From the NCBI RefSeq assembly GCF_055900595.2, contig NZ_CM148325.1: a stretch of 64,000 bases of DNA. The stretch is one strand, 5' to 3'. The position numbers and the translations under genes were made by a program. Of this stretch, positions 1-64,000 are shown one piece after another. The stretch's first letter is position 1, and the number at the start of each line of letters is the position of its first letter. The notes below the pieces were generated by a model. That model was not told where the DNA came from, ran no database searches, and saw nothing but the letters and a program-made list of their open reading frames with translations.

Positions 1-1
1 G

Positions 2-3000
2 GTTTACGTCAGTTGCCTGACGACGGCGAACAAACCTGCCAGCAGCATTACGCTGGATGTGGTTGATAACGCACAGTGGGCTGCCGGAAATAACGCGGCG
101 AAGCTGAAAAAAGGCGAAACGCTACAGGTTAAGGTAACGGTAAAAGATGCGCAGGGTAATCCGCTCACGGATATGCCATTTAAACTGAGTCGCGGAGACG
201 GTTATACCCGCACGGGCGAAAAACATATTGCCGGTAGTGGCGATGCGCTGGTGGCACCGGTGGTGATTAACAGTGGGCTGGCGGATGAAACGACGTTGAA
301 CGACACCGCGGGATTTTATACTGCCATGACCGGCAGCGACGGCAGCAAAATCCTCAATATTACCCGCCCGGATACTCACGGTACCAAAACGGCGCTGACG
401 GCGACGTTGTATTCCGATCCAACAAAAAAAGACAGCCTGGATACAATCTTTACTGTGGTCACCAGCCCGGATAGTAGCAAAGCGAAAATGTGGGGCCATA
501 TGCCGGAAACCTTAACGGCGGCAGATGGTACCGTTTTTAAACGCCCATTGCTGATAAAGGAACTGTCGAGTCAGACCGGGCGAACAGCAATATTCGAAGA
601 CAATGAAAACTGGGCGCTGTTTACTCAAACCCAGGCGAACTCAACCAGTAACGGCTGCGGCACTAGCTATGTTCCCACTCAGGCAGGGTTGTTGTCGTTG
701 TTTGATAATCACGCTGGCAATACCATCAAAACCGTCCAGGGCTGGCCGGTAGTAACGCGTTATTTATCCAGCACGCCCGACAACACTGGCATGGAACAGC
801 GTAACTACAAAGCGGTGGATCTCGGCAATGGCACCAGTGCCATGGTGTCAACGTCGACACTGGATCTACTGACCTGCCAAACCACGCCAGTCACCACGGT
901 GAGCCAGATTCTGCTGGAAGCGGCAGATCCTGCGGCTCTGATTTATGTTGACGATACACTGAGTGTGGTTAAAGCCAAAAAAGGCGAAGAGTCGGTAGTG
1001 CGCGTCACCACGAAAGATGCGCAAGGTAACCCGGTTGGCAATGCGGCGTTTATTCTGAAACGTGCCACCAGCATAAACCGGAGGTATACATCAGCGACAG
1101 CGAGTGTAGGTGCGCTGACTGTAACCGATGCCTGGGGAAATACGCGGAGTAATTTTCAGGCAACAACTGAAATGATCTATGGCGTGACGGGGGCTGACGG
1201 GTCGACAACCTTTACGCTGAAACAGGATAACAGTACCGGGTTAAGAACCGATCTCACGGCATCACTGGATGGCGTCAGCAGCGTTCAGGCGACCCTCCCG
1301 ATGGTCTTTACCGTGGTAACCAGTCCAGATTCTCCTAAAGCGAATTTTTGGGGACACATGCCTGAAACGGTAACGGCCGCTGATGGCATGACGTATAAGC
1401 GACCATTACTGTTTAAAGAACTTACCAATAACTATGCACGCTATAGCACTTTTGAGAATGGTGAAGATTGGGCAAGATTCAGTGTGGTTCAGTCAAATAA
1501 CACCGATATGGATGGATGCGGTGCAGAGTATATGCCGACACTGGATGGCCTGCAGTCCTTGTACAGTGCCAATAGTGGTAATGCGATGAGTACAGTGCAG
1601 GGATGGCCGGTAGCTAATAGTTATCTCACCAATACACCGAGTGATACGCAACCCAGTAACCGTTATTACAATGTGGTGCAACTGAATTCCGGCGCGGTTT
1701 CTCAAATCGTGACCACCGTGCTGGCATTACAAACTTGTCGCACAACGCCTGCGGTTATTGCCAGCCAGGTGTCTCTGGAGCCTGCGGACGCCACGCAATT
1801 CGTTAAGGTTGACGATACTCTGAGCGCCATTAAGGTGAAAAAAGGCGATGAGGTTGTTATTCGCGTCACGACCAAAGATGCGCAAGGAAACCCGGTGGGT
1901 AATACGCCGTTTACACTGAAGCGTAGCAGTTCTTTCAATCGCCAGAATGCATTAGTGACGATGCAGACGGTTTCGGTGACACCCGCAGCGGCCAGTACAG
2001 TTGATACCAATGCATCGGCCACCGTGTATGGCGTGACCGGGCCAGACGGAACCACCACGATGACACTCCGACAGGATGCGTCTACTGGACTCAAAACCGA
2101 CTTTTATGCTCTGTTGAACGATACCGGCGTGTCGTCGAACACCTTGCCAGTGATCTTCACCGTCGTCACCAGCCCGGATACACCGCTGGCGGCCAACTGG
2201 GGGCATATGGCGGAAACCTTTACCAGCAGCAAGGGCGTCACCTTCAAACGGCCTTTCCTCAAAGCTGAACTTTCTGGTGGTACGGCGGTAACGACCAATA
2301 ATGAAGTCTGGTCGCGCCTGACAGCAACGGAGAAAACGGATGCCAGCAAGGCGGGTTGTGATGAGAGTTATCAACCGCTGATGACTGACATGCAGGGGTT
2401 GTATGCGGATTACCCTAACAACCAGTTGGGCACGGTGCTCGGCTTGCCGACTTCCGCCGGGTATATGTGGGCCTACGACATGATGACGGTTTCTGGCAGC
2501 AGCTGGAGCAACCAGGCATATTCGCTCGTTAATGGTCAGACAGTTCAGGCATCGTCCAGTTATACGGCGGTAGTGATGTGCCTGGTGGAACCGCATACCG
2601 TTCCGGCGATGATAGAGATCACTTCAACAGCACAGGATGCGGCAAAAACGGTCAGCAATGGTGGTCGACCGAGCGCCGTAGCGAAGAAAGGTGAGACGAT
2701 TCCGCTGACGGTGACCGTACGTGATAGCACCGGGAATCCGGTACCCTACGCCGACTTTACCCTCACGCGTGGAACGACGCTGGATCGCTCGAAAGCAACC
2801 GTTAACTCGAGTGCGGACGATCTTACCGTGAAGTCATTGATACCCGCGAACAGCGACGCTGGGCTGACGGCAAATGGGGCAAAAGTGCTCAGAACAACGG
2901 GCAGTGATGGCACTGCCACCTTTGAAGTGAGCCAGAATGCCACGACAGGTCTGGCGACACCGATAACCGTCACGCTGGCGCGCGATACAACCAAAACCGC

Positions 3001-5131
3001 CACGCTGGATGTTATCTACACGGTGATAACCAGCCCGGACTCACCGAGCGCGAAATTCTGGGGACACATGCCGGACACCTTTACCAGTTCGGCAGGCGTC
3101 ACCTTCAGACGACCGCTCCTGAAAGCCGAAGCGACTTCAGGGTCATCGATTAGCACTAACGGTAATGGTGAAGTGTGGTCGTATATGAGCAACGTTCAAA
3201 ATTTAACATCGACAGATTGTCCGCTGGAGAATCAACCGCGCAGTAATGAATTGTTGGATTTGTATAATGATCATCCCAACGGCGCGATAATGACTGACCT
3301 GGGGCTGCCGATATATGCAGGCAAGTGGTGGGCTTATGATATGGTCATGCCGGATTTATATACGTGGCAGTATCAGACTGTCAGCCTGAGCGCAGGAGAT
3401 ATCGCGAAGAGCTCGGCAAACAACGCGCTGATGCTTTGCCTGGCGAAGCCGCATCCGGCAGGCGTCAGCGTAATGTTGACGTCATCCGCAATGGATAACG
3501 CCAGAACCCTCAGTAATGGCGGGCGACCCAGCGCGTCAGTGAAAAAAGGTAACCCACTGCCAATTGTGGTGACGGTCAAAGATCGTGATGGCAACCCGCT
3601 GGCGGGAGAGGCCGTGACGCTCAGGCGTGGTTCAGCGATGAGTCGTTCAGGAGCAGGAGTGGGCACGCCGGCAAATGCAATGACGTTGACAGAATTGACA
3701 CCTGTGTCGGCGGAGTTTTCTCTGGCCGCACACGATACGCAATGGCAAGGTTTCACCGGTAGTGATGGTACGGCCACTTTCAATGTTGAACAGCCTGAGA
3801 CCATCGGCCTGGCTATCTCGTTCACCGCTATACTGGCGCGAGATGTCGCAACTACCAGCGTCATTGATGCGATCTTTACCGTCGTCACCAGCCCGGATTC
3901 CGCAATGGCGACCTACTGGGGCCATATGCCGGATACGGTAACGGCGGAAAACGGCGTGGTCTTTGAACGGCCTAAATTGTTGAAAGAGCTGCCGTCGAGC
4001 GCCGGAGTCAGTCAGGTGACGGATAACAATGAAGTGTGGCCGTTGTTTAAGGCAACGCAAAGGGAAGATAGCAGCCTCAGTCCTTGTGAAGCGGCACGTC
4101 GGCCATTGAGCGATGATTTATTATCGCTCTACGCGCGCTATCCGGGGAACACGCTGACGACTCAAATCGGCTGGTCTACGAAGTATGCATGGTGGGCACT
4201 GGATAACAAGCAGGGGAATGCCCTGGTTGTCAGTCTGAATAATGGTTTTGAGTCGTCGACGGCGAGTACGGGGTATCAGGGATGTCTGGTCAATCCCCGC
4301 GCGACCGTCTCCAGCGTCACGCTGACATCGACGGCGATAGATGCCACTACGCAGGCGGCGAAGGTAAAAAAAGGTGAAGCCGCGCCCGTCGTTGTTACCG
4401 TAAAAGACAGCGCCGGGAAGCCGGTACCTAATGTCGCTTTCACCTTAAAACGTGGTGATGCCGTGCCGCGTAACAGCGGGGCGACGTTGTATGGTGATGT
4501 TGCGGCGATGGATGATATGACGGTACAACCTGCCAGCGGGACGGTGGTAACGCTGGCTGACAGTGGGAATACGATCGACGGTGTGACAGGGGCGGACGGT
4601 ACGGCAAGTTTTGCCGTTCGTCAGGATAATACGCCAGGATATAAAACGCCGTTGACGGTGACGCTGACGGATAACGCCACAATAACGGCGACGCTGGATA
4701 CGATTTTCACCGTGCCGACCAGCCCGAATGTCGCCACGGCGTATTTCTGGGGGCATATGGCGGATACCGCCACCGTAAGTGGCAAGACGTTACATCGCCC
4801 GCTATTGAAATCAGAGTTGCCGTCAGGGGCTACAGCGGCAGTAGCGCCAACGGTGAATAATGAAATCTGGGCGCTGGCACATGTGATCGATGCTCAAAAA
4901 TGGGATATTGCAAAGCAGTGCGGTGACTTTAGTAGAGCACCGAGCTATACCGATTTACAGTCATTGCATAGCGGTTTTAGCGCGCTGGGATGGCCATCAT
5001 CGATAAGCTTCCCCTATTTCTCTACCGATCGGGCCGGTTCGTTCTATTGTGGTATGGATGAAGGGGCGGGGACACAAAACTGCGGTATTCAGGCATCCAG
5101 TACCGCAGGGTTTGCGACTTGTTTCCAGTAG
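2..5131 (+). CDS. Giant repetitive Ig-like (BIG-domain) surface protein, RatA/RatB-like; 5' end lies outside the window
   Basis: Open frame continues to the window start (no in-frame stop upstream of the ORF-track Met at 59). Six tandem ~285-aa units each carry VKKGE..V.VT.KDAQGNP and FTVVTSPDSP..WGHMP.T motifs. Position beside xseA matches the rat/shd-type adhesin islet of enterobacteria (recalled). Confidence 0.6.
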   Translation, partial: VYVSCLTTANKPASSITLDVVDNAQWAAGNNAAKLKKGETLQVKVTVKDAQGNPLTDMPFKLSRGDGYTRTGEKHIAGSGDALVAPVVINSGLADETTLNDTAGFYTAMTGSDGSKILNITRPDTHGTKTALTATLYSDPTKKDSLDTIFTVVTSPDSSKAKMWGHMPETLTAADGTVFKRPLLIKELSSQTGRTAIFEDNENWALFTQTQANSTSNGCGTSYVPTQAGLLSLFDNHAGNTIKTVQGWPVVTRYLSSTPDNTGMEQRNYKAVDLGNGTSAMVSTSTLDLLTCQTTPVTTVSQILLEAADPAALIYVDDTLSVVKAKKGEESVVRVTTKDAQGNPVGNAAFILKRATSINRRYTSATASVGALTVTDAWGNTRSNFQATTEMIYGVTGADGSTTFTLKQDNSTGLRTDLTASLDGVSSVQATLPMVFTVVTSPDSPKANFWGHMPETVTAADGMTYKRPLLFKELTNNYARYSTFENGEDWARFSVVQSNNTDMDGCGAEYMPTLDGLQSLYSANSGNAMSTVQGWPVANSYLTNTPSDTQPSNRYYNVVQLNSGAVSQIVTTVLALQTCRTTPAVIASQVSLEPADATQFVKVDDTLSAIKVKKGDEVVIRVTTKDAQGNPVGNTPFTLKRSSSFNRQNALVTMQTVSVTPAAASTVDTNASATVYGVTGPDGTTTMTLRQDASTGLKTDFYALLNDTGVSSNTLPVIFTVVTSPDTPLAANWGHMAETFTSSKGVTFKRPFLKAELSGGTAVTTNNEVWSRLTATEKTDASKAGCDESYQPLMTDMQGLYADYPNNQLGTVLGLPTSAGYMWAYDMMTVSGSSWSNQAYSLVNGQTVQASSSYTAVVMCLVEPHTVPAMIEITSTAQDAAKTVSNGGRPSAVAKKGETIPLTVTVRDSTGNPVPYADFTLTRGTTLDRSKATVNSSADDLTVKSLIPANSDAGLTANGAKVLRTTGSDGTATFEVSQNATTGLATPITVTLARDTTKTATLDVIYTVITSPDSPSAKFWGHMPDTFTSSAGVTFRRPLLKAEATSGSSISTNGNGEVWSYMSNVQNLTSTDCPLENQPRSNELLDLYNDHPNGAIMTDLGLPIYAGKWWAYDMVMPDLYTWQYQTVSLSAGDIAKSSANNALMLCLAKPHPAGVSVMLTSSAMDNARTLSNGGRPSASVKKGNPLPIVVTVKDRDGNPLAGEAVTLRRGSAMSRSGAGVGTPANAMTLTELTPVSAEFSLAAHDTQWQGFTGSDGTATFNVEQPETIGLAISFTAILARDVATTSVIDAIFTVVTSPDSAMATYWGHMPDTVTAENGVVFERPKLLKELPSSAGVSQVTDNNEVWPLFKATQREDSSLSPCEAARRPLSDDLLSLYARYPGNTLTTQIGWSTKYAWWALDNKQGNALVVSLNNGFESSTASTGYQGCLVNPRATVSSVTLTSTAIDATTQAAKVKKGEAAPVVVTVKDSAGKPVPNVAFTLKRGDAVPRNSGATLYGDVAAMDDMTVQPASGTVVTLADSGNTIDGVTGADGTASFAVRQDNTPGYKTPLTVTLTDNATITATLDTIFTVPTSPNVATAYFWGHMADTATVSGKTLHRPLLKSELPSGATAAVAPTVNNEIWALAHVIDAQKWDIAKQCGDFSRAPSYTDLQSLHSGFSALGWPSSISFPYFSTDRAGSFYCGMDEGAGTQNCGIQASSTAGFATCFQ
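440..5000 (+). repeat. Six tandem ~855-bp coding repeats inside the RatA-like gene
   Basis: The accagcccgg / ccagtccagat core of the TSPDSP motif recurs at about 461, 1321, 2170, 3031, 3890 and 4721, giving a period of roughly 830-860 bp. Confidence 0.7.
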
Positions 5132-5178
5132 TCTTATCGGGTCTGTAAGCGGGGGAAAGTCTGGTACGCAATACGTCT

Positions 5179-6576
<1,398 letters not shown>

Positions 6577-6619
6577 TTATTCAGTCGATAGTAACCCGCC
6601 CTCCGGGGATAGCAAGCAT

Positions 6620-6670
6620 TTTTTGCAAAAAGGGGTAGATGCAATCGGTTACGCTCTGTATAATGCCGCG
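6620..6670 (+). promoter_or_regulatory. Putative guaBA promoter region (-10-like TATAAT at 6659-6664)
   Basis: TATAAT hexamer about 44 bp upstream of the conserved guaB start, within the xseA-guaB divergent intergenic region; -35 not confidently assigned. Confidence 0.35.
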
Positions 6671-6707
6671 GCAATATTTATTAACCACTCTGGTCGAGAT
6701 ATTGCCC

Positions 6708-8174
6708 ATGCTACGTATCGCTAAAGAAGCTCTGACGTTTGACGACGTTCTCCTCGTTCCTGCACATTCTACCGTTCTGCCGAATACCGCTGACCTCAGC
6801 ACCCAGCTGACAAAAACTATTCGTCTGAATATCCCTATGCTCTCCGCAGCAATGGATACCGTAACGGAAGCGCGCCTGGCTATCGCCCTGGCTCAGGAAG
6901 GCGGTATCGGCTTTATCCACAAAAACATGTCCATTGAACGCCAGGCTGAAGAAGTTCGCCGCGTGAAAAAACACGAATCTGGCGTGGTAACCGATCCGCA
7001 GACTGTTCTGCCAACCACGACGCTGCGCGAAGTGAAAGAGCTGACCGAGCGTAACGGTTTTGCAGGCTATCCGGTTGTGACCGAAGAAAACGAACTGGTC
7101 GGCATTATCACCGGTCGTGACGTGCGTTTTGTTACCGATCTGAACCAGCCGGTTAGCGTTTACATGACGCCGAAAGAGCGTCTGGTAACCGTGCGTGAAG
7201 GCGAAGCCCGTGAAGTGGTGCTGGCAAAAATGCACGAAAAACGCGTTGAAAAAGCGCTGGTGGTTGATGATGAATTCCACCTGATCGGCATGATCACTGT
7301 GAAGGACTTCCAGAAAGCGGAACGTAAACCGAACGCCTGTAAAGACGAACAAGGCCGTCTGCGTGTAGGTGCAGCGGTTGGCGCAGGTGCGGGTAACGAA
7401 GAGCGTGTTGATGCGCTGGTTGCCGCAGGCGTTGACGTTCTGCTGATCGACTCCTCTCACGGTCACTCTGAAGGCGTTCTGCAGCGTATCCGTGAAACTC
7501 GCGCTAAATATCCTGACCTGCAAATCATCGGCGGCAACGTGGCAACAGCTGCAGGTGCCCGCGCGCTGGCAGAAGCCGGTTGCAGTGCCGTTAAAGTGGG
7601 TATCGGCCCAGGTTCTATTTGTACTACCCGCATTGTTACTGGCGTCGGTGTACCGCAGATCACTGCCGTTGCTGACGCAGTAGAAGCCCTGGAAGGCACC
7701 GGGATTCCGGTTATCGCTGACGGTGGTATTCGTTTCTCTGGCGATATCGCGAAAGCTATCGCTGCTGGTGCAAGCGCGGTGATGGTAGGCTCCATGCTGG
7801 CAGGTACGGAAGAATCCCCGGGTGAAATCGAACTCTACCAGGGCCGTTCTTACAAGTCTTACCGTGGGATGGGCTCTCTGGGCGCGATGTCCAAAGGTTC
7901 TTCTGACCGTTACTTCCAGAGCGACAACGCTGCCGACAAACTGGTGCCGGAAGGTATCGAAGGTCGCGTAGCCTATAAAGGTCGCCTGAAAGAGATCATT
8001 CACCAGCAGATGGGCGGCCTGCGCTCCTGTATGGGCCTGACCGGCTGTGGTACTATCGACGAACTGCGTACTAAAGCGGAGTTTGTACGTATCAGCGGTG
8101 CGGGCATTCAGGAAAGCCACGTTCACGACGTGACCATTACTAAAGAGTCCCCGAACTACCGTCTGGGCTCCTGA
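6708..8174 (+). CDS. guaB: IMP dehydrogenase
   Basis: Conserved N-terminus [25 protein letters not shown] begins at the in-frame ATG at 6708 (ORF track extends to 6639); CBS and IMPDH catalytic regions present ([11 protein letters not shown]). Confidence 0.95.
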
Positions 8175-8181
8175 TTCTCTT

Positions 8182-8202
8182 CGCCCGACTTCATGTCGGG
8201 CG
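8182..8202 (+). other. Stem-loop in the guaB-guaA intergenic region
   Basis: Inverted repeat cgcccgac-ttcat-gtcgggcg followed by an AT-rich run; possible intra-operon attenuator or processing site. Confidence 0.3.
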
Positions 8203-8242
8203 ATTTATATTATCTGTTTCACTTGCCTCGGAATAAGCGTCA

Positions 8243-9820
8243 ATGACGGAAAACATTCATAAGCATCGCATCCTCATTCTGGACTTCGGTTCTCAGTACA
8301 CCCAACTGGTTGCGCGCCGCGTGCGTGAACTGGGTGTTTACTGCGAACTGTGGGCGTGGGATGTGACAGAAGCACAAATTCGTGACTTCAATCCAAGCGG
8401 CATTATTCTTTCCGGCGGCCCGGAAAGCACCACCGAAGAAAACAGCCCGCGTGCGCCGCAGTATGTCTTTGAAGCAGGCGTACCGGTATTCGGCGTTTGC
8501 TATGGTATGCAGACCATGGCAATGCAGTTGGGTGGTCATGTTGAAGCCTCTAACGAACGTGAATTTGGCTATGCGCAGGTTGAAGTCGTAAACGACAGCG
8601 CACTGGTTCGCGGTATCGAAGATGCGCTGACAGCAGACGGTAAACCTCTGCTCGATGTCTGGATGAGCCATGGCGATAAAGTTACCGCTATCCCGTCCGA
8701 CTTCATCACCGTAGCCAGCACCGAAAGCTGCCCGTTCGCCATCATGGCAAATGAAGAAAAACGCTTCTATGGCGTACAGTTCCACCCGGAAGTGACTCAT
8801 ACCCGCCAGGGGATGCGCATGCTGGAGCGTTTTGTGCGTGATATCTGCCAGTGTGAAGCCCTGTGGACGCCAGCGAAAATTATCGACGATGCAGTAGCCC
8901 GTATCCGCGAGCAGGTAGGCGACGATAAAGTGATCCTCGGCCTCTCTGGTGGCGTGGATTCCTCCGTGACTGCAATGCTGCTGCACCGCGCAATCGGCAA
9001 AAACCTGACTTGCGTATTCGTTGACAACGGCCTGCTGCGTCTCAACGAAGCAGAGCAGGTTCTGGATATGTTTGGCGATCACTTTGGTCTGAACATTGTT
9101 CACGTTCCGGCAGAAGATCGCTTCTTGTCAGCGCTGGCTGGTGAAAACGATCCGGAAGCAAAACGTAAAATCATCGGTCGCGTTTTCGTTGAAGTATTCG
9201 ATGAAGAAGCGCTGAAACTGGAAGATGTGAAGTGGCTGGCGCAGGGTACTATCTACCCTGATGTTATCGAATCTGCCGCGTCTGCAACCGGTAAAGCTCA
9301 CGTCATCAAATCTCACCATAACGTGGGCGGCCTGCCGAAAGAGATGAAGATGGGCCTGGTTGAACCGCTGAAAGAGCTGTTCAAAGACGAAGTGCGTAAA
9401 ATTGGTCTGGAGCTGGGCCTGCCGTACGACATGCTGTACCGTCACCCGTTCCCGGGACCAGGCCTTGGCGTTCGTGTGCTGGGCGAAGTGAAGAAAGAGT
9501 ACTGCGACCTGCTGCGCCGTGCTGATGCCATCTTCATTGAAGAACTGCGTAAAGCGGACCTGTACGACAAAGTTAGCCAGGCGTTTACCGTGTTCCTGCC
9601 GGTACGTTCTGTTGGCGTAATGGGCGATGGTCGTAAATACGACTGGGTTGTGTCTCTGCGTGCCGTCGAAACCATCGACTTTATGACCGCACACTGGGCG
9701 CATCTGCCGTACGATTTCCTTGGTCGCGTTTCCAACCGCATTATCAATGAAGTGAACGGTATTTCCCGCGTGGTGTATGACATCAGCGGCAAGCCACCGG
9801 CGACTATTGAGTGGGAATGA
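8243..9820 (+). CDS. guaA: GMP synthase (glutamine-hydrolysing)
   Basis: 525-aa [43 protein letters not shown] ... PPATIEWE; class I glutamine amidotransferase plus ATP-pyrophosphatase regions. Confidence 0.95.
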
Positions 9821-9822
9821 TT
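9809..9822. repeat. attL core (direct repeat GAGTGGGAATGATT overlapping the guaA stop codon)
   Basis: Exact 14-bp copy also at 44813-44826; the left copy supplies the last guaA codons and TGA stop. Confidence 0.55.
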
Positions 9823-9866
9823 CGTTAACGCTTTTCTGCGATTAACACCCATCGAAAATAATACTA

Positions 9867-9895
9867 ACCGCCTTGATTTACAGGCGGTTTTTTTA
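9867..9895 (+). terminator. Rho-independent terminator downstream of guaA (prophage-supplied)
   Basis: Hairpin accgcc-ttgatttac-aggcggt followed by a run of Ts. Confidence 0.6.
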
Positions 9896-9938
9896 TTTTC
9901 AGTCATTAATAACCATCAGTTACTATCTGTTGTTTTTA

Positions 9939-10026
9939 GCGGTAAATTTGACGGTATAAGAAATTTTTAGTCAGTGTTACACTCCATTTTACCGTCAGGT
10001 TTTAGCCAGCGGTGACGGTAAAATTT
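9939..10026. promoter_or_regulatory. Cluster of GACGGTA(A/T)A motifs: putative integrase arm-type binding sites
   Basis: gcggtaaa 9939-9946, gacggtata 9950-9958, inverted tttaccgtc 9988-9996, gacggtaaa 10014-10022, immediately upstream of int; the same motif occurs twice in the right arm (44730-44750). Confidence 0.4.
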
Positions 10027-10030
10027 CACA

Positions 10031-11245
10031 ATGGAGAGTGACCCGATGCTGACCGATACCAAACTGAAAAACCTCAAAGCGCGGGAAAAACTTTATAAAG
10101 TTGCAGACCGTGATGGGCTGTATGTAACCGTATCTCCCAAGGGATTGGTGACGTTTCGCTATGACTATCGAATCAATGGTCGTCGTGAAACGTTAACTAT
10201 TGGTCGCTATGGTGACGGTATTTCTCTGGCGCAGGCGCGCGAAAAATTAGTGGAAGCCAAAAAACGCGTAAATGCAGGAATATCGCCCGCTGGAGAGAAG
10301 CGTGACGGTAAAACAAAGCGAAAAGAAGAAAAGACACTCCACGATTTTACCGTCAGCTACATGAAACACACCCGGCTGGCGGACAGCACAAGGGCGATGA
10401 AGCAAAGCATTATCGACAGAGACATCACGCCAGTATGGGGGCGCAAGCTGCTGTCAGAGATAACCCCCTCTCTCCTACGTGAGTATTGCGACAAGATAAA
10501 AGCGCGTGGTGCGCCAGCGACGGCGATTCAGGTTCGCAATATCGTTAGTGCGGTATTTAAGTTCGCCGCGCTTCACGGCGACTATTACCCCAATCCTGCC
10601 GAAGAGGTTTTACCGGCTTCAATTGCGACATTCGAAGCGCGCGACAGGGCGCTCAAGCCAGAGGAGATAGGCTGGTTTTTCAATCAGCTTGAACAAACGG
10701 GTACATTACCCACCATCAAGCTGGCCATTAAATTGGTTTTATTAACGATGGTACGTAAAAGTGAACTGCTGAACGCTCCGTGGGGTGAGGTTAATTTTAA
10801 TGCCTGCCTTTGGACGATTGACGCCAGCCGGATGAAGGGATCACGGGATCATAATGTTTATCTGTCCCGGCAGGCACAGGACATTCTGATTGCCCTGAAA
10901 ATGTGCGCAGGAAGCAGTGATTGGGTTTTGCCTTCATGCAATCAGTCGTCGCATAAGACCATGTCGGCGGCGACCTTAAACCGGGTCATTAATCTTACGG
11001 TTAAGCAGGCGCAGGAACGGGGGATCAGGCTGGCGTCGTTTTCCGTTCACGATATGCGCCGAACGGCATCGACGTTATTGCATGAGGCGGGGTTTAATTC
11101 CGACTGGATAGAAAAATGCCTCGCGCACGAGGAAAGAAGCGTCAGAGCCGTTTATAACAAAGCGGAATACGCAGAGCAGCGCCGTGATATGTTGCAGCAG
11201 TGGGCGGATATGGTTGATGGGTGGATCAAGCAATACCGCCCGTAA
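10031..11245 (+). CDS. int: Tyrosine recombinase, P4-type phage integrase
   Basis: N-terminal arm-binding region DGLYVTVSPKGLVTFRYDYRINGRRETLTIGRYG and C-terminal catalytic HDMRRT ... AVYNKAEY (HxxR ... Y) typical of P4/CP4-57 integrases; true start may be the Met at about 10046. Confidence 0.9.
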   Translation: MESDPMLTDTKLKNLKAREKLYKVADRDGLYVTVSPKGLVTFRYDYRINGRRETLTIGRYGDGISLAQAREKLVEAKKRVNAGISPAGEKRDGKTKRKEEKTLHDFTVSYMKHTRLADSTRAMKQSIIDRDITPVWGRKLLSEITPSLLREYCDKIKARGAPATAIQVRNIVSAVFKFAALHGDYYPNPAEEVLPASIATFEARDRALKPEEIGWFFNQLEQTGTLPTIKLAIKLVLLTMVRKSELLNAPWGEVNFNACLWTIDASRMKGSRDHNVYLSRQAQDILIALKMCAGSSDWVLPSCNQSSHKTMSAATLNRVINLTVKQAQERGIRLASFSVHDMRRTASTLLHEAGFNSDWIEKCLAHEERSVRAVYNKAEYAEQRRDMLQQWADMVDGWIKQYRP

Positions 11246-11248
11246 GTA

Positions 11249-11503
11249 CTATGCGGGGATCTTGGTACCAGAGCGCTTTGGGACTTTGGCCAGATTTTTC
11301 TGTACCGCGTTATCAATATGGTGATGGTTATTTTCCTGCCGTGCTTTGAGCCAGCGTTCCACTTCCTCTTTGTCCCACGCGACGGCGCGCTTCGTTAGCG
11401 CAAAACGTTTGGGAAACAGGCCTTTTTGCTCCAACGCATAAATCGTACTTTCAGAGAGTGGCACCATCTGTAAAAGCACGTTTTTTCTAATGGCAATTTT
11501 CAT
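11249..11503 (-). CDS. alpA: AlpA/Vis-family excisionase-type transcriptional regulator
   Basis: Motif LSESTIYALEQKGLFPKRFALTKRAVAWDKEEVERWL matches the AlpA family; adjacent to int. Confidence 0.7.
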   Translation of the reverse strand: MKIAIRKNVLLQMVPLSESTIYALEQKGLFPKRFALTKRAVAWDKEEVERWLKARQENNHHHIDNAVQKNLAKVPKRSGTKIPA

Positions 11504-12314
11504 TGTTTATTCCTTTAATCCAAAGGCACTCAGTTCTGATAACAGATCCTTTTTTACCAGCAGCGGCAGATTGCTTTGTCTCTTTACGCCAGCCGGTTAG
11601 CAAATCGTTATACATTTCGGTGTCGTAGCCGCTGATAACCACGCTTCCTTGTAACCGGGTGACGGTCTCCAGTAAGCGCAGGTGGGCACCATCGTCCATT
11701 TCGTGGCGATAATATTTGTTAGTCAGATTACGGGTGCTATGAACATACGGCGGATCGACAAAATGCAGCGTGTCGGCGGCGTCATGATCCAGAATACACT
11801 GGATGGCATCGCGGTTTTCCACCAGAACCCCTTCAAAACGCTGACCAACGGCGGCCAGATTATCGGGCATACGGCTCCAGATGTGTTGGGCCGTTCCACT
11901 GGCGCGTTTAGTGTCCAGCCGAAAGCCGGTAGTGCCTTTAGTTGCCCCGGCAGAACCGAAGCCCATCGTGGCGCGAATCACTAAACGCCTTGCCTGTTCA
12001 ACAGAATTTTTCCCATAGCGATAGGCCGAAATAAACTCGGTGCGGGAATAGGGTGTCAGGCTGCAGGCTTCAACCAGTCTTTCGCGCAGTTGTGGGGTAC
12101 GAAGAACGGCGAACAGGTTAACGACGTCGCCATCCAGATCGTTGTAAACCTCGGCGTAGCTACGTGGTTTTCTGAGCAGTACGCTGGCTGCACCGCCGAA
12201 GGGTTCCACATAGCATCTGTGGGCCGGAAAGTGGCTAATGATCCACGGAGCTAGTCGCCACTTGCCGCCGTGGTAGCGGATTGCAGGGTGCTTAATCATC
12301 CAGTTTTTCTCCAC
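11487..12314 (-). CDS. DNA adenine (N6) methyltransferase, Dam family (copy 1)
   Basis: SAM-binding motif YVEPFGGAASVLL and catalytic DPPY (FVDPPYVHSTRN). Confidence 0.8.
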   Translation of the reverse strand: MEKNWMIKHPAIRYHGGKWRLAPWIISHFPAHRCYVEPFGGAASVLLRKPRSYAEVYNDLDGDVVNLFAVLRTPQLRERLVEACSLTPYSRTEFISAYRYGKNSVEQARRLVIRATMGFGSAGATKGTTGFRLDTKRASGTAQHIWSRMPDNLAAVGQRFEGVLVENRDAIQCILDHDAADTLHFVDPPYVHSTRNLTNKYYRHEMDDGAHLRLLETVTRLQGSVVISGYDTEMYNDLLTGWRKETKQSAAAGKKGSVIRTECLWIKGINNENCH

Positions 12315-12891
12315 GCCGTTCTACGTTCAGGTGTCGCCACTGCACCGCAATCCGTTTCATCACCGCATTCCCCTCTGGGATCACCTCCTGCGGCTCCTTC
12401 ATCAACATGACCCGCCCCCGAATAACGATCAGCGCTTGTTCCAGCAGGCCATAGTCCAGATAACAGAGATCGGGAATATCCAGTTGCCACACATAGCCAT
12501 TCCATGCTGAAAGTAGCACTTGCGCGGCGGCGCGTCCGCCGCTGGTTTCTGTGAGCGCGATTTTGGCAAGTGTATTGACGGCTGCGCCATATTCCTCTGG
12601 CGTGACGCGGAGTTTCTGCTGGCTGTTATCTTCTTTTGCCAGCGTTAATAATCCAATCGGGTGTAATACGCCCAGCTCTTCCATCTTTTCTTTCAATGTT
12701 GCAGCTGTATTCCATCCAATTCTGAATTTGCGCTGCAGGCGGCTGATACTGATAATGCCTTCCGCCTCGGCCAGTTCGACCGCTTTGGGATAGAGTTCAT
12801 TGAGCCGATATTCGTAATCAGCGAAGGGCGCACCGCTATTCTCTGGCAGGCCAGAGAGTGTTTGTGAATTATTTCCAGAGGATTTCATCAT
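12292..12891 (-). CDS. Hypothetical protein with FtsK-gamma-like winged helix
   Basis: Segment IISISRLQRKFRIGWNTAATLKEKMEELGVL resembles the FtsK gamma-domain consensus (S.S.lQR..rIGynRAarl.e.mE..G); remainder unrecognised. Confidence 0.45.
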   Translation of the reverse strand: MMKSSGNNSQTLSGLPENSGAPFADYEYRLNELYPKAVELAEAEGIISISRLQRKFRIGWNTAATLKEKMEELGVLHPIGLLTLAKEDNSQQKLRVTPEEYGAAVNTLAKIALTETSGGRAAAQVLLSAWNGYVWQLDIPDLCYLDYGLLEQALIVIRGRVMLMKEPQEVIPEGNAVMKRIAVQWRHLNVERRGEKLDD

Positions 12892-12901
12892 AATTTCCTT
12901 T

Positions 12902-15559
12902 TTAACGTTGAAAAACCCAACACTTCACCGTCGCCGGGCGGCGCGGTGCGGCTGGGTAACGGCGGTTAAATTCAGCGTTGATGCCGCTGTTAACCGTTCT
13001 GACTTCAATAAACTTGTGGGTACGGCTGGTTTTTAGCACTCGCTTCAAATCGCTGATCGGCGGGATCTGCTGGCGGCGCTCGGTAGCCAGTTGAATAAAG
13101 TGGTTAAGGTTAACGGCGATAAGCTGTTCATCGCGCGAGTGGTTGAGCTGTGGTTCGTCGTCGCCATCGAGGAAGTCGAAAATATCCCAGAACTCCTGCA
13201 CCAGAGGATGGTCGGCGCTGATGGCCTGTTGGCGCTCCAGACTGAGGCGGATAAACATTTCTCTGGTCGCCTGTAGCTGCTCTTCCGTGACCGGAATAAC
13301 CAGCGCCAGCGCGTCGAGCAGCGCCATAAGCTGGGCGTGGTTTTTAATGATGCGGATATGGCGAATATCTGGGTGGGAGTGAAGTTGCTGCTCGTATAGC
13401 GGGATCTGACGGTTAACGCACTCCAGCACGGCCTGTTCCGCCAGCGCTGCCTTCAGCATAAAGCCGGAAAGCTGTTCTACCGGCAGGCGTTCGAGCTGCT
13501 CGGCAGCGACCTTGGTCTGAGTATTCTGGCCGCTGCGGTCGGTGTACAGGTGAATAATACGTTCCAGCACCGGGTTAGAGGCGCTAACATCGGCGTTTTG
13601 CGCAATCACAATCGCGCCCCGGAACGGCGGTTCATAGGTCTCGTTGCCGCTGTTACGCAGACCGCGAGAACGCACCGACCGCCCGTTATAGGCGGTTTTC
13701 AGCTCTTCCCAATCAAAGCCACGCTGCTTTGCCCCCTCCTGATTACGGTCACCCTCGATCAGCACCACCGGCATATTTGCTACCTGCGCAAAGTTGCGCG
13801 CGCGGGCGGCCAGCGTTGATTTAGACGGATCGAAACCTTCATAGTCGCGTCGGCCCAACAGTTTCCAGAGGAACTCTATCAGCGTGGTTTTACCGCTGCC
13901 GGGTTCGCCAACGATTTCCAGAAATGGAAAGCTCTTGTGCTTGTCGCGGATCTGTTCGGCAAACATCGTCCCAAACCAGTACGCCAGCGCCACAAACCCC
14001 TTTGCGCCAAACGCCTGCCAGAGTAGCTGGGGCCACTGGCTGTCCATCTGTTTTAAATTGTCGTTCAGCGTCAGGCTGACCGACTGGTTCAGGCTTTTAA
14101 GGCTAAGTTTGCCCATGTCGAAGAAGTCTTCTTCGTTGAGTGTGTACAGCCGACCATCGCGAACGGCCAGATCGTTGAACACGTAAGCGCGGTATTCTTT
14201 GCTGTAGCCGATAAAATCAGTGGTCTGGACAGTTTTGATTTTGGGAAGCTGCTTGAGCAGCAACTTATCTAACTGCTGACTGGTGCCGGTGAAGATGCCG
14301 CCCTGCGCGATATGCAGCAGGCGCTTTTTGAATTCTGAGCCGCTGGAAAGTTGGGAGCCGGTGAAGGTGTTTTTTATCGGTGGAGTGTCGTCGGGGAAGT
14401 TAATGCGAAAGTAATACCAGCTTTCGTCGGTAATGGTGTTGGCCTGATAGTAGAGGGCGGTCGGGTAGCAGTTGGCTATCTCAACAACGGCGGCTGACTC
14501 CTGTAGCGCTTTATGTTTGGCTTCTTCTTCGTCCAGCTCCTCTTTGCCGTTATACATCACGTTATCAAAGGCACGCATATAACGGTCAATATCCAGCTTG
14601 AACCAGTACAGGCGGCTGTCGAACTCGAAGTGAAACTCTTTGCGTTCGGTACGCTCATGCATCAGTAATGCTTTGGCATTCGGATTGGGAGCGATCAACA
14701 GTGAACCGTAGTAACGATATTTTTTAATCAGATCCGGGTTTAGCCGATCGCGCTGGTGCAAATCGTTCCAGTCCAGCTTGGTGCGGGAATAGGGCGTTTG
14801 TGCGGCGGTGGAAAGCCAGCCGTCGTCGCGGCTGCGTTTTACCCAGCGGCGGGTGTAATTCATGCCCGCTTTGTCGTTATCCAGCGCCCAGACCAGTAAA
14901 GGACGCTTTTTATCCACGAACAGCGCGGCCAGTTGGCTTAACGCCTGCGCCGGATAGTTGTTACAGGTCATCAGGGAAACGGCGGCAATGCCGTGGTGGT
15001 GCAGGGCGATAGCGTCAAAAATGCCCTCAACCAGCCAGATCTCCTGCTGTTCTTCCAGCTTAAGCGTTGGCAATTGCCACCATAGCCCGCTGTAAGCGCC
15101 GTGAAAATTGGCTTTGCGATCGCCGAAACGCTGTGGGCGGTCAACGATCCGCTCCCACCACACGCCGTCAGCCAGCGGGAAACGCACAGTGGCCGAGCCG
15201 AGATCGCGCCGTGCGTCATAGTAGTTCTCTTGAGCGTAACAGTTACGGAGCAGCGAAAGGTCAAAGCCGCGCATCTCGCGCAGGTAGGCATCGGCGGCGG
15301 CCTGTGGGTTTTCCGGGGTTGGGGGATATCTGTCTGACCAGCTTTCAAATAGATCCGGGTACACCTCTTTGATATGGATTTCGGCATTGCATTTATTCAG
15401 GCGACCGCAGCGCAGTACCCACGGGCTGATGGCGTAGGTGTACAGCTCTTTTTTCTGGCAGTCCGGGCAGACGCCCTGCCGCAGCCAGTCGCCCTGTTCT
15501 TTAAAGGAAAAATCGGCTAGCAGTCGCCGCGTAATTTCCTGATGAAGTTGTGGTTGCAT
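12902..15559 (-). CDS. Replicative primase-helicase (P4 alpha / HP1 Rep-like)
   Basis: N-terminal zinc-binding motif CPDCQKK ... CGRLNKC, TOPRIM-like EGIFDAIALHHHG and LDNDKAG (DxD), and Walker A GEPGSGKTTL. Confidence 0.75.
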   Translation of the reverse strand: MQPQLHQEITRRLLADFSFKEQGDWLRQGVCPDCQKKELYTYAISPWVLRCGRLNKCNAEIHIKEVYPDLFESWSDRYPPTPENPQAAADAYLREMRGFDLSLLRNCYAQENYYDARRDLGSATVRFPLADGVWWERIVDRPQRFGDRKANFHGAYSGLWWQLPTLKLEEQQEIWLVEGIFDAIALHHHGIAAVSLMTCNNYPAQALSQLAALFVDKKRPLLVWALDNDKAGMNYTRRWVKRSRDDGWLSTAAQTPYSRTKLDWNDLHQRDRLNPDLIKKYRYYGSLLIAPNPNAKALLMHERTERKEFHFEFDSRLYWFKLDIDRYMRAFDNVMYNGKEELDEEEAKHKALQESAAVVEIANCYPTALYYQANTITDESWYYFRINFPDDTPPIKNTFTGSQLSSGSEFKKRLLHIAQGGIFTGTSQQLDKLLLKQLPKIKTVQTTDFIGYSKEYRAYVFNDLAVRDGRLYTLNEEDFFDMGKLSLKSLNQSVSLTLNDNLKQMDSQWPQLLWQAFGAKGFVALAYWFGTMFAEQIRDKHKSFPFLEIVGEPGSGKTTLIEFLWKLLGRRDYEGFDPSKSTLAARARNFAQVANMPVVLIEGDRNQEGAKQRGFDWEELKTAYNGRSVRSRGLRNSGNETYEPPFRGAIVIAQNADVSASNPVLERIIHLYTDRSGQNTQTKVAAEQLERLPVEQLSGFMLKAALAEQAVLECVNRQIPLYEQQLHSHPDIRHIRIIKNHAQLMALLDALALVIPVTEEQLQATREMFIRLSLERQQAISADHPLVQEFWDIFDFLDGDDEPQLNHSRDEQLIAVNLNHFIQLATERRQQIPPISDLKRVLKTSRTHKFIEVRTVNSGINAEFNRRYPAAPRRPATVKCWVFQR

Positions 15560-15647
15560 TGCCAGTACCTTTATTCAGGTAATACTTACCCGTCGCATAG
15601 ACACGTTGTTTATGCGTTGTGGTTGTGAGTCTTTTATTTACTGAGCG

Positions 15648-15896
15648 TTACGCGATTTTCTGCTTTTGCAGAAATTGCCCGCGTGTGGATAGCGGTATGT
15701 GTATCTTAGGATTCGGGCAACCGCTGGGTACTACCGTTCCCATCACGGTCTCCATCGCGATAAATGAAAACGAACAGTTAACGTTCTTGCACTGGTAATA
15801 GAGCTTACGTACCAGCGGTGACATATATTCGCTGCTGCGAATTATCGCCTTACCGTCGCAGTGTGGGCATTTCATCATGTCCGATCTCCTTACCAC
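15648..15896 (-). CDS. ogr: Ogr/Delta-family zinc-finger late transcription activator
   Basis: CPHCDGKA ... YYQCKNVNCSFSF matches the Ogr/Delta C-x2-C ... C-x4-C zinc finger. Confidence 0.8.
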   Translation of the reverse strand: MVRRSDMMKCPHCDGKAIIRSSEYMSPLVRKLYYQCKNVNCSFSFIAMETVMGTVVPSGCPNPKIHIPLSTRGQFLQKQKIA

Positions 15897-16201
15897 TTTT
15901 AACTAACTGAAACACTAACGCTTTTCGTTAACGGACTGACGAAATAGTGTGATGCCGTTCAAAAAAATGATTCTTGCCATGCTGGACATCGAACGGTTCT
16001 GCTCCAGCGCTAATGCTTACAGTTCCGCGATTTCAGCGGGGAGCAGACGCATTGCCACCGGTTTGTTCGACATCACCCCGCGGGGTGCTCGTGAGCGTAA
16101 GACGTTCTCATTTGTTTTCATGGTGGTATATTGTGGTTATTAACATTACACAATCTATAATTCCCTCAATTGAGTGAATTGTCAATGGTAATTATATCCA
16201 A
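15897..16201. promoter_or_regulatory. Divergent switch region between ogr and the HTH repressor-like gene
   Basis: 305-bp non-coding region with AT-rich tract acaatctataattccctcaattgagtgaattgt (inverted ACAAT ... ATTGT ends) just upstream of the HTH gene. Confidence 0.4.
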
Positions 16202-16540
16202 ATGAAAGAATTTGGCATCCGTTTGAAGGAAGAACGTATCCGACTTGGCCTTGATCAAGACGGCTTTGGACAACTTGGGGGCGTGAAGAAAAACGCACAA
16301 AGTAACTATGAGAATGGACTGCGCAAGCCGGACAGTGACTATCTTGCTGGCATAGCGGCAGCGGGAGTTGATGTTCTGTATGTTCTAACAGGCAACCGCA
16401 CGCCTGTGGCTACGTTGTCCAGTAAAGAGAGTGTGTTGGTGGAGAACTATCGTTCTGCTACGCCAGAACACCAGTCCACCCTTGACACGGTTAGCGCTGC
16501 GCTTGCGCAACCGGGAGTAGGGAAAGCAGCTAAGGGATAA
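16202..16540 (+). CDS. HTH XRE/Cro-C1-type regulator, probable prophage immunity repressor
   Basis: N-terminal HTH FGIRLKEERIRLGLDQDGFGQLGGVKKNAQSNYENGLRKP; divergent from the early/late regulators; GC content like the phage backbone. Confidence 0.65.
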   Translation: MKEFGIRLKEERIRLGLDQDGFGQLGGVKKNAQSNYENGLRKPDSDYLAGIAAAGVDVLYVLTGNRTPVATLSSKESVLVENYRSATPEHQSTLDTVSAALAQPGVGKAAKG

Positions 16541-16580
16541 CGAGTAGAATGAATTTGGTTATTGTCTGTATGGAGGCAAA

Positions 16581-17153
16581 ATGAAGTTGAATAATCTGGT
16601 TGCTCTTTACAGGAACATGACAGAGCAAAAATTGGATAGGGTTAAATTCCCATACAGACACAATAATTTACATTTTGATGTATTTTTCTTTATTGATGGA
16701 AAACCGTTTGAGCTTCTTTTCGGAGCATTAGGCGCTAATCTTTGCTTTCGTCTAAAAGTCGAGAAGGGATTCGTCATAAATCCTAATCTGGGAAGTGAGA
16801 CTTATAAAGAATTATGCAAGGCGCTAGGTTTGAAATATGACCCTGCCAATCCATTTAGAACAAGTAAGTTTTTTGAAGATTTTGATGGGAAAATCCCTAC
16901 ATCGGTTACTGTTAAGAATAAGGCAAAATATACTGATATTGCTGTGCATGTCAGGGATGTTGAAGAAGCAGACAGAATATATTTCTGTGGATGGAAAAAC
17001 AACAATGAAGAAAAGAGTCATGTTACTGAAGATAATTTAAAGAAAACGAAAGAGTTTTTAGGGTATCAGGCTTTTCTTGTTTGTAAGGAAAAGAATATTA
17101 GCAGTAGATGGACTGATTTAGAAAATAAAGCAAAAGATTTTTATTTACCATAG
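16581..17153 (+). CDS. Hypothetical protein (cassette gene 1), no recognisable motif
   Basis: 190-aa ORF with RBS ggagg upstream, AT-rich codon usage, 40 bp downstream of the HTH gene. Confidence 0.5.
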   Translation: MKLNNLVALYRNMTEQKLDRVKFPYRHNNLHFDVFFFIDGKPFELLFGALGANLCFRLKVEKGFVINPNLGSETYKELCKALGLKYDPANPFRTSKFFEDFDGKIPTSVTVKNKAKYTDIAVHVRDVEEADRIYFCGWKNNNEEKSHVTEDNLKKTKEFLGYQAFLVCKEKNISSRWTDLENKAKDFYLP

Positions 17154-17167
17154 GATTGTGAGGTTAT

Positions 17168-18316
17168 ATGTCTGATATTTCATTAGGGTGCGTGGTTGTT
17201 CATAGGTTGATAAAAGAGCAACATAAAGATTTCGATCACTCAAAACCATATAGTCGCCGTGATACGGTTCTTGACCGAAATAATGAAATCGTAATTAAAC
17301 TAGTGTCCAGTATAGCCGCATTGTATGGTAAAAAATCTAATAGCTCGCATTATGGTATATTTAATTTAGATGAAACACGCAGGGGGCCTTTTCCAGCGGA
17401 ATTTGATAAATATCGGAATGATACATCCAAGAAGTTAGACGATGAATTGTTTATAGGATTATCAAAAAATGTTATGCATCAGTTATATATTGAGGCAAAG
17501 GATCGACCTGCTGCATCAGGAGGATTACTTCTTTTTGCTGATTATATCAGTAAATCCGTGCGTTACTTTCTTATTGCAATGATTAAGCAAAAGGAAGGTA
17601 TAGTTATTAGTGATAAATTAGAGCCAAAGGAGTTAGAGCATCTTGATCTGGCAAAACTAAACCAGGCGGCACGAATAAACTATGATTTGTATGATAAATA
17701 TATTTCCGCTGATGAGAATGAAAGACAGGATGTTAATTATTTAAGTTTTGTTAGTCCCAGTTCTAACCAGACAACTTCAGGGTATTTCATTACTGCCTTA
17801 GGTTGTGATAAAGGTAATACATCAACTAAAGCTACGAGTAATTTAATTAATGAATCTTTTAACTTCTTCAGAAATCATCAAGAATTAAAGGATAATGCCC
17901 GTAAATTTAAAAATGAAATTATTGAGTATTTATTCGATTGTTCTGAAAATAACATTTCAGCTAAGCTCTCTGTTGTTAGTGAGATGGCGGCGAAGCATAT
18001 GGTTAATTTAGAAGATGACATTAAAGATAAATTGTCAGAAGAATTATATGCTCATTTGAATAGTGAAAGTATTCGTGTGCCTGTGGAATTTAGGGTAAGC
18101 AAATCAGTAGTTAAGAAAAACAGAAATATTAAATATACAAGTGATAATGTTAATTTTGAGTTTAAATCTAGTTTACTAGGCAATACTCTTGATAATGAGA
18201 TATGCTATAATAAGAAAACTGGACATTTAACTTTTACTCGGATTACTCCTGAGAAAAAAAGTGAAATAGCTCAATTGCTTGATGAGTTAATAAAAGAAAG
18301 AAATAGCGAAAAATAA
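17168..18316 (+). CDS. NdpA/YejK-like nucleoid-associated-protein family member (cassette gene 2)
   Basis: N-terminal VVVHRLIKEQH and SGGLLLFADYISKSVRYFLIAMIK align by eye with YejK IALHQLIKRDE and [24 protein letters not shown] (sequence recalled from memory); further colinear similarity towards the C-terminus. Confidence 0.5.
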   Translation: MSDISLGCVVVHRLIKEQHKDFDHSKPYSRRDTVLDRNNEIVIKLVSSIAALYGKKSNSSHYGIFNLDETRRGPFPAEFDKYRNDTSKKLDDELFIGLSKNVMHQLYIEAKDRPAASGGLLLFADYISKSVRYFLIAMIKQKEGIVISDKLEPKELEHLDLAKLNQAARINYDLYDKYISADENERQDVNYLSFVSPSSNQTTSGYFITALGCDKGNTSTKATSNLINESFNFFRNHQELKDNARKFKNEIIEYLFDCSENNISAKLSVVSEMAAKHMVNLEDDIKDKLSEELYAHLNSESIRVPVEFRVSKSVVKKNRNIKYTSDNVNFEFKSSLLGNTLDNEICYNKKTGHLTFTRITPEKKSEIAQLLDELIKERNSEK

Positions 18317-18318
18317 GG

Positions 18319-18957
18319 TTGCTTAATATGTCATGTTTTGAAACGGTTGTTGAGCTTTTCAGATATGTAGGGCGTCCTAAATTTGATGCTATTAATAATC
18401 GTTTTTCAGCAACTATTTCTTATGATGCTCATATATATGAACTCTTAGTTTCTTTGCAACCTCATACAGCGTGGGGAGAAATTGAAGAGATTGTCATTGA
18501 TGATGTGGATATAGATGTTGATGATAGCCTTCCCGCTAAAGGAACATCAATAACACTGACAATCTCTATATCAACTGGAGCTAGTGAGTCATTTTTTATC
18601 GATATTAAAGATCTAATTCAAAAGTCTCCGATGTTAAATAGAGGTATTTTAAGAAAGTCTTTTTACTTGGTTGAGGAAGATTTTTATTTTAATGAAGGAA
18701 TGGTTGAGGGATTAGCAAAAATACCAGAACTATCTGTTTTAAAGAATCTTTGTGATTTTATTTTATGTCTATCAAAAGTTGCACACTACAGCAATAGTAA
18801 AAGTGATGATGTATGCCATAAGTTAGTTTTCTTGAAAAATACTAATGCTAAGTCATTACCTTTAATTATTGAAACTAATGTTGATTATTCACTTCTTTTA
18901 ACAGGTATTAAGGATTTAAAAATCATCGAATCTTTTTCTGATGAAAAAAAGCTATAA
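18319..18957 (+). CDS. Hypothetical protein (cassette gene 3)
   Basis: 212-aa ORF starting 2 bp after gene 2; acidic stretch IDDVDIDVDD; no recognisable motif. Confidence 0.5.
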   Translation: MLNMSCFETVVELFRYVGRPKFDAINNRFSATISYDAHIYELLVSLQPHTAWGEIEEIVIDDVDIDVDDSLPAKGTSITLTISISTGASESFFIDIKDLIQKSPMLNRGILRKSFYLVEEDFYFNEGMVEGLAKIPELSVLKNLCDFILCLSKVAHYSNSKSDDVCHKLVFLKNTNAKSLPLIIETNVDYSLLLTGIKDLKIIESFSDEKKL

Positions 18958-19001
18958 CGGATGATAATTATTTTGAGCGAAAAGGGATTTTCATTAATAC
19001 G

Positions 19002-19583
19002 GTGGTCGATTTTCTTGAATCAATCGATGTAAAGAAACAGTTTCATTTTTTATTCTGTGAGTGGGATGAATTTCTAAAACTATACCATAATAACCTCGGT
19101 GTATATCTTAGTGGTTTTTCATTTCATAAAGTAAGAAAGGAAGTGGCAGAGGCAGAAGCTAATTTAGCTGAGCGTTTTTCAAAAATAATGTCAGACATGA
19201 TAGCTAAGCTTTTAGGTATTCCTGTTTCTTTGGTTGCTACTTTTGGCATGATAAAATTAAATACCCTGCCGGAAATGTTAGTGGTTTTTTTAGGTGTATT
19301 GCTCACGTCGATAATTATGTTTTTTATTGTAAGAAGTCAATACACACAGTTTAGGATGATTTGTGATGCTAAAGATATTATATTTTCCCCATTAGTGAAA
19401 AAATCTGTAGGTTATACAGAAGATTTGAAAAAATTAGTATGCAATGCAAAGGATAATTTAGACAAAAATCAGGTCATGTTAAATCGTTACCTTCTTTTCT
19501 TTCAATGCTTATGCTGGATTCCGACAGCCTTAGGTGGTGGAATGATCTTAATGGCTATTATGGTTCATTTAGGATTACTATAA
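19002..19583 (+). CDS. Predicted membrane protein with two hydrophobic helices (cassette gene 4), putative effector
   Basis: Hydrophobic segments LLGIPVSLVATFGMI ... LVVFLGVLLTSIIMFFIV and LLFFQCLCWIPTALGGGMILMAIMVHLGL; 3' end overlaps the convergent gpD stop by 6 nt. Confidence 0.5.
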   Translation: MVDFLESIDVKKQFHFLFCEWDEFLKLYHNNLGVYLSGFSFHKVRKEVAEAEANLAERFSKIMSDMIAKLLGIPVSLVATFGMIKLNTLPEMLVVFLGVLLTSIIMFFIVRSQYTQFRMICDAKDIIFSPLVKKSVGYTEDLKKLVCNAKDNLDKNQVMLNRYLLFFQCLCWIPTALGGGMILMAIMVHLGLL

Positions 19584-20678
19584 ACTTAATTCCATTTCTA
19601 ATGCGGTGACATAACCAGTACCGCCATCCAACGTATGCACGCACCGCGTAATCACCCACGCGGTGCCATCAATTTCCGCCTTAAACCCCTTCACCTGCAG
19701 CGGTAATTCCGGGAACAAATCGGGCCGTCCACGCGCAAGATTCAGGCTGAACGTTGCCGCGCCGCGCTGTAGCTGCTCCCACGCGCTTTTTGCCGCTCTG
19801 TAGGCGTTATTTTTGTTGGCATAGGTGTGGCGCAGCACCTTGATATTTCCCTCTTCGCCAACCATCACGTTATCAGCATTGAATGAGGCGTCTGACGGCG
19901 GAGATTCTGTTGGTTGCGTTTGTGGACGGTTTTTCCGTGTCTTGCGCTTCATGTCAGTGGACTGCTTTTTTGCCTGCCGTGTATCCAGCCAGTAGGCCGT
20001 CACACCGGTATACGCCTCCCTGTCCGCGATGCTGAACCGGTGGCTGTCGCCGTCCTCGCGGGTAATGGTTGCGACCGGCAGCGGTTTGCCGCTGGCACTT
20101 TTACCGGAACCTGTCGGCATTAGCAGCAGAGCATCATTTTTCACGCAGGCGATAGCGCCGTGCAGTTGCGCCAGCCGGGTCAGGAAGGAGGCATCGGATT
20201 CGTTAGTCTGGTCAACGTGCTCAATGGCGATCCCAGCCAGCTCGCCGCTGACGGTTGATTCCAGCTTATGACGCGCCGCCACGGTTTGCACAATCGCGCC
20301 CAGCGTCGCATCATGGTAGCTCTGTTCCCGTTTAACGTTCAGCGAATCGCGGAAATCGGCGCTGCGGGCGCGGAGGCTGAGTACGTCCGGTGCGCCGCTG
20401 TGCTCCAGTTCGTCCACTGTGAAGACATTCTGGTGCATCACGCCGTCACCCTTCCAGCCTAGAGAAACCGTTAGCTTTTCGCCCTTTGCCGGAAACGCCA
20501 GCAGGCCGTCGCTGTCGTCCAGTTCGAGCTGCAGTTCGTCGGCCTCAAAGCCCCGGTTGTCGGTGATACGCAGGCTGATTAAGCGGTTGTCCAGATTCCG
20601 CGTAATGTCCTTACCGTTCAGCACCACGCTGTACTCCGGCTGCGGCTGGGCGTTTAAGAGTGCGTTTAACATCGTCAT
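19578..20678 (-). CDS. D: Tail protein D (P2 gpD-like)
   Basis: 366-aa ORF at the end of the tail operon, upstream neighbours U and T in P2 order; N-terminus MTMLNALLNAQPQPEYSVVLNGKDITRNLDNRLISLRITDNRG. Confidence 0.8.
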   Translation of the reverse strand: MTMLNALLNAQPQPEYSVVLNGKDITRNLDNRLISLRITDNRGFEADELQLELDDSDGLLAFPAKGEKLTVSLGWKGDGVMHQNVFTVDELEHSGAPDVLSLRARSADFRDSLNVKREQSYHDATLGAIVQTVAARHKLESTVSGELAGIAIEHVDQTNESDASFLTRLAQLHGAIACVKNDALLLMPTGSGKSASGKPLPVATITREDGDSHRFSIADREAYTGVTAYWLDTRQAKKQSTDMKRKTRKNRPQTQPTESPPSDASFNADNVMVGEEGNIKVLRHTYANKNNAYRAAKSAWEQLQRGAATFSLNLARGRPDLFPELPLQVKGFKAEIDGTAWVITRCVHTLDGGTGYVTALEMELSL

Positions 20679-21103
20679 AGTCCGTCTACCATCGTGATGA
20701 TGTCGCCCAGCAAGCCACCCAGCTTCGGCGGATCGACACGTTTTAACGCCAGCGTAAACTCAATGCGCCGGGCCGCACCGTCGCGAAAAAAGACGCTCCG
20801 GGTGACGTTCAGACTCTCAATCACAAACCAGCCATGCAGCGATCCGGTGCCTTCAATCAGCGGCCAAGCCATCCCCTGATCGGCCATCTTTCGCAGGAAA
20901 AACAGGGTAAATCGCCCGCCGGTCAGTTCCGGCAACAGCACGCCGTTTAGCGTAATGGTTTCGTCACCCACGCCGATAAACTGGCTGGCCGGACGTAGCC
21001 CCACGCGGGAACTGGCAGGATGCCGCCACGCTACGGCGTGCTGCATATCCTGATAGGGCAGGGTTTTCAGGCTGAAGACGAACAGCCCCAGTACCATCAT
21101 CAT
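20675..21103 (-). CDS. U: Tail protein U (P2 gpU-like)
   Basis: Probable start MMMVLGLFVF at 21103, just after the T stop (ORF track extends to 21211); P2 gene order. Confidence 0.75.
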   Translation of the reverse strand: MMMVLGLFVFSLKTLPYQDMQHAVAWRHPASSRVGLRPASQFIGVGDETITLNGVLLPELTGGRFTLFFLRKMADQGMAWPLIEGTGSLHGWFVIESLNVTRSVFFRDGAARRIEFTLALKRVDPPKLGGLLGDIITMVDGL

Positions 21104-21113
21104 AAGAGCCTCC

Positions 21114-23963
21114 TTAATCAATATCGCGCAGGCTGCTGCGGGTTCTGGCGGCATTCTGCCTTTCGCGCTTGTCCAGTTCCTGCGCCACCAGTTTCGCCAG
21201 TTGTTGTTCATTCATGCCGGGAGCAGCGTGGATGTGAATAGTGACAGGCCCGCCGCTGGCTGCCGGTACAGAAAGGGATGCTGGCGCGAGCGGGGCGCGA
21301 TTATCCGGCAGGGCGGCGATAGGGGGCATGGCGACAGCGGCGGCGCTGAGCGTCAGCCCGGCACCGGCGGCGATTAACTGCTTCGAGAGTTGCCCTACGC
21401 TGGCCAGCGCCGTTTGCGTGTTGCCCTCAATCCCGACCGCCAGCCCGTCCACGGTATAGCGGCCCATTTCGGCGAACACCCGCGACGGTGAATGAATACC
21501 GAGCTTGTCCTTAAACCAGTTGGAAATATTGCTGCCCAGATCCAGCACGCCCTGTTTAATCGCTTCCCATTTGGCAAAGATCCCCTGTTTCAGCCCTTCC
21601 ATGATATTGCCGCCGATCTCGGTAAAGCGGGTGGACAGGTTACTGAAACTGTTCAGAACGTTATCCCAGACTGTGGTAAACACCGTGGACAGGTTCCAGT
21701 TGGTGAAAAAAGCATTGATGGCATTCAGGGCAGTGCTGACGGTGGTTTTAATTCCCTCCCAGATACCGGTGGCGGTAGTGGTAATGCCCGTCCAGATTTG
21801 CCCCAGAAATGCCACCACGCTGTTCCACGCCTCAGCGGTACTGGCTTTGATAGTATCCCAGTGCTGGTAAATCAGGCCGGGAAGCGTCCAGTTCAGCAGG
21901 ATATTCACCAGCCCGTTCCAGCAGCCGGAGAGAAACGTTTTAATCCCTTCCCAGACGGCGCTGGTTGTGGCTTTTACACTGTTCCACGCATCGCTGCATA
22001 CCTGCTTAAAACTATTCCAGAGCGCGGCGAACTTCGGCCCCAGCCAGTCCCAGTTACTCCAGATCCAGATGGCGGCACCGGCGATCAGCGCAATCACCGC
22101 CAGAATCGGGTTAGCCATCATTGCGCGGCCCAGCCAAATTACCGCTTTTCCCGCGCCTTTAAAGGCATTCGCCAGCAGCCCCAGCGCGCTGCCGCCCTTA
22201 ATACCGAGCACCGACAGGCTGAGTTTTAGCGCCGCCATCGGGCCGAGGATACCGGCCAGCGTCAGGGATATGCCTCCGAGCGCCACGGCGAACGCGCCGA
22301 TCGCCATGCCGATTTTCACCAGCGTGGCGGTTAATTGTGGGTTGGCCTTCATCCATGCGCCGATGGACTGTAAAACGCCGGTTATGCGTTGGGTAATACT
22401 GCGCAACGGGCTGTCAACTGATTCGAACATCTCAATACCGAGATCTTCCCACGCCGAGTCAAGATTCTGGAGATCACCCTTCATATTATCGGCCATCGTT
22501 TTGGCAACTTTGCCAGCGGTACCGAGGGAGGCTTTCACCTGTTCGGCATAGGCTTCAATACGCTGCGACGGATCGAGTGACGCCTGTTTGTCGAGCAGTT
22601 CCATCATCGCGGAAGAGGCTTCCACACCGAAAATATCCTTGATGTAGGACATTTTCTTCACGTTGCCGACGCCGCCGATCCCTTGCTTCTCAAACGCGGC
22701 GGAGATTTCTGCCAGTAGCTGCGGCATCTCTTTCATTTTTCCGGTGCTGTCCGCCACCGAGACTTTCAGGTCTTCCAGCGCGGCGGCGGCTTTTTTCGGC
22801 TGTGATGCCAGCCGCAACAGCGCCATACGTAAGGATGTACCTGCCTGCGCTCCCTGAATCCCCACGTTACCCAGCATCCCGACCATCGCTGACATGGTTT
22901 CAAAGTCCTGCCCCGCAGCCTGTGCAGCCGGGCCGACGTATTTCATGGTTTCACCCAGCATCTGCAGGTCGGTATTAGACGTAGTGAACGTGAAGGTGAG
23001 CGCGTCAGCCATGCGTTGCATCTGGTCTGCCGGGATTTTATAGGCGCTCTGAATATTGGAGGCGATATCGGAAACCTGAGCAAGCTGCGTGTCCATCCCC
23101 GCCGCTTTCGCCAGATCCAACATGTGCGGCATCGCCTTTTCGATTTTATCTGGCGTGTAGCCCGCCATTGCCAGAAAACCCTGCCCCTGCGCCACATCGT
23201 TGGCGGTAAAGCTGGTTGATGCGCCTAAATCTCGCGATTGCGTTCGCAGCCGTTTCAGTTCATCAGAGTTTTTATCGGTGCGTGTTAACGCCTGTACGCG
23301 CGACATGCCCACGTCGAAATCGTAGCCGGGCATCATTACCCGCGCGCTGCCGTAAAGCATACCCACGCCGGTGGCCGTCGTGGTTGCGCCGAATCCGGCC
23401 AGTTTGTTGCGGGCGTCCATTGCTCCTGCGTAGCTATTTTTTGCTGCGTTCATCCGCTGCTGCTGCCGGTTTAGCCGTTCCAGTCGCCTGCGCTGTTCCT
23501 CCATGCTACGGTTAGCACTCTCCAGTCGTTGCCGTAGTTCACTCTGGCGCTGGCTGAGATTACGGGTATCGATACCAGCGTTGCGCAGTACGGTGCGGCT
23601 ATGCTGCTGGGCCTGAGTAAGCTGACCATGCCGTTCTTTAAGTCGCCGCGCCTCCTGCTGAGCACGTTCAAACTCCCGACGCATCGCAGCCGTGGGCGCA
23701 GTGCTGCTTTGCATTGCCGTGGCCAGCGCCCGGACGCGATCCTGCGCGCTTTTAAGCTGATTGCCGGTGACGGCGACATCGCGCGCCAGCTTGCGGTAGC
23801 CATCGATTTGTCCGGCCTGTTTGTTCAGGTCTTTGACCTGCTGCTGCGCCGCTTTCAGTGCTCTGGCGGTGTCGCTGCTGCTTTGCGTGACGGCTTTTAG
23901 CGGACGGGTGATTTTATCTACGGCGCTGAGTAGTACCTGTAAACGAAGGTTTTGTGTGCTCAT
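21114..23963 (-). CDS. T: Tail tape measure protein (P2 gpT-like)
   Basis: 949-aa ORF, coiled-coil-rich N-terminal half and Gly/Ala-rich hydrophobic middle; start overlaps the E' stop. Confidence 0.85.
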   Translation of the reverse strand: MSTQNLRLQVLLSAVDKITRPLKAVTQSSSDTARALKAAQQQVKDLNKQAGQIDGYRKLARDVAVTGNQLKSAQDRVRALATAMQSSTAPTAAMRREFERAQQEARRLKERHGQLTQAQQHSRTVLRNAGIDTRNLSQRQSELRQRLESANRSMEEQRRRLERLNRQQQRMNAAKNSYAGAMDARNKLAGFGATTTATGVGMLYGSARVMMPGYDFDVGMSRVQALTRTDKNSDELKRLRTQSRDLGASTSFTANDVAQGQGFLAMAGYTPDKIEKAMPHMLDLAKAAGMDTQLAQVSDIASNIQSAYKIPADQMQRMADALTFTFTTSNTDLQMLGETMKYVGPAAQAAGQDFETMSAMVGMLGNVGIQGAQAGTSLRMALLRLASQPKKAAAALEDLKVSVADSTGKMKEMPQLLAEISAAFEKQGIGGVGNVKKMSYIKDIFGVEASSAMMELLDKQASLDPSQRIEAYAEQVKASLGTAGKVAKTMADNMKGDLQNLDSAWEDLGIEMFESVDSPLRSITQRITGVLQSIGAWMKANPQLTATLVKIGMAIGAFAVALGGISLTLAGILGPMAALKLSLSVLGIKGGSALGLLANAFKGAGKAVIWLGRAMMANPILAVIALIAGAAIWIWSNWDWLGPKFAALWNSFKQVCSDAWNSVKATTSAVWEGIKTFLSGCWNGLVNILLNWTLPGLIYQHWDTIKASTAEAWNSVVAFLGQIWTGITTTATGIWEGIKTTVSTALNAINAFFTNWNLSTVFTTVWDNVLNSFSNLSTRFTEIGGNIMEGLKQGIFAKWEAIKQGVLDLGSNISNWFKDKLGIHSPSRVFAEMGRYTVDGLAVGIEGNTQTALASVGQLSKQLIAAGAGLTLSAAAVAMPPIAALPDNRAPLAPASLSVPAASGGPVTIHIHAAPGMNEQQLAKLVAQELDKRERQNAARTRSSLRDID

Positions 23964-24381
23964 GATTCAACACCGCTGCGCTGGCGGGCCTGCTCCCGCC
24001 AGTAAAGGGTTTCGCCAAGGGTTAATGCGTCCATCGCGGATAGTGGCCAATGGAAGATGACGGCTATGTCGCCTTGAGCCTCCTCTATGCGTCCGGGGTA
24101 TCCGTTGCTTCCGGCGAGGTCTGCGGCAAAAAACCGACAAGCGCCGTACCGAAAGCCGTCAGGTCGATAAAATCCAGTTGCGCCACCTCATGCTTATTCA
24201 GCGGCGGTGCGGTGATGCGCGGTAGAACGCTGGTGAGTGCATCTACGTTAAGGCTTAACAGCTCCACCAGACTGACACCGCGCAGGTCGCCGCCCAGTGG
24301 TTTACGGATCTGGAACTCGACAAATTCGGTTTCGCCGCGTTTCAGGGGAGTATTCAGGGTAACGGTTTTACGTTCGCTCAT
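23960..24381 (-). CDS. E': E+E' tail chaperone produced by programmed -1 frameshift
   Basis: Hand translation of the -1 frame after the heptamer (minus strand, plus coordinates 24127-24133) gives an open extension of about 55 codons ending at a TGA overlapping the T start ATG. Confidence 0.55.
24085..24381 (-). CDS. E: Tail assembly chaperone E (P2 gpE-like)
   Basis: 98-aa ORF immediately upstream of T; ends ...LVGFLPQTSPEATDTPDA with a T TTT TTG slippery heptamer near its 3' end. Confidence 0.8.
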   Translation of the reverse strand: MSERKTVTLNTPLKRGETEFVEFQIRKPLGGDLRGVSLVELLSLNVDALTSVLPRITAPPLNKHEVAQLDFIDLTAFGTALVGFLPQTSPEATDTPDA

Positions 24382-24390
24382 GGTTCATCC

Positions 24391-24906
24391 TTACAGGCCA
24401 ATGGCGCGACGTGCGCCAGCCAGACGGTCTTTGCCGTCGATATTTTCAATAAAGTTCACGGTGTCGATTTCGACGATGGTTTCACCGTTGACGCTCTCTT
24501 TGTAATAGGTACAAAGGGTGCTGATTTTGGTCGCGGAGTTCTCGCCCTGCTTGTATTCGCCGCGATCCAGCTCTTTGTGGCGACCACGCACCACGATTTC
24601 CACCGCGTCGTACTCTTCGCTGTCTTCACGCTGGATAGCGCCGGAGAATCGCAGCATCACGCCGCTGATCTTCGTCCAGCCGATCTGCCGCAGCGCCAGC
24701 AGCTCATAGCCGCCGATTGACCATTCCACGCTGAGCGCCTCGTCATCCAGTCCCAGATCGACATGCGCCGCGCCGTTCATGCCGCCGCCGCGATAGGCTT
24801 CCAGCTTGCGCGTCAGCTTTGCCGGGGTGAAGGACTCCACCTGTGCCAGATAGATATCGCCCTCGTTAAACAGGTTGAGGTATTTCAGTTTGCTGGGTAG
24901 TGCCAT
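24391..24906 (-). CDS. FII: Major tail tube protein (P2 gpFII-like)
   Basis: 171-aa ORF between the sheath gene and E, P2 order. Confidence 0.8.
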   Translation of the reverse strand: MALPSKLKYLNLFNEGDIYLAQVESFTPAKLTRKLEAYRGGGMNGAAHVDLGLDDEALSVEWSIGGYELLALRQIGWTKISGVMLRFSGAIQREDSEEYDAVEIVVRGRHKELDRGEYKQGENSATKISTLCTYYKESVNGETIVEIDTVNFIENIDGKDRLAGARRAIGL

Positions 24907-24920
24907 GGTGCGTTCTCCTG

Positions 24921-26096
24921 TTACACAGTGGTGGCGATGGATTCAGCCAGATTGACCAGATAGCGGTCAGTGATGCGCTGGCGGAACATCAGGTTTTCCA
25001 GCGGCGGCACCGGGGTGTAGTCGTAGTCGATATACGCTTTACCCGCTTTCAGGATGTCCGGCGTGTTGGCGGCGGGATCGAACCATGCGGAGCCGTCGAC
25101 GATGTAGCCGTTGCCTTTCAGTTCGCGGAATTTGGCGTTCACGCCTTCGATAATGTCGCGGAACAGAGAAGCGTGTTGCGGTTTATCTATCGCCCAGAAG
25201 TGGGCGTCGGCGATGGTATCCGCCAGCACCTGCGCGGTGCGGGTGTAGTTCTCAAAGGCAAACAGCGGATCGGTGCTGCAGGTGCGCGATCCCCAGAAGC
25301 GATAGCCGGCGTTGCAAATCAGCGTGGTGACGTCGTGGCTGTTGAGGTAATCCGAATCGGTGGCGGTGGACTGCAGATCCCAGAATACGCTGCGGGAAAT
25401 GCCGGTCACGCCGTTGACGTCAACGTTGGACAGCGTTTTATGCCAGCCGGTTTCTTCATCAATTTTTGCACGCAGGCCCACGGCGCGGGCGGTGGCGTAT
25501 AGGGTACGTTCGGCGGCAGCCTGTGTATCAAAGCCGACAAAATCCGGCCAGATAATCATCGCCTCTCGCGCACCTAGCTGATCGCGATACAGCACCGCCT
25601 CTTCTTTGGTCTGCGCGCCGAACGCCGACAGATAGCTGAAGGCGCGAAGCTGTTGTGAAATGCTGACCAGTTCGGTGGCGATGGGCAGAGAATCCAGCCC
25701 TGGTACCGCCAGAATGCGCGGTTTTATTTTCAGTTTGGTTTGCGAGTCCAGTAGCGCCTTCATGCCGGTGTATTTCCCGGCTGGCGTGCTGCCGCCGATG
25801 ATATTGGCGGTGGTTTCGGCGGCGGAGTCACCTTCGGCTACGCGCACGGCGACCACCACCGGCTGCGTCTGGTCGGCGATGGCATCCAGAGAGTGTGCCA
25901 GCGTACCGCTATCACCGGCTTTACCCAGCGCAGATCGCACGTCGGTTAACAGTACTGGGGTATCAAGGGGAAAGGTTTTTTCATCGGCATCTGAACCGGT
26001 ACAGACAATGCCGATCACGGCAGTGGAAATGGTACGGATCGGGCGCACGCCTTCATTGATTTCAATAACGCGCGCGCCGTGGTGGTAGTCGGTTGC
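24921..26096 (-). CDS. FI: Tail sheath protein (P2 gpFI-like)
   Basis: Strong similarity to P2 FI as recalled (MATDYHHGARVIEINEG ... YIDYDYTPVPPLENL); start chosen at MATDYHH (ORF track extends to 26186). Confidence 0.85.
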   Translation of the reverse strand, partial: ATDYHHGARVIEINEGVRPIRTISTAVIGIVCTGSDADEKTFPLDTPVLLTDVRSALGKAGDSGTLAHSLDAIADQTQPVVVAVRVAEGDSAAETTANIIGGSTPAGKYTGMKALLDSQTKLKIKPRILAVPGLDSLPIATELVSISQQLRAFSYLSAFGAQTKEEAVLYRDQLGAREAMIIWPDFVGFDTQAAAERTLYATARAVGLRAKIDEETGWHKTLSNVDVNGVTGISRSVFWDLQSTATDSDYLNSHDVTTLICNAGYRFWGSRTCSTDPLFAFENYTRTAQVLADTIADAHFWAIDKPQHASLFRDIIEGVNAKFRELKGNGYIVDGSAWFDPAANTPDILKAGKAYIDYDYTPVPPLENLMFRQRITDRYLVNLAESIATTV

Positions 26097-26204
26097 CATG
26101 AGGCGAGCCTCCATCAGGTCAATAAATGACGATGGTGGCACAGAGCGAAAAGGGCGGTGACGGCTTCCACTTGTAACCACTGGCACTACAAGCAGAAGCG
26201 GTTT

Positions 26205-26963
26205 TTAATTCAGGATAATCAGTTCTGATGTGGTGCTGGCTGGCTTTCCACCTACGGTATAGCGAATCCCTACCGTTGAGAATGTCAGGCCGTGGAAGAT
26301 ATCGCGCATTTCCGGGATGTCGTTAACCGAGATAATCATCCGGCCCTGCATGGTGCGCGCCAGCTCTGCCATACGCTGGTACTGCTCAAGGCCAAATGGT
26401 ACGCCGTAGCCTTCGGTTTTCCAGTATGGTGGGTCGCAGTAGAACAGGGTATGCGGGCGGTCATAGCGGCGAATACAGTCGGCCCAGTCCAGATTTTCAA
26501 TGCAGACGCGCGCCAGCCGCAGATGGGCGGCGGATAAATCCTCTTCCATACGCAGCAGGTTCAGGCGCGGCGGTGAGGTGGTGGCGGTACCGAACGTGCG
26601 ACTTTCCACTTTGCCGCCGAATGCCAGCTTTTGCAGATAGTAGAAGCGCGCCGCGCGCTGGATATCGGTCAGCGTTTCTTCCGGGGTGATCTGGAGCCAG
26701 CGGTACATTTCGCGGCTGACCAGCGACCATTTAAACTGGCGGACAAACTCTTCTAAATGGTGCTGAAGTACGCGGTAGAGGTTGGTAACGTCACCGTTGA
26801 TATCGTTCAGCACCTCGGCCTGTGCGGGCTGTTTCATAAAGAACAACGCTGCCGCCCCGCAGAACGGTTCAACGTAGCAGCGGTGTTTGGGAAACAGTGG
26901 CAGAATGTGTTTTGCCAGCCTGCGCTTACCGCCGATCCACGGAATAACGGGTAACGTATTCAA
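26205..26963 (-). CDS. DNA adenine (N6) methyltransferase, Dam family (copy 2)
   Basis: YVEPFCGAAALFF and FYCDPPYW motifs; sits at the position of the P2 Z/fun accessory locus between tfa/G and FI. Confidence 0.8.
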   Translation of the reverse strand: MNTLPVIPWIGGKRRLAKHILPLFPKHRCYVEPFCGAAALFFMKQPAQAEVLNDINGDVTNLYRVLQHHLEEFVRQFKWSLVSREMYRWLQITPEETLTDIQRAARFYYLQKLAFGGKVESRTFGTATTSPPRLNLLRMEEDLSAAHLRLARVCIENLDWADCIRRYDRPHTLFYCDPPYWKTEGYGVPFGLEQYQRMAELARTMQGRMIISVNDIPEMRDIFHGLTFSTVGIRYTVGGKPASTTSELIILN

Positions 26964-27427
26964 ATTGTCAATTTTCCAGACCGACTGCTGACCAACGCAT
27001 ACAGCAGATTAGGAGACCAGCGCCAACTATCGCGCAGGTGCAGAAATTCGGCGCAGAACTCGCTGCAAAACAGGCGTTCCTGTTTACCCTGACTGAGTAA
27101 CACAAAACCCATGGCGCCCAGCCAGTCGTAACCTTTATCGTCGTGCTGACGAAAAAAGGTTTCCAGTGCCAGCGGATCGGCGTTGATCGGGAGTAAATCC
27201 CATTTCTCAATCGGCAGCGGCATTCGTTTGCTGCGCACGCCTTTATCCCGTACCGATGATGAGTAACAGATAAACAGGCCATCCGGCAGGCGTTCGACCA
27301 GTTCGCAGTGAGAGTAAGGGCCGCGCGTGACCTGTCGCGTCAACCAGTCGGAGAGCCGGGCAAGGCTGAAAAAGCGTTCAGCCCGGCCACGGTAGAACGC
27401 CATGTAAACCTGACTCATGGTTGCCAT
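26960..27427 (-). CDS. Hypothetical protein, possibly permuted-papain/NlpC-P60-like (His-Cys pairs); function unknown
   Basis: 155-aa ORF overlapping the Dam start by 4 nt; motifs SHCELVE and FCSEFCAEFLH; family assignment is only a guess. Confidence 0.35.
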   Translation of the reverse strand: MATMSQVYMAFYRGRAERFFSLARLSDWLTRQVTRGPYSHCELVERLPDGLFICYSSSVRDKGVRSKRMPLPIEKWDLLPINADPLALETFFRQHDDKGYDWLGAMGFVLLSQGKQERLFCSEFCAEFLHLRDSWRWSPNLLYALVSSRSGKLTI

Positions 27428-28122
27428 CCTGATGAGTAGTCGTAACCCATAACCGCCTGCACCTCCGTCAACGCTTCAACGGCGGCAATATGCTGCTGGG
27501 CAGCGGCGAACAGGCGCATATCGTGCGCCATTGTTTCGGTTTCAAACCGGGCGGCGATCTCGTTGGTTAGTTCAATCAGGTTGTGATTTTTGGTCTGCCA
27601 CATTAAGCCTGCCGGTATTTGTTTAGCCACGCCCATTTTGGTGAGCGAGAGCTGCTGGATGCGGCTGTTAGCGTCGCTGTGGAAATGGTGATTATCGATG
27701 ATGATGTAGTCAGCGGTGATTCGATCGCGATACTGCTTTATTTCTGCCACCTTTGCCTGTCGGGCTTTTTCGATATCGGGCTGCCAGCGTTTGCCGTCCC
27801 AACGGACAAAGGCGTTATCGGGCTTCAGCAGAGTGACGTTATCCGGCAATGGCCCCAGATGATGAAGCTGTACCTCACTGCCCGCATCGGTATCAAACGC
27901 GGTTTTACCGCGATGATCTTCTACCGCAAGCCATGTTTCTCCGTTGAATGTCAGGGCAAAGCCGCTCTGGCATTCGGGCGGTTCGATAGTGGTACAGCAT
28001 TCCGGTAAGCCGGTGTTGGGGGCGATATAGGCGTCGCTGACGCCGATAAATTCCTGAGTATCTGCCGCGTAGTTAAAGATGCGCAGGGTTTGCGGTTCGT
28101 CGGAAAATGCGAATGTGCTCAT
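27415..28122 (-). CDS. G: Tail fibre assembly protein (P2 gpG/Tfa-like)
   Basis: 235-aa ORF directly downstream of the tail fibre gene; composition typical of Tfa chaperones. Confidence 0.7.
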
Positions 28123-29780
28123 GCCAGCCTCACGATATAGTTGAAAGCGATATTTTTAACGGTGTTTTCGGTGTTCCCGGCGGCATTCACCGTAATAGTG
28201 TGGCTGTGGGAACCCAAGGCGATAGCGTGGTTATGCGCGCCGATAGTCAGCGAATGGGTATGAGCGCCGATGGCTACTGTGTGAGTATGGACACCGTCTG
28301 TACTGGTTCTGAATTTGTAGTTATCCCAGTCTGTGTCTGCAGACCCCTGATTATTACGGGTACTGTCGAAGTAACCGTGACGTCCACCGCTGGCTTCACC
28401 CCATCCGCTGTCGTGGTTGTGAGCACCGGCTGACGCTGTTGATTTTGTCCCGTAGTCAAACGCGCTGGTATTTTTAGTACCCAAATCGGTGGAACTGGCA
28501 GTTTTAGTGCCTAAATCTGTGTTAGTGGCGCTGGCTGTGTGACTATGAGATTTAACGCCATCCTGTTCCTGAGACAGTATCGAGCGTCCGCTGGCGGGTT
28601 TCCCCTTGATTGTCCAGCCGCGCATATCCGGGATTACCCCAGAGGGGTAAGCGATTGCCAGTTTAGGGTAGGCGGTTTTATTGAAGGACTGACCGACCAT
28701 CAGGGCGTAGCCGCTGGGGATTGCATCGGATGACCACGGTATCGGCGTGCCGACCGGACAGGTTTCCGCCGCCAGCGCTTTGTCTACTGCCGCTTTCACC
28801 GCCTTGGGCGTGGCGGCCAGTGTTTCGCTGGTGCTGTCGATGGCGCTACTAAGCTGGACAATCCCTTTACGCGCCGTGGTGGCATCCTGCGCGGTATATT
28901 TGCCATTAGCCATATCGTAGGCCGCTTTCACCGCCTTGGGCGTGGCGGCCAGTGTTTCGCTGGTGCTGTCGATGGCGCTACTAAGCTGGACAATCCCTTT
29001 ACGCGCCGTGGTGGCATCCTGAGCGGTATATTTGCCATTAGCCATATCGTAGGCCGCTTTCACCGCCTTGGGCGTGGCGGCCAGCGTTTCGCTGATACTG
29101 TCGATGGAGCTACTAAGCTGGACAATCCCTTTACGTGAGGTGGTGGCATCCAGTGCGGTATATTTTCCATTAGCCAGATCGTAGGCTGCTTTCACTGCTT
29201 TGGGCGTGGCGGCCAGTGTTTCGCTGATGCTGTTGGTCGCACTGCTTAATTGAGTAAAACCTTTGGCAGTTAACGTGGCGTCAGGATGGTTACGGGACTG
29301 CACGTGGCACGTCAGGCTTTCATCCACATACTGTCTTGTTGCCAGCACCACGGCAGGGTCGATTTTCAGCTCCACGTTTTCCGTATGGGAGACAATCAGC
29401 ACCATGCGGATAATCTGCGTGCGGCCCGAACCTTCGATTAACTGCGGCTTGTAGGTTGGCGGGCAGTTGCCGACGGCAATCAGCCGGTCGTGCTCGTCGT
29501 ACAGGCCAATTTCTCTGATCCACCATCCGCCTACATCCTCCGGTAGTACCTGTTCGGCAATAATCTGGTTGGGGTTGTTAGGGTCAATACTGAGCGTATT
29601 CAGCGGCGCACGTCGGCGTTCGTTGATTAACCGGGTTTGGCCAGTCTCCGGTGTTGGCAGGTTACCGTTTCCGTCGCCCACGGCCATTTGCGTCAGATGA
29701 AGAGGTGAACCCTGTGCGGTGGCGGTCGCCAGCGCGGATTCGCCGGTAGTGGTTAATAGCGTGAAATAGGTAGCGCTCAT
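28119..29780 (-). CDS. H: Tail fibre protein (P2 gpH-like)
   Basis: Conserved N-terminus [51 protein letters not shown]; variable C-terminal half with 44-aa tandem repeats and His-rich tip. Confidence 0.8.
28780..29290. repeat. About 3.8 tandem copies of a 132-bp (44-aa) repeat within tail fibre gene H
   Basis: atccctttac recurs at 28861, 28993 and 29125; protein repeat [44 protein letters not shown]. Confidence 0.8.
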
Positions 29781-30391
29781 GGGGCGATCCTTAGCGTATC
29801 AATCAGATGCAGCGCAGCCCCGCGGTAGTTACGGCCCACGCTGTATACATGTTCGGGAATAAAGGGATAAACGGTGAGCGTATCGCCGGTATAGTTCGTC
29901 GCGCTGAACCAGACGTATCCGTTGCTCTGCAGGCTGATCGCCAGTCCGATTAAGTGGCGTGAACAGGGTTTGGCATCATCGATCAGGCGCTCCAGCTCCA
30001 CATACATCTGCTCGGTGATGCCCTGTTCGCGCACGCCGACCTCCAGTGCGAAGGTGCCGGGAATACCTTCCGGGCGCAGTTGCCACCATTCGGTTACCCG
30101 GATAAGGAAACCGAGCGGTTCCACCGCACGTTGCAGTGCGCCGATGGTGCCTTTGTGCTGATGGATGTAGAAAGAGGCGGCAATCACCTGCCGCTTGGTA
30201 TCGACTGGCCAGTTTTCATCCCAGCGGTCAACGGAAAACGCCCATGCCAGATAAGGCAACAGCGCGGCGGGGCAGCTACCCGGTTGCCACAAGCTACGCA
30301 GCGGGACTGGCACTTGTTCAGTCAGGCTGCCGGTTTGTGCCAGATTCTGCTCCAGCGGGCTGGCATTGTTGGGGAGCAGGGAGCTATTCAT
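29777..30391 (-). CDS. I: Baseplate assembly protein I (P2 gpI-like)
   Basis: Start chosen at [15 protein letters not shown] immediately after the J stop (ORF track extends to 30460). Confidence 0.75.
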
Positions 30392-31295
30392 CGCTTCCCC
30401 CGATGGCAATTTTCCATCCGGTGCAGTAGCTGGCCTGCGTTTTGTTGATAATGACATCAACGGCAGGGGAGAGCAGTTCTACGCGCTGAACACCGGTGAC
30501 ATGCAGTGCGGCGTAAATCGCGCTGCGGCGAATATCACGCCCGATCCGATGCTGGTCATTAACGTAGCTTTTTAGCCGCTGCTCGGCGGCCTGCCGAATG
30601 GGTTCCTGCTCCGGGCCAGGATAGCAATAAAGTACGGCATCAATCTGATATGGGATCACTTCGGCGGACTGAATGGTTGGGCGATCACCTACCGGACGAA
30701 TATCAATATCGTTCAGGGCGGAATCGACTATCGCCAGCAGTTCTGCGCTGGCCAGCCCGTTGCCTTCGCGGGAGAGTACCGACACGGTGACGTAACAAGG
30801 ATAGGGGCTGATAGCGGAGACGTCTGCGATACGCCCGTCTGCGCTGCGGGCGTGATATTCGTAGGCGGCGGTCGGGCCTGCGACGGACAGACCTTCAAAC
30901 GCCTGCTGTGCGCGCATTCGTAAATCGCTGTCGGATTCATAAACCGGATCAACGGGCGGTATCGCCGTACTGTCTCCGGGCGAAATTTGCAGGCGAAAAA
31001 CCTTAAAGTTAGCGACCAGATTATCCAGATCGCGCCCGGCGGCATGGGCCAGCATATTAGCAACGGCGGCTTCATTGATGCGTACCCGCAGCGCCATCTC
31101 TAAGTAAGTATTTTCCTGCAACAGCTTGACGAAGGGTTCTGATTCATAGCCCAGTGTGCGGGTAACTTCTGCTTGCTGTTCGGCAGGATACAGGCTGATA
31201 AAGCGCTGCTTGCGGGCGGTTAGCAGGGTTTCAAAATCGACTGTTTCCACCACATCGGGGATCGGTAATTGGCTTAAATCGGTCAGTGCGCTCAT
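30384..31295 (-). CDS. J: Baseplate assembly protein J (P2 gpJ-like)
   Basis: DLSQLPIPDVVETVDFETLL resembles the P2 J N-terminus; ORF track start at 31331 probably too far upstream. Confidence 0.8.
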   Translation of the reverse strand: MSALTDLSQLPIPDVVETVDFETLLTARKQRFISLYPAEQQAEVTRTLGYESEPFVKLLQENTYLEMALRVRINEAAVANMLAHAAGRDLDNLVANFKVFRLQISPGDSTAIPPVDPVYESDSDLRMRAQQAFEGLSVAGPTAAYEYHARSADGRIADVSAISPYPCYVTVSVLSREGNGLASAELLAIVDSALNDIDIRPVGDRPTIQSAEVIPYQIDAVLYCYPGPEQEPIRQAAEQRLKSYVNDQHRIGRDIRRSAIYAALHVTGVQRVELLSPAVDVIINKTQASYCTGWKIAIGGSDE

Positions 31296-31642
31296 GGACG
31301 TCTCCTGTCGATTGGAATGGAGAATGTCCACGGCTGGCCGGGGATATCGGTACGTTCGGCTTCAATAGTGACGCTAAGATCGGCATTATCCGCAGCAAAG
31401 TCCACACCGATAATCTCGATGCGGGGTTCCCAGCGCGTCAGCGCCATGACCACTGCCGACATCACCCGTAGCCGGGTAGCGCCATCGTTGGGCTGGTCGA
31501 TCAGGTTGCCGATCAGTGAGCCATAATCGCGACGCATCACGCGCGTACCTACCGGCGTGGTCAAAATATCTTTTACGGATTGCTTAATGTGCAACTCGTC
31601 GCTTAACACTCTGCCGGTTTCAGCGTTCATACCGAGGTACAT
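31292..31642 (-). CDS. W: Baseplate protein W (gp25-like)
   Basis: 116-aa ORF in the P2 V-W-J-I order. Confidence 0.75.
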   Translation of the reverse strand: MYLGMNAETGRVLSDELHIKQSVKDILTTPVGTRVMRRDYGSLIGNLIDQPNDGATRLRVMSAVVMALTRWEPRIEIIGVDFAADNADLSVTIEAERTDIPGQPWTFSIPIDRRRP

Positions 31643-32241
31643 TACTGCGGCCCTCCGGTATTGCTACCCCCGCGCTCTACGCCTGTGTGCGTGTGGGTAT
31701 GAACGGTGACGCCGTTGGAGGTAAAACTGCCGCCGCTGTGGGTGTAAGCACCTTTAAGCGTGCCGCCTTTTTTAACCGACAGCGTGGCGGTTTCCAGATG
31801 CTGGGTGCAGACGACGAGCGGTGTATCCAGCGTGACGCGGGTGCTGGCTTCGACCAGTGCGGTCTTGATGCCGGTAGCTTTTAACGTGCTGGAGCGCGGA
31901 TCATATTCAATCACCGCACCATCGGGGTAAACGCTATGGTGAACCTGTTCATCCAGCAGCGGGGCGGGGTTGGCGTCAGAGTAAATGGCCGGAAGTGCCA
32001 CGGCGGTGGTTAACTCACCGCTTAAACAGAGCAGTAACACCTGTTCGCCTGTTGATGGCCGCCACCACGTCCGGGCATCACCGGCGCGTAGCGTCAGCCA
32101 CGGTATCCAGTTGGTGGTCAGTTCACCAGTGTGAATGCGTACTCGATCGCCCTTCACCTCTTCAACGGTGCCGGTACGGATCAGGTTTTCAATGCGCCGG
32201 TGCAGCTCGGCGAGGTTGGCTGGGTGGTTTGCGTCGCTCAT
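31642..32241 (-). CDS. V: Baseplate spike/assembly protein V
   Basis: 199-aa ORF preceding W in P2 order. Confidence 0.75.
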   Translation of the reverse strand: MSDANHPANLAELHRRIENLIRTGTVEEVKGDRVRIHTGELTTNWIPWLTLRAGDARTWWRPSTGEQVLLLCLSGELTTAVALPAIYSDANPAPLLDEQVHHSVYPDGAVIEYDPRSSTLKATGIKTALVEASTRVTLDTPLVVCTQHLETATLSVKKGGTLKGAYTHSGGSFTSNGVTVHTHTHTGVERGGSNTGGPQ

Positions 32242-32312
32242 GCCGGAATCATTGGGATTCGCGGGCGAAGAGGGAAGGGCTAAGGCTTGTAGGATAATGG
32301 GCTACAAGTAAA

Positions 32313-32332
32313 ACGCCCCTGAGTAGGGGCGT
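32313..32332 (-). terminator. Weak hairpin downstream of hicB
   Basis: acgcccct-gagt-aggggcgt stem-loop 16 bp after the hicB stop; poor U-run. Confidence 0.3.
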
Positions 32333-32347
32333 TGAACGAAAAAGAGC

Positions 32348-32683
32348 TTAACCGTGCGCAGCCTTCATCAGTGTATCGTTAATCCACTGGTTAACGCTTT
32401 TACCGGAGACTTCTGCCGCAACGTTAATGGCAGAGTGAATTTCAGGTGGAATACGCAGGCTGATTTTTCCGCTGGCCGGACGCAACGGCTCCCGGCCCCG
32501 TTCCTCGCAGTAAGCCAGATAGTCGTCTACCGCCTCTTCAAACGCTTTACGCAGATCGGCAACATTATCGGCATGAAAGCCAATGACATCCCGAATGCCT
32601 GCAACGTGACCAACAATGCATTGATCTTCATCGCTGTATTCAATTTTTGCGGCATAGCCTCTATATGTCATGGTATTCATCAT
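32348..32683 (-). CDS. hicB: HicB-family antitoxin
   Basis: N-terminal HicB-like region YRGYAAKIEYSDEDQCIVGHVAGIRDVIGFHADNVADLRKAFEEAVDDYL plus C-terminal ribbon-helix-helix ISLRIPPEIHSAINVAAEVSGKSVNQWI; overlaps hicA by 4 nt. Confidence 0.7.
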   Translation of the reverse strand: MMNTMTYRGYAAKIEYSDEDQCIVGHVAGIRDVIGFHADNVADLRKAFEEAVDDYLAYCEERGREPLRPASGKISLRIPPEIHSAINVAAEVSGKSVNQWINDTLMKAAHG

Positions 32684-32943
32684 GGTGTTACCCCTACAGC
32701 TTCAAGGAATGTTCTGGCATCGCGAACCTGATAGGCTTTCGCTTCTTTTTCCGGGTGTGGACGATGAAATGAAGCCACAACCTGATTAATTTCAAACCTG
32801 ACGCGGGAACCGTTTCCTTCCGTAGCAATAGCCCCCAAAGCAATAAATAAGGCTTCTATTTTTCGCCATTCCAGCGTGACAGGTGTTGGCGTAGAAAAAA
32901 CAGCTTGTAAGGTTTTTTTATGTTTGGCGCTTAACGTATTCAT
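32680..32943 (-). CDS. hicA: HicA-family mRNA interferase toxin
   Basis: GNGSRVRF ... HRPHPEKE pattern resembling the HicA G.H / RHP core; paired with HicB. Confidence 0.6.
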   Translation of the reverse strand: MNTLSAKHKKTLQAVFSTPTPVTLEWRKIEALFIALGAIATEGNGSRVRFEINQVVASFHRPHPEKEAKAYQVRDARTFLEAVGVTP

Positions 32944-32993
32944 ACAGGGTATTTTCCATAAGTTATTTTATTCTTCCGCCAAGATATAATGAT

Positions 32994-33017
32994 GATATCA
33001 TTTTTTGATATCATTTC
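32994..33017. promoter_or_regulatory. Direct repeat GATATCATTTT x2, putative hicAB operator
   Basis: gatatcatttt at 32994-33004 and gatatcatttc at 33007-33017 in the AT-rich region upstream of hicA, alongside a TATAAT-like element. Confidence 0.35.
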
Positions 33018-33462
33018 AAGTCAGGAAGTGAACGATTAGCGCCTCTATCTTTCGCACATCCTCCGCCGAAACCCCCAGCAACTGCCTTTGTGCGTAATCC
33101 ACCTCCAACCCGTAGCGATTTACCCGATCGCGCAGGCCATACTGATGAACGGCGGCCATATGTCGAACGCTGCTGAGAAACGAAATGGTTACACCCTGCC
33201 CATCGCCTTTTCCTTTCATATAGCGTGCGGTACGCAGCTTACGGAACATCTGGCGGCGGATCTTTCCTTTTTTACTGCGTAGCTGGGGCTTACGGGGGGC
33301 GAACGATGAGCCGTCCGGGTTTTTCTGCGCGGCTATCCGCTGGCTTTGTGACTGGCGCAGGCTGCGGGCGATTTCCCGCGCCAGTTGGGTTCGGCTTGCC
33401 GGGGAGAGCTTTACGAGCAGGCCATCGGCCCAGCGGTGGAGTTGTTGCAGGTCTTCGCTCAT
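33016..33462 (-). CDS. S: Tail completion protein S
   Basis: 148-aa ORF in P2 R-S order. Confidence 0.75.
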   Translation of the reverse strand: MSEDLQQLHRWADGLLVKLSPASRTQLAREIARSLRQSQSQRIAAQKNPDGSSFAPRKPQLRSKKGKIRRQMFRKLRTARYMKGKGDGQGVTISFLSSVRHMAAVHQYGLRDRVNRYGLEVDYAQRQLLGVSAEDVRKIEALIVHFLT

Positions 33463-33920
33463 CAGGTGCTCACAATCGTTTCACCGCGACAGGCGATTTC
33501 CCAGCCGTTGTAACCGCTTTCTGGCTGCTGGTCGTTACAGTGCTTTGCTTCCAGACCACCGTCGCGCTGGCGAACAATGACGCGCTCGGTCAGCGCCAGT
33601 TTGATGCTGATATCGTAGCTTTGATGGTCGATGGCTTCGGCCTCAAACTGAAACGCCTGCTCGCGCAGGTCGCTATTGGCGAAGGCTTCCTGCTGGTGAA
33701 GCGACATCCAGCCGACCAGTAGCACCATCAGCGTATCGGGATCGGCGGCGTAGTCGGTGATCAACAGTTCCAGCGTGTACTGGTATTCAAAACTGGTGCT
33801 GCGCCCTGCGGTGGCGACGATCCGGCCCTTATTGATAAAGATCCGCAGCGCGTCCGGGTTCTGCTGTAGATGCGGGACGCTGGCGGCCAGCAGTTCACGG
33901 ATGAGCTGCGCTTTGTGCAT
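33462..33920 (-). CDS. R: Tail completion protein R
   Basis: 152-aa ORF following the lysis cassette, P2 order. Confidence 0.75.
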   Translation of the reverse strand: MHKAQLIRELLAASVPHLQQNPDALRIFINKGRIVATAGRSTSFEYQYTLELLITDYAADPDTLMVLLVGWMSLHQQEAFANSDLREQAFQFEAEAIDHQSYDISIKLALTERVIVRQRDGGLEAKHCNDQQPESGYNGWEIACRGETIVST

Positions 33921-34170
33921 CGATACGCTCCTGACAGCTAATCGTCATATCCACCTGCGCAGCGCACTGGTGCCACGCGTTTTCAGTGTCCAGCAGTGCG
34001 CGGCTTAAATCTTCATTACTCTGCGGTTGCAGCGCCGGAAGCTGGCAGGGCCTCAGTTTCGGGCAATTGACGGTAAGCCGCACTGCCGGTAATGGTGGTG
34101 TGCTGGTGCAGGCGGATAATATCAGCGGGCAAAGCAGTATCAGCCCATTCACGAAGCTGTTGATTTTCAC
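33895..34170 (-). CDS. lysC: LysC/Rz1-like outer-membrane lipoprotein spanin, partly embedded in lysB
   Basis: Signal peptide plus lipobox LILSAC and a Pro-rich mature region; alternate frame overlapping the 3' part of lysB. Confidence 0.55.
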   Translation of the reverse strand: MKINSFVNGLILLCPLILSACTSTPPLPAVRLTVNCPKLRPCQLPALQPQSNEDLSRALLDTENAWHQCAAQVDMTISCQERIDAQSAAHP

Positions 34171-34465
34171 GTTTCAGTTTCTCCAGTTGCTGATTGCGCT
34201 GCCGTAGCTGGTCATGGGCGGCGGCGGTTTGCTGTTGCAGCGTCAGGTATGCCTGCTGGTCGGCGTCGGCCTGTTGCTGGAGTTCGTCCAGTTCCCGCAC
34301 TTTTGTCATCAGGGATTCGGTCAGGCTGGCAATCTGAGTGTCGGCCAGCCTGATGTGCTGCTGCTGTTCAATAAGCTGTTCCTGCTGCGTCATACGCTGC
34401 CAGTTAGTCCAGAGCAGCATCACACCGAGCAACAGCAGCGGCGCGGCTTTCATCCAGCCCATCAT
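34016..34465 (-). CDS. lysB: LysB/Rz-like inner-membrane spanin
   Basis: N-terminal TM segment AAPLLLLGVMLLW followed by a Gln-rich coiled coil. Confidence 0.6.
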   Translation of the reverse strand: MMGWMKAAPLLLLGVMLLWTNWQRMTQQEQLIEQQQHIRLADTQIASLTESLMTKVRELDELQQQADADQQAYLTLQQQTAAAHDQLRQRNQQLEKLKRENQQLREWADTALPADIIRLHQHTTITGSAAYRQLPETEALPASGAATAE

Positions 34466-35052
34466 GCTGCCGCCTTACTGAATTTTTCGAAGGCGACCGC
34501 CAGCTTAGTATCGTACTGGTTGCGTTTGTACTGTGGCCCGTTGTAGCGGCGGGCGAACTCTGGCCAGTTCTGTACCTTCATCGCGTCGTGGATCTTCGAA
34601 TTGGCCTCAACAAAGCGCACGAAGGTATCAAGCTGCATCTGCTCGCTGTCGTTCATCTGTTTTTCAAAGTCGGCAGCAGAGGTGTAGCCCAGCGTTTTCC
34701 AGTGAAAGCCCATAATCTGGAACAGTCCCCAGCTTGCGCTCTCAATGGCGGCGGCGCTGTGGATCTGTTTCGCCAGATTCAGACGGTAGTGCTCACGGCT
34801 TCCGCCCTGATAGCCGCCTGCGCTCTTGTTCACCAGATCCGGGTAATTCTGCGCCAGCCGGTCGGCGTCCAGTCCGTGGCTTTTTAACTGGCGGTACATG
34901 ACGTGGCGTTCAAACAGAATAGCTGGGCGGCCATCGGGCAAGAAGCCGTGAGATCGGGCTTCAACCTCCTGCACTGCCTGTAATGTCGCCAGCGGGATGC
35001 CCAGATACAGCGCGGCGGCCTGCTGCTGATCATGAGTGAGTGTACGAGTCAT
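34462..35052 (-). CDS. Endolysin (probable N-acetylmuramidase, DUF3380-like)
   Basis: 196-aa ORF in the lysis cassette with ESASWGLFQIMGFHW motif; family assignment from memory. Confidence 0.6.
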   Translation of the reverse strand: MTRTLTHDQQQAAALYLGIPLATLQAVQEVEARSHGFLPDGRPAILFERHVMYRQLKSHGLDADRLAQNYPDLVNKSAGGYQGGSREHYRLNLAKQIHSAAAIESASWGLFQIMGFHWKTLGYTSAADFEKQMNDSEQMQLDTFVRFVEANSKIHDAMKVQNWPEFARRYNGPQYKRNQYDTKLAVAFEKFSKAAA

Positions 35053-35344
35053 GGCGTGGCTCCTTCGGGTGGTGACGTAAGGGTTTAATCAGGCTGGCGA
35101 CGTTGCCGCGTGCGGCAGTCAGGCAAATCAGCAGCACGATGTTGATGGCGGTTTCGGCGATAAACACGTAGCGGTACAGGCTGAAACAAATCAGTACCGC
35201 CACTGATGCGGTGCAGCACATCAGCAGCCACGCCAGCCAGCTATACAGCGGGCGATAGGTAGTACCGTGAACGCGGCGATAGAGGAACAGACGGATGGTA
35301 ATCAGCAGGCAAATAATGGCGTTAAGGCTCAGGATTAGTTTCAT
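35030..35344 (-). CDS. Small membrane protein, holin/antiholin-like
   Basis: 104 aa with three hydrophobic segments; sits between holin and endolysin. Confidence 0.45.
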   Translation of the reverse strand: MKLILSLNAIICLLITIRLFLYRRVHGTTYRPLYSWLAWLLMCCTASVAVLICFSLYRYVFIAETAINIVLLICLTAARGNVASLIKPLRHHPKEPRHDSYTHS

Positions 35345-35730
35345 TTGCGTCCCCTTAAAAAGTCGAGCAGTTGACCGGGGTTATCCAGTTGTCGGATGGC
35401 CCATAGCAGCGCCTTGACGGTAAGCGCCGATGAGAGCAGCGCCCCGATACCGGGGGAGACTTTTTCCGTCAGATGTTGCGGCAGATATCCGGCGACCAGT
35501 GCAGTGAACAGGTCGGCGGTCAGCAGGCCGATCACAAACGCCACGCAGAAGAAAATGATGCGCAGGAACAGGCCGATCTCTTTTTGCGAAATCACCAGCA
35601 GCAGCGCGCCACACAATGCGCCGAGCACCACCGGAGCCTGTAGCGTCGGGAACAGCGTGGCAATGGAGAATGCGCTTACGGAAGCGGCGACGACGGTGCC
35701 GGTTACGGGTTCGTTCATAGTCAGTCCCAC
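35341..35730 (-). CDS. Holin (P2 gpY-like)
   Basis: 129-aa protein with multiple hydrophobic helices and a charged C-terminus, located after X. Confidence 0.55.
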   Translation of the reverse strand: MGLTMNEPVTGTVVAASVSAFSIATLFPTLQAPVVLGALCGALLLVISQKEIGLFLRIIFFCVAFVIGLLTADLFTALVAGYLPQHLTEKVSPGIGALLSSALTVKALLWAIRQLDNPGQLLDFLRGRK

Positions 35731-35924
35731 AGGTTGATTCGTTGACGTTCGGCGGCGGGAGCCTGTTCAGGTACGTTCACCGCCGTACCGTGCGGCAGGC
35801 GCAGCGGCAGTTCGCATAGGCGCGGGTTGTCGCGGTAAAGCCGTTCGACAATCCCGGCAGTGCGCCCGAAGGTGCGCCAGCAGAGCTGGTCGAGCGTTTC
35901 GTTTTGCAGGCTATAGACAATCAT
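35721..35924 (-). CDS. X: Tail protein X (LysM-like)
   Basis: 67-aa ORF, same size and position as P2 gpX (MIVYSLQNETLDQLCWRTFGRTAG). Confidence 0.7.
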   Translation of the reverse strand: MIVYSLQNETLDQLCWRTFGRTAGIVERLYRDNPRLCELPLRLPHGTAVNVPEQAPAAERQRINLWD

Positions 35925-36038
35925 GGTGTTTCCCGCGCGGCGTCAGGTGATGCGGGGATGGTGGCACAGGGGCGGGAAGTGAAGGGAAGGCTTCCGCTTG
36001 TAACTGAGGACAGTACAAGCGGAAGCGATTGGCGAGGG

Positions 36039-36359
36039 CTATGCCTCGTCGCTGTCGGTATTGATGATTTTCAGTTCAGCGGACTTCTGGAGCTGGATCA
36101 GCGCCGGGATCAGAAGCGCGGTAGCCGACAGGCCGTGCCCTAACTGGCACAGGCTTTCAGCGGAGAATTCCAGCACGTTGCTGTCGGCAAAGGAGACGAA
36201 GGTTTTACCCAGAAAATGCAGGCCGTGACATAGCCCGGCATAGCACTCTTCGCTGCTGTTGGCCAGTTGCAGAGTATCGTCGGCGTTCAGGTGTGAAATA
36301 TCCAGCTTGCGGATCGCGTCCGCCAGTTCAGAGGACAGAATATTGGTTTCAGGCACCAT
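36039..36359 (-). CDS. Hypothetical acidic protein (accessory)
   Basis: 106-aa ORF between L and X, where P2 has no gene. Confidence 0.4.
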   Translation of the reverse strand: MVPETNILSSELADAIRKLDISHLNADDTLQLANSSEECYAGLCHGLHFLGKTFVSFADSNVLEFSAESLCQLGHGLSATALLIPALIQLQKSAELKIINTDSDEA

Positions 36360-36520
36360 GGCGCACCTCCAGCGGTTTGCAGGAGACGAACACCAGCGGG
36401 AAACCCGCCAGCAGGCCGCGAGCCTCTGTCTCTGTTGTCGCCAGTACGGATACCAGACGCAGTGGCTGGATCTCGCGCAGCAGGCGGTTGGAACGGGCGT
36501 TCAGGAAGGTGTAGAGCTTA
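36353..36520 (-). CDS. Small hypothetical protein (about 55 aa), not in ORF track
   Basis: Hand translation of the minus strand gives MPKLYTFLNARSNRLLREIQPLRLVSVLATTETEARGLLAGFPLVFVSCKPLEVRHGA between two flanking small genes. Confidence 0.3.
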
Positions 36521-36757
36521 GGCATGGTTCACCTCCTCTACCGGGGTGCTACGTGGGGGATTGAACGACTGAGCGATAACGCTCAGTGCCTGCTTACCTT
36601 CGGGATGCGCAAGACGGTAGTAAGTTAACAGGACTTGCTCCTGTGGGCTGAGATCGTCCCACGTGAGAGTTGTGTTACTATTAGCGGTAGCCATAGCATT
36701 ACCTCGATTAATGTTGTGGTTAGATGCCTTGGCAGTGTTCGCGCACTGTCGGGGCAT
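36518..36757 (-). CDS. Small hypothetical protein (accessory)
   Basis: 79-aa ORF; likely start at MATANSNTTLTWDDLSPQEQ. Confidence 0.35.
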   Translation of the reverse strand: MPRQCANTAKASNHNINRGNAMATANSNTTLTWDDLSPQEQVLLTYYRLAHPEGKQALSVIAQSFNPPRSTPVEEVNHA

Positions 36758-36836
36758 TGTTATTTATGTCATGTGATAGTAATGTGTCATCACACAGTAC
36801 TACATTAACCTGAGTGTGATTTAGGTGTCAATACAC

Positions 36837-37004
36837 ATGAATGAAAGAAGAGGAAATCCTCCGTTTCAGTTTCGACTCGATCCTGAACTGAGAAACGCGA
36901 TGGAAGAAGCTAAAAAGCAAGATGGTGATGAATCACTGGCTGCGTGGATTAAGCGAATTATCAGAAAAGAGCTTCAGTCACGGGGTATAGAACCAAAAGA
37001 TTAG
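36837..37004 (+). CDS. Ribbon-helix-helix (CopG/Arc-like) small DNA-binding protein, not in ORF track
   Basis: Hand translation MNERRGNPPFQFRLDPELRNAMEEAKKQDGDESLAAWIKRIIRKELQSRGIEPKD; beta-strand FRLDPEL followed by two helices is typical of RHH. Confidence 0.4.
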   Translation: MNERRGNPPFQFRLDPELRNAMEEAKKQDGDESLAAWIKRIIRKELQSRGIEPKD

Positions 37005-37050
37005 CAGATAGGTATATACTTTGAATAAAGAGTATTAGAGGTAAAAAATA

Positions 37051-37239
37051 ATGGCGAAGAATAGCAGTCCTGCCAGCCGATACGGTATCAAGGTCGTAAA
37101 AAGAGACAGTATGAGCGGGCAGTTTGTACCCGTCGAAATGAAGCTGGACGGCCCGGAAGGTGAGCGTGTGATTAAAAAGTCGGCAGAGCGTATTTATGCC
37201 AGACACAACAAAGTCATTAAGGCGCTGGCTAACCGATGA
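37051..37239 (+). CDS. Putative antitoxin partner of the Doc-family toxin
   Basis: 62-aa ORF whose stop overlaps the Doc start by 4 nt. Confidence 0.4.
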   Translation: MAKNSSPASRYGIKVVKRDSMSGQFVPVEMKLDGPEGERVIKKSAERIYARHNKVIKALANR

Positions 37240-37613
37240 TTGATGCACATTTGGTGATTGGAATTCACGACTTTATTCTTGCTCATGAGCCGGGATTGGT
37301 TGGTTATCAGGATGCTGGCCGGGTCGAGGCAACACTGGCACGGGTGGATAACCGTATTCTGTATGAGCAGATGAATGATATTTTCCAGATCGCCGCATCT
37401 TATGCGGTTGCCATCGCCAGAGGGCACGTTTTTGCTGATGCCAACAAGCGAACGGCACTGGTGACGGCGTTGACATACCTTGATATGCAGGGTGTGAACC
37501 TCAAGCGAACACAAAAGCTGGAAGATATTATGGTGGATGTGGCTGAGGGAACGCTAAATCTGGATGATTTAGCCGATATTTTCTATACCCTTAGTGATGT
37601 AAATGCTTCCTGA
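37236..37613 (+). CDS. doc: Doc/Fic-family toxin
   Basis: Contains the Fic/Doc signature HVFADANKRTALV (HxFx(D/N)(A/G)NKR). Confidence 0.75.
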   Translation: MIDAHLVIGIHDFILAHEPGLVGYQDAGRVEATLARVDNRILYEQMNDIFQIAASYAVAIARGHVFADANKRTALVTALTYLDMQGVNLKRTQKLEDIMVDVAEGTLNLDDLADIFYTLSDVNAS

Positions 37614-37645
37614 CGTTACAGCCCGACAGATCGGGCTGTTTTTAA

Positions 37646-37882
37646 TTATGCCGCCTCAATACCCGCGTTGGTTAACATATAGTGGCCCCAGTGGTTTTTT
37701 TTCAGGTAACCGGCCAGTTCCATCTGCGTCACAATAAATTCAGCGTTAACCATTTCTATACCTGCGTAGTCGGCCAGATCGCGCAGCGGCCATGTGCTGC
37801 GAACGCCGACGCTAACTATGGTGTCTCTGATGCGGCGAGCGGTATCGGTCATTGGGCGGGTTCTGGCTGCCTGAATAGTCAT
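37646..37882 (-). CDS. Small putative winged-helix DNA-binding protein (PapI/FaeA-like?)
   Basis: 78 aa; C-terminal DLADYAGIEMVNAEFIVTQMELAGYLKK...GHYMLT loosely resembles PapI/FaeA-type winged-helix regulators; weak call. Confidence 0.3.
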   Translation of the reverse strand: MTIQAARTRPMTDTARRIRDTIVSVGVRSTWPLRDLADYAGIEMVNAEFIVTQMELAGYLKKNHWGHYMLTNAGIEAA

Positions 37883-37998
37883 GGTATTTTCCCCTGTAGA
37901 TTCTTTCTGTTAGGTCAGACACTAACTCTGGTGGGGAAGGGGCATCCAGCGTTCAGATGAGGCGATACGGTGATGCGCATCGCATATCCGTACTCTTT

Positions 37999-38598
37999 TT
38001 ATACCAGAACAAACGTACTGCGCGGCTTGCCCAGAATATCCCGCACGGCGAAGCGGGCATCGCGCGCCAGATCGTCGGCGGTGCTTTCCTTCTGTTCCGC
38101 CAGTTTGCTGCCGTGGGCGGTGGCATCAAAGTTACGGTAGCGTTCCAGCAGGTTTGCGTGCGTCAGGCTGTACACCGCGTAGCGGTAGCGGTGCAGGTTA
38201 ACGCTTTCGCCGTCCAGCCGTTCGGTAGTAGTTTCCACAATGCCGGTTGTGCCACGGCTTTCCTGCTCCAGCCGCCATTCCCGCAGGTCGTCGTTCACGC
38301 TGGCCAGCGCAATCAGCAGCGCCTCGCGCAGCCGTTCGTTGGTGATGGTGCTGTCCAGCCGTTGGGTTGCACGCAGATGTTGCGTATCGATATTGGGAAA
38401 GAAAGGGTGGTTGCTGATAACCAGCCCCGGCAGACTGGCGGCGGGGGCAACCTGAATAAAGCTCATTATATTCTCCCTGTTCGGCGGTGGACGGCGGGCG
38501 TTGCAGTGGTAAAACCACGCGCGGCCAGCCGTGCCGCCGGTCGTGAGGGTCTCACTCGGTAGGCTGACTGTTGCGAATTTGTCGCTCCAGTTGCTCAA
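37999..38598 (-). CDS. L: Capsid completion protein L
   Basis: P2 order after M; true start may be the internal Met at about 38466 (MSFIQVAPAASLPG). Confidence 0.7.
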   Translation of the reverse strand: MSNWSDKFATVSLPSETLTTGGTAGRAWFYHCNARRPPPNRENIMSFIQVAPAASLPGLVISNHPFFPNIDTQHLRATQRLDSTITNERLREALLIALASVNDDLREWRLEQESRGTTGIVETTTERLDGESVNLHRYRYAVYSLTHANLLERYRNFDATAHGSKLAEQKESTADDLARDARFAVRDILGKPRSTFVLV

Positions 38599-39205
38599 TC
38601 AGCTTTTTCACGCCGACGTTCTCATCCAGTTGTAGCGCGCGCTGGAACTGCGCCAGCGCCTCCTGCGGCTGGCTTTCGCTGTGTGCCAGCCCCAATGCCT
38701 TGTGCAGGCGAGCGCGAACCTGATCCGGCATGTCCTGATCGGCTAACAGCCCGGCAAAGGCCAGCAGGCTGTCCAGCGCCGCAAAGGTACCGGCGGTAAG
38801 CTGTTTCAGGGTGGTGTCGGCGACCTCTTCAGCCACCATGCAGGCGGTCTGCCGCTGGTACTGATCCGGCGTTACCCAGCCGTGTTTCAGGGCGTGTTCC
38901 GCCATGGGGTAGGCAGCGGGAAAGTCGCCGGTATCCAGCGTCCAGAGCAGCACCGTCATAAACACATCGTCCTGCTGTTGGCTGTCGGCAGCCAGAACGC
39001 CGCTTACCCATGGCTGGTAATCGGGCAGCAGTTCACCCTTAACCTCGATTTTGCGTTCAATGGACTGGATCGCTTTCAGGCGGCGTTTATCGGTTGCCAG
39101 CTTTGCCAGCATCAGTTCATAGCCGCTGGCGTAGGTCTGATTTTCCTGTTGATTTGCGGCCTGCGCCTGATAGCGCAGCAGGTGGCGGCGGGCAGGCGTC
39201 ATCAT
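38552..39205 (-). CDS. M: Terminase small (endonuclease) subunit M
   Basis: 217-aa ORF between N and L in P2 order. Confidence 0.75.
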   Translation of the reverse strand: MMTPARRHLLRYQAQAANQQENQTYASGYELMLAKLATDKRRLKAIQSIERKIEVKGELLPDYQPWVSGVLAADSQQQDDVFMTVLLWTLDTGDFPAAYPMAEHALKHGWVTPDQYQRQTACMVAEEVADTTLKQLTAGTFAALDSLLAFAGLLADQDMPDQVRARLHKALGLAHSESQPQEALAQFQRALQLDENVGVKKLIEQLERQIRNSQPTE

Positions 39206-40221
39206 GCGTCTTTATCCTCAAACTTGATGTTTTCAAACAGGCAACCGCAGCCGAAGTCTTCCACCACAAAGGCATCGTTGGAAGACTCGAAGTTCTCTAC
39301 CCGGTCACGTTTGGGGTTATCAATAATGGCGCGGCGGCGGGTGCCTTTCTGGACATAGATAGACAGGTTACTGAAGGCGGTGACCAGAATGGTGTTGTGC
39401 GGGAAACCCGGCACGCGCACGGCAGGGCGACTGCCGATGGTTTTCTGGCTGACCAGAATCTGCCCCGCCAGTTTTTCGCTGTTCTCATTGTGCTGGTTGA
39501 GGATCGGGAAGTATTTGTCGTGCAGGACGCCACGGCCACAAATGGCGACCAGATCTGCGCCGTCGACATGCCATTCGTCAATCAGGTTTTCTTCGCCGTC
39601 ATTGACCATGGCGTCCAGATTCTCATAGTCGCCGCCTTTGCCAATGATGATTTTGCCGGAACCTTCCACACCTTCGTTCATGACGCGTTCCGGGGCGTGA
39701 TCGCGATACTGCTGCAGCCAGCCTTTGTTAACGTCCTGCAGAAGGGGGTAACGCTGGAAGTCGGTCTGGGCTGCAACGAGGATACCGTTGAAGCCAATCA
39801 GGATGCGGTCTAATCCCTGTCGCCGGGTGATGCTGTCGCGCACGCGGATCTGAAAATCTGGGTGGGCGGCCCATGCGTCCAGTTTGGCGTATTTCAGCGC
39901 GGTATCGTAGTTGGTTTTTTCGCAGCGGTAGCGGTTAGTCGTCATTGACGTGGGGTCGACGGGTTCACGTTCACGCTGACTGGTATCGGTACGACTGGCC
40001 GTGGGGCGATCAATGCCGATACCGACTTTTTCACCTTCCTGATCCACCACTTCATGGACGTTGATTTCGGTCAGGAATTCTACGGACGCCTGAATTTTGG
40101 TTTCCAGCGTCTGCTGTACGGAAGGTTCTACCGTGAATTCGACGGCGGCGCTCTGGACACCGGACAGCCCGGCGACGGTTTCAACGTAAGCGTTGTATTT
40201 TAAGCGGGTTTCGTTACGCAT
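39202..40221 (-). CDS. N: Major capsid protein N
   Basis: Extensive similarity to P2 gpN as recalled (MRNETRLKYNAY ... PAVRVPGFP ... NLSIY ... DRVENFES). Confidence 0.9.
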   Translation of the reverse strand: MRNETRLKYNAYVETVAGLSGVQSAAVEFTVEPSVQQTLETKIQASVEFLTEINVHEVVDQEGEKVGIGIDRPTASRTDTSQREREPVDPTSMTTNRYRCEKTNYDTALKYAKLDAWAAHPDFQIRVRDSITRRQGLDRILIGFNGILVAAQTDFQRYPLLQDVNKGWLQQYRDHAPERVMNEGVEGSGKIIIGKGGDYENLDAMVNDGEENLIDEWHVDGADLVAICGRGVLHDKYFPILNQHNENSEKLAGQILVSQKTIGSRPAVRVPGFPHNTILVTAFSNLSIYVQKGTRRRAIIDNPKRDRVENFESSNDAFVVEDFGCGCLFENIKFEDKDA

Positions 40222-40231
40222 CGGGGGTTCC

Positions 40232-41059
40232 TTAACAGTCGGTTTTCAGGTCGGTGTTGCCACCGGTGGCAGGCTGGCGCGGCGGTGTGGCCGGTTGTTT
40301 TGCAAGCTGAGTTTTCAGCGTGGAATAATCGGTCTGTAGCTGCTGATGCTGCGTTTGCAGCTCAGACAGCTCAGCGCGAATTTGGTCGACCTGTTCGCTA
40401 CAGAACGTCGCTACTTCCTCCACCGCCAGATGCACGTCGTCCCGTTGCTGGTCGTCGTGGTTCTGCTTTTTACTTAACAGCGCCTTGATGCGGGTAAACA
40501 GAGATTCGCCGCTGCTTTCCTCCACTTCTTCAAACTCCAGTTCAATCTCTTCTGCCACGCTGAAAATGTTCTCCGGCGAGCGTTTACGCGCCGCCAGCGG
40601 GTTGCTTTGCGCGCTGGCGCAGAAGGAGAGCATTTCGGTGCCGAGGCTGGCCGGATCGTCGGTGACCGCCAGCCCGACCAGATAGGCTTTGCCCGTGTCG
40701 GCAAATTTCGGATTGACTTCCACCGAGGTATAAACCTTCTGCCCTTTGCGGTTCATTTCGACCAGCGAATCCGTTGGGGCCAGACGCGCCAGCAGCGCCA
40801 GTTTGCCTTTCAGGGGACCGTCTTCGGCGATCTCTTCTTTCTTCACCATCGCCACGTCGCCGTAGCGCTGGAACGGGCCGTCCGGCAGGATGCCTTTCAG
40901 GTGCTCCAGATTAATGCGCGCGCCGTACACTTTTGGGCTGTATGTATCGGCCATTTGCTCGATCCACTGGCGTTCAATCGTGCGCTTGTCGCAGGTTGCG
41001 CCTTCTACGGCGATACGCACCCATTTAGAGAGCAGTTTTTTCTTTGGCTTTTTGTCCAT
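40232..41059 (-). CDS. O: Capsid scaffolding protein O
   Basis: 275-aa ORF divergent from the terminase gene, acidic C-terminal region; P2 order. Confidence 0.8.
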   Translation of the reverse strand: MDKKPKKKLLSKWVRIAVEGATCDKRTIERQWIEQMADTYSPKVYGARINLEHLKGILPDGPFQRYGDVAMVKKEEIAEDGPLKGKLALLARLAPTDSLVEMNRKGQKVYTSVEVNPKFADTGKAYLVGLAVTDDPASLGTEMLSFCASAQSNPLAARKRSPENIFSVAEEIELEFEEVEESSGESLFTRIKALLSKKQNHDDQQRDDVHLAVEEVATFCSEQVDQIRAELSELQTQHQQLQTDYSTLKTQLAKQPATPPRQPATGGNTDLKTDC

Positions 41060-41214
41060 AACGTTCAGTCCCGGCGTTGGCTAAATAAGCGAATGGTCGG
41101 GTAGTCCTCCGCTATCAGGCAACGGGCTTCGCTTGTAATCATCCGGGTTACAAGCGGCATTGCTACGCGCAGACAGCGGCTTGTTTACGCTGACGGCAGA
41201 AACGAGAGGACGTT

Positions 41215-42999
41215 ATGCCGCCAGACATCGAAAAACATCTGCTTGCCCTTCAGGACGAAGATCCACGCCGTAAAGCCCGCTATCTGTACTGGCAGGGTTT
41301 TCGCATTGCGCGGATCGCTGAACTATTGGGGGTGAAAGTTACCACGCTGCATAGCTGGAAGCGGCGCGATGGCTGGGACGAATCCGCCCCGCTGGAGCGG
41401 GTGACGGCGGTGACCGAAGCGCGGCTGATCCAGCTCACGGTGAAGGAAAATAAGGAGGGAAAGGATTTTAAGGAGATCGACCTGCTCTGGCGGCAGATGG
41501 AGCGCGGGGCAAGGGTTGAACGCTATCAGCAGGGGGGCAATGAGGTCGACCTGAACCCTGCTCTTGCGAAGCGTAACGCCGGGCCGCGCAGACAGCCGGA
41601 AACCAACCATATCAGCGAGGAGCAGGCGGAGAAGCTGAAACAGTTATTTCTGGACGGACTGTATCCGCACCAGAAACACTGGTACCGCGCCGGGCTGGAA
41701 CACCGTATCCGCGATATCAACAAGTCGCGCCAGATTGGGGCGACGATGTTCTTCGGGCGGGAAGGATTTATGGATGCGGTGGAGAGCGGGCGCAACCAGA
41801 TCTTTCTCTCGGCCTCCAAAGCGCAGGCGCACCAGTTCCGCCAGTACATTGTCGATTTTGCTCGTGAGGCGGATGTTGAGCTGAAGGGCGAAGTCATTCA
41901 CTTGCCGCATAATGATAGCCGGATGTATTTTCTCGGCACCAATGCCCGCACCGCCCAGACCTATCATGGCAACCTGTATCTGGATGAATACTTCTGGATA
42001 CACCGCTTTTTGGAACTGCGCCGTAACGCGGCGGGGATGGCCAGCCAGAAACGCTGGCGGCAGACCTACTTTTCCACACCGTCCAGCATTACCCACGAAG
42101 CCTATAAGTTCTGGACAGGGCAACTGTTCAACAAGGGCAGGCCGAAGAGCGAACAGATTCGACTGGATATCAGCCATCGGGCGCTGGCGGCGGGGCGTCT
42201 GTGTGAAGACGGCCAGTGGCGGCAAATCGTCACCGTTGAGGATGCCATCAATCAGGGTTATGACCTGTTCGACCTTGAGCAACTCAGGCTGGAGAACTCG
42301 CCGGAAGAGTTCGCCAACCTGTTTATGTGCCAGTTTATCGACGATACCGCATCGGTATTCCCACTAAGCATGTTGCAGGGTTGCATGGTCGATAGCTGGG
42401 AAGTCTGGGACGACTACAAGCCGTTTGCCCTGCGTCCGCTCGGCGAACGCTCGGTGTGGGTGGGGTACGATCCCGCATTAAGCGGTGACAGCGCCGGGTG
42501 CGTGATGGTCGCGCCGCCGGTCATTGAGGGCGGCAAGTTTCGGGTAATTGAAAAGCACCAGTGGCACGGGATGGACTTCGCGGCGCAGGCGGAAAATATC
42601 CGCAAAATTACCGAGCGCTATAACGTGACTTACATCGGTATTGACGTGACCGGCATCGGCCACGGCGTGCATCAACTGGTGAAACAGTTCTTCCCGGCAG
42701 TGCAGGCATTCTCTTATTCCCCAGAAGTGAAACAGCGTCTGGTGCTGAAAACGCTGGACGTTGTCCGTAAACGCCGACTGGAGTTTGACGCCGGATGGAC
42801 GGATCTGGCGCAGGCGTTTATGGCAATTCGCAAAACCCTGACTCCGTCCGGGCGTCAGGTGACCTTCGAGGCCAGCCGTTCGGAAGAAGTCTCCCACGCG
42901 GATCTGGCATGGGCGTGTATGCACGCCATTATCAATGAACCACTGGAAAGCTCCGGCGGCGCGAACAGCGGGCGGGGCTTAATTAAGGTGTACGGATGA
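41215..42999 (+). CDS. P: Terminase large (ATPase) subunit P
   Basis: 594-aa ORF with the terminase ATPase region (RQIGATMFFGREGF ... FLSASKAQA); divergent from O as in P2. Confidence 0.9.
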   Translation: MPPDIEKHLLALQDEDPRRKARYLYWQGFRIARIAELLGVKVTTLHSWKRRDGWDESAPLERVTAVTEARLIQLTVKENKEGKDFKEIDLLWRQMERGARVERYQQGGNEVDLNPALAKRNAGPRRQPETNHISEEQAEKLKQLFLDGLYPHQKHWYRAGLEHRIRDINKSRQIGATMFFGREGFMDAVESGRNQIFLSASKAQAHQFRQYIVDFAREADVELKGEVIHLPHNDSRMYFLGTNARTAQTYHGNLYLDEYFWIHRFLELRRNAAGMASQKRWRQTYFSTPSSITHEAYKFWTGQLFNKGRPKSEQIRLDISHRALAAGRLCEDGQWRQIVTVEDAINQGYDLFDLEQLRLENSPEEFANLFMCQFIDDTASVFPLSMLQGCMVDSWEVWDDYKPFALRPLGERSVWVGYDPALSGDSAGCVMVAPPVIEGGKFRVIEKHQWHGMDFAAQAENIRKITERYNVTYIGIDVTGIGHGVHQLVKQFFPAVQAFSYSPEVKQRLVLKTLDVVRKRRLEFDAGWTDLAQAFMAIRKTLTPSGRQVTFEASRSEEVSHADLAWACMHAIINEPLESSGGANSGRGLIKVYG

Positions 43000-43976
43000 A
43001 TAACTCAATGGCTTTCACCTTCGGTGAACCTGAAGCCCTGCTGGACAGGCGGGAAATACTGAACTATCTGGAGTGCGTGGACTTTGGCAAATGGTATGCG
43101 CCGCCGGTGGATTTTAATTCGCTGGCGCTGTCGTTCCGCGCTTCGGCGCATCATACCAGCCCGATCTGCGTGAAGCGCAACGTGCTGGTTGGTACCTTCA
43201 TACCTCATCCGTTGTTGACCCGGCAGGCGTTCAGCCGCCTTGCGCTGGACTATCTGGTATTCGGCAATGCCTATCTGGAGCGGCAGGATAACCGGCTGGG
43301 CCAGCCGTTAACGCTGGTGCCTGCGCTGGCGAAGTATGTCCGGCGCGGCAAGGCGCTGGACAGCTATTTCTTTGTTCAGCCCGGTAAAGTGGATCATGAG
43401 TTTGCGTCGGGCAGTATCGGCCACCTGCTGGAGCCGGATATCAATCAGGAAATCTACGGCCTGTCGGAATACCTCTCTGCGCTGAACGCGGCATGGCTGG
43501 ATAACTCCGCCACGCTGTTTCGCCGTCGTTACTACAAGAACGGCAGTCATGCCGGTTTCATCCTCTACCTGAGCGACCCGGCCCACAACGAGGCGGATAT
43601 TGGGGCGTTACAGGAAGCGCTAGCGAACAGCCGTGGCCCCGGCAACTTCCGCAATCTGCTGATGTATCTGCCGAACGGCAAGCCAGACAGCGTAAAGGTT
43701 ATCCCGATTGGCGAGGTGGCGGCGAAAGATAACTTCTCCGATATCAAGAGTGTCAGCCGTGACGACCAGTTAGCTGCGCACCGGGTACCACCTGCGCTCA
43801 TGGGCGTGGTACCGAGTAACGCCGGTGGCTTTGGTGATGCCATCAAAGCGGCGAAGGTATTCAACTGCAATGAGATCGAGCCGCTACAGGAACGGTTCAA
43901 GGAGCTGAACGACTGGCTGGGGCTGGAGGTTATTCGCTTCAAAAAGTACCGCCTTGCCGACGACGATTCAGAGTAA
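42996..43976 (+). CDS. Q: Portal protein Q
   Basis: 326-aa ORF overlapping the P stop by 4 nt; P2 P-Q operon arrangement. Confidence 0.85.
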   Translation: MNNSMAFTFGEPEALLDRREILNYLECVDFGKWYAPPVDFNSLALSFRASAHHTSPICVKRNVLVGTFIPHPLLTRQAFSRLALDYLVFGNAYLERQDNRLGQPLTLVPALAKYVRRGKALDSYFFVQPGKVDHEFASGSIGHLLEPDINQEIYGLSEYLSALNAAWLDNSATLFRRRYYKNGSHAGFILYLSDPAHNEADIGALQEALANSRGPGNFRNLLMYLPNGKPDSVKVIPIGEVAAKDNFSDIKSVSRDDQLAAHRVPPALMGVVPSNAGGFGDAIKAAKVFNCNEIEPLQERFKELNDWLGLEVIRFKKYRLADDDSE

Positions 43977-44011
43977 CCCCACCAACGACCAGCTCACTAT
44001 CAGAGCCACCA

Positions 44012-44035
44012 TGCGCCATTCAGCCCGCTTCCTGC
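44012..44035 (+). terminator. Rho-independent terminator after Q
   Basis: agcccgc-ttcct-gcgggct hairpin followed by TTTTT. Confidence 0.5.
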
Positions 44036-44295
44036 GGGCTTTTTTACGCCTTCTCACCGCCAGAATCCCCGGTCAGCACCGCCAGCGCGCGGTTGTGACC
44101 CCGCCACGCCTGCGCAGTAAATAGATCGCTTTTTTTGCACTGGTGCGTAAGCGTCGGAGCGGGCCATAACGGGAGGGCGTGGTCGGGTTGCAGTTGCAGC
44201 AGAATCATGCGGATTTATACGCCCTGTGTATGCGCCAGAGACGATCGGGAGGGCAATGCCACGATCCTTTCGGTATTTTTGGATCGCCTGTCGGG

Positions 44296-44580
44296 AAAAG
44301 GTAACCTCAGTAATTAGCAGTAAAAATAATGCTTATTCTATTGTTTATAAAAGAGAAATTTGGTTACCCCTAAAAGGTAATCTGAGGTAACCCAAAAGGT
44401 AACCTGTTTTATATTTTCATATAAATCATGATGTTACAAATTAGAAGACATCACTATTATAAAAGGTAACCTGATTACGCTTTGGTTACCAAAAGATTAC
44501 CTTTCTCTGTTTTTGAAAAATCCTTTTTATTCATTAAGTTATTTTGATTTTTCGTTGCAGGTTACTAAGGTTACCTTTTT
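44296..44580. repeat. Iteron-like array of about 9 copies of AAAAGGTAACC (both orientations)
   Basis: Copies at about 44296, 44362, 44373, 44385, 44395, 44461, 44484, 44491 and 44569, in an AT-rich non-coding region between the cos-proximal end and attR. Confidence 0.5.
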
Positions 44581-44728
44581 CCGAAGTCCCCACGGACTTT
44601 GGTATATATAGATAGGTTAAAAAGTAGCCGTTATGTTTGCCAGCTATTTACTTCCCATTCTTCCACTGGCCAGCATGTTAATATGCCCGGTAATGATAAC
44701 TAGTTGCCATTGGGTTACTTTCTTCTGT

Positions 44729-44755
44729 GGACGGTAAAACTGACGGTAAATTGGG
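44729..44755. promoter_or_regulatory. Tandem GACGGTAAA motifs: putative integrase arm-type sites (right arm)
   Basis: gacggtaaa at 44730-44738 and 44742-44750, the same motif as beside int at the left end. Confidence 0.4.
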
Positions 44756-44812
44756 TTGTGGGTCTCGATTTAGATTAGTAAAATCAAGTGATTAAGTCGA
44801 CTGTAGATAATC

Positions 44813-44826
44813 GAGTGGGAATGATT
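44813..44826. repeat. attR core (direct repeat GAGTGGGAATGATT)
   Basis: Exact copy of 9809-9822; followed by what looks like the displaced native guaA terminator. Confidence 0.55.
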
Positions 44827-44852
44827 TGATCCCTGCACTATGAATTAGCAAA

Positions 44853-44879
44853 ACCCTCTGTTACTACAGAGGGTTTTTT
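44853..44879. terminator. Bidirectional rho-independent terminator (displaced native guaA terminator, also serving yfgI)
   Basis: accctctg-ttactac-agagggt hairpin with flanking T/A runs, between attR and the 3' end of yfgI. Confidence 0.5.
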
Positions 44880-44917
44880 ATACTCACGAATCATAGGATT
44901 GAAGTTACTGACATCGC

Positions 44918-45457
44918 TTAGTTAAACCAGCTGTCCGATTTGTTTTCTTCTGCTTTGCCCACGCTTTTCATCAGATCGCGACCGCCTTCAGTCATATTCC
45001 TGTTTGCGTCAGCTTCAGATTGCACCACATCGGTTTGCGCAGCTTTGTGCTTCAGTTCCTGATCGATAAATTCGTTTTCTCGCTTAACGCGGGCTTCTTC
45101 TTTCGCCAGCGCCAGTTTTTGTTTCTGAATCTCTAAGCTGCGTAGCTCATCTTCATAACTTTGATCGCGTTTCTTGTCCGCAGTGGCTTCGGCGTCCAGT
45201 TTATCCTGACGAGCTTTCTTATTCGCCGCTGCCGTTGCCGCTCTTTTATTAGCCGCGGCCTGGGCGTTTGCGCGACGTTGCTTCTCTTGCTGGATTTCCC
45301 TGTTGCGCTCCGCGACCCATTCGTCATGCTGCCTTTGCTCTTCGTTTTTACCTTGCTGTTCCGCTTCTGCGACAGCAGAGAGTTGATCCTGCAATGATGA
45401 GGCGATAGCCGGATAGCTTAAGGAGGCTAAGATGGCGCAAAGAAAAACTTTCTTCAT
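44918..45457 (-). CDS. yfgI: YfgI-like secreted coiled-coil protein
   Basis: 179-aa ORF with signal peptide MKKVFLCAILASLSYPAIA and a Lys/Ala/Glu/Gln-rich body; position matches K-12 yfgI (recalled). Confidence 0.75.
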   Translation of the reverse strand: MKKVFLCAILASLSYPAIASSLQDQLSAVAEAEQQGKNEEQRQHDEWVAERNREIQQEKQRRANAQAAANKRAATAAANKKARQDKLDAEATADKKRDQSYEDELRSLEIQKQKLALAKEEARVKRENEFIDQELKHKAAQTDVVQSEADANRNMTEGGRDLMKSVGKAEENKSDSWFN

Positions 45458-45472
45458 GACTCCTCCTGATTA

Positions 45473-45991
45473 TTAGCTCTTTTCAGGACATTTGGTATTT
45501 GGCTGAATACGCGTTTCGTTATACGTCGTGGTAATAACAACGGCTAAACCTGTCGTAAACTGGCACTCTTTACCCACCTGGGTGGAGGTATACACTTTGG
45601 TGCCTTCCTTATACGTTAGAGAAACACCTTCCACTAAGGTTTTATCATTCACCATAGAACCTGCTGCCGCGCCAACAGCTCCGCCGCCAACTGCACCTGC
45701 CGTCGTTCCGGAATTGCTGCCAGACCCCACGTTGTGGCCGATAACACCGCCAGCGACTGCACCAATAAGCGCGCCGAAGGCTTGTGCGTTTCGTTTATTT
45801 TGGGAGTTGTCTACGGCAACTTTTGCGGGAAGAATGGAAATAATATTAACGGTTTTAGTTTCTTGTTTGGTATTCAGTTGATCGGTTTGATAAACATCGG
45901 CGGCATGATCATCAGCATTTGACTGGCATCCTGCCAGAGTGAATGACGCTAACATTGCCACAGGCAGAAGACATTTTTTAAATTTCATCAC
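45473..45991 (-). CDS. yfgH: Glycine-zipper outer-membrane lipoprotein YfgH-like
   Basis: Lipobox LAGC and glycine-zipper region GALIGAVAGGVIGHNVGSG ... GAVGGGAVGAAAG. Confidence 0.75.
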   Translation of the reverse strand: MMKFKKCLLPVAMLASFTLAGCQSNADDHAADVYQTDQLNTKQETKTVNIISILPAKVAVDNSQNKRNAQAFGALIGAVAGGVIGHNVGSGSNSGTTAGAVGGGAVGAAAGSMVNDKTLVEGVSLTYKEGTKVYTSTQVGKECQFTTGLAVVITTTYNETRIQPNTKCPEKS

Positions 45992-46301
45992 TATTCCTTG
46001 TTATACACATTACGAAAAATAAGACATTTAAGATCATCAAAAGAGGAAAGTAAATGTATTGCGTATAAAGGAATAGATTAAATTTATTAAAATTCATGTG
46101 GAAAATAATTTATAAAAATACATCATTAAAACATATGTATTAATTTTATATTTATTTCGCAGCCAAACAGGATAAACATCAGTCAGGACAAAGACGTAAA
46201 ATTTAAGATGAAAGAATATCTGCCGCTTTGATAATCTCAAAGAGCAACTGCATCCGACAGCGAGGTGCCGTTATGTTCAGTGAAGGTGGAGAAGGTAACC
46301 G

Positions 46302-46493
46302 CTAACGTTGTACCGGTGATTCGACGGAGAGTGTGGATTGTTGAGCTTCTTTTTTGCTCTGATGGTGCTGCCAGGCACCGACGGACGAGTAGATAAAGCG
46401 GCCAAAGAAGAAGATAAAGCTGATGAGCAGTACGATACGGGTCATGCGACTGTTAAATCGGTGTCGTTTTCGCATACTGGTTGCCTGACTCAC
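46302..46493 (-). CDS. yfgG: Small membrane protein YfgG-like
   Basis: 63-aa ORF with one TM helix (IVLLISFIFFFGRFIY), at the K-12 yfgG position. Confidence 0.55.
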   Translation of the reverse strand: MSQATSMRKRHRFNSRMTRIVLLISFIFFFGRFIYSSVGAWQHHQSKKEAQQSTLSVESPVQR

Positions 46494-46844
46494 AAAAGGT
46501 TCCTTGAAGTATGTCCCACATCGTGGACGGTACTTACATTAAGGCACACCAGGACAAAATGGTCAATTCTTCATTATGTAAAAAAGCGTCAGTGGATACA
46601 TATTTTAATGTTATGGAAGTTAATTTAATTATTTACAGTGATGATGTAATAATGATGAATTAACATGATAAACGTAATAATTCATTAATCAGGGTTATTT
46701 TGTTTGATATATATCAATTGGAACTTTCATATGACACTTAGAATCAATGCTCTCTATAGTGATGAATAATCATCATTCGAAGTCAGGTGGGATGCCTGTC
46801 TGAATACACCTCCTTCAGGATGTGGGGGATTCTGCTGAGCATCT

Positions 46845-49088
46845 ATGAAACTGAATGCAACTTATATAAAAATACGTGATAAATGGTGGGGGCTTCCGCT
46901 GTTCCTGCCTTCTTTCATCTTGCCCGTTTTCGCCCATATTAATACTTTCGCGCATATTTCTTCCGGTGAGGTTTTTCTCTTTTACCTGCCTTTGGCACTG
47001 ATGATCAGCATGATGATGTTTTTCAGCTGGGCGGCATTGCCAGGTATCGCTTTAGGGATTTTTGTTCGCAAATATGCAGAGCTGGGTATTTACGAAACGC
47101 TCTCATTAACAGCTAATTTTATTATCATTATCATTCTCTGTTGGGGCGGTTACAGGGTCTTTACTCCCCGGCGTAACAACGTTTCACATGGTGATACCCG
47201 TTTAATTGCCCAGCGTATATTCTGGCAGATTGTATTTCCTGCAACGCTGTTTCTAATACTTTTCCAATTTGCTGCGTTTGTTGGATTACTGGCGAGCAGA
47301 GAAAATCTGGTCGGCGTCATGCCCTTTAACCTCGGGACCTTAATCAATTATCAGGCCTTGCTGGTAGGTAATCTGATTGGTGTCCCGCTGTGCTATTTCA
47401 TCATTCGGGTGGTGCGAAATCCGTTTTATTTACGTAGCTATTATTCGCAATTAAAACAGCAGGTTGATGCCAAAGTTACCAAAAAAGAGTTCGCGCTCTG
47501 GCTACTGGCATTAGGTGCGTTGTTGCTGCTGTTGTGCATGCCGTTAAATGAAAAAAGCACAATTTTTAGCACCAATTATACCTTGTCATTATTGCTGCCC
47601 CTGATGATGTGGGGAGCGATGCGCTATGGTTATAAGCTGATTTCGCTGCTCTGGGCGGTCGTGCTGATGATCAGCATCCACAGCTATCAAAATTACATTC
47701 CCATTTATCCTGGCTATACCACGCAGCTGACCATAACCTCCTCCAGTTATCTGGTATTCTCTTTTATTGTCAATTATATGGCTGTACTGGCAACCCGTCA
47801 GCGAGCGGTAGTCAGACGCATTCAGCGGCTTGCGTATGTGGACCCGGTGGTTCATTTGCCAAATGTTCGCGCCCTGAATCGCGCGTTGCGTGATGCCCCC
47901 TGGTCTGCGCTTTGTTATTTACGCATCCCCGGCATGGAAATGCTGGTTAAGAACTATGGCATCATGCTACGGATTCAATACAAGCAAAAACTTTCTCACT
48001 GGCTGTCACCATTGCTGGAACCGGGTGAAGATGTTTATCAGCTTTCGGGTAACGATCTCGCGCTGCGACTGAATACAGAAGCGCACCAGGAGCGCATTAC
48101 CGCACTGGATAGCCATCTCAAGCAATTTCGTTTCTTTTGGGATGGAATGCCGATGCAACCGCAGATTGGCGTCAGTTACTGCTATGTGCGCTCGCCAGTG
48201 AATCATATCTACTTACTGCTGGGAGAGCTAAATACGGTCGCCGAACTTTCCATCGTGACCAACGCCCCGGAAAATATGCAGCGTCGCGGGGCAATGTATT
48301 TGCAACGCGAATTGAAAGATAAAGTCGCGATGATGAATCGGCTACAGCAGGCGCTGGAACACAACCATTTTTTCCTGATGGCCCAGCCGATTAACGGTAT
48401 GCGTGGTGATGTCTACCATGAGATCCTTCTGCGCATGAAAGGTGATAATGATGAACTGATCAGCCCCGACAGCTTCTTGCCGGTCGCGCACGAATTTGGT
48501 TTATCGTCGAGTATCGACATGTGGGTCATTGAGCATACGCTGCAATTTATGGCTGAAAACAGAGCGAAGATGCCCGCTCACCGTTTTGCGATTAATCTGT
48601 CGCCAACCTCGGTATGTCAGGCTCGTTTTCCCGTTGAAGTCAGTCAACTGCTGGCTAAATATCAAATTGAAGCGTGGCAACTTATTTTTGAAGTCACCGA
48701 AAGTAATGCTCTGACCAATGTTAAGCAGGCGCAAATCACCTTGCAGCATCTTCAGGAATTAGGCTGCCAGATTGCGATTGATGATTTCGGCACCGGCTAC
48801 GCCAGCTATGCGCGGCTTAAAAATGTGAATGCCGATCTCCTTAAAATTGACGGCAGTTTTATCCGCAATATTGTGTCAAATAGTCTGGATTACCAGATAG
48901 TGGCGTCGATTTGTCACCTGGCGCGAATGAAGAAAATGCTGGTAGTGGCAGAGTACGTTCAAAACGAAGAGATCCGCGAGGCGGTGCTTTCTTTAGGGAT
49001 AGATTATATGCAGGGTTATCTTATTGGTAAGCCGCAACCGTTAATTGATACGCTGAATGAAATCGAACCCATTCGCGAAAGTGCCTGA
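46845..49088 (+). CDS. pdeF: Cyclic-di-GMP phosphodiesterase PdeF (YfgF): membrane MASE1 domain, degenerate GGDEF, EAL
   Basis: 747 aa; N-terminal multi-TM region and C-terminal EAL domain (... QIAIDDFGTGYASYARLK ...). Confidence 0.9.
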   Translation: MKLNATYIKIRDKWWGLPLFLPSFILPVFAHINTFAHISSGEVFLFYLPLALMISMMMFFSWAALPGIALGIFVRKYAELGIYETLSLTANFIIIIILCWGGYRVFTPRRNNVSHGDTRLIAQRIFWQIVFPATLFLILFQFAAFVGLLASRENLVGVMPFNLGTLINYQALLVGNLIGVPLCYFIIRVVRNPFYLRSYYSQLKQQVDAKVTKKEFALWLLALGALLLLLCMPLNEKSTIFSTNYTLSLLLPLMMWGAMRYGYKLISLLWAVVLMISIHSYQNYIPIYPGYTTQLTITSSSYLVFSFIVNYMAVLATRQRAVVRRIQRLAYVDPVVHLPNVRALNRALRDAPWSALCYLRIPGMEMLVKNYGIMLRIQYKQKLSHWLSPLLEPGEDVYQLSGNDLALRLNTEAHQERITALDSHLKQFRFFWDGMPMQPQIGVSYCYVRSPVNHIYLLLGELNTVAELSIVTNAPENMQRRGAMYLQRELKDKVAMMNRLQQALEHNHFFLMAQPINGMRGDVYHEILLRMKGDNDELISPDSFLPVAHEFGLSSSIDMWVIEHTLQFMAENRAKMPAHRFAINLSPTSVCQARFPVEVSQLLAKYQIEAWQLIFEVTESNALTNVKQAQITLQHLQELGCQIAIDDFGTGYASYARLKNVNADLLKIDGSFIRNIVSNSLDYQIVASICHLARMKKMLVVAEYVQNEEIREAVLSLGIDYMQGYLIGKPQPLIDTLNEIEPIRESA

Positions 49089-49095
49089 ACAGCGA

Positions 49096-49118
49096 GGGCC
49101 GACATTTCTTGTCGGCCC
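49096..49118. terminator. Bidirectional terminator between convergent pdeF and ppx
   Basis: gggccgaca-tttct-tgtcggccc hairpin. Confidence 0.5.
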
Positions 49119-49126
49119 GCAAAGCA

Positions 49127-52739
<3,613 letters not shown>

Positions 52740-52910
52740 TACCACTTTTACTCCGTTTTATTCACGGGACACTGCCTGGATATTATGGCGAGCAATATTG
52801 GCAGATGTCCAACTATGCCAGAAAAGGGGGAAAAAAACTGCTGGAGCTTGCGATTTACAGGTGAATTGAAAAACGCCAGCGGCAGAGCTGGCGCTTTAAC
52901 TACGGGGGCA

Positions 52911-53548
52911 TTACTCGTCGGCAGCGTAGCCCTGCGGCGGCAGACGTTGACCATCCAGCCACGCGGCGTTTTCGTGCATTTTCAGACGACCATCGGCAAA
53001 CCAGCTAATCACCAGTGGATAAATAGCGTGTTCCTGGGTTTGCACGCGGGCGGTGATGTCATCCTCCGTATCACCAGCAAATACCGGGACTTTCGCCTGT
53101 AAAATAACCGGGCCACCGTCCAGTTCATCGGTGACGAAATGCACCGATGTACCGTGCTCTTCATCGCCATTTTCCAGCGCCTGACGATGGGTGTGTAATC
53201 CGGGATATTTCGGCAGCAGAGAAGGGTGAATGTTCAGCAAACGCCCGGCATAGTGGGAGACAAACGCCGGGCTGAGAATGCGCATAAAACCAGCCAGCAC
53301 GACCACATCGGGTGCGTACATGTCGATTTCATGAATCAACTCCCGGTCATAGGCTTCACGACTGTCAAACGCGCCGGCGATGAGCGTATGCGTTGCAATA
53401 CCCGCCTGGCGGGCGCGTTCAAGGCCGAACGCGTCGGCCTTATTGCTGAAAACTGCCCGTACGGTGCCTTTAATTTTATTGGTTTTGCAGGCGTCAATAA
53501 TTGCCTGCAAATTACTTCCGTTGCCGGAAATAAGCACCACAATATTCA

Positions 53549-53549
<1 letters not shown>
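52911..53549 (-). CDS. purN: Phosphoribosylglycinamide formyltransferase 1
   Basis: 212 aa, MNIVVLISGNGSNLQAIIDAC; overlaps the purM stop. Confidence 0.95.
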
Positions 53550-54604
<1,055 letters not shown>

Positions 54605-54650
54605 TTACTTGCGGTAGAAAAATAAAATTCGGCGCAATTCTAACAGGGAA

Positions 54651-54666
54651 AGCAAACGTTTGCGAG
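54651..54666. promoter_or_regulatory. PurR operator (PUR box) upstream of purMN
   Basis: Near-palindrome aagcaaacgtttgcga matches the PurR box consensus ACGCAAACGTTTTCNT. Confidence 0.6.
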
Positions 54667-54910
54667 ACTGCTTTACACAACCTTTTTGCACTTCATTTTC
54701 CCAAGCGCGCGGCGAAAGAATAGCTGCACTGTGGCAAAGAAGAGTTTTTGGATGGAATAATATTCTTTCATAACCACATGAATATAAAGTAACTTTATCT
54801 AAAACCGTTATCATTTTGACTCAAATCAACGAAAATAATATTGCCGCCTTGAAGAAAGGAGGTATAATCCGTCGATTTTTTTTGTGGCTGCCCCTCAAAG
54901 GAGAAAGAGT

Positions 54911-55537
54911 ATGAAGATCGTGGAAGTCAAACACCCACTCGTCAAACACAAGCTGGGACTGATGCGTGAGCAAGATATCAGCACCAAGCGCTTTCGCGAA
55001 CTCGCTTCCGAAGTGGGTAGCCTGCTGACTTACGAAGCGACCGCCGACCTCGAAACGGAAAAAGTAACTATCGAAGGCTGGAACGGCCCGGTAGAAATCG
55101 ACCAGATCAAAGGTAAGAAAATTACCGTTGTGCCAATTCTGCGTGCGGGTCTGGGGATGATGGACGGTGTGCTGGAAAACGTTCCGAGCGCGCGCATTAG
55201 CGTCGTCGGTATGTACCGTAATGAAGAAACGCTGGAGCCGGTACCGTACTTCCAGAAACTGGTTTCTAACATCGATGAGCGTATGGCGCTGATCGTTGAC
55301 CCAATGCTGGCAACCGGTGGTTCCGTTATCGCGACCATCGACCTGCTGAAAAAAGCGGGCTGCAGCAGCATCAAAGTTCTGGTGCTGGTAGCTGCGCCAG
55401 AAGGTATCGCAGCGCTGGAAAAAGCGCACCCGGACGTCGAACTGTATACTGCATCGATTGACCAGGGACTGAACGAGCACGGATACATTATTCCGGGCCT
55501 CGGCGATGCCGGTGACAAAATCTTTGGTACGAAATAA
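54911..55537 (+). CDS. upp: Uracil phosphoribosyltransferase
   Basis: [25 protein letters not shown] ...; 208 aa from the ATG at 54911. Confidence 0.95.
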
Positions 55538-55552
55538 AGAATAAAAATAATT

Positions 55553-55582
55553 AAAGCCGACTTTAAGAGTCGGCTTTTTTTT
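55553..55582 (+). terminator. Stem-loop/terminator between upp and uraA
   Basis: aaagccgac-tttaaga-gtcggcttt followed by TTTTT. Confidence 0.5.
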
Positions 55583-55622
55583 GAGTAAAGCGCCTATAAC
55601 ACATAATACAGAGGATAATACT

Positions 55623-56912
55623 ATGACGCGCCGTGCTATCGGGGTGAGTGAAAGACCGCCACTTTTACAGACAATCCCGCTTAGTTTGCAACATTTGTTC
55701 GCCATGTTTGGTGCAACCGTCTTGGTGCCCGTCTTATTTCATATTAACCCGGCGACTGTACTGTTATTTAACGGTATAGGAACGCTGCTGTATCTCTTCA
55801 TCTGTAAAGGGAAAATCCCGGCTTATCTTGGTTCCAGCTTTGCCTTTATTTCACCGGTATTGTTACTGTTGCCGTTAGGGTATGAAGTCGCGCTGGGCGG
55901 CTTTATTATGTGCGGCGTGCTGTTCTGCCTGGTTTCTTTTATCGTGAAGAAAGCGGGGACCGGCTGGCTGGACGTGCTGTTTCCACCTGCGGCAATGGGC
56001 GCAATCGTTGCCGTCATCGGTCTGGAGTTGGCGGGCGTAGCTGCCGGTATGGCAGGTTTACTCCCGGCTGAAGGGCAAACGCCAGACTCCAAAACCATCA
56101 TCATCTCCATTACCACGCTGGCAGTCACGGTTTTAGGTTCCGTGCTGTTTCGTGGTTTCCTGGCAATTATCCCGATTTTAATTGGCGTGCTGGTGGGCTA
56201 CGCGCTCTCTTTCGCAATGGGAATTGTCGATACCACGCCGATTATTAATGCTCACTGGTTTGCGCTGCCAACTCTCTATACGCCGCGCTTCGAGTGGTTT
56301 GCCATTCTGACTATTCTGCCAGCGGCGTTAGTGGTTATTGCCGAACACGTAGGGCACCTGGTAGTAACGGCTAATATCGTCAAAAAAGATCTGCTGCGCG
56401 ATCCAGGTCTGCACCGTTCGATGTTTGCTAACGGCTTGTCGACCGTGATCTCCGGCTTCTTTGGCTCCACGCCAAACACCACCTACGGGGAAAACATTGG
56501 CGTGATGGCGATCACCCGTGTTTACAGTACCTGGGTTATCGGCGGGGCGGCGATTTTCGCTATCCTGCTTTCCTGCGTCGGTAAACTGGCTGCTGCTATC
56601 CAGATGATCCCATTGCCGGTGATGGGCGGCGTTTCGCTGCTGCTTTATGGTGTTATCGGTGCTTCCGGTATTCGTGTTTTGATCGAATCGAAAGTGGATT
56701 ACAACAAAGCACAGAACCTGATCCTGACTTCCGTGATTTTGATCATCGGTGTCAGTGGCGCGAAGGTAAACATCGGCGCGGCGGAGCTGAAAGGTATGGC
56801 GCTGGCGACCATCGTCGGTATCGGCTTAAGTTTGATCTTCAAACTGATTAGTGTGCTGCGACCTGAAGAAGTGGTGCTGGACGCAGAAGACGCGGATATA
56901 ACAGACAAATAA
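55623..56912 (+). CDS. uraA: Uracil:H+ symporter
   Basis: [36 protein letters not shown]; NCS2-family multi-TM permease; start chosen at the conserved Met. Confidence 0.95.
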
Positions 56913-56918
56913 TGTACC

Positions 56919-56941
56919 GACCGGGCAGTGTTGCTGCCCGG
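56919..56941 (+). terminator. Terminator after uraA
   Basis: accgggcag-tgttg-ctgcccggt hairpin. Confidence 0.45.
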
Positions 56942-57006
56942 TTCAAACATCATGGGATTCTGTGGTAAACTTCTCGCGATTTTGTGAAATCCTGGTTGAG
57001 GTATCT

Positions 57007-57708
57007 CTGAACACACCGGCACAGCTCTCTTTGCCACTTTATCTTCCTGACGACGAAACCTTTGCAAGTTTCTGGCCGGGGGATAACTCCTCTTTACTGG
57101 CCGCGCTGCAAAACGTGCTGCGTCAGGAACATAGCGGTTACATCTATCTCTGGGCACGCGAAGGCGCGGGGCGCAGCCATCTGCTGCACGCGGCTTGCGC
57201 GGAATTGTCGCAGCGTGGCGATGCGGTGGGCTATGTCCCGCTGGATAAACGCACCTGGTTTGTTCCGGAAGTGCTCGACGGTATGGAGCATTTGTCGCTG
57301 GTCTGTATCGACAACATTGAGTGTATTGCAGGCGATGAGTTGTGGGAGATGGCGATTTTCGATCTCTACAATCGAATTCTGGAATCGGGTAAAACACGGT
57401 TGTTAATCACCGGCGATCGTCCACCGCGGCAGTTGAATCTGGGATTACCGGATCTCGCGTCGCGACTCGACTGGGGGCAGATCTACAAATTGCAGCCTCT
57501 TTCTGATGAAGATAAGTTGCAGGCGCTACAGTTACGCGCGCGTTTGCGTGGTTTTGAACTGCCGGAAGATGTGGGGCGTTTCTTGCTGAAGCGGCTCGAC
57601 AGAGAGATGCGCACGTTATTTATGACGTTGGATCAGTTGGATCGTGCGTCGATTACCGCGCAACGTAAGCTGACCATTCCGTTTGTGAAAGAAATTCTGA
57701 AACTGTAG
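57007..57708 (+). CDS. hda: DnaA-inactivating (RIDA) protein Hda
   Basis: [27 protein letters not shown] ... with AAA+ region [15 protein letters not shown]; start assigned to the CTG at 57007 per the reported E. coli non-canonical start (recalled); ORF track begins at GTG 56962. Confidence 0.8.
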
Positions 57709-57740
57709 ACAAGACGTTTATTGTCGGATATGCACCCATA

Positions 57741-57773
57741 GTATTCGTCGGCCGGATAAGACGCGGCAAGCGT
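57741..57773. repeat. REP (repetitive extragenic palindromic) element
   Basis: gccggataagacgcggcaagcgtcgcatccggc matches the E. coli REP consensus GCCGGATAAG ... GCATCCGGC. Confidence 0.6.
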
Positions 57774-57813
57774 CGCATCCGGCAATGTGCTTCAACTAGC
57801 GATGGAGCACTTA

Positions 57814-58173
57814 TTAACCCACGATTTCCAGCACCTGCTCCGGTGGACGACCAATTCGCGCTTTGCCATTCGCGACCACAATCGGGCGCTCCATTAGCTT
57901 CGGATTATCCACCATTGCCTGAATCAGCGCCTCTTCGCTAAGCGAACTGTCAGCCAGGTTCAGTTCTTTATAAAGATCCTCTTTCTGGCGCATCAATTCA
58001 CGAGCGCTATTCATTCCCAGCATTTTCAGCAAATCGCGCAGCGTTGCCGCATCGGCGGGTGTCTCAAGGTAGAGCACCACTTCTGGCTCCACGCCGTTTT
58101 CTTTCAGCAGGTTCAGCGTTTCCCGGCTCTTTGAACAGCGTGGGTTATGGTAGATTTTTACCTGTTTGGTCAT
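57814..58173 (-). CDS. yfgD: ArsC/Spx-family thiol oxidoreductase (YfgD)
   Basis: 119 aa, MTKQVKIYHNPRCSKSRETLNLLKENGVEPEVV (ArsC-family CxxS motif). Confidence 0.85.
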   Translation of the reverse strand: MTKQVKIYHNPRCSKSRETLNLLKENGVEPEVVLYLETPADAATLRDLLKMLGMNSARELMRQKEDLYKELNLADSSLSEEALIQAMVDNPKLMERPIVVANGKARIGRPPEQVLEIVG

Positions 58174-58193
58174 TGTTCTTCCTTTAATGCGAA

Positions 58194-59657
58194 TTACATC
58201 TTGGTATAAGGCTTAAAGCGTTCTTGCAGCTGGCGCAACTGGTCGATGCGCGCATCGTAACGCGCTTGTTGCAGGCTGCCTAATTTCACCTGAGAACTGG
58301 CGCTACTCAACAAGGAAATGGCCTGATCGAGTCGCCCGGCGAGCGCATAACCTTCTGCTCGCGCAGCCAGTTCCTGATCGCGGTTATTTAGTGCGGCTTC
58401 CGCCTGTGCCAGTAAATCCCAGCCGTTGCTGTCATCTTTATTGTTAAAAGTGTAGCGATTCAGAATATTGGCCGCTTCCTGTGGTTGCCCCCCTTGCAGA
58501 TAAGCGTTCGCCAGGTTGAGCTGCAACACCGGATTGGTGCGCAAATCGCGGGCATTTTTCAGGCGATTGATAGCGTCATTGGCTTTGTTTTGCCCAAGAT
58601 CGATATCGGTAGCCAGATCGAGATACCATGCGTTGCCAGGTTCTGCCGCCAGTAACGGTTGCAGCGTTTTACGCGCTTCGTCGTATTTATTGGCTTCCAT
58701 CGCCTGTAAAGCACGACCATATTGCGCCGCTCGTTGCTGACGAACGTTTCCTTTCGCCCATTCATCCAGCAAATCACTGGTGAGCTGATTACGTCCGGAA
58801 TTATACATCCCCAGTGTGCGCGCTTTCGCCAGATAGAAATCCTCCGACGACTGCACCACCATCGGGCGCATCTGATTAGCACGGTTGCGGGCATCTGCCA
58901 GACGACTTTCCGGCAACGGGTGAGTCAATAAAATTTCCGGCGGACGCGAGGAGTAACGCGCCTGATCGAGCAATTTTTCGAGGAAGGTTGGCATCGCCTG
59001 CGGATCGAATCCTGAGCGTTGCAGCACCTGAATACCAATGCGGTCCGCTTCCTGTTCATTTTGCTGGGTGAAACTGATCATACCCTGGCGCGTTCCCGCC
59101 AGCGTACCGGTTAGCGCCGCCATCCCTGCTTGTGGACTGGCCATCGCCAGTAAAATAGAACCTAACGCCCCGACCCAGGTCAGTGGTGCGCTGCGCTGCT
59201 GATCTTCCATCGCTCGCGCCAGGTGACGTTGGGTGACGTGGGAGATTTCGTGCGCCATAACTGAAGCCAGTTGACTTTCGTTATCGGAATAACGGAACAG
59301 GGCAGAGTGCAGCACCACGTTGCCGCCAAAGAAAGCAAAGGCGTTAATTTCGTCGTTGTTGATCAGAAAGAAATGAAACGGTGTCTTAACCGAATTGGCA
59401 TGCGAAACCAGACGCATCCCCAGCGAATTAATATATTGCGTTAACAGCGGGTCATTAATTAACGGCGCGCTGCCGCGTAGCTGGCGGACATAATAGTCGC
59501 CCATCTGCATTTCCTGGCCAATGGAAAGCGTGCTTCCTGCGGAGGTTCCCATATCCGGCAAGGTGTCTGCGCTGTCGGCAAACGCCGGGGCTACCTGACC
59601 AATGGTCATAGCAGCAATGAGGGTTGCAACCAGGTTTTTTTTCAACTGCCTGAACAT
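58194..59657 (-). CDS. bepA: Beta-barrel assembly-enhancing protease (M48 peptidase with TPR repeats)
   Basis: Signal peptide, zinc-metalloprotease [10 protein letters not shown] motif, C-terminal TPR-like repeats. Confidence 0.9.
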
Positions 59658-59869
59658 AACCTCTATCCTGTATTTCTGAAGATAGTCATTTGACCGATAC
59701 TGTGAAATATCGTTCCCACCGCGCCGCCTTTGAGTGTAACGGCGAAGATTAGCCCACTCAAATGACTTTTCAGTTTCCTGAATCCGTCATAAAAAGCGAA
59801 GTCTTTTTTGTGACATTTCGATACAATCGCGGATCGCAATCCCGCTCTTGAGGTTCAGGGAAGGTCTTT

Positions 59870-60931
59870 ATGCTCGAAATGTTGATGCAATGGTATCGCC
59901 GCCGTTTTAGCGACCCGGAAGCGATTGCCTTGCTGGTTATTTTAGTTGCCGGATTTGGCATTATTTTTTTCTTTAGTGGCCTGCTTGCTCCGCTGTTGGT
60001 GGCTATTGTGCTGGCCTATTTGCTGGAATGGCCAACCGTGCGCCTGCAATCTATTGGCTGCTCCCGCCGCTGGGCGACGTCGATTGTATTGGTGGTTTTC
60101 GTCGGTATATTGCTATTGATGGCGTTCGTGGTACTGCCTATCGCCTGGCAGCAGGGCATCTACTTAATTCGCGATATGCCGGGGATGCTCAATAAGCTTT
60201 CTGACTTTGCCGCCACGTTGCCGCGCCGCTATCCGGCGTTAATGGATGCGGGCATTATTGATGCAATGGCCGAAAATATGCGCAGTCGGATGCTGACCAT
60301 GGGCGATTCGGTGGTGAAAATTTCCCTCGCCTCGCTGGTCGGTTTGCTGACCATTGCCGTCTATCTGGTGCTGGTACCATTGATGGTCTTCTTCCTGCTG
60401 AAAGACAAAGAGCAGATGCTGAACGCCGTTCGTCGGGTGCTGCCACGTAACCGTGGACTGGCAGGACAGGTATGGAAGGAGATGAATCAACAAATCACCA
60501 ACTATATCCGCGGCAAAGTGCTGGAGATGATCGTGGTGGGGATCGCCACCTGGCTGGGATTCTTACTCTTCGGGCTGAACTATTCGCTGCTGCTGGCGGT
60601 GCTGGTCGGCTTCTCGGTACTTATTCCGTACATTGGTGCATTTGTGGTGACCATTCCGGTGGTTGGCGTGGCGCTATTCCAGTTTGGTGCTGGCACGGAA
60701 TTCTGGAGCTGCTTCGCGGTGTATCTGATCATTCAGGCGCTGGACGGCAACCTGTTAGTACCTGTGTTGTTCTCCGAAGCGGTTAACCTGCATCCGCTGG
60801 TCATTATTTTATCAGTAGTGATCTTCGGTGGTTTGTGGGGATTCTGGGGCGTATTCTTCGCCATTCCATTGGCGACGCTGATCAAAGCCGTGATTCACGC
60901 CTGGCCCGATGGTCAAATCGCGCAAGACTAA
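59870..60931 (+). CDS. perM: AI-2E-family membrane transporter PerM (YfgO)
   Basis: 353-aa polytopic membrane protein; K-12 neighbourhood bepA/focB (recalled). Confidence 0.85.
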   Translation: MLEMLMQWYRRRFSDPEAIALLVILVAGFGIIFFFSGLLAPLLVAIVLAYLLEWPTVRLQSIGCSRRWATSIVLVVFVGILLLMAFVVLPIAWQQGIYLIRDMPGMLNKLSDFAATLPRRYPALMDAGIIDAMAENMRSRMLTMGDSVVKISLASLVGLLTIAVYLVLVPLMVFFLLKDKEQMLNAVRRVLPRNRGLAGQVWKEMNQQITNYIRGKVLEMIVVGIATWLGFLLFGLNYSLLLAVLVGFSVLIPYIGAFVVTIPVVGVALFQFGAGTEFWSCFAVYLIIQALDGNLLVPVLFSEAVNLHPLVIILSVVIFGGLWGFWGVFFAIPLATLIKAVIHAWPDGQIAQD

Positions 60932-60967
60932 TCTTCAGCCCGACGAACTGTTTCGCCGGGCTGATTT

Positions 60968-61816
60968 TTAGGGTTCCTGACGTAAATAAATAGCCCGATA
61001 ACAAATACTCACCAGCACTGCACCGCCGATAATATTACCCAGCATCACCGGGAGCAGATTGGCGGTAATAAAATGGCTGACCGTCAGTGCCTGAAAATTG
61101 TCTGCGCTACTGTGCGCCAGTTGCCAGAAGGAGGTAGGGGCGAAATGGCGAATGGCAATGGCGAACGGAATCACAAACAAATTGGCGATACAGTGCTCAA
61201 AGCCACTGGCGACAAACAGGGTGATGGGCAAAATCATGGCGACGATTTTGTCGCATAATGAACGTCCGCAATAACTCATCCACAGCGCCAGACAAACCAT
61301 CAGATTGCACATAATGCCGAGGCTGACAGATTCAGTAAATGTATGATGCATTTTGCCCTCGGCGCAGTGTAAAACCGCGACTCCCCACATCGCGTTTTCA
61401 CTCATCACCAGCCCGGAAAACCAGATTAACAAACTGAAACAGGCAATACCTGCCAGATTACCGCAGGCCACCAGAAGTGCATTAATCAGCCATGTTCGCA
61501 AGCTAATAACGCCCCGACTTTTTGCCATCACCGTCATTACCGACGAGGTGAACAGGCTGGTGCCGCAAACCGCCAGCAAAATAAAGCCGAGTGTAAAGCA
61601 AAGGCCACCCACCAGATGGGTTAATGCCTGTGAAGACGGGGCATCGGCGATAACGGTAAGGTAAAAAGTAAATCCGATCGCCATAAACACGCCTGCGGAC
61701 ATCGCCATTAAAAAGACCGACACTTTGCTGCGGACAATTTTATGGGCGGCAATCCGTTCAGCGATTGCCGCTTTTCTGGCGCTCAACTGCAAGTCGAAAG
61801 AGAGTTTGTTTCTCAT
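60968..61816 (-). CDS. focB: Formate channel FocB (FNT family)
   Basis: 282-aa polytopic membrane protein, immediately downstream of hyfR as in the hyf operon. Confidence 0.85.
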   Translation of the reverse strand: MRNKLSFDLQLSARKAAIAERIAAHKIVRSKVSVFLMAMSAGVFMAIGFTFYLTVIADAPSSQALTHLVGGLCFTLGFILLAVCGTSLFTSSVMTVMAKSRGVISLRTWLINALLVACGNLAGIACFSLLIWFSGLVMSENAMWGVAVLHCAEGKMHHTFTESVSLGIMCNLMVCLALWMSYCGRSLCDKIVAMILPITLFVASGFEHCIANLFVIPFAIAIRHFAPTSFWQLAHSSADNFQALTVSHFITANLLPVMLGNIIGGAVLVSICYRAIYLRQEP

Positions 61817-61837
61817 GCATACTCCTGCAAAAACAGA

Positions 61838-63853
61838 TTACAACACCTCGCGAACCGAGATCCCCAGCCGCTGCATTCGTGATAGCAGCGTGGTGCGCTT
61901 CATCCCTAATCGCGTCGCCGCGCCACGGGGCCCGGCAACAATGCCATTGGTTTCTCGCAATACCTGAACAATGCGCTGACGTTCTTCTTCGTCATTCTCT
62001 GGCGTCGTCGGGTGCAGTAACTGCGCCATTGAACTGCGAAGCGCCGAATTTTCATTTAACGTCGGCAGTAAACGGCTTTGGCGGACATTAAGATGTAAAT
62101 TCAGACTGTTACCGCGAGTCAGTAATACCGCTCGCTCAATCACGTTTTCCAGCTCGCGCACGTTGCCCGGCCAGTCCCACGACATCAACTGGCGTAGCGC
62201 TTCTGTTGGAATGGCATCAATTGTGCGATTCATATGGCGCGCCATTTTTTGTGTAAAATGTTTTGCTAAAAGAGGGATATCTTCCGGACGGTCGCGTAGC
62301 GGCGGCAATTCCAGTGGAAAGACGTTAAGTCGATAAAAGAGATCGCTGCGAAACTGGCGATCTTCTACCATTTGCCACAAATCACGGTTGGTGGCGGCAA
62401 TGACTCTGACATTCACCGGGATCGTTCTACTCCCACCGAGACGCTCAATTTCCCGCTCCTGTAATACGCGTAGCAGTTTGGGCTGAAGTTCTAACGGCAG
62501 ATCGCCAATTTCATCGAGAAATAACGTGCCGCCATCGGCAATTTCAAAACGACCACGATGAGTGTTAATCGCGCCAGTAAATGCCCCTTTGTCGTGACCG
62601 AATAACTCACTTTCCAGAAGACTGGCGGGGATAGCGGCGCAGTTGATTTTGACCAGCGGCTTGTCGCGTCGCGGGCTCAGTTGATGGATCGCCCTGGCGA
62701 TCACCTCTTTGCCGGTTCCGGTTTCACCACAAATCAACACCGTACTGTCGCTCTTCGCCACAATATCTACCTGCTGGAGTAAATCTTCCATTGCCTGGCT
62801 TTGGTAGATAATGTCACCGACGCCCAGATTCGAAAGGAGCTGCTCGCTAAGCTGGTGATTTTCTTGCTGTAAGCTTTCCTGCAAATCGGTCATGCTACGC
62901 CAGGCATCGGCATTGCCAACGGCAATAGCGATGCGATCGGCAATATGTTGTAGTAGCTGGCAGTTTTCCTCACTAAAGAGAGTGGGAGAGGTATGCGCCA
63001 GCAACAATGCACCCGGTGTATGGTTGCCAAAGGTGAGCGGTATAAGGAGCGCAGATTCGCAGCCGTTAGATGCAAGTAAGTGTAATAACGGGTCGCGTTG
63101 CCAGAGAAACAGATCGTCTGCACGGTGCGTCAAGGTCGGTTGTCGGGTTTGTAGCGTTTGTGTCAGCAATACACTTTCGCCAGGCATACAGCGTGGCAGA
63201 CACGCACAATGTGAGGCAGAAAGATCGCTGCACCACAGGCTGAACTTCTCGTTCTTTCGATGATCGCCCAGTACCATACTGACTGAAGCCAGACCGAAAA
63301 AATGATGGATCTCACGAGCGACGTCAGCGATCAGATCGTCGAGATCAAGATGTGACAACACTGCATTAGTGATATCCACCAGTACCCGATGATGATCGCG
63401 ATCTTTCTCCAGCAAACGCAGCGCCACCTGCTGTTCTTCATCATTGAGCCATGATTGCAGAACCGGAGTGATTATGTGTGCCAGCCAGTTAAACAGTGTG
63501 CAATCCAGGGGAGTAAAACGACTGCCGTGGGTGCGAATAAAGCGTAGCTCCGCCATTCCACTACTGCCGAGAAGGACGGCGTGGCGCGAATAATCGACCA
63601 TCTCGCCCTGATACTCTGTTGTTGCCGTCACATCGCTGCCATCATCATGGTAGCGGTAATAGAAGTTGCTTTTGAGAACATGCAGTTCAATAAGTTGTAC
63701 CGGGCTGAACGGCGGCGGCAGCGGGATGAAGGCGCGTAATAAAGACGCCTTGCCGTGTTTCTGCGCTAACCGCTCCGCGAGCATTCCGTTTACCGCTTCA
63801 ATTGTTATTCCTTGTGGCGGGGCAAACATCGCCTCGTCTGACATAGCCATCAA
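61838..63853 (-). CDS. hyfR: Sigma-54-dependent transcriptional activator HyfR
   Basis: 671 aa; AAA+ sigma-54 interaction domain (VLICGETGTGKEV, ESELFGH), GAF-like N-terminus, C-terminal HTH. Confidence 0.9.
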   Translation of the reverse strand: MMAMSDEAMFAPPQGITIEAVNGMLAERLAQKHGKASLLRAFIPLPPPFSPVQLIELHVLKSNFYYRYHDDGSDVTATTEYQGEMVDYSRHAVLLGSSGMAELRFIRTHGSRFTPLDCTLFNWLAHIITPVLQSWLNDEEQQVALRLLEKDRDHHRVLVDITNAVLSHLDLDDLIADVAREIHHFFGLASVSMVLGDHRKNEKFSLWCSDLSASHCACLPRCMPGESVLLTQTLQTRQPTLTHRADDLFLWQRDPLLHLLASNGCESALLIPLTFGNHTPGALLLAHTSPTLFSEENCQLLQHIADRIAIAVGNADAWRSMTDLQESLQQENHQLSEQLLSNLGVGDIIYQSQAMEDLLQQVDIVAKSDSTVLICGETGTGKEVIARAIHQLSPRRDKPLVKINCAAIPASLLESELFGHDKGAFTGAINTHRGRFEIADGGTLFLDEIGDLPLELQPKLLRVLQEREIERLGGSRTIPVNVRVIAATNRDLWQMVEDRQFRSDLFYRLNVFPLELPPLRDRPEDIPLLAKHFTQKMARHMNRTIDAIPTEALRQLMSWDWPGNVRELENVIERAVLLTRGNSLNLHLNVRQSRLLPTLNENSALRSSMAQLLHPTTPENDEEERQRIVQVLRETNGIVAGPRGAATRLGMKRTTLLSRMQRLGISVREVL

Positions 63854-63879
63854 CAGTCCTTATTAATGAGAAATCCTTC

Positions 63880-64000
63880 TCACGCAATTTTTCTGGCCAT
63901 CAGATAGATGGCCGGTTCCTGCACAATTTCATCCAACAGATGAATGAATTGAATGCTACGCGCCTGCCACACAGACGTCGCGTCATCTGCCAGTGGCGCG
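63880..64000 (-). CDS. hyfJ: 3' end of an upstream hyf-operon gene (probably hyfJ), truncated by the window
   Basis: Minus-strand open frame from the window edge ending at the stop at 63880-63882 (... QEPAIYLMARKIA); assignment by position only. Confidence 0.35.
   Translation of the reverse strand, partial: APLADDATSVWQARSIQFIHLLDEIVQEPAIYLMARKIA

Follow-up and report, generated by a model that had tools for sequence, protein, structure and literature searches.

The E. coli gene family treated here, its island and its domain families have already been named in RefSeq, Pfam, NCBIfam and the literature on UPEC and APEC. Between yfgJ and xseA lies the sinH-sinI-ratA island ('ila', CS54-like), a horizontal acquisition whose third gene encodes the E. 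coli 'RatA-like protein' (NF011844 / PRK15316). This cluster has been described at the xseA..yfgJ site of APEC and UPEC (PMC12928451), STEC O117 has been reported to carry a CS54-related ratA-sivI-sivH island of 10 kb (PMC3739510), and iatB of strain SMS-3-5 is an orthologue of sinH (PMC6714894). Deletion of cluster genes is reported in PMC12928451, citing Shea 2022, to attenuate UPEC in a mouse model of UTI. In Salmonella, RatA and RatB are encoded in the CS54 island, and the Zir system follows an operon logic in which ZirT, a barrel protein whose passenger is short, precedes barrel-less, signal-peptide-bearing Ig-domain proteins (ZirS and ZirU); its likeness to the sin-rat loci has been pointed out before (PMC4943183, PMC6714894). 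Inverse autotransporters of the InvE type have an N-terminal barrel of their own and carry a single tip unit.

The stretch of DNA analysed here (the window; 64,000 nt of contig NZ_CM148325.1, assembly GCF_055900595.2) opens within such a gene. On the plus strand, the 3′ part of a RatA-like adhesin gene occupies 2..5131, with 1,709 codons free of stops from nt 2, at the window edge, to the stop codon at 5129-5131; the frame runs off the 5′ edge and the gene starts upstream of the window. The mechanical open reading frame within it (59-5131) gives 1,690 aa, which agrees with the minimum length given in the initial annotation. Among complete E. coli genomes, 2013C-4282 best matches the opening 8 kb of the window (97%); in that strain, the gene spans 8,088 nt and encodes a 2,695-aa protein annotated as 'adhesion domain-containing protein' (WP_074500908.1). 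Residues 987-2695 of that protein align colinearly with the window protein at 97.1% amino acid identity, and the window contains the 3′ 63% of the gene, that is, residues ~987-2695 of a protein of ~2,695 aa, plus the stop codon. Identity is 79.1% to the SMS-3-5 protein and 60.4% to that of UTI89 (B2 type). The protein covers positions 982-2683 of the NF011844 model (2,683 positions) without a break and scores 3,210.5 bits, short of the 3,870-bit cut-off since the window contains no more than 63% of its length; the full-length, 97.1%-identical protein scores 5,405.7 bits.

The gene ends 47 nt from xseA (5179..6546, minus strand), a conserved flank of the island identified by a Pfam match to Exonuc_VII_L (E 1e-114) and by the annotation of homologous loci, and guaB and guaA come after xseA. 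The spacer between the convergent stops (5132..5178) forms the right-hand boundary of the island. A terminator search found no convincing terminator in this spacer and none above chance; the sole terminator-like match nearby (5104-5116) is within the coding sequence and at chance level. In MG1655, xseA abuts yfgJ with nothing between them, and the site is indeed empty in K-12, as the initial annotation had it. The other main elements of the initial annotation at this locus, a giant RatA-like repeat adhesin beside xseA with its 5′ end beyond the window, likewise hold: the 'RatA-like protein' model NF011844 aligns end to end with the window protein, and the full-length, 97%-identical homologue of 2,695 aa has nine units. 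The gene order in 2013C-4282 is der - yfgJ - sinH - sinI-family - adhesin - xseA - guaB, and SMS-3-5 (2,691 aa) and UTI89 (2,683 aa) keep the order der-yfgJ-sinH-sinI-adhesin-xseA-guaB. For the window strain, sinI, sinH and the 5′ part of the gene lie outside the window, and the 97%-identical locus is the basis for assuming that they are present and intact.

Within the window, the protein consists of six units, which are units 4 to 9 of the nine in the full protein. Unit 1 of the window (unit 4/9; 32..892) was placed from a unit HMM envelope (residues 11-297) and Pfam, and is followed on the same plus strand by unit 2 (5/9; 893..1753), unit 3 (6/9; 1754..2596), unit 4 (7/9; 2597..3454), unit 5 (8/9; 3455..4300) and unit 6 (9/9; 4301..5128), the C-terminal tip, which ends the protein without a C-terminal barrel. 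Six BIg21 domains (PF05688, E 6e-132) alternate strictly with six InvE_AD 'adhesion domains' (PF05689, E 8e-192), and no further significant Pfam family was found in the window protein; the full-length homologues have nine of each. In each module of ~285 residues, an Ig-like domain (BIg21) thus precedes an adhesion domain that is C-type-lectin-like and contains a disulphide. Modelled with AlphaFold2 (mean pLDDT 82.7; input, an alignment of 18 diverged units), unit 2 shows a beta-sandwich and then an alpha/beta domain, the adhesion domain corresponding to about nt 1325-1738. All 18 units share two invariant cysteines with a separation of ~73 residues, a pair that matches the disulphide found in the tip domains of invasin and intimin. 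Four cysteines, as opposed to the usual two, occur in the last unit (nt 4301-5128). The alignment of the units has no conserved stretch of 7-10 columns.

The initial annotation had described these units as six near-identical repeats of ~855 bp. Their coordinates, number and period stand, well above anything chance would give: a conserved 77-nt block occurs six times at spacings of 858, 849, 861, 858 and 831 nt, and unit starts lie 831-861 nt apart. Their near-identity, in contrast, is refuted. With the six units aligned and codon-threaded, whole-unit pairwise identity is 32-42% for protein and 44-51% for DNA, and even the 77-nt block, the best conserved part, shares merely 62-77% identity between copies. 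The longest exact word common to any two units is 9-18 nt, and Tandem Repeats Finder reported nothing on positions 1-9000.

Compared with the described systems, the locus is closest to the E. coli RatA-like protein itself, with the same location and nine-unit architecture, colinearity over the whole window and nothing essential different. Salmonella RatA and RatB share its domain pair (DUF823/DUF824, that is, BIg21 and InvE_AD) and its N-terminal domain, and the CS54 island has the same sinI/sinH and xseA neighbourhood. However, the model lengths of the Salmonella proteins imply fewer units, and the E. coli island lacks the ratB and shdA of CS54. Comparison with Salmonella was made through NCBIfam protein models, and the protein homologue search returned fragments of up to 502 aa only, with no full-length or named Salmonella proteins. 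Against the RatA model (NF011843, 1,860 positions, cut-off 3,700), the window protein scores 1,113 and the full-length homologue 2,010; against the RatB model (NF011842, 2,435 positions, cut-off 4,079), the scores are 1,389 and 2,295. All of these are below the cut-offs, and the protein is therefore the E. coli member of the Rat family and the equivalog of neither Salmonella gene.

Likeness to the remaining systems is confined to parts of the protein or to the logic of the locus. InvE of Yersinia pseudotuberculosis (PDB 5n40) is an inverse autotransporter that ends in the same two-domain tip as a RatA-like unit, but the window protein has a tandem array (nine units in full) and no barrel where InvE-type proteins have a barrel and one unit. 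The RatA-like unit also resembles the tips with which intimin and invasin bind their receptors; unlike those proteins, the RatA-like protein has neither barrel nor LysM, carries the lectin-like domain in every unit rather than once, and has no known binding to Tir or integrin. The operon logic is that of ZirT/ZirS/ZirU, although the RatA-like cargo is ten times larger and contains lectin-like domains, and its export, like that of SinI, through or with SinH is putative.

The N terminus of the protein is accessible through full-length homologues. A conserved N-domain preceded by a Sec-type signal-peptide-like sequence (for example, MSVCLKPGKIIMLLGMLAAFMLSDFARA followed by GAEW) was present in 17 of the 17 full-length genes examined, and an AlphaFold2 model of the N terminus shows a helix at residues 7-26 and then a disordered linker. 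None of three full-length homologues from E. coli has the inverse-autotransporter beta-barrel (PF11924), and no C-terminal autotransporter barrel (type Va) appeared in the Pfam output, the C terminus in the window being an adhesion domain. Upstream, SinH does have an inverse-autotransporter barrel (PF11924), and SinI, which has no barrel, is paralogous to the SinH C terminus and weakly matches the ZirU family (E 2.4e-6). Stops or frameshifts, or a missing signal peptide or autotransporter region, had been named as features that would speak against an adhesin. The 1,709 codons are uninterrupted and the full-length homologues carry a Sec signal, but there is no barrel; Rat-family proteins normally lack one, and its absence is therefore not evidence against an adhesin.

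Gene order and the fusion pattern of barrels and units were surveyed across species by scanning 100,044 species-representative genomes for a strict, degenerate DNA motif, a survey that is biased to close relatives and not exhaustive. The scan returned 99 stretches, nearly all from Enterobacterales, and no Salmonella locus. The sinI gene lies directly upstream of the Rat-like N-domain in all 14 loci from other genomes that extend upstream of that domain, sinH precedes sinI in all 9 that reach that far, and this sinH-sinI-rat order spans at least five genera; xseA is downstream in 18 loci. Twenty-six open reading frames combine an inverse-autotransporter barrel with exactly one unit, always at the extreme C terminus; these are InvE-type proteins of Xenorhabdus, Yersinia, Pantoea and Kosakonia. 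Among the surveyed loci, none joins a barrel to two or more units in one frame, and all 33 pieces of open reading frame with at least two units lack a barrel. The window protein has the form of a passenger, with Ig-like domains and a lectin-like adhesion domain as its end, and the homologous loci place a barrel-less signal-peptide protein downstream of an inverse-autotransporter barrel gene, as is the case for ZirS/ZirU-like cargo.

SinI and Rat-like proteins also have a motif in common, LKxGxWQ-x4-STGxIxGTxP, located in the mature N terminus just past the signal peptide. Comparison of the SinI and Rat-like profiles with hhalign gave a probability of 95% (E 4e-8) over 52 columns, signal peptides included; pairwise BLASTP between SinI and the Rat N-domain was non-significant (E 0.13), the profile comparison alone being significant. 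As a regular expression, the motif matched 22 times in the 1.9 million six-frame residues of the collected loci (9 in SinI, 13 in Rat-like proteins), always at residue 37-52 of a SinI or Rat-like frame, compared with 0-1 matches in shuffled sequence. The pattern was tuned partly on the same families, making the count of 22 of 22 a description and not a test. SinH does not have the motif. Such a tag on two barrel-less proteins is what one would expect if they shared a step of export or docking, and the motif is a small new clue, albeit one that lies outside the window.

Our preferred reading, which we consider probable, is that the window encodes six modules, the C-terminal ones, of a nine-module RatA-like protein that is Sec-exported, assisted by SinH and displayed as a multivalent surface adhesin with a stable array. 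Judging from the full-length homologues, the protein would be made with a Sec signal peptide, and it has no outer-membrane barrel of its own. Most likely, the co-encoded SinH barrel, together with SinI, would carry it to the surface as a two-partner system resembling ZirT/ZirS, with SinH as the translocator and the tandem arrays displayed through the type-Ve pathway in trans. At the surface, it may serve as a long, multivalent adhesin that binds host structures or glycans. We know of no experiment showing that a RatA-like protein is surface-exposed or depends on SinH, and the arguments from synteny and fusion pattern for SinH-dependent export are circumstantial. That SinH has such substrates, by analogy with ZirT/ZirS/ZirU, was hypothesized by Heinz et al. 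2016 (PMC4943183). We would go one step further only tentatively, to a type-Ve two-partner system of SinH, SinI and the RatA-like protein that operates through recognition of the motif, in which the nine lectin-like tips act multivalently and alleles older than the species are kept or exchanged as variants of antigenicity or receptor specificity.

Release or surface display of the RatA-like protein could instead follow a different route, for instance a type II secretion system, with SinH and SinI being independent adhesins that merely share the island. There are precedents on this side: InvL of Acinetobacter, a barrel-less, Sec-dependent, invasin-like adhesin, is secreted by a type II system, according to PMC9245377, and IatB/SinH mediates biofilm formation by itself (Goh 2019; PMC6714894), which counts against a partner model. 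A separate route is nevertheless hard to square with the strict sinH-sinI-rat order (14 of 14 and 9 of 9 loci in at least five genera), with the motif that SinI and Rat-like proteins share after their signal peptides, and with a pattern in which tandem arrays are never fused to a barrel and single units always are. We therefore regard it as unlikely.

To place the window allele among those of E. coli, we compared it with 5,426 complete genomes. A detectable copy of the gene is present in ~31% (1,686) and absent from ~69%, and in 752 the match to the opening 8 kb of the window covers 80% or more of that length. Nucleotide identity to the window allele is at least 90% in 18 genomes, 80-90% in 743 and 60-80% in 925; sampled matches in the last band (for example, UTI89) align over the first ~1,370 nt only, at ~73-74%. 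The window allele is thus a rare but annotated variant, at 18 of 5,426 genomes with at least 90% identity. The window allele is separated from that of UTI89 by a synonymous divergence (dS) of ~1.9, compared with 0.16-0.21 for guaB and guaA and an intermediate 0.5 for xseA, and on this measure the alleles appear far older than the E. coli core genome. Such an age is consistent with recombinational import or a long-maintained polymorphism rather than with recent diversification.

Three allele comparisons gave dN/dS values of 0.16-0.20, and the gene is therefore constrained. The same values led us to reject positive selection, at the level of the gene, as the cause of allele divergence. They also bear on whether the gene is a decaying or non-functional remnant of an acquired island that has no current role, an idea encouraged by the absence of the island from ~69% of complete E. 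coli genomes, by the existence of frameshifted and deleted versions elsewhere and by the fact that the 5′ end of the gene in the window strain is unseen. The low dN/dS, although obtained at dS values of up to 1.9, the 1,709 codons without a stop and the intact rat-like genes of 1,852-3,008 aa in 16 other genomes together make a remnant improbable.

The preferred reading of a maintained adhesin extends to the array itself, whose modules are ancient duplicates under purifying selection and which is genetically stable within E. coli. In every one of the three classes of E. coli allele (97%, 79% and 60% amino acid identity to the window), nine units lie in register, and in 18 sampled full-coverage E. 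coli matches the aligned span is within 12 nt of the query span. Recombination by RecA requires longer shared words than those found here. The words are too short for recombination and far below read length, and therefore neither unequal crossing-over nor collapse of the repeats is expected. The expansion, contraction and assembly errors anticipated in the initial annotation thus find no support, because the units are diverged and share words of at most 18 nt. A self-sufficient autotransporter-type adhesin whose near-identical repeats are a hotspot for copy-number change and mis-assembly might seem in keeping with the differing unit numbers of species, with damaged versions of the locus and with the many database entries that are fragments on short contigs, but it is very improbable given the divergence of the units, the silence of Tandem Repeats Finder, the register of nine across alleles, the absence of unit-sized length differences among sampled E. 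coli matches and the lack of a barrel at both ends.

For genome annotation, the locus is routine, being a known gene in a known island. The practical outcome is negative, as the repeats are too diverged for mis-assembly or frequent change in copy number, and for that reason the locus needs no special validation of its repeats. The question of wider interest lies at the level of the family, namely how a barrel-less adhesin of 2,700 residues crosses the outer membrane and what ligands its nine lectin-like domains have. Experiments on export could be guided by the rule that single units go with a barrel and arrays go without one, together with the SinI/Rat motif.

The number of units varies only between species; copy number has changed, but on the timescale of species. 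Damaged copies include a six-unit version, interrupted by two frameshifts, from an Escherichia assembly other than E. coli (L004) and a deletion that fuses a truncated sinH to two partial units (L005). Across intact genes of E. coli and other Enterobacterales, the number of units ranges from 6 to 10: Pseudocitrobacter faecalis, Superficieibacter sp., Citrobacter sp. MGH106 and Escherichia sp. MOD1 have six, three more genomes have seven, two more have eight, E. coli and C. gillenii have nine, and Leminorella has ten.

SinI and the Rat-like proteins, both of which are barrel-less proteins with a signal peptide, have a motif in common, LKxGxWQ-x4-STGxIxGTxP, which is conserved in the two alike and lies immediately past the signal peptide. 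Profile comparison of the SinI and Rat-like alignments with hhalign, signal peptides included, gave an E value of 4e-8 and a probability of 95%, and all 22 hits of the corresponding regular expression, which had been tuned on these families, were SinI or Rat-like proteins. The inverse-autotransporter protein SinH was without this motif. Upstream of the window, as represented by the homologous locus L001, the motif is found in L001:11942-12934 and L001:13044-13200, and further homologous loci with it were L003, L004, L009, L011, L021, L026, L031, L035, L038, L044, L060, L062, L064, L087 and L090.

Residues 19-22 of the SinI homologues (alignment A3, for example L001:11942-12934) are an invariant A-G-Y-C within the apparent signal peptide. 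This sequence differs from a canonical lipobox, and its cysteine is the only one in SinI. The Rat N-domain likewise has one invariant cysteine, C143. These single cysteines could possibly provide a lipid anchor or an intermolecular disulphide.

Leminorella grimontii (L060-L062) encodes two Rat-like genes in tandem, the first of 3008 aa with ten units (each a BIg21 plus InvE_AD module) and the second of 749 aa with two units; both come with an N-domain and a motif of their own. Such an arrangement is reminiscent of the Salmonella ratA-ratB pair. We also found a natural deletion form of the sinH-sinI-ratA island (L005, Logan ERR769194 contig, 8113-11128), in which a 631-aa truncated sinH leads into a 375-aa remnant consisting of two partial adhesin units, sinI having been lost together with most of the adhesin gene; from xseA to guaA, this contig is about 97% identical to the window. 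A 3.1-kb contig labelled as a metagenome-assembled genome of the actinobacterium Collinsella sp. (L050) harbours sinH and sinI together with the 5' part of ratA, at 65-71% amino-acid identity to E. coli; it is almost certainly enterobacterial DNA that was mis-binned.

Between strains bearing different adhesin alleles, xseA (5179-6546) is unusually diverged, with a dS of 0.45-0.50 compared with 0.15-0.21 for guaB and guaA (6639-9820). It looks as if recombination has dragged xseA along together with the alleles of the adjoining island.

Relative to E. coli 2013C-4282, which carries a full-length adhesin homologue, a P2-like prophage of ~35 kb (9823-44809) is inserted directly after the guaA stop codon. 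It includes an integrase gene (10031-11245) and genes for primase, tape measure, tail fibre, major head, terminase and portal proteins. On either side of the prophage lies a copy of a 14-nt direct repeat, GAGTGGGAATGATT (9808-9821 and 44813-44826). Among 5426 complete E. coli genomes, only 5 had a match to the 30-38 kb stretch of this prophage.

Follow-up and report, generated by a model that had tools for sequence, protein, structure and literature searches.

What kind of element separates guaA from yfgI in this Escherichia genome, where exactly does it end, and what does it leave of guaA? The window, the whole 64,000-nucleotide stretch that was analysed, contains a 14-mer, GAGTGGGAATGATT, that matches at only two places even with one mismatch, 9809-9822 and 44813-44826; both matches are on the plus strand. 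The expected count is 0.01, and none of 100 shuffles gave two matches. Within the left copy, GAG TGG GAA TGA supplies the final three codons and the stop of the guaA open reading frame (ORF; 8243-9820, 525 aa), as the original prediction had it. Between the right copy and the end of yfgI (44918-45457, minus strand) there are 91 bp.

8243..9820, plus strand: guaA (GMP synthase), intact; ORF list and annotated guaA in matching E. coli genomes
9809..9822, plus strand: attL core GAGTGGGAATGATT, preceded by host-type ATT; E. coli homology stops at 9822
44813..44826, plus strand: attR core GAGTGGGAATGATT, preceded by phage-type ATC; E. coli homology is back at 44803-44813

The left-flank stop at 9822 recurs in nearly every match sampled from 5,425 matching E. 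coli genomes, and the right-flank restart was seen in the empty-site comparison of the matches sampled. The identity of attL and attR extends to 16 of 17 bases, with ATT before the core at attL and ATC at attR. In K-12, the empty site is ATTGAGTGGGAATGATT over the guaA stop, in the context ...ACCATTGAGTGGGAATGATTTGATCCCTG..., and a three-way alignment of attL, attB and attR places the breakpoints at the core, which is present once in empty sites. Among the matches sampled from the 5,425 genomes, no empty site had its junction outside the 14-bp core. The two matches and the E. coli breakpoints bear out the claim that this repeat bounds the insert, and the proposed comparison with empty guaA-yfgI strains puts the junction exactly at the repeat. 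The insert covers 9823-44826 (35,004 bp); outside it, the window is colinear with K-12. Sister prophages with the same cores occupy the same site in E. coli L725, GMF054 and CEC15.

A repeat this short could, judged by its length alone, be a chance match or the target-site duplication of a transposase. This reading is hardly credible given the expected count above, and the ORFs searched gave no match to a transposase. Moreover, attgagtgggaatgatt at the guaA 3′ end is reported as the experimentally proven attP/attB core of phiV10, epsilon15 and vB_EcoP_ZX5 (PMC9782041), so that the repeat here is the published core of homologous integrases, single-copy in empty sites. The empty-site and homologue comparisons refute a chance or transposon repeat. 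GIsul2 likewise inserts at the guaA 3′ end, at GAGTGGGA (PMC9376610). No RNA genes turned up in the window (Rfam at gathering thresholds; ARAGORN), which excludes a link of the site to a tRNA. Integration into a protein-coding 3′ end, which had been described as less usual, is so in general, but the guaA site itself is well known.

Two hairpins bear on what the insertion changes at guaA.

9866..9896, plus strand: phage-borne intrinsic terminator, downstream of guaA and upstream of int; terminator scan and fold
44850..44880, no strand assigned: native guaA/yfgI intergenic terminator hairpin; fold; K-12 has it 3′ of guaA at the empty site

The GuaA ends of the window and K-12 agree (...PPATIEW E stop). 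attP and attB have the same core, which carries the last three codons and stop, hence no guaA codon is altered. The suggestion that attP gives guaA a replacement 3′ end thus holds for the shared core only, as no codon is changed. The phage-borne hairpin has its stem at 9866-9889 followed by a T-run (-14.9 kcal/mol, z -4.45), and its position is matched by the annotated epsilon15 terminator and by the terminator of an island in E. coli E105. The native hairpin at about 44850-44875, with T6, folds at -17.8 kcal/mol (z -5.8) on the plus and -20.7 kcal/mol on the minus strand; folding shows it clearly, and the terminator scanner missed it because the maximal stem takes in part of the T-run. These folds and the K-12 empty site confirm that a new terminator was gained and the original displaced by about 35 kb. 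Judged by homology and position, the phage-borne hairpin, 44 nt past the stop, would now end the guaBA transcript and shield int from read-through, and the native bidirectional terminator would remain with yfgI. guaA retains its exact coding sequence; the terminator alone is swapped for an element-borne one.

The integrase and an AlpA-family gene stand directly inside the left copy, as predicted (ORFs 10031-11245 and 11249-11503), with putative arm sites on both sides of the core.

10046..11245, plus strand: tyrosine integrase, epsilon15/phiV10 type (ORF opens at 10031; likely start 10046); phrog_1, Pfam
11249..11503, minus strand: AlpA-family small DNA-binding protein; PHROG "excisionase and transcriptional regulator", Pfam PF05930, E 9.4e-13
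9950..10022: P′ arm-type predicted integrase-binding motifs GACGGTA(A/T)A at 9950 (plus), 9988-9996 (inverted) and 10014 (plus); motif search
44730..44750, plus strand: P arm-type sites, GACGGTAAA twice in tandem (44730, 44742), aligning with epsilon15 tandem sites upstream of the core

The integrase has Arm-DNA-bind_3, Phage_int_M and Phage_integrase domains (PF13356, PF22022, PF00589) and is 60-62% identical to the integrases of epsilon15, SPN1S, ZX5 and TL-2011b over 98% of its length. Alignment shows that its catalytic residues R242, K269, H340, R343, H366 and Y375 are all present; the degraded int that would have spoken against the prediction is not what we find. Further GACGGTA(A/T)A copies lie within int at 10214, 10304 and 10346. 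The P′ arm motifs align with the epsilon15 attP, whose record annotates GTGACGGTAT as integrase-binding sites; GTGACGGTAT-like predicted arm sites flank the core here on both sides, with the terminator between core and int. The resulting order of two tandem arm sites, core, terminator, arm sites and int is that of epsilon15. More broadly, of the IMG/VR integrase relatives, 18 had 204 nt or more of sequence upstream, and each of these carries GAGTGGGAAT at 204-308 nt upstream.

The Uetakevirus podophages epsilon15, phiV10 and ZX5 thus share with the insert the guaA 3′ attB, the integrase domains, a core alike at 16 of 17 bases, and an attP in which the core precedes int by about 190-210 bp (about 190 bp in epsilon15), with tandem GACGGTA-type arm sites upstream, a terminator between, and arm sites before and inside int. 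The attP core here has C rather than T at position 3, and int adjoins the AlpA-family gene instead of the epsilon15 neighbours. GIsul2-type islands share the guaA 3′ site and int plus alpA, and GAGTGGGA falls inside the core here; the related E105 island encodes an integrase 57% identical to the one here, shares the 17-bp core and brings a terminator of its own. An int-attP cassette common to epsilon15-like podophages and GIsul2-like islands suggests a guaA-targeting module shared by unrelated mobile elements.

Strand exchange would take place within the 14 identical bases, leaving host-type ATT at attL and phage-type ATC at attR. Excision would depend on both Int and the AlpA-like protein, with attB and attP re-formed as the products. 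The AlpA-family protein is likely the excisionase or directionality factor, a role that, like the arm sites, is assigned from homology and position.

Beyond the integration region, the insert holds the following phage genes (by PHROG unless stated).

12902..15559, minus strand: toprim primase of the phiCTX/RSY1 type, replication protein; phrog_1139, 1262 bits
15648..15896, minus strand: Ogr/Delta-like late activator; phrog_603, PGAP names in sister prophages
16202..16540, plus strand: repressor-like HTH gene, divergent from ogr; phrog_8/phrog_4, PGAP names in sisters
19578..26186, minus strand: tail genes D, U, T (tape measure), E/E′, FII (tube) and FI (sheath); PHROG and sister PGAP names
26205..32241, minus strand: second Dam-like methylase, tail fibre and assembly proteins, baseplate I, J, W, V
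33016..35924, minus strand: tail completion S, R; spanin; endolysin; two holins; gpX
37999..41059, minus strand: head genes L (completion), M (small terminase), N (P2-family major capsid), O (scaffold)
41215..43976, plus strand: P (large terminase) and Q (portal)
44022..44045, plus strand: terminator after Q, equivalent of P2 tQ; terminator scan and P2 annotation
44092..44110, minus strand: candidate cos GGCGTGGCGGGGTCACAAC, aligning with P2 cosL GGCGAGGCGGGGAAAGCAC plus flank; identical in L725
44296..44580, no strand assigned: repeat cluster separating cos from the attP P arm, with about 9-11 AAAGGTAACC-type copies in either orientation

The P2-type order is kept: Q and P run divergently from O, N, M, L, which are followed by X, the lysis genes, R, S, V, W, J, I, H, FI, FII, E, T, U, D and ogr. 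The gene set is complete for structure, lysis and packaging, with a candidate cos, and upholds the claim that the insert is a prophage. Apart from the integration region, the genome is unrelated to epsilon15: this is no podophage but a P2-family phage with a contractile tail and cos packaging.

The closest plan is that of phiCTX (Citexvirus) and Ralstonia RSA1 and RSY1 (Peduoviridae), which share the P2-type head, tail and lysis order and likewise carry a large toprim primase in place of P2 A/B; phiCTX orf37 is the equivalent gene. As in phiCTX, int and attP lie close to cos, within about 700 bp, with repeats between, and phiCTX annotates R repeats and IHF sites where the AAAGGTAACC-type cluster stands here. 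However, the primase is only 57-58% identical to those of RSY1-like Ralstonia phages, and capsid and primase proteins compare with phiCTX and RSY1 at this same level. Among cultured phage genomes, megablast with the first 24 kb of the prophage returned only short matches in the tail sheath region, so that nucleotide matches to named phages cover at most 5% of these 24 kb at about 73% identity; nucleotide similarity to Citexvirus or any other named Peduoviridae genus falls below genus level. The phiCTX int precedes attP and phiCTX targets a tRNA gene, whereas here attP precedes int, the target is guaA and the host is Escherichia. With P2 (Peduovirus), the insert shares the structural gene set and order, the ogr-type activator, the tQ terminator and a cos that adjoins Q with GGCG(A/T)GGCGGGG, as in the candidate cos. 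P2-type A, B, cox, old and tin had no match in the searches run on the insert. The integrase target is unrelated to that of P2, which integrates at locI and sites like it, and the two genomes differ in the place of attP, which in P2 lies between ogr and int. P2 is not known to be SOS-inducible.

Two other element types were considered and rejected. GIsul2-type islands lack virion genes; their backbone has repA/repC, transfer or mobilisation genes and resG, and they carry resistance genes, whereas the insert encodes a complete set of virion and lysis genes and gave no match to RepA or to transfer or mobilisation genes. A P4-like satellite (about 10-12 kb, helper-dependent, no structural genes) is at odds with 35 kb carrying its own capsid, tail, terminase and lysis genes. 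Taken together, 9823-44826 is very probably a temperate P2-family (Peduoviridae) myovirus prophage of phiCTX-like plan, inserted by a tyrosine integrase through recombination of attP ATCGAGTGGGAATGATT with attB ATTGAGTGGGAATGATT.

The guaA site can be doubly occupied, which raises the question of two tandem elements, an integrase-bearing island beside an unrelated prophage. In GMF054, a DUF262 gene pair lies between the portal-gene end of the prophage and the expected position of yfgI; in TB06052, this pair is the sole occupant of the site. For the present insert such an arrangement is very improbable: the window has no third, internal att core at up to one mismatch, yfgI follows attR directly, and the order int, alpA, primase, ogr, repressor, tail, head, cos, attP is that of a single phiCTX genome, with a length of 35.0 kb near the 35.6 kb of phiCTX and 33.6 kb of P2. 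The uninterrupted guaA-yfgI junction is missing in about 16% of complete E. coli genomes, and three such genomes that were sampled each carry a different insert.

Is the single prophage still functional? It might be cryptic, having entered as described and since lost the ability to excise or make particles, which we regard as unlikely though worth weighing. The lineage is carried by only 3 of 5,426 complete E. coli genomes, and its free or circular attP was not found in viral or metagenome collections: the excised junction (P arm, core, P′ arm) gave no match as a 29-mer in IMG/VR or as a 24-mer in JGI metagenomes. A shorter pattern of core plus P′ occurs in two metagenome contigs, both of them integrated attL forms, and the attL junction was not found in GTDB species-representative genomes. 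The one lesion is in a cargo gene.

16581..19583, plus strand: cargo, comprising a DUF6037 protein, an NA37/YejK-like nucleoid-associated protein (NAP; 17168-18316) and a 418-aa protein

The 418-aa protein, which has a hydrophobic C-terminal region, is split here by a 1-nt deletion near 18943, in an A-run; the frameshift could reflect some decay or a sequencing error, and the gene is non-essential. Against a cryptic state, both att cores are perfect and the candidate cos is conserved. In addition, the integrase is full length, retains its catalytic residues and has the same protein sequence as the L725 copy, and the P2-type structural, lysis and packaging ORFs are all as long as annotated in the sisters, which carry no pseudogene flags. 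Tentatively, and with somewhat less than even confidence, we propose an active, uncultured phiCTX-like Escherichia peduovirus lineage that took the podophage/island-type guaA module (arm sites, core, terminator and int) as one cassette. If this one-cassette reading is true, the terminator would be a selected part of a portable module, and guaBA termination and int insulation would be preserved in any carrier element.

The guaA attachment site is already established, and the finding of a P2/phiCTX-like prophage there is correct but ordinary; it resolves no open question and would not surprise a specialist. No P2-like prophage at guaA turned up in a literature search. For annotation, the exact ends of a 35.0-kb prophage are fixed and guaA is undamaged. 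The guaA attB is used by at least three kinds of insert, namely epsilon15-like podophages, GIsul2-like islands and a P2/phiCTX-like myophage, and the homologous int-attP cassettes of these three otherwise unrelated element types carry their own terminator just past the guaA stop. The cassette is an example of an integration module that leaves the host operon functional.

The frameshifted NAP-type defence cassette adjoins the repressor-like gene. The cassette had no match in PADLOC and only sub-threshold matches (DS1_1/DS1_2) in NCBIfam, and Pfam returned nothing for the 418-aa partner. Among the sisters, cassettes similar to nucleoid-associated-protein (PANGU) defence systems of types I and II replace one another at the repressor-adjacent locus. 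The remaining cargo is as follows.

11487..12314, minus strand: Dam-like DNA methyltransferase, cargo specific to this window; phrog_56 and phrog_6694 listed for 11487..12891, PADLOC MTase_II
12292..12891, minus strand: 199-aa protein, cargo specific to this window
32348..32943, minus strand: HicB-like antitoxin and toxin pair; phrog_9151 and phrog_8887, variable cargo locus
36039..37960, no strand assigned: small ORFs including a Doc-like toxin (37236-37613, plus strand; phrog_577), variable between sister prophages

The segment 11509-12887 is mostly missing from the sister prophages, and the locus of the HicB pair holds a different gene in L725 and in GMF054.

The insert is bounded by a 14-bp core, GAGTGGGAATGATT, which matches the 64-kb window at exactly two positions, 9809-9822 and 44813-44826 on the + strand; tolerating one mismatch adds no other. 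By chance, 0.01 matches would be expected, and two matches occurred in 0/100 shuffles. The left copy includes GAG TGG GAA TGA, which encodes the end of guaA (its final three codons and the stop), and the right copy is separated from the end of yfgI by 91 bp, in agreement with the original prediction of one repeat at the guaA stop and a second before yfgI. The host genes at the two ends are:

8243-9820, guaA ORF, 525 aa
44918-45457, - strand, yfgI

Comparison with genomes carrying the empty site places the junctions at the core. The left flank (8000-12000) has matches in 5,425 of 5,426 complete E. coli genomes, and in nearly every match sampled the alignment ends at query base 1823, which is window position 9822. 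For the right flank (43000-47000), the match begins at query base 1804-1814 (window 44803-44813). The ends of the insert are therefore those of the repeat, as had been proposed, and no junction displaced from it was seen. Direct alignment of the hybrid junctions attL and attR with the K-12 empty site resolves the exchange further. K-12 attB reads ACC ATT GAG TGG GAA TGA TT followed by TGATCCCTG; attL consists of host ATT and the core, then phage CGTTAACG, and attR of phage ATC and the core, then host TGATCCCTG. The two repeat copies are identical at 14/14 core positions and at 16/17 overall. Strand exchange would take place within the 14 identical bases, because the single T/C difference is host-type at the left and phage-type at the right. 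The predicted excision products are GATAATCGAGTGGGAATGATTCGTTAACG for attP and ATTGAGTGGGAATGATTTGATCC for the restored attB.

The host DNA on either side of the insert is colinear with K-12, at 93.5% identity for 5247-9822 and 97.2% for 44810-64000, and the left host flank reaches 97.5% to the best complete E. coli genome. The attL junction has no match in GTDB representative genomes. Based on these flank identities and on the absence of attL from the GTDB representatives, the host belongs to an Escherichia lineage. Upstream of xseA, window positions 1-5200 belong to the 3' portion of a very large "adhesion domain-containing protein" gene. This segment is missing from K-12, which has yfgJ and der beyond xseA; in E. 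coli GMF054 the same gene comes after sinH and a SinI-family gene.

The insert measures 35,004 bp with one core copy included, and its G+C content is 53.1% versus 51.3% for the flanks. PHROG searches of its ORFs recovered a P2-family myovirus gene set in canonical order, from tail to portal; the early region, a terminator and the candidate cos are listed with it:

Early region, Ogr/Delta-type activator, divergent repressor-like HTH gene and 885-aa toprim primase (phrog_1139)
19578-26186, tail genes D, U, T (tape measure), E, FII (tube) and FI (sheath), PHROG
26960-32241, tail fibre and assembly proteins, then baseplate I, J, W and V, PHROG
33016-35924, S, R, spanin, endolysin, two holins and X, PHROG
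37999-41059, head genes L, M, N (P2-family capsid) and O, PHROG
41215-43976, P (large terminase) and Q (portal), divergently transcribed, PHROG
44022-44040, terminator after Q, terminator scan
44092-44110, - strand, candidate cos of 19 nt, alignment with P2 cosL

The candidate cos, GGCGTGGCGGGGTCACAAC (reverse complement of 44092-44110), aligns with P2 cosL GGCGAGGCGGGGAAAGCAC and its flank and is the same in the sister prophage of E. coli L725. It lies ~700 bp from the attP core; therefore, attP would be near one virion DNA end, as in phiCTX. The same plan is found in phiCTX (cos, Q and P, head and tail genes, D, regulators, primase, int, attP), where attP is ~650 bp from cos with repeats between them. 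In the present element, the AT-rich stretch between the candidate cos and the attP P arm contains ~9-11 copies of AAAGGTAACC in both orientations (44296-44580), and 9 of the 26 near-matches to this motif in the window fall within 285 bp. At the equivalent position of phiCTX, R repeats and IHF sites are annotated. The AAAGGTAACC repeats could serve as an origin, a packaging recognition site or an architectural element.

The primase shares 57-58% identity with primases of Ralstonia RSY1-like phages, with further matches in Pseudomonas phages, and the capsid at most 58% with Burkholderia P2-like phages. Nucleotide matches to any cultured phage extend over at most 5% of the prophage's first 24 kb. 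The element is a P2-family phage with a phiCTX-like plan and genus-level similarity to no cultured phage. Sister prophages with ~96% identity occupy the same site with the same cores in three complete E. coli genomes (L725, GMF054 and CEC15), and one metagenome contig matches 9415-13742, spanning attL, at 99.9% identity.

The integration module has a different affiliation. Its integrase contains the Pfam domains Arm-DNA-bind_3, central and catalytic, and its nearest phage relatives are from the podophages SPN1S, epsilon15, Tyrion, vB_EcoP_ZX5 and TL-2011b (60-62% identity over 98% of the length). The attP of ZX5 is reported to be attgagtgggaatgatt, located 190 bp 5' of int, and its attB the same sequence at the guaA 3' end, as verified by junction PCR and Sanger sequencing; the sequence is stated to be the already proven attP of phiV10 and epsilon15 (PMC9782041). 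In the epsilon15 record (L003), the core lies at 1297-1310 and int starts at 1501. Annotations of the record include a rho-independent terminator (1357-1386) and integrase-binding sites of sequence GTGACGGTAT, which flank the core on both sides and recur inside int. We reconstructed the attP of the present phage by joining 44300-44826 to 9823-10040, and it aligns with that of epsilon15 feature for feature; the integrase ORF and the AlpA-family gene next to it close the list:

44730 and 44742, GACGGTAAA twice in tandem, 70-85 bp before the core, motif and epsilon15 alignment
44813-44826, core
9866-9889 plus T-run, terminator, 44 nt downstream of the core
9950, GACGGTATA, with an inverted copy at 9988-9996, GACGGTAAA at 10014 and more copies inside int
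10031-11245, integrase ORF, likely start 10046 (as annotated in L725)
11249-11503, - strand, AlpA-family gene (Pfam PF05930, E 9e-13; PHROG excisionase/regulator families)

Moreover, GAGTGGGAAT is present 204-308 nt upstream of the match in 18/18 IMG/VR loci of integrase relatives that have at least 204 nt of upstream sequence. The AlpA-family protein is likely the directionality factor. By the membership tests, the module belongs to the epsilon15/phiV10-type guaA system, here carried by a P2-family phage, and the element would integrate in the same mode as epsilon15 and phiV10.

The original prediction held that attP supplies both a replacement guaA 3' end and a new terminator; the former is limited to the shared core. 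The guaA coding sequence is unchanged by the insertion because the core, with the last codons and stop, is the same in attP and attB; the protein ends in ...PPATIEW E and stop in the window as in K-12. The native hairpin (~44850-44875 plus T6) has folding energies of -17.8 kcal/mol (+ strand) and -20.7 kcal/mol (- strand). In the empty site it is found 27 nt past the guaA stop; in the window it has remained beside yfgI. The hairpin that now follows guaA is that of the phage, 9866-9889 plus T7 (-14.9 kcal/mol, z -4.5). epsilon15 has a comparable terminator after its core, and so does an E. coli E105 genomic island with an integrase 57% identical to the present one; hence the terminator looks like a conserved part of guaA-targeting cassettes. 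It likely ends the guaBA transcript and shields int from read-through.

Other elements use the same site. Of 5,425 genomes, 4,567 match a 601-bp probe of the K-12 empty site without interruption, leaving ~858 (16%) lacking an uninterrupted junction; among the split matches listed, breaks fall at 285-309 of the probe, around its core (292-305). The contents of three occupied genomes were sampled. The E105 island encodes an integrase, a LuxR-family regulator and a RepA-family helicase. In E2386, attR adjoins a prophage end whose genes for tail fibre, holin, endolysin and spanin are arranged as upstream of the epsilon15 attP, and TB06052 has an integrase-less pair of DUF262 genes. The same DUF262 pair occurs in GMF054 beyond the prophage, between the portal-gene end and the expected yfgI position (L005:47875-49259). 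Furthermore, GIsul2 is reported to integrate at GAGTGGGA in the guaA 3' end, with experimental demonstration of excision and integration (PMC9376610). Given these different inserts and the use of the site by GIsul2, the guaA 3' end is an established hotspot for several element types. The event described here is of a known kind at a known site, and the identification of a prophage in the guaA 3' end was correct. Membership tests rejected both a GIsul2 island and a P4-like satellite as the class of the present element.

Several features bear on whether the prophage is active. The att cores are perfect, all essential ORFs are full length and the candidate cos is conserved. The integrase is intact rather than degraded: the catalytic residues R242, K269, H340, R343, H366 and Y375 are all shared with the aligned integrases of epsilon15 and TL-2011b, and the protein is the same as in L725. 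Compared with its intact GMF054 counterpart, one cargo gene lacks a nucleotide in an A-run, and a search of IMG/VR and JGI metagenomes found no free attP junction. On balance, we lean towards a prophage that can still excise and produce particles.

Cargo genes are found at several positions:

11487-12314, extra Dam-like methylase, specific to this prophage
16581-19583, + strand, block next to the repressor-like gene: DUF6037 protein, YejK/NA37-type nucleoid-associated protein and 418-aa partner with a hydrophobic C-terminal region
26205-26963, second Dam-like methylase, also in the sister prophages
32348-32943, HicAB-like toxin-antitoxin pair
37236-37613, Doc-like toxin

The block at 16581-19583 was compared with the loci of GMF054 (L005:19727-22730) and L725 (L001:19715-21801). 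Its nucleoid-associated protein (NAP) matches Pfam PF04245 (E 6e-45). GMF054 has a complete copy of the partner gene (18319-19583). In the window, one base is missing near 18943, in an A-run at ~18937-18943, so that the gene falls into ORFs of 212 and 193 aa; the two copies otherwise differ by only three substitutions over 1.26 kb. The missing base reflects either a genuine frameshift or a sequencing error in the homopolymer. At the same locus, L725 encodes a nucleoid-associated protein and a "GTP pyrophosphokinase". PANGU systems combine a NAP with a transmembrane effector (type II) or with a toxSAS (type I) (bioRxiv 10.64898/2026.04.06.716658). Judged by architecture only, the window block and the L725 locus would correspond to types II and I, respectively. 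The anti-phage profiles DS1_1/DS1_2 (NCBIfam) score below cut-offs for the block, and PADLOC gave no hit. Except for the second methylase, the variable cargo loci (11487-12314, HicAB-like and Doc-like) differ between the three sister prophages, and L725 instead carries an Abi protein and a RelE/ParE pair.

Follow-up and report, generated by a model that had tools for sequence, protein, structure and literature searches.

A repeated TGACGGTAW motif as the probable arm-type site of a guaA-targeting prophage integrase, with additional copies inside the integrase gene

The stretch of DNA analysed here (64,000 nucleotides, hereafter the window) carries a P2-like prophage of ~35 kb, which is inserted at the 3' end of guaA and bounded by two copies of the attachment core. 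We found that a short repeated motif, TGACGGTA(A/T), with the full form TGACGGTAW, clusters at both ends of this prophage and is very probably the arm-type recognition sequence of its heterobivalent tyrosine integrase, an enzyme of the P4/KplE1 type. At the level of sequence, this assignment is supported by the domain content of the integrase, the placement of the motif on two arms, phylogenetic footprinting, a fixed geometry and the parallel with characterised systems. The arrangement is classical, with the twist that three extra copies are located in the integrase's own gene (Table 1). A search of the literature for binding or mutational results on the integrase of any guaA-targeting relative found none.

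The attachment core GAGTGGGAATGATT is a 14-bp direct repeat whose two copies are spaced 35,004 bp apart. The last codons of guaA (encoding IEWE and the stop) fall within the core and are restored by the prophage. Across the more than 5,400 complete E. coli genomes that lack the element, homology to the left flank ends at position 9822 and homology to the right flank restarts at 44810-44813. Both junctions are thus defined exactly, and an unoccupied site is the usual state; only three genomes carry the element itself. The att assignment in the preliminary description was therefore right. For the guaA-type core attgagtgggaatgatt at the guaA stop codon, 14 of 17 core bases are identical on both junctions. 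The prophage content is P2-like and includes terminase, portal, gpD, an Ogr/Delta zinc finger, a Toprim primase and a Dam-type methylase.

Table 1. Predicted and observed features of the attachment region, with coordinates in the window
Feature	Position	Strand	Sequence	Basis or remark
guaA (GMP synthase)	8243..9820	+		ORF list; named guaA in E. coli matches
attL core	9809..9822	.	GAGTGGGAATGATT	direct repeat; host homology ends at 9822
Phage-borne intrinsic terminator	9866..9899	+		terminator scan
P'1, decayed predicted arm-type copy	9938..9946	+	AGCGGTAAA	12 bp before P'2
P'2, predicted arm-type site	9949..9958	+	TGACGGTATA	exact motif; conserved column block in relatives
P'3, predicted arm-type site, inverted	9988..9997	-	TGACGGTAAA on minus strand	inverted copy conserved in relatives
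P'4, predicted arm-type site	10013..10022	+	TGACGGTAAA	24 bp 5' of the int ATG
int, tyrosine integrase	10046..11245	+		Pfam domains; aligned with 33 homologues
In-ORF copy	10213..10222	+	TGACGGTATT (TGACGGTAT at 10213)	codons D-G-I, arm-binding domain
In-ORF copy	10303..10312	+	TGACGGTAAA (TGACGGTAA at 10303)	codons R-D-G-K, inter-domain linker
In-ORF copy, inverted	10346..10355	-	TGACGGTAAA (TGACGGTAA at 10347-10355)	codons F-T-V-S
AlpA-family protein, candidate recombination directionality factor	11249..11503	-		PF05930, E=7e-13
P1, predicted arm-type site	44729..44738	+	GGACGGTAAA	exact motif; -83 from core
P2, predicted arm-type site	44741..44750	+	TGACGGTAAA	12 bp after P1; -71 from core
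IHF-consensus site	44782..44794	+	AATCAAGTGATTA	between P-arm pair and core, -31
attR core	44813..44826	.	GAGTGGGAATGATT	direct repeat; host homology restarts at 44810-44813

Exact copies of GACGGTAWA occur nine times in the window (9950+, 9988-, 10014+, 10304+, 10346-, 44730+, 44742+, 3875- and 8636+), against 0.63 expected, and nine copies were reached in none of 100 shuffles. Seven of them are found at the prophage ends, two on the P arm, three upstream of int and two within int; an eighth GACGGTA near the prophage ends, GACGGTATT at 10214, is also within int. The matches at 3875- and 8636+ were rejected as members of the system: they are located in host genes and are present in prophage-free genomes, and they are probably due to chance, given a background of 15 GACGGTA copies in the 63 kb outside the arms. 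When only the heptamer GACGGTA is counted, 8 of the 23 copies in the window fall inside the 698 bp of the att arms (Poisson P~1e-11). In a motif-blind k-mer count of the non-coding arms, GACGGTA and the k-mers overlapping it likewise ranked first among the repeats, with 5 observed versus 0.13 expected.

The preliminary description had counted four motif copies upstream of int. Copies in both orientations are indeed present there, but only three are exact and the fourth, at 9938-9946, is the decayed form AGCGGTAAA. The position of this P'1 copy holds a perfect ACGGTA in the aligned sequences of five lineages (L005, L010, L011, L014 and L026, including those from Edwardsiella, Morganella and Oceanimonas), which argues for a degenerate homologue rather than noise. 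The tandem pair described at 44730-44750, just left of the attR core, proved exact, with the two copies 12 bp apart and 83 and 71 bp from the core. That first picture omitted the three in-ORF copies, the IHF-like site and the probable operator role of the motif, all of which are considered below.

Joining the two ends gives a reconstructed attP with motif copies at -83 and -71, the core, and then copies at +129 (degenerate), +141, +181 (inverted) and +205, followed by those inside int at +405, +495 and +539 (inverted). The flanking of the core by motifs on both sides, as had been proposed for the excised form, can be seen directly in the intact attP sites of free phages (epsilon15, phiV10, Tyrion and the IMG/VR contig L043), in each of which the same core is flanked by the motif left and right. 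An exact match to the IHF consensus WATCAANNNNTTR is located at 44782-44794, between the core and the P-arm pair, and is one of only two such matches in the 64-kb window; a match with 0-1 mismatch is found at the same -31 position in 9 of 11 other P arms scanned. The P' side gave no match to the IHF consensus.

A different repeat family, (A)AAAGGTAACC, occupies AT-rich non-coding DNA at 44297-44578, 235-515 bp left of the attR core. In this segment the repeat is present 6 times with at most one mismatch, the copies facing either way, alongside several half copies (GGTTACC); the whole window has 12 matches to the repeat versus 2.7 expected. The cluster was considered as the true P arm and rejected, because related attP sites lack it but have the TGACGGTAW pair at a fixed distance from the core. 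In the epsilon15-type attP there is no room for such a cluster, and a coding gene reaches nearly to the P-arm pair. The repeats may belong to the packaging site or, as iterons, to an origin used by the P4-alpha-like primase.

A scan of one genome per species gave 33 Int relatives (53-88% amino acid identity) from gamma-, beta- and alpha-proteobacteria. Their hosts include Edwardsiella, Morganella, Citrobacter, Tolumonas, Oceanimonas, Gallibacterium, Chromobacterium, Cupriavidus, Rhodocyclaceae, Aromatoleum, Caulobacter, Phenylobacterium and Nitrospirillum, among others, and nearly all of these integrase genes directly follow a guaA that ends in TIEWE and a stop codon. E. coli prophages with 63-73% similar int genes were considered as extra lineages and rejected, being epsilon15-like and hence not independent. 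In the spacer from the guaA stop to the int start, ACGGTA is the sole 6-mer that occurs at least twice at 29 of 29 loci examined from these three classes, with 102 copies in total. Alignments show the motif copies as conserved islands, the remaining sequence upstream of int having diverged. A frequency matrix built from 83 non-coding instances in 23 lineages reads TGACGGTAW with information-free flanks, which is the signature of a putative short protein-binding site.

The P arms of the relatives could be compared by way of core sequences taken from IMG/VR independently of the motif. Every phage-arm left flank defined by these cores has a pair of ACGGTA copies 12 bp apart, at -78/-66 from ATTGAG, and this is so in at least 7 P-arm lineages with otherwise unrelated flanking sequence. 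The attP test set was defined solely by the presence of an int homologue right of the core, and the attL controls by guaA on the left: the ACGGTA pair was present in 7 of 7 distinct attP left flanks and in none of 8 attL controls. The elements compared, which comprise the P2-like myovirus, podoviruses and unrelated elements, have only the int/alpA module in common, and the motif tracks the integrase clade. One variant was noted in lineage L095 (IMGVR_UViG_3300007747_000006), whose attP, ~235 bp 5' of int, is epsilon15-like but has the P-arm pair ~20-30 bp from the core instead of the normal ~70-80 bp; the stretch for the IHF-like site is missing. This variant may be a natural deletion.

The same target, the 3' end of guaA, is used by the epsilon15-like phages (Uetakevirus: epsilon15, phiV10, SPN1S, Tyrion and vB_EcoP_ZX5). 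The core attgagtgggaatgatt has been proven by PCR and sequencing for ZX5 and has been reported for phiV10 and epsilon15 (PMC9782041). The Int encoded in the window is 60-62% identical to the epsilon15-like integrases over 98% of the length, and the motif offsets of these phages (-82, +140, +170 inverted, +375 and +465) match those of the window. Likewise, both the epsilon15-like phages and the element described here have a phage-borne terminator after the core. In the epsilon15 record (NC_004775), GTGACGGTAT is annotated four times as an integrase protein_bind feature, with two of the copies in the int ORF; as far as can be told, this annotation is itself a sequence-based prediction. There are some differences. 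Base 9 of the motif is mostly A in the window and T in the epsilon15-like phages, and the element described here carries P'4 directly before int and, within the ORF, a third copy that is exact, the place of the latter in the Uetakeviruses being occupied by TACCGAC. The epsilon15-like phages are podoviruses, unrelated to the P2-like myovirus of the window with its terminase, portal, gpD, Ogr/Delta and P4-alpha-like primase. The motif had thus been annotated for epsilon15 already; what is added here is its presence, along with that integrase module, on a P2-like phage unrelated to epsilon15.

The int gene of the window starts with the ATG at 10046 (MLTDTKLKNLK), according to the homologue alignment, and is preceded by a ribosome-binding site GGAGAG at 10034-10039. 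Its product contains the three Pfam domains Arm-DNA-bind_3, Phage_int_M and the catalytic Phage_integrase. Arm-DNA-bind_3 (PF13356) covers residues 7-91 with E=6.1e-21, above the curated cut-off. This N-terminal domain has homologues in the PDB (3JU0 and 3JTZ) and is strongly conserved over the 33-homologue alignment.

An experimentally dissected parallel is provided by KplE1 (CPS-53) of E. coli K-12, whose IntS has 30% identity to the Int of the window and the same domains (PF13356, PF22022 and PF00589). The KplE1 arms contain GGGTAAAA five times, a sequence related to CGGTAAAA of the window. At its attR, two of the copies are spaced 12 bp, as in the window, and are located ~79 and 67 bp before the core (-79/-67); three more (one direct, two inverted) are located directly 5' of the intS ATG; the integrase gene is transcribed away from attL, again as in the window. 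The same geometry in KplE1 suggests that it is common to integrases with the Arm-DNA-bind_3 domain. Together with the 29 of 29 spacers that contain the motif, this geometry agrees with the original reading of the motif as a putative arm-type site. KplE1 differs in its target, which is the tRNA gene argW and not a protein gene such as guaA, and in its intS ORF, where a scan found no motif copies. Moreover, binding and regulation have been shown by experiment for KplE1, whereas in the present case we infer Int binding, the role of IHF, autoregulation and the function of the in-ORF copies from sequence.

The main alternative is that it is not Int but the AlpA-family excision factor encoded at 11249-11503 that binds the motif. 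Factors of the Xis, Cox, Apl and TorI types typically have tandem direct repeats close to a core, in approximate helical phase, and the P-arm pair is a direct repeat spaced 12 bp, as are the TorI sites I1 and I2. An AlpA-family gene also accompanies int in most of the guaA-targeting lineages, so co-occurrence cannot separate the two proteins. The distribution of the motif points the other way. It is present on both arms, in both orientations, in 7-9 copies over ~640 bp, whereas characterised excision-factor sites are direct repeats on one arm, the five TorI sites of KplE1 being all on attL. KplE1 has a related motif and an identical geometry and yet an unrelated excision factor: TorI, which shows no detectable similarity to the AlpA-like protein of the window in sequence comparison, binds GTTCG, GATCG or GTCCG sites that differ from the IntS motif (PMC2951348). 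The excision factors being unrelated, the protein shared by the two systems is Int, and the motif and its geometry go with the Int domain.

A second parallel, with ICEMlSymR7A, leads to the same distinction. The IntS of this element uses five arm sites, all needed for integration, with the consensus TGKTGGTATC (PMC11963761, citing Verdonk et al. 2019). That consensus resembles TGACGGTAT, with the common pattern TG..GGTAT. The excision factor of the element, RdfS, is encoded far from int, stimulates intS transcription (PMC11963761), and has binding sites that showed no consensus motif. ICEMlSymR7A is an integrative and conjugative element and not a phage, and its target is a tRNA gene; it encodes a P4-type integrase next to attL, as does the prophage, and the resemblance noted is one of motifs. 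Binding of the prophage motif by the AlpA-family excision factor is accordingly improbable.

The case of lambda follows the same logic in a different guise. Lambda Int is a heterobivalent integrase with arm-type sites on both sides of the core (P1, P2 and P'1-P'3) whose sequence is unlike that of the core, and IHF bends the DNA between arm and core, as proposed for the prophage of the window. The N-terminal domain of lambda Int belongs to a different family and recognizes a different motif. The lambda attP spans ~240 bp, and the int ORF is not known to contain any sites. The lambda int gene is transcribed towards attP from PI/PL and is not known to be autoregulated through the arm sites.

With the motif taken as the Int arm-type site, the attP of the excised circle would read P1-P2 (-83/-71), IHF site (-31), core, terminator, P'1-P'4 (+129 to +214) and int. 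The Arm-DNA-bind_3 N-terminal domain of Int (approximately residues 1-90) would bind the TGACGGTAW 9-mers, and the central and catalytic domains the core. An IHF-type bend at -31 would bring the protomers bound on the P arm to the core, with the P' cluster probably reaching it in a similar way from the other side. The resulting intasome is expected to recombine attP with the guaA 3' end, and the same machinery, together with the AlpA-like factor, would recombine attL with attR.

The int gene adjoins attL and is transcribed away from the core. The terminator at 9866-9899 is predicted to replace the guaA terminator and to shield int from read-through; an equivalent hairpin is present in epsilon15 and in the Edwardsiella relative, and is annotated in epsilon15 and phiV10. 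About 145 bp separate the terminator from the int ATG, and P'1-P'4 are all located in this interval. As int is transcribed away from the core and insulated by the phage terminator, its promoter must lie among P'1-P'4. Int that occupies these sites would then probably repress its own gene, following the KplE1 and P4 pattern. In KplE1, the IntS arm-type site P'1 is located on the -10 box TAaAAa, and both IntS and TorI repress PintS (PMC2951348). By analogy, the upstream motif copies probably also act as int operators. P'4 includes a -10-like TAAAAT without a -35, and a promoter scan found no sigma-70 promoter matching at 9/12 or better upstream of int in the window or in epsilon15. The Edwardsiella relative, whose Int is 88% identical, has a 10/12 match, TTGACG-16-AATAAT, that overlaps P'1/P'2. 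Since this match stands alone beside the empty scans of the window and epsilon15, autoregulation can only be inferred.

It could also be argued that the copies upstream of int take no part in recombination and serve as operators through which a protein other than Int, either an immunity repressor or some host factor, controls int. They cover the only possible location of the int promoter (9900-10045), and the promoter-like site of the Edwardsiella relative overlaps P'1/P'2. The motif is found, however, also at the other end of the prophage, 35 kb away and at a fixed distance from the core, where a pure int operator is not needed, and a scan of the window found no copy in the phage early control region at ~15.9-16.2 kb. 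It is common, furthermore, to the P2-like myovirus, the epsilon15-like podoviruses and unrelated beta- and alpha-proteobacterial elements with differing immunity repressors. Even the repressors of epsilon15 and phiV10 are only 42% identical (PMC9782041). A host factor that was kept from Caulobacter to E. coli and had sites only beside this Int clade is implausible. We consider a purely regulatory role of the upstream copies very unlikely, and an arm-type site that serves also as an Int operator remains the preferred reading.

The three motif copies inside int encode parts of the protein, and the one at 10213 codes for the conserved residues DGI of the arm-binding domain. They could therefore be by-products of Asp-Gly and Thr-Val coding and not DNA sites; another GACGGTA-type match, presumably due to chance, is indeed present in guaA. 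Codon usage argues against this. In 20 gamma-lineage int genes, there are 94 columns with an invariant amino acid and degenerate codons, and in these the commonest codon is shared by 59% of the genes on average. Only 4 of the 94 columns have a single codon in all 20 genes (D59 GAC, G60 GGT, G90 GGT and T104 ACC), and all four fall in the three in-ORF motif copies. The DRDG motif, equally conserved in the same genes, freely uses GAT or GAC and GGG, GGC, GGT or GGA.

At the 10213 copy, all 20 of the gamma-lineage genes read GAC GGT, whereas other D and G codons vary. The linker copy at 10303 retains CGT GAC GGT A wherever RDG occurs, and the linker amino acids are wholly different in lineages without the motif. 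At the 10346 copy, ACC GTC is invariant in all lineages that have T-V. In the linker, the hexamer ACGGTA is kept in two genes even though the amino acid has changed, namely in L031 (Tyr codon) and L010 (Asn codon). In the alpha-proteobacterial lineages L022, L024, L025 and L033, the motif is located on another D-G pair, at int +67, where the conserved DRDG codons read GAC GGT AT(G/T), with GGT against the GC-rich usage of these genes; the gamma and beta lineages have no motif copy at this place. That these copies are mere by-products of coding thus has very little probability.

The frozen codons and the retention of the motif across amino acid changes argue that the in-ORF copies have been selected as DNA. 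The in-ORF sites are found, depending on the alpha-, beta- or gamma-proteobacterial lineage, at +67, at +305 or at +172/+262/+305, and these shifts suggest repeated gain; the copies thus seem to have arisen more than once. The homologues of the 10213 and 10303 copies are among those annotated as integrase-binding in epsilon15. We give about even odds to the more specific proposal that the copies at 10213, 10303 and 10347 are functional sites for int's own product, kept by selection on the DNA. They would most likely bind Int, either as an extended P' arm or in reinforced autoregulation, as a roadblock or loop anchor. If these sites are functional, then the P' arm would be longer than 500 bp, or Int would tighten the autoregulation of int in one of the latter two ways. 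An extension to +545 would be exceptional for a P' arm in its length, so these copies may serve some other function. Should the proposal be true, the recognition motif of Int would dictate D-G in the arm-binding domain and R-D-G and T-V in the linker of the same protein. The codon-frozen copies in int would be a clear natural example of coding sequence that doubles as a protein-binding site.

The resulting map of the attachment site, with nine predicted arm sites, the IHF site, the core and the terminator, is testable. The integrase module is common to the P2-like prophage, the epsilon15-like phages and many uncharacterised elements at guaA ends in three proteobacterial classes. Elements of this kind can be delimited in genomes by searching for TGACGGTAW in its fixed arrangement, with two copies spaced 12 bp at ~80 bp from the core.

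Several other features of the prophage were noted. P2-type structural genes are combined in it with a P4-alpha-like Toprim primase (12902-15559) and an Ogr/Delta zinc-finger activator (15648-15896), and the integrase module is otherwise seen on podoviruses, which makes the prophage a clear mosaic. Directly right of the attL core (9825-9847) there is a pair of GTTAAC and ATTAAC, 17 bp apart; the Edwardsiella relative has two GTTAAC copies, and the more distant relatives have none. The pair represents candidate sites for the AlpA-like excision factor or a candidate outer core-type site.

A block of four cargo genes (16581-19583) is flanked by the HTH repressor-like gene (16202-16540) on one side and the gpD tail gene on the other. 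One of its products is a DUF6037 protein and another a nucleoid-associated protein of 37 kDa (NA37/YejK-like), while the remaining two ORFs have no Pfam match; none of the four genes matched a PADLOC defence model. Finally, the tail-fibre gene at 28119-29780 contains three tandem copies of a 132-bp unit (28789-29264) with 98% and 87% identity to the reference copy, which match the Pfam Phage_fiber_2 repeats.

Follow-up and report, generated by a model that had tools for sequence, protein, structure and literature searches.

A probable P2-like prophage with a phiCTX/RSY1-type early region at guaA in Escherichia coli, and a candidate origin for its replication

The interval 10031–15896 of a 64,000 nt stretch of GCF_055900595.2 NZ_CM148325.1 (the whole 64-kb stretch is referred to here as the window, and positions are counted from its first letter) raises the question of how a set of P2-type virion genes comes to be joined to an early region that is not that of P2. 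A preliminary description had proposed modular exchange with satellite or HP1-like replicons, by which a P4/HP1-like integrase, an AlpA regulator and a primase-helicase had replaced P2 A and B. Positions 9809–44826 (35 kb) very probably represent one temperate P2-like (Peduoviridae) prophage, with an early region of the phiCTX/RSA1/RSY1/Smp131 type, inserted at the 3′ end of E. coli guaA. The interval 10031–15896 is its integration, replication and late-activation module, and the prophage is an ordinary, if rare, new member of a known group and not a fresh P2 × P4 hybrid.

Boundaries and late region of the element

The 14-bp sequence GAGTGGGAATGATT was present as an exact repeat in two copies only in the window, at 9809–9822 (attL, + strand) and 44813–44826 (attR, + strand), and no third core was found there with up to two mismatches allowed. 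The attL core spans the final three codons and the stop codon of guaA, which is thus left intact. The empty site (left flank, one core and right flank) was contiguous at 99.8% identity in E. coli without the element, and 4567 of 5426 E. coli genomes had such a contiguous site. A tRNA-type att site was ruled out, the window being without tRNA genes. As had been reported, attP falls between int and the cos-proximal end, whereas in P2 it lies between ogr and int. The early and late parts occurred together in just three of 5426 complete E. coli genomes (GMF054, L725 and CEC15; about 96% identity in the early and 97% in the late part), making the E. coli representative of this phage type rare. In GMF054 the prophage was followed by an additional DUF262 island bounded by a further copy of the core, showing guaA to be a reused integration hotspot.

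No DNA relative above ~73% identity was found in the phage collection. The top megablast match of the late region (73%) was to the sheath gene of Ralstonia phages and the sole match of the early region was 188 bp of the epsilon15 int gene; for want of a closer relative, the E. coli representative would probably define a new genus-level group.

The late region (19578–43976) was delimited by tblastn against P2, phiCTX and RSY1 and ran from D to Q, in the order Q P | O N M L X holins K lysB/C R S V W J I H G FI FII E T U D. Structural genes were 31–70% identical to those of the three phages (tblastn) and about equally distant from all of them. The virion and lysis genes were all intact, every structural CDS of GMF054 was recovered at full length without stops, and the PGAP annotation of the GMF054 prophage agreed with a P2-type late gene set. 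The structural and lysis genes had been said to follow P2 order exactly; their order does, but cargo is inserted at L/X, S/V, G/FI and D/repressor, and lysA is missing.

Four exact matches to CTTGTA-N11-TACAAG (0.11 expected by chance) were found in the window, all in the late region: upstream of FI (26170–26192), upstream of V (32286–32308), upstream of X and the lysis genes (35997–36019) and in the divergent O|P intergenic region (41132–41154). These late-promoter dyads have the spacing TGT-N13-ACA, compared with N12 in P2; the P2-type dyad TGT-N12-ACA was rejected, as it was not enriched and did not occur at any late operon. The only cos-like site in the window, AGGCGTGGCGGGGTCACAACC (44091–44111, − strand), agreed on manual comparison with phiCTX cosL at 17 of 21 positions and with P2 cos at 14 of 19, and BLAST tied the cos region to the cos flanks of phiCTX and RSY1; no second cos was found with up to three mismatches allowed. 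Packaging would proceed from this single P2-type site. Judged from sequence, the P2-type cos, the Ogr/Delta activator (described below) with its dyad late promoters, and the late gene order place the element in the Peduoviridae.

Integration cassette, early operon and switch

The tyrosine integrase (399 aa; 10046–11245, + strand; ORF call from 10031, PGAP-equivalent start at 10046) possesses the Pfam domains Arm-DNA-bind_3, Phage_int_M and Phage_integrase, which is the three-domain architecture of the P4 type. It was 60–62% identical to Uetakevirus integrases, compared with 30% to P4 Int over its full length and 26% to RSY1 Int. A motif search located arm-type sites of the form GACGGTA(A/T)A in the P′ arm (9941–10022; sites at 9950, 9988 on the − strand and 10014), two more copies within int at 10304 and 10346, and, in the P arm, two copies of GACGGTAAA (44730–44750, + strand). 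The annotated integrase-binding sites of epsilon15, GTGACGGTAT, equal this motif, and two of them also lie inside the epsilon15 int gene; its attP region carries the identical 14-mer core, and the two cassettes have the same GACGGTAT arm motif. Epsilon15 presumably integrates at guaA. It and other members of Uetakevirus are podoviruses whose virion and replication genes are unrelated, and the int/attP cassette is all that they have in common with the element. The real module swap at this locus is that of an epsilon15-type int/attP cassette, which this case cleanly shows to move between myoviruses and epsilon15-like podoviruses. The integrase would be expected to recombine the 14-bp core via its GACGGTAWA arm sites.

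Abutting int is the final gene of the early operon, which encodes a small AlpA/Vis-family helix–turn–helix (HTH) protein (84 aa; 11249–11503, − strand; Pfam Phage_AlpA, E 9e-13). It matched PHROG 66 and 2790 (‘excisionase and transcriptional regulator’) and was 39% identical to P4 ORF88 and 38% identical to RSY1 ORF48, which has the same position in RSY1. Family and position make it a probable excisionase, which may act as the directionality factor of excision. An AlpA regulator is present as had been claimed; the ORF at the right edge (15648–15896) encodes an Ogr/Delta-like protein and not an AlpA.

The early operon has the order Arc-like, Ogr-like, primase-helicase, DUF7673, Dam, AlpA. Its first gene, for an Arc-like ribbon–helix–helix protein (15915–16121, − strand; 68 aa when intact; the intact CEC15 copy matched PHROG 3431, ‘Arc-like repressor’), is a pseudogene here: TAA at 16017–16019 replaces the GAA of the relatives, and is the sole difference from GMF054 in 320 bp. 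GMF054, L725 and CEC15 each have an intact copy, and the nonsense codon probably impairs the lytic switch of this copy. The Ogr/Delta-like zinc-finger late-gene activator (76 aa; 15648–15878, ORF call to 15896, − strand; PHROG 603, NCBIfam PRK09678) is encoded directly upstream of the primase gene. It was 42% identical to P2 Ogr and 47% identical to RSY1 ORF40, was also homologous to phiCTX orf34, and was 100% identical to a protein named ‘Ogr/Delta-like zinc finger protein’ by PGAP. Co-transcribed with the primase, it would activate the four CTTGTA-N11-TACAAG late promoters, and because these Ogr-type dyads lie in the late region, the two halves of the prophage form one circuit.

Two further genes of the interval were absent from the preliminary description. 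One encodes an FtsK-gamma/DUF7673 protein (199 aa; 12292–12891, − strand), in which a winged helix resembling FtsK-gamma forms the N-terminus and DUF7673 the C-terminus. It matched PHROG 6694 and 13700 and, in NCBIfam, the FtsK C-terminal entry; its GMF054 homologue has 125 aa and is named ‘DUF7673’ by PGAP. The other encodes a Dam-type N6-adenine DNA methyltransferase with a DPPY motif (275 aa; 11487–12314, − strand; PHROG 56, TIGR00571, PADLOC MTase_II), which appears as an insertion when compared with the three E. coli relatives and is absent from GMF054.

A Cro/CI-type HTH protein (112 aa; 16202–16540, + strand; PHROG 8, 4 and 2328), encoded divergently from the early operon, is by family and position the candidate immunity repressor, and would keep that operon off. 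It lacks an S24 peptidase domain, and shared 41% identity with part of RSY1 ORF38 and 49% with a phiCTX stretch at ~26227, just past the leftward orf28–31 block. A consensus scan of the putative switch region between the divergent genes (16105–16218), assigned from gene arrangement, predicted sigma-70-like promoters, namely one at 16185–16157 reading leftward into the early operon, together with promoter-like sites close to where the repressor gene begins. Beyond the repressor lies a low-GC (32%) cargo cassette (16581–19583, + strand) encoding a DUF6037 protein, a YejK/NdpA-like nucleoid-associated protein and a 418-aa membrane protein that is split by a 1-bp deletion near 18943. This 1-bp homopolymer deletion and the nonsense codon in the Arc-like gene could be sequencing errors. 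PADLOC had no match in this cassette and reported nothing but methylases among the cargo genes as a whole.

The primase-helicase and the origin of the early region

The 885-aa zinc-finger/TOPRIM/Walker-A primase-helicase of the preliminary description was confirmed at 12902–15559 (− strand), and matched PHROG 1139 over its full length with 1262 bits. A DnaG-type Zn ribbon is followed by a TOPRIM RNA-polymerase domain, a beta-rich middle, an AAA+/SF3-like helicase of the Cch/SaPI-Rep type and a C-terminal helical and winged-helix-like domain. The family comprised 419 clusters (50% identity) with E<1e-30. Family-invariant residues included C31/C34/C51/C57 of the Zn ribbon, E178/D227 of TOPRIM, Walker A (G551–K557) and, among the helicase motifs, G551/G556/K557, E602, Q654/N655 and R667; across 81 diverse members the Zn-ribbon, TOPRIM, Walker A/B, motif C and Arg residues were all invariant. 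Pfam recognized only Toprim_2, plus DUF5906 at E 0.19.

Since a PDB sequence-profile search with the family gave only weak DnaG TOPRIM matches, structure prediction was needed. The AF2 model (pLDDT 94.6) matched Cch (5dgk, 2e-16), SaPIbov1 Rep (8tch, 1.5e-12) and the zinc-binding and RNA-polymerase domains of DnaG (2au3 and 5w33) in Foldseek; other matches were 7ola, 7pds, 8apm and 1n25, with folds including the NrS-1 C-terminal region, the SaPI5 primase-helicase, D5/E5 and LTag. SCCmec Cch and SaPIbov1 Rep, the best matches among solved structures, covered residues ~300–885, but their sequence identity to the window protein was just 10–12% and they lack a fused DnaG-type primase; in SaPIs and SCCmec the primase is encoded separately or as Prim-Pol. 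The protein has the predicted fold of the self-loading AAA+/SF3-like initiator helicases (Cch/SaPI Rep/D5 class), and its invariant residues supply their catalytic motifs: Walker A, Walker B, the Asn of motif C and the Arg finger. A fold search of BFVD returned generic TOPRIM/DUF927 primase-helicases, P4 alpha being absent from the top 50.

Of 42 matching phage records, 40 held a full-length homologue of the primase. A P2-type virion module was present in every record examined, and most were classified as Peduoviridae. Identity was 58% to the RSY1 protein, 53% to that of ESSI2_ev239, 48% to phiCTX orf37 and 45% to that of Smp131. A satellite-like island of E. coli ST131 also encoded a 48%-identical primase.

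That the early region is not that of P2, as had been stated, was borne out by tblastn at E<0.1, which gave no match in the 64-kb window for P2 A, B, C, cox, int or orf80–91. The preliminary description had allowed that a cryptic P2 A-like relaxase elsewhere might overturn its proposal, and none was found in the window. P2, 186 and HP1 share with the element the order of their virion, lysis and cos modules as well as Ogr-type late control with dyad promoters, but P2 and HP1 rely on an A/Rep nickase with rolling-circle replication, a P2-type int, C and cox, and none of these proteins is present here. HP1 int and rep gave no match, and HP1 showed no similarity to the window integrase, AlpA or primase. 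The early region is not of the classical P2/186/HP1 kind, defined by an A/Rep nickase, a P2-type int and a C/CI-cox/apl switch. As regards P4, alpha gave no tblastn match at E<0.1 in the window, sid, psu, epsilon and cnr had no matches there, delta matched via the Ogr fold only, and an Rfam scan of the prophage, which covered RNAs such as the P4 CI/C4-like immunity RNAs, gave no match at gathering thresholds. An Arm-type (DUF4102) integrase and an AlpA-family Vis are found in P4 as here; the combination is common to many unrelated elements and is not diagnostic. With one cos, two att cores and a full virion module of its own, the element is not a P4-like satellite.

Its early region is instead of the phiCTX/RSA1/RSY1/Smp131 type, with a PHROG 1139 primase-helicase (~885–900 aa) in the early operon, an Ogr-like gene upstream of it, and the map order of that type: D, regulatory region, early operon, int, attP, repeat region, cos. 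An AAAGGTAAY array between attP and cos, which is a criterion set in this analysis and not a published definition, was also present. In RSY1 (Peduoviridae, Arsyunavirus; relative RSA1), primase, AlpA-like gene, convergent Arm-type int, attP, AAAGGTAAY array, cos and Q follow one another in the same order, the Ogr-like gene is within the early operon as here, and the P2-order late genes were 39–70% identical. RSY1 differs in its host, in its attB (tRNA-Ser as against guaA), in its larger number of small early genes and in a T6SS-related cargo carried at cosL; the Dam, FtsK-gamma/DUF7673 and Arc-like first genes are features of the window. Pseudomonas phage phiCTX (Citexvirus) likewise has D, a regulatory region, an early operon with Ogr-like and primase genes, int, attP, a repeat region and cos, but its unrelated int runs in the same direction as the early operon, its attB is tRNA-Ser and its cargo at cosL is the ctx toxin. 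The RSY1 and phiCTX gene orders agree with published descriptions (PMC5694545, PMC3931495, PMC6389784, PMC3448106), in which these phages are characterized as P2-like phages that encode a DnaG-type primase and carry Ogr in their early region (PMC5694545, PMC6389784, PMC3931495). Escherichia phage ESSI2_ev239 (Evevirus), an E. coli member of the Peduoviridae, keeps P2-type int, C and cox-like genes, lacks an AAAGGTAAY array and has late genes 24–58% identical to those of the window; its 53%-identical primase means that this replication type was already catalogued in coliphages.

These comparisons make it very unlikely that a P2-type phage recently lost A and B and gained a replication–integration module from a P4-like satellite or HP1-like replicon. 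The P4-type architecture of the integrase with its 30% identity to P4 Int, the 39% identity of the AlpA protein to P4 ORF88, the order of Zn ribbon, TOPRIM and P-loop as in P4 alpha, the related primase of the ST131 island and the attP of HP1, which also lies beside cos, would all fit such an exchange. BLASTP similarity between the primase and P4 alpha was nevertheless motif-level only and did not extend past Walker A and TOPRIM, and the two belong to different protein families with distinct Pfam domains (Zn_Ribbon_Prim, Toprim_3, D5_N, DUF5906 and Pox_D5 in P4 alpha; Toprim_2 and a Cch-like helicase here). HP1 rep is an A-type nickase, no early protein of the window matched HP1, and the identity of the integrase to epsilon15-type integrases was double that to P4 Int. 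The primase, a PHROG 1139 protein of established Peduoviridae, already occurs with the same gene order in phiCTX, RSY1, Smp131, a Halomonas phage and others, and as its divergence (48–58%) falls within the range of the structural proteins (45–70%) there is no sign of a recent graft.

Still less credible is an arrangement of two tandem elements, a satellite or island (int, AlpA, primase, Ogr, repressor and cargo) beside a P2-like prophage without early genes. Satellite-like islands with this primase family do exist, and the DUF262 island of GMF054, with its further core copy, shows that guaA can be used repeatedly. Against this, the window held no internal att core and no second cos, the Ogr dyads were confined to the late region, and the late region on its own would lack an integrase, a repressor, a replication gene and Ogr; the free phages RSY1 and phiCTX carry exactly this combined content. 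The left module is thus not a separate satellite, the window having only two att cores and one cos and the empty site being reconstituted exactly.

A candidate origin and its putative initiator

Between attP and cos of this single prophage lies an AT-rich (31% GC) iteron array (44296–44584; motif AAAGGTAAY/RTTACCTTT), which is the proposed origin. It consists of ~10 sites in two oppositely oriented sets that flank a 55-bp spacer of 20% GC; nine GGTAAY hexamers fell within 44300–44575 and 10 within 400 bp, against a background of 0.6 per 400 bp. The array aligned site-for-site with the ‘R3 repeat’ region of phiCTX, whose repeats AAATTACCTTTC have the same iteron motif and spacing (76/22/67 in the window, 66/22/75 in phiCTX), and with RSY1 1–330, whilst the spacers were divergent. 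Smp131 and Halomonas phage 4908 had equivalent clusters, likewise situated between attP and cos. The distant member phi3 had a different 10-copy array directly after its primase gene, and no recognisable array was found in ev239 or the ST131 island, whose primases are ~50% identical. Identity in the C-terminal domain of the primase was 45–59% in phages with the iteron motif and 22–39% in those without (three positive and six negative genomes), whereas identity in the rest of the protein overlapped (50–58 and 34–55%, respectively). The C-terminal identity of Smp131 was excluded because its primase is annotated with a frameshift, and Bacillus phage ZY1 was uninformative, its record beginning and ending on CDSs without the attP–cos segment.

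The conservation of the array in position and spacing in phiCTX, RSY1, Smp131 and the Halomonas phage leads us to infer theta replication. After derepression, the primase-helicase would bind the iterons beside attP and cos via its C-terminal domain, melt the 20%-GC spacer, load itself as a Cch/SaPI-Rep-like AAA+ hexamer and prime with its own DnaG-type TOPRIM domain, after which host Pol III would take over. Such theta-type initiation, like that of P4 alpha or SaPI Pri-Rep, would replace the rolling circle of the P2 A nickase. P4 alpha follows the same logic, with a Zn-ribbon/TOPRIM primase, an SF3-like helicase and a presumed C-terminal origin-binding domain acting on iterons. Whether the AAAGGTAAY array and the PHROG 1139 C-terminal domain form the origin/initiator pair of the whole phiCTX/RSA1/RSY1/Smp131 branch is, on this comparative evidence, evenly balanced. 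The literature searched held no defined origin for phages of this type and no description of the pair.

The same prophage might use the array otherwise, as an accessory site for packaging, intasome architecture, IHF/terminase bending or a regulator, with the true origin elsewhere, for instance inside or beside the primase gene; we consider this unlikely, though a good deal less so than either a recent mosaic or a tandem pair. The location between attP and cos would suit such roles, as would the IHF sites annotated within the phiCTX array, and the phi3 repeats directly after the primase gene recall SaPI origins, which adjoin rep. The motif is missing from ev239 and the ST131 island despite their related primases, and it could serve another early protein, the HTH repressor family being common to phiCTX and RSY1 but not ev239. 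Against such accessory roles, P2 lacks an array of this kind although its terminase is 61% identical, and array-bearing phages differ in their integrase families (epsilon15-type here, unrelated and without a tblastn match in phiCTX, and 26% identical in RSY1). Two inverted iteron sets around a 20%-GC spacer are, moreover, classic origin anatomy, and the occurrence of the array follows the primase C-terminal domain.

The primase-helicase in place of P2 A is thus a hallmark of a large, old P2-like branch and not of a P2 × P4 chimera. If the origin/initiator pairing is correct, these P2-like phages would start theta replication with a DnaG primase fused to a Cch/SaPI-Rep-like self-loading helicase, and iteron specificity may be swappable via the C-terminal domain; phi3, ev239 and the ST131 satellite-like island, in which the same enzyme is found with other or unrecognised iterons, suggest as much. 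The comparison provides a concrete and testable candidate origin and initiator for this group of phages.

Boundaries of the prophage and its late genes

The window is a piece of E. coli chromosome, in which the prophage is flanked by xseA, guaB and guaA on the left and by yfgI, yfgH, yfgF, ppx and ppk on the right. The 14-bp core GAGTGGGAATGATT was found at 9809-9822, where it spans the final three guaA codons and the stop codon, and again at 44813-44826; with up to two mismatches allowed, no third copy was detected in the window, which also contains no tRNA genes. An empty site of 600 bp, rebuilt by joining the two flanks through a single core, was contiguous at 99.8% identity in E. coli; of 5426 complete E. 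coli genomes, 4567 covered at least 80% of it. The segment 9823-44812 (34,990 bp) is therefore one precise insertion. The overall GC content of 53% compares with 56% for the late genes, 51% for the flanks and 32% for a single cargo cassette. In E. coli GMF054 (NZ_CM183924.1), which carries a related prophage, a 3.8-kb island directly beyond the right end of the prophage (8905-12712 of locus L007 from that genome) encodes two DUF262 proteins and has another exact att core ahead of yfgI, which suggests that the guaA site is used in tandem.

The late genes (19578-43976) follow P2 order, as the preliminary description stated; cargo, however, interrupts that order at four junctions. A HicB-like antitoxin gene (32348-32683) lies between S and V, at the position of P2 orf30, and a toxin-antitoxin cargo between L and X (37051-37613) consists of a gene for a Doc-like toxin and, upstream of it, one for a 62-aa partner. 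The dyad CTTGTA-N11-TACAAG occurs in four exact copies in the window (0.11 expected by chance), all intergenic and upstream of late operons (O|P, X plus lysis, V and FI); the P2 Ogr-site dyad differs from it in having a spacer one base shorter. The sole Ogr-like gene lies in the early region (10031-15896). One cos-like site was found (44091-44111), which by manual comparison agreed with phiCTX cosL at 17 of 21 positions and with P2 cos at 14 of 19. An arrangement in which the early region is a separate tandem satellite with its own att sites, next to a P2-like prophage, is excluded, since there are only two att cores and a single cos, and the Ogr gene and dyads form one circuit.

Early region and its relatives

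The early region encodes an integrase (10046-11245, + strand; Arm-DNA-bind_3, Phage_int_M and Phage_integrase domains; 30% identical to P4 Int), an AlpA-family protein (11249-11503, - strand; Pfam Phage_AlpA, E 9e-13) and an 885-aa primase-helicase (12902-15559, - strand) with a four-Cys ribbon, a TOPRIM domain (Pfam Toprim_2, E 1e-11) and the Walker A motif GEPGSGKT. The integrase of P4 architecture, AlpA and the primase-helicase of the preliminary description are thus all present, whilst the ORF at the right edge (15648-15896) encodes not AlpA but an Ogr/Delta-like zinc finger. A Dam-type methylase and an FtsK-gamma/DUF7673 protein are additionally encoded. The methylase and the FtsK-gamma-like N-terminal extension of the DUF7673 protein (11487-12891) constitute a ~1.4-kb replacement that is missing from the three E. 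coli relatives (GMF054, L725 and CEC15). The prophage has a second Dam-type methylase gene (26205-26963), which lies between G and FI, where P2 has Z/fun.

When the 64-kb window was searched by tblastn (E<0.1), no homologue of P2 A, B, C, cox, int or orf80-91 was found, and P4 alpha, sid, psu, epsilon and cnr gave no match; int, AlpA and Ogr family matches were the only ones, as expected. The early region is accordingly non-P2 in type, as had been proposed, and no cryptic P2 A homologue was detected elsewhere in the element. Its proposed exchange with P4-like satellites or HP1-like replicons is not supported. BLASTP similarity between the primase and P4 alpha extended only to the Walker-A box and 74 residues of TOPRIM, and none of the Pfam domains of P4 alpha (Zn_Ribbon_Prim, Toprim_3, D5_N, DUF5906 and Pox_D5) was significant in the window primase, which lies outside the P4 alpha family. 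In HP1, too, attP is located between cos and int. The rep gene of HP1, however, encodes a nickase resembling P2 A, and the window early proteins did not match the first 12 kb of that phage. These results, together with the existence of the same layout in RSY1 and phiCTX, argue against a hybrid of P2 with P4 or HP1.

The primase matched PHROG 1139 from end to end (1262 bits), and full-length homologues were present in 40 of 42 matching phage records. All of the examined records with a homologue had a P2-type virion module, and most were classified as Peduoviridae. Identity to the window primase was 58% for Ralstonia RSY1, 53% for 'Bacillus' phage ZY1 and Escherichia ev239, 52% for Halomonas 4908, 48% for phiCTX orf37, 45% for Smp131 and 34% for Pseudomonas phage phi3; the family comprises 419 clusters at 50% identity with E<1e-30. 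The local gene order of RSY1 is that of the window (Ogr-like gene, primase, AlpA-like gene, convergent Arm-type integrase, attP), its AlpA-like gene being annotated 'excisionase and transcriptional regulator'. The maps of phiCTX, Smp131 and Halomonas 4908 run from D through a regulatory region and an early operon including the primase to int, attP and cos, and published descriptions of RSY1 and RSA1 (PMC5694545) and of Smp131 (PMC3931495) agree with this layout. The early region of RsoM1USA contains Ogr/Delta and a DNA primase, and integrases vary among otherwise similar phages (PMC6389784); P2-like late genes joined to non-P2 regulatory regions have also been described (PMC3448106).

The window structural proteins were approximately equidistant from those of P2, phiCTX and RSY1 (31-70% identity, mostly 45-65%), and the identity of the primase (48-58%) fell within this range; nothing points to a recent graft of the early region. 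Among E. coli genomes, the early (~96%) and late (~97%) parts were found together only in GMF054, L725 and CEC15, and no phage record exceeded ~73% DNA identity to the element. The element belongs to the known phiCTX/RSY1-type Peduoviridae, of which it is a new E. coli member and a rare one.

Predicted lysogeny switch and cargo

A gene for a 112-aa Cro/CI-type HTH protein (16202-16540) is divergent from the early operon, and in both RSY1 and phiCTX its homologues map to the corresponding interval, which separates D from the rightward early operon. The first early gene (15915-16121, - strand) encodes a 68-aa Arc-like ribbon-helix-helix protein (PHROG 3431), probably a Cro/Cox analogue. It is intact in GMF054, L725 and CEC15; the window has TAA at 16017-16019 where GMF054 has GAA, the sole difference across 320 bp. 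This nonsense codon may be a knockout of the lytic switch or else a sequencing error. A 1-bp deletion in an A-run near 18943 splits the gene for a 418-aa cargo membrane protein (18319-19583, PHROG 5023) into ORFs of 212 and 193 aa, and every other gene shared with GMF054 is full length. On this evidence the prophage is complete in structure, although it may be unable to leave lysogeny.

The split gene belongs to a low-GC (32%) cassette between the HTH gene, a candidate repressor, and D (16581-19583), which also encodes DUF6037 and a YejK/NdpA-like nucleoid-associated protein. The latter matched the NCBIfam 'nucleoid-associated anti-phage protein' weakly (81 bits, cutoff 330), and PADLOC gave no match in the cassette, which is a candidate for anti-phage cargo. 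L725 and CEC15 have an alternative version without DUF6037.

Predicted initiator, putative origin and integration cassette

A confident AlphaFold model of the primase-helicase (pLDDT 94.6, pTM 0.81) was built from 81 diverse homologues, from which the family invariants were also taken. In Foldseek searches of the PDB, the N-terminal ~290 residues matched the zinc-binding and RNA-polymerase domains of DnaG (2au3, 5w33) and T7 gp4 primase, and residues ~300-885 matched SCCmec Cch (5dgk, E 2e-16), SaPIbov1 Rep (8tch, 1.5e-12), the NrS-1 C-terminal region, SaPI5 primase-helicase, PriRep1, poxvirus D5/E5 and SV40 LTag. Residues invariant in the family (C31, C34, C51 and C57 of the Zn ribbon; E178 and D227 of TOPRIM; G551, G556 and K557 of Walker A; E602 of Walker B; Q654 and N655 of motif C; and R667 and R736) agreed with the assignment of primase and helicase domains. 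Fold matches and invariant residues together suggest that the protein would act like P4 alpha or the SaPI Pri/Rep pair, as a predicted self-loading initiator-helicase with its own primase. Its last ~85 residues are modelled as a helix-helix-hairpin unit that probably resembles a winged helix.

A 290-bp region of 31% GC (44296-44584), located between cos and the Int sites of the P arm, contains ~10 AAAGGTAAY/RTTACCTTT sites in two oppositely oriented sets, separated by a 55-bp spacer of 20% GC; the GGTAAY hexamer has a background rate of 0.6 per 400 bp. Each site of the region can be aligned to its counterpart in the phiCTX 'R3 repeat' region and in RSY1 1-330, the spacers being divergent (start-to-start spacings 76/22/67 in the window and 66/22/75 in phiCTX), and Smp131 and Halomonas 4908 have equivalent clusters at that map position. 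P2 and P4 have no such array. Across the few genomes compared, the C-terminal 85 residues of the primase were 45-59% identical to the window where the array was present and 22-39% where it was not, whereas identities over residues 1-800 overlapped (50-58% and 34-55%, respectively). This anatomy, drawn from few genomes, is as expected of an iteron origin, which would be read by the C-terminal domain. The array may instead be a packaging or architectural site, and the literature search found no published definition of the replication origin of these phages.

Phage phi3 has ~10 CYGGAACA repeats directly 3' of its primase gene (7328-7770 of locus L011), apparently an iteron set of another type serving this enzyme family. 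In E. coli ST131 2019_APHA (NZ_CP051609.1, locus L008 ~4379-16883), hpt and gcd are separated by a ~13-kb satellite-like island, which encodes a full-length primase of 889 aa, 48% identical to that of the window, and the enzyme family therefore also serves small elements. The island lacks the AAAGGTAAY array and further encodes a tyrosine recombinase, Icd-like, second integrase and Ogr/Delta-like proteins, a 'P2 family major capsid protein' and MazEF; it is possibly a capsid-encoding satellite sharing this replication enzyme.

The integrase was 60-62% identical to those of epsilon15-like podoviruses such as SPN1S, epsilon15 and TL-2011b; its identity to the Int proteins of P4 and RSY1 was half as high. 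The attP of epsilon15 (26651-27207; L012 ~2213-2769) has an identical 14-bp core, and the motif of the window arm-type sites recurs in its annotated Int-binding sites, GTGACGGTAT. The window sites lie at 9950, 9988 and 10014 (P' arm), at 10304 and 10346 within int, and at 44730 and 44742 (P arm). Like the window, epsilon15 has two sites inside int. The att site lies between int and cos, as first described. With homologous integrases, an identical core and the same arm motif, the int/attP cassette is therefore common to a myovirus and podoviruses, and the element carries an epsilon15-type integration cassette; the modularity that had been ascribed to the early region holds for this cassette. 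The cassette thus occurs in more than one phage family, and as its most useful by-product the analysis provides a testable hypothesis of origin and initiator for the phiCTX/RSY1 branch of phages.

Follow-up and report, generated by a model that had tools for sequence, protein, structure and literature searches.

Two orphan D12-class adenine methyltransferase genes, one early and one late, in a single P2/phiCTX-like prophage at guaA

Our analysis of a 64,000-nucleotide stretch of DNA (hereafter, the window) identified a single P2/phiCTX-like prophage that carries two orphan methyltransferase genes of the D12 (alpha) class, one in an early operon (MT1) and one in a late operon (MT2). We judge it probable that the two genes were acquired separately and that both enzymes methylate phage DNA as a protection against restriction. 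This reading is built on the integrity of the genes, their family, position and operon coupling, the conservation of the pair and the purifying selection acting on it, from which we infer the timing of expression, the anti-restriction role and a difference in specificity.

The prophage is ~35 kb in size, spans 9.8–44.8 kb of the window and is inserted at the 3' end of guaA (Table 1). Its borders are marked by a 14-bp direct repeat (GAGTGGGAATGATT) present as one pair, of which the left copy covers the guaA stop; the pair encloses one integrase gene, with guaB and guaA to the left and yfgI, yfgH, yfgG, pdeF, ppx, ppk, purN and purM to the right; the host flanks are ~96.7% identical to E. coli. 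These borders bear out the preliminary description of this DNA, which had placed both methyltransferase genes in one prophage. Inside the repeats lie a complete P2-type late set (D, U, T, E, FII, FI, H, I, J, W, V, lysis, L, M, N, O, P, Q) and an early region. In the latter, a P4-type integrase is accompanied by AlpA, a toprim primase, an Ogr/Delta zinc finger and, in divergent orientation, an HTH repressor-like gene. By tblastn, this primase shares 48–58% identity with its counterparts in phiCTX, RSY1 and other phages of that kind, and is thus of a type that assigns the prophage to the phiCTX-like branch of the P2-like phages. An arrangement of a P4-like satellite (int, AlpA, primase) beside a P2-like helper was ruled out by the presence of one att repeat pair and one integrase, and is further countered by the guaA prophages of three E. 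coli genomes and of E. ictaluri, which have the same int-to-portal layout, and by the phiCTX/RSY1-type primase being native to this P2-like subgroup. We also rejected a third candidate methyltransferase, the ORF at 45473–45991 assigned to phrog_1277 ('DNA methyltransferase') in PHROGs, which Pfam identifies as a glycine-zipper lipoprotein and which by synteny is host YfgH.

Table 1 Features of the prophage and its borders, in window coordinates
Feature	Position	Strand	Basis
attL core GAGTGGGAATGATT	9809..9822	.	Overlaps final codons and stop of host guaA; longest exact repeat between prophage ends
Tyrosine integrase, P4-type, Arm-DNA-bind_3 N-terminus	10031..11245	+	phrog_1, E=3e-78; Pfam of identical gene, contig L011
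AlpA-family excisionase/regulator	11249..11503	-	phrog_66/2790; PF05930 on L011; start overlaps MT1 stop by 17 nt
MT1, D12-class N6-adenine DNA methyltransferase homologue	11487..12314	-	PF02086, 2.1e-19; phrog_56, 7e-68
FtsK-gamma-like winged helix fused to DUF7673	12292..12891	-	PF09397 and PF24720 on L011; phrog_6694/13700
Toprim primase/replication protein, phiCTX-RSY1 type	12902..15559	-	phrog_1139, 1262 bits; tblastn to phiCTX, RSY1
Ogr/Delta-like zinc-finger late activator	15648..15896	-	ORF with CPHC...CKNVNC; Ogr/Delta annotation in E. coli and E. ictaluri relatives
Sigma-70-like promoter matches	16157..16218	-	Consensus scan only, 10/12; face early operon, divergent from repressor-like gene
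HTH repressor-like gene, first of low-GC cargo island	16202..16540	+	phrog_8/4
Tail sheath (FI)	24921..26099	-	Start 26099 by homology with annotated 392-aa proteins
TGTA-N11-TACA palindrome TGTAACCACTGGCACTACA, candidate Ogr-type late promoter element (P_F equivalent)	26172..26190	.	Between MT2 and sheath gene
MT2, D12-class N6-adenine DNA methyltransferase homologue, 252 aa, TTG start	26205..26963	-	PF02086, 7.1e-29; phrog_56, 2e-97
orf155, 155 aa, function not assigned	26960..27427	-	phrog_1128, 1e-53; no Pfam match; overlaps MT2 start
Tail-fibre assembly-like protein (DUF4376)	27415..28122	-	phrog_1807/105; annotation in relatives
TGTA-N11-TACA site, candidate late promoter element of the operon ending in MT2	32288..32306	.	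Upstream of baseplate gene V (31642-32241)
attR core GAGTGGGAATGATT	44813..44826	.	Second repeat copy; E. coli homology resumes here

Both reading frames are present as first described, on the minus strand, and their translations contain the AdoMet-binding and DPPY motifs reported for them. In MT1, CYVEPFGGAASV (EPFGGAA, motif I) is followed by VDPPYV, and in MT2, CYVEPFCGAAAL (EPFCGAA, motif I) is followed by CDPPYW, such that motif I (FxGxG) lies N-terminal to the catalytic motif IV (DPPY) in both proteins, an order and a pair of motifs that are invariant in both family alignments. The PF02086 MethyltransfD12 match extends over residues 14–240 of MT1 (model positions 1–240 of 253) and residues 9–225 of MT2 (model positions 1–241 of 253). 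Together with the phrog_56 matches, these intact catalytic motifs uphold the original assignment of both genes to the N6-adenine methyltransferase class, as D12-class homologues. An AlphaFold model of MT1 (pLDDT 75) shows the Dam fold, its 26 top-ranking PDB matches being E. coli Dam, Mcbe1, DpnM and T4 Dam (TM ~0.6–0.77), with low model confidence exactly at residues 114–137; the structural model of MT2 (pLDDT 61) was too poor and was left out of the fold search.

MT1 is the penultimate gene of an early leftward operon with the order ogr, primase, DUF7673 protein, MT1, alpA. Translation from the GTG at 12314 gives a protein of 275 aa and from the ATG at 12299 one of 270 aa; we consider the ATG the more likely start, because public database entries and the E. 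ictaluri orthologue have the 270-aa form and GGAG precedes this ATG by ~10 nt. The stop of the DUF7673/FtsK-gamma gene overlaps this ATG, and no terminator-like site was found between the primase and MT1. Because MT1 (11487–12299) is translationally coupled into the early operon, its product is expected early, together with replication, upon derepression or on infection of a new cell.

The late tail operon runs V-W-J-I-H-G-orf155-MT2 and ends with MT2, whose protein has an identical annotated counterpart in E. coli; here too, no terminator-like site was found between the genes. The TTG start of MT2 overlaps the stop of the upstream 155-aa ORF, which itself overlaps the tail-fibre-assembly gene and encodes a protein 40% identical to gp51 of Haemophilus phage SuMu, located at the corresponding position. 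The palindrome TGTAACCACTGGCACTACA lies 15 bp past the MT2 stop, and TGTA-N11-TACA sites were found at four late-operon heads (26172, 32288, 35999 and 41134), of which three precede FI, V and the lysis/X block and one falls between O and P. A search with the classical P2 late-promoter element TGT-N12-ACA gave no match at the operon heads, while its N13 variant TGTA-N11-TACA fits all four; these sites may thus represent Ogr-type late promoter elements with one added spacer base, a pattern whose total count is no higher than chance. A consensus scan found no promoter-like site belonging to MT1 or MT2 itself. As the last gene of a putatively Ogr-dependent late operon, MT2 would be made during the packaging of progeny DNA.

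The two genes therefore lie in different modules, as had been proposed, MT1 in the early operon and MT2 between tail-fibre assembly and tail sheath. The latter position, between the G-like gene and FI, is equivalent to that of Z/fun in P2, and its content varies among related phages: it holds a 57-aa ORF and MT2 in E. ictaluri, and ExoZ with a hypothetical gene in a Halomonas phage. The description of both enzymes as orphans likewise held up, in that neither gene has a recognisable nuclease partner. MT1 is flanked by AlpA and the DUF7673/FtsK-gamma protein and MT2 by the phrog_1128 protein and the tail sheath; searches of PHROGs, NCBIfam, Pfam and PADLOC assigned no nuclease or defence family to these neighbours, and PADLOC gave no matches for the neighbouring cargo genes.

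We then compared the pair across related prophages. A prophage at guaA in E. ictaluri, present for example in the PacBio-sequenced genomes CP180729 and CP113159, contains both MT1 and MT2 in the same two slots, and purifying selection on the two genes is as strong as on essential phage genes: dN/dS between the window and E. ictaluri is 0.083 for MT1 (87% aa identity) and 0.070 for MT2 (94.8%), as against 0.079 for the tail sheath (93.9%) and 0.060 for the primase (92.1%). On the strength of these values, 0.07–0.08 and like those of sheath and primase, and of the two intact reading frames, neither MT1 nor MT2 is a pseudogene, an outcome that the preliminary description had raised for one of the copies. 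The prophage is present in 3 of 5426 complete E. coli genomes, those of L725, CEC15 and GMF054, all three of which retain MT2 and its upstream ORF and are without MT1. In these prophages, window bases 11509–12304 are absent, with an AAAC microhomology at the junction; MT1 is a clean single-gene presence/absence difference between prophages that are otherwise 95–97% identical. At the level of megablast, the MT1 gene was found in none of the complete E. coli genomes. As the three E. coli relatives do without it, MT1 is cargo that the phage can dispense with and that comes or goes as one gene, whereas MT2 is fixed in all relatives examined.

Next, we considered how the two enzymes are related. 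BLASTP aligns MT1 and MT2 with 32% identity over 233 aa (E=1e-29), and the identity falls from 50% in residues 1–72 to 22% in the target-recognition region, the C-terminal part reaching 25%; the pairwise alignment thus confirms the N-terminal likeness noted earlier. Profile-profile alignment of the two families gave a probability of 99.9 at 33% identity, with the recognition-hairpin segment aligned at very low confidence. MT1 is 90% identical to an E. ictaluri protein and 76% identical to its counterparts in two lambdoid-type phages, vB_YenM_29.18 of Yersinia and Meifeng of Hafnia. MT2 is 72–80% identical to proteins of BcepMu-like phages and of Pectobacterium, Chromobacterium and Nitrosomonas, and 65–67% identical to ORF48 of phage B3 (66%; located behind Com), VP882 Dam and phiE125 gp27. 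Since each enzyme has far closer relatives in unrelated phages, MT1 and MT2 are members of two old D12 subfamilies and were acquired separately. The term 'paralogous' that had been applied to them is accordingly not supported in the sense of a duplication inside this phage, as the two belong to distinct D12 subfamilies with much nearer kin elsewhere.

We next turned to target specificity, where the earlier label 'Dam-family' proved too strong. Against the NCBIfam Dam-family model TIGR00571 (cut-off 114.85 bits), MT1 and MT2 scored 64 and 105.6 bits, respectively, and against the E. coli Dam equivalog NF008152 (cut-off 441) they scored 36.9 and 62.3. E. coli Dam contacts GATC through K9, Y119, N120, L122, R124, P134 and Y138, with R124 foremost (PMC4417163). 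By hhalign, the residues found at these positions in MT2 are, in that order, P, F, G, K, E, T and A, and its recognition hairpin carries a 7-residue deletion relative to E. coli Dam; MT1 has R at K9 and a hairpin that cannot be aligned. Taken together, scores below the Dam cut-off and the loss of the GATC-reading residues mean that the specificity of MT1 and MT2 is not inferable from homology. GATC density provided no signal as a clue to specificity (4.03 per kb in the prophage and 4.04 per kb in the host flanks), and the papers citing phiE125 gp27 and VP882 Dam name no motif for these enzymes. Each family has a nearly invariant hairpin of its own, MGFGSAGATKGxTGFRLDTKR among MT1 relatives and AFGGKVxxxTFGTATTSPPRLNLLR among MT2 relatives, and because these hairpins differ, it is plausible, and to us the more likely case, that MT1 and MT2 act on different targets.

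In our preferred reading, MT1 and MT2 would methylate the phage DNA such that it escapes restriction in the current host and in the next, forming two layers that are apart in time and probably placed on different sequences. There is precedent for such a role, as phage orphan methylases at the mom position (Hia5 family) protect DNA from many restriction enzymes (PMC3299994). We put forward a more specific version tentatively, as one that has a reasonable chance of being correct yet falls short of an even one: MT1 and MT2 would be two uncharacterised D12 subfamilies in which all Dam base-reading residues are replaced, at least one of them having a non-GATC or relaxed target, and together they would provide an early and late anti-restriction coat of two specificities that is under selection from Edwardsiella to Escherichia.

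Several alternative explanations have to be weighed against this reading. Both enzymes might be GATC-specific Dam analogues that differ in timing only and supplement host Dam while the phage replicates rapidly in the lytic cycle, for instance to yield fully methylated phage DNA for packaging, to avoid mismatch repair or to escape MboI-type restriction. Both are annotated as 'DNA adenine methylase', both show full-length homology to E. coli Dam (hhalign probability 99.1 for MT2 and 96.5 for MT1), the closest solved structures (Dam, DpnM and T4 Dam) are all GATC enzymes, and MT2 relatives in B3 and VP882 are labelled Dam. However, the TIGR00571 scores of both proteins, the substitutions in MT2 (K9P, N120G, L122K, R124E, P134T and Y138A) with its hairpin deletion, and the unalignable hairpin of MT1 speak against such an assignment, and two enzymes of the same specificity under equal purifying selection across genera would be odd; we regard this possibility as rather unlikely. 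A lower probability still attaches to one or both being relaxed or non-specific adenine methyltransferases, comparable to Hia5/Hin1523 or M.EcoGII, that confer broad protection in the style of Mu Mom. The location of MT2 relatives at the mom or a Com-controlled position in B3 and BcepMu-like phages, the recurrence of the order tail-fibre assembly, phrog_1128 and methylase in the Mu-like SuMu, and the shortened counterpart of the Dam recognition hairpin in MT2 are all consistent with this proposal. Yet BLASTP against gp53, the methylase at the mom position of SuMu, which we used as a proxy for the Hia5 family, its membership being assumed from position, revealed no significant similarity for either protein (motif-level matches only; E=0.044 for MT1 and 0.008 for MT2), and we therefore dropped a link of either enzyme to that non-specific family. 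In addition, the MT2 relative B3 ORF48 is reported to fall outside the 1000 closest relatives of Hia5 (PMC3299994), and the strong conservation of the hairpin motif within each family fits a defined target better than none.

Orphan methyltransferases can also regulate genes, and in principle MT1 and MT2 could exert epigenetic control over host or prophage genes in the lysogen. In P2, Z/fun is a lysogen-expressed gene, and MT2 with orf155 occupies the slot that holds it. Nonetheless, both genes are translationally coupled in lytic operons, without a promoter-like site of their own, which renders host epigenetic regulation in the lysogen the less likely option, and prophage methyltransferases of E. 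coli ST131 were neither transcribed in the lysogen nor traceable through a motif (PMC4659465); we assign this alternative only a slim chance. The least credible option, with next to no probability in our estimate, is that MT1 and MT2 are recent paralogues that arose by duplication within the phage, or that one copy is a decaying pseudogene. While the identity over the N-terminal 72 residues would be in keeping with a common recent origin, the overall identity of 32% contrasts with the 72–90% reached by relatives elsewhere, and the intact frames, the retention of all motifs and the low dN/dS argue against decay.

Our preferred reading, two orphan D12 enzymes protecting phage DNA early and late, can be set beside several known systems. 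E. coli Dam, T4 Dam and DpnM are likewise orphan or phage-borne enzymes and share the Pfam family and the motif order (N-terminal GGK, FxGxG, DPPY) with MT1 and MT2, and the fold with the MT1 model, but are only 25–28% identical to them in profile alignment, and E. coli Dam differs further in K9 and the GATC readers of its hairpin, which are not kept. B3 ORF48 'Dam', VP882 Dam and phiE125 gp27 resemble MT2 over their full length and, like it, are encoded at the end of a late or structural module in a temperate phage; they differ in phage type, the MT2 phage being P2/phiCTX-like, and where the B3 methylase is preceded by the translational regulator Com, MT2 is instead coupled to the 155-aa ORF. 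The MT1-like genes of Yersinia phage vB_YenM_29.18 and Hafnia phage Meifeng are located, as in our prophage, at the integrase/excisionase end of the early operon, but on a different, lambdoid-type backbone.

With regard to the position of MT2, the Burkholderia P2-like phage KS5 carries a methylase (gp20) together with Com between FI and tail-fibre assembly, that is, in exactly the same slot, and KL3 encodes several methylases (gp28/gp47), and hence more than one in a single P2-like genome (PMC3091744). Unlike MT1 and MT2, KS5 gp20 and KL3 gp28 belong to PF01555 (beta-class N4/N6) rather than D12, and the second methylase of KL3 is of the C5-cytosine type and forms a pair with EcoRII-C. Further orphan m6A enzymes that are phage-borne, late and related to Dam are Hia5, Hin1523 and Nma1821 of Mu-like prophages, in which the recognition region is likewise divergent and which serve broad anti-restriction, and SuMu matches the MT2 locus in having tail-fibre assembly, a phrog_1128 protein and then a methylase; Hia5 itself is set apart by the report that B3 ORF48, the MT2 relative, is not close to it (PMC3299994).

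Orphan methyltransferases occur commonly in phages, and there are earlier descriptions both of temperate phages with several methylases and of methylases placed in the G-FI slot. A two-methylase prophage is therefore fairly ordinary phage self-protection cargo and changes no general picture. Slightly new are the retention of an early and late pair across genera, the natural MT1-plus and MT1-minus variants, and the two seemingly uncharacterised subfamilies, whose recognition hairpins do not resemble that of Dam. MT1 and MT2 represent large and strongly conserved D12 subfamilies whose specificity has seemingly never been assigned and is not transferable from Dam. The near-identical prophages with and without MT1, together with the cross-genus pair, constitute a natural experiment by which the contribution of a second methylase to host range could be gauged, and a D12 enzyme joins the list of cargo carried at the Z/fun-equivalent hotspot of P2-like phages.

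A low-GC island of the prophage, in which GC content falls to 36–38%, compared with ~55% elsewhere in the element, contains an HTH repressor-like gene and genes for a DUF6037 protein, an NdpA-like nucleoid-associated protein and a split 418-aa protein. The gene for the last of these is present in the window as two ORFs (18319-18957 and 19002-19583); E. coli GMF054 has this gene intact, and the two ORFs are 100% and 99% identical to it, respectively. PADLOC returned zero matches for the island genes. The same slot is occupied by a GTP pyrophosphokinase in E. coli L725, by WYL and DUF3644 in Edwardsiella ictaluri, and by an Eco29kI restriction-modification system in a Halomonas phage; it is probably a hotspot of defence or cargo genes. 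Two further stretches of the window, 32260-33068 and 36519-37634, do not align to the E. coli relatives, which at these points have an abortive-infection protein (L725) as well as toxin-antitoxin genes (Doc or RelE); both look like extra cargo-exchange points of the prophage family.

Further observations concern the genes adjoining the two adenine methyltransferases, MT1 in the early operon and MT2 in the late operon. For the 155-aa ORF coupled to MT2, the PHROGs match is phrog_1128; that family's label, 'enoyl-CoA hydratase/carnithine racemase-like', seems to have been inherited, and a Pfam search with this ORF gave zero matches. Its product is 40% identical to gp51 of the Haemophilus Mu-like phage SuMu, which likewise lies after tail-fibre assembly; in SuMu, com and an adenine methylase follow it. 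The E. ictaluri relative lacks the ORF. The YSHCE...FCSEFC pattern of its product may be a likeness to permuted papain-like hydrolases. Upstream of MT1, the counterparts of the 199-aa fusion in E. coli and E. ictaluri consist of the DUF7673 part only (123-125 aa), and bases 12608-12888 of the window are without a counterpart in these relatives. Separately, phrog_1277, labelled 'DNA methyltransferase', matches the ORF at 45473-45991. We rejected a third methylase at this position, as the ORF encodes the host glycine-zipper lipoprotein YfgH; the label is an annotation trap that could have pointed to such an enzyme.

Several repeated elements are candidate protein-binding sites. The classical P2 spacing, TGT-N12-ACA, was not found at the late-operon heads, and the TGTA-N11-TACA palindromes located there may represent this prophage lineage's variant of the element bound by the zinc-finger late activator Ogr. 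The AAAGGTAACC(T) copies are candidate iterons (replication origin) or candidate packaging/cos-associated binding sites, and the GACGGTAAA-like repeats are putative arm-type integrase binding sites.

Coordinates of prophage features in the window
Feature	Position	Context
Low-GC island	16202-19583	Between early promoter region and gene D (P2-type late gene)
FtsK-gamma-like winged helix + DUF7673 fusion, 199 aa	12292-12891	Upstream of MT1
155-aa ORF	26960-27427	Translationally coupled to MT2
TGTA-N11-TACA palindromes (n = 4)	26172-26190, 32288-32306, 35999-36017, 41134-41152	Late-operon heads
AAAGGTAACC(T), ~10 copies, both orientations	44291-44584	AT-rich stretch lying between portal gene and attR (right-hand att core)
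GACGGTAAA-like repeats	9940-10030 and 44740-44775	Close to both prophage ends; from sequence only

The host DNA on either side of the prophage (guaBA flank, 6408-9800; yfgI-ppx flank, 44826-49358) shows only ~96.7% identity to E. coli complete genomes, and the prophage itself is present in 3 of 5426 such genomes. This DNA may come from a divergent lineage of Escherichia.
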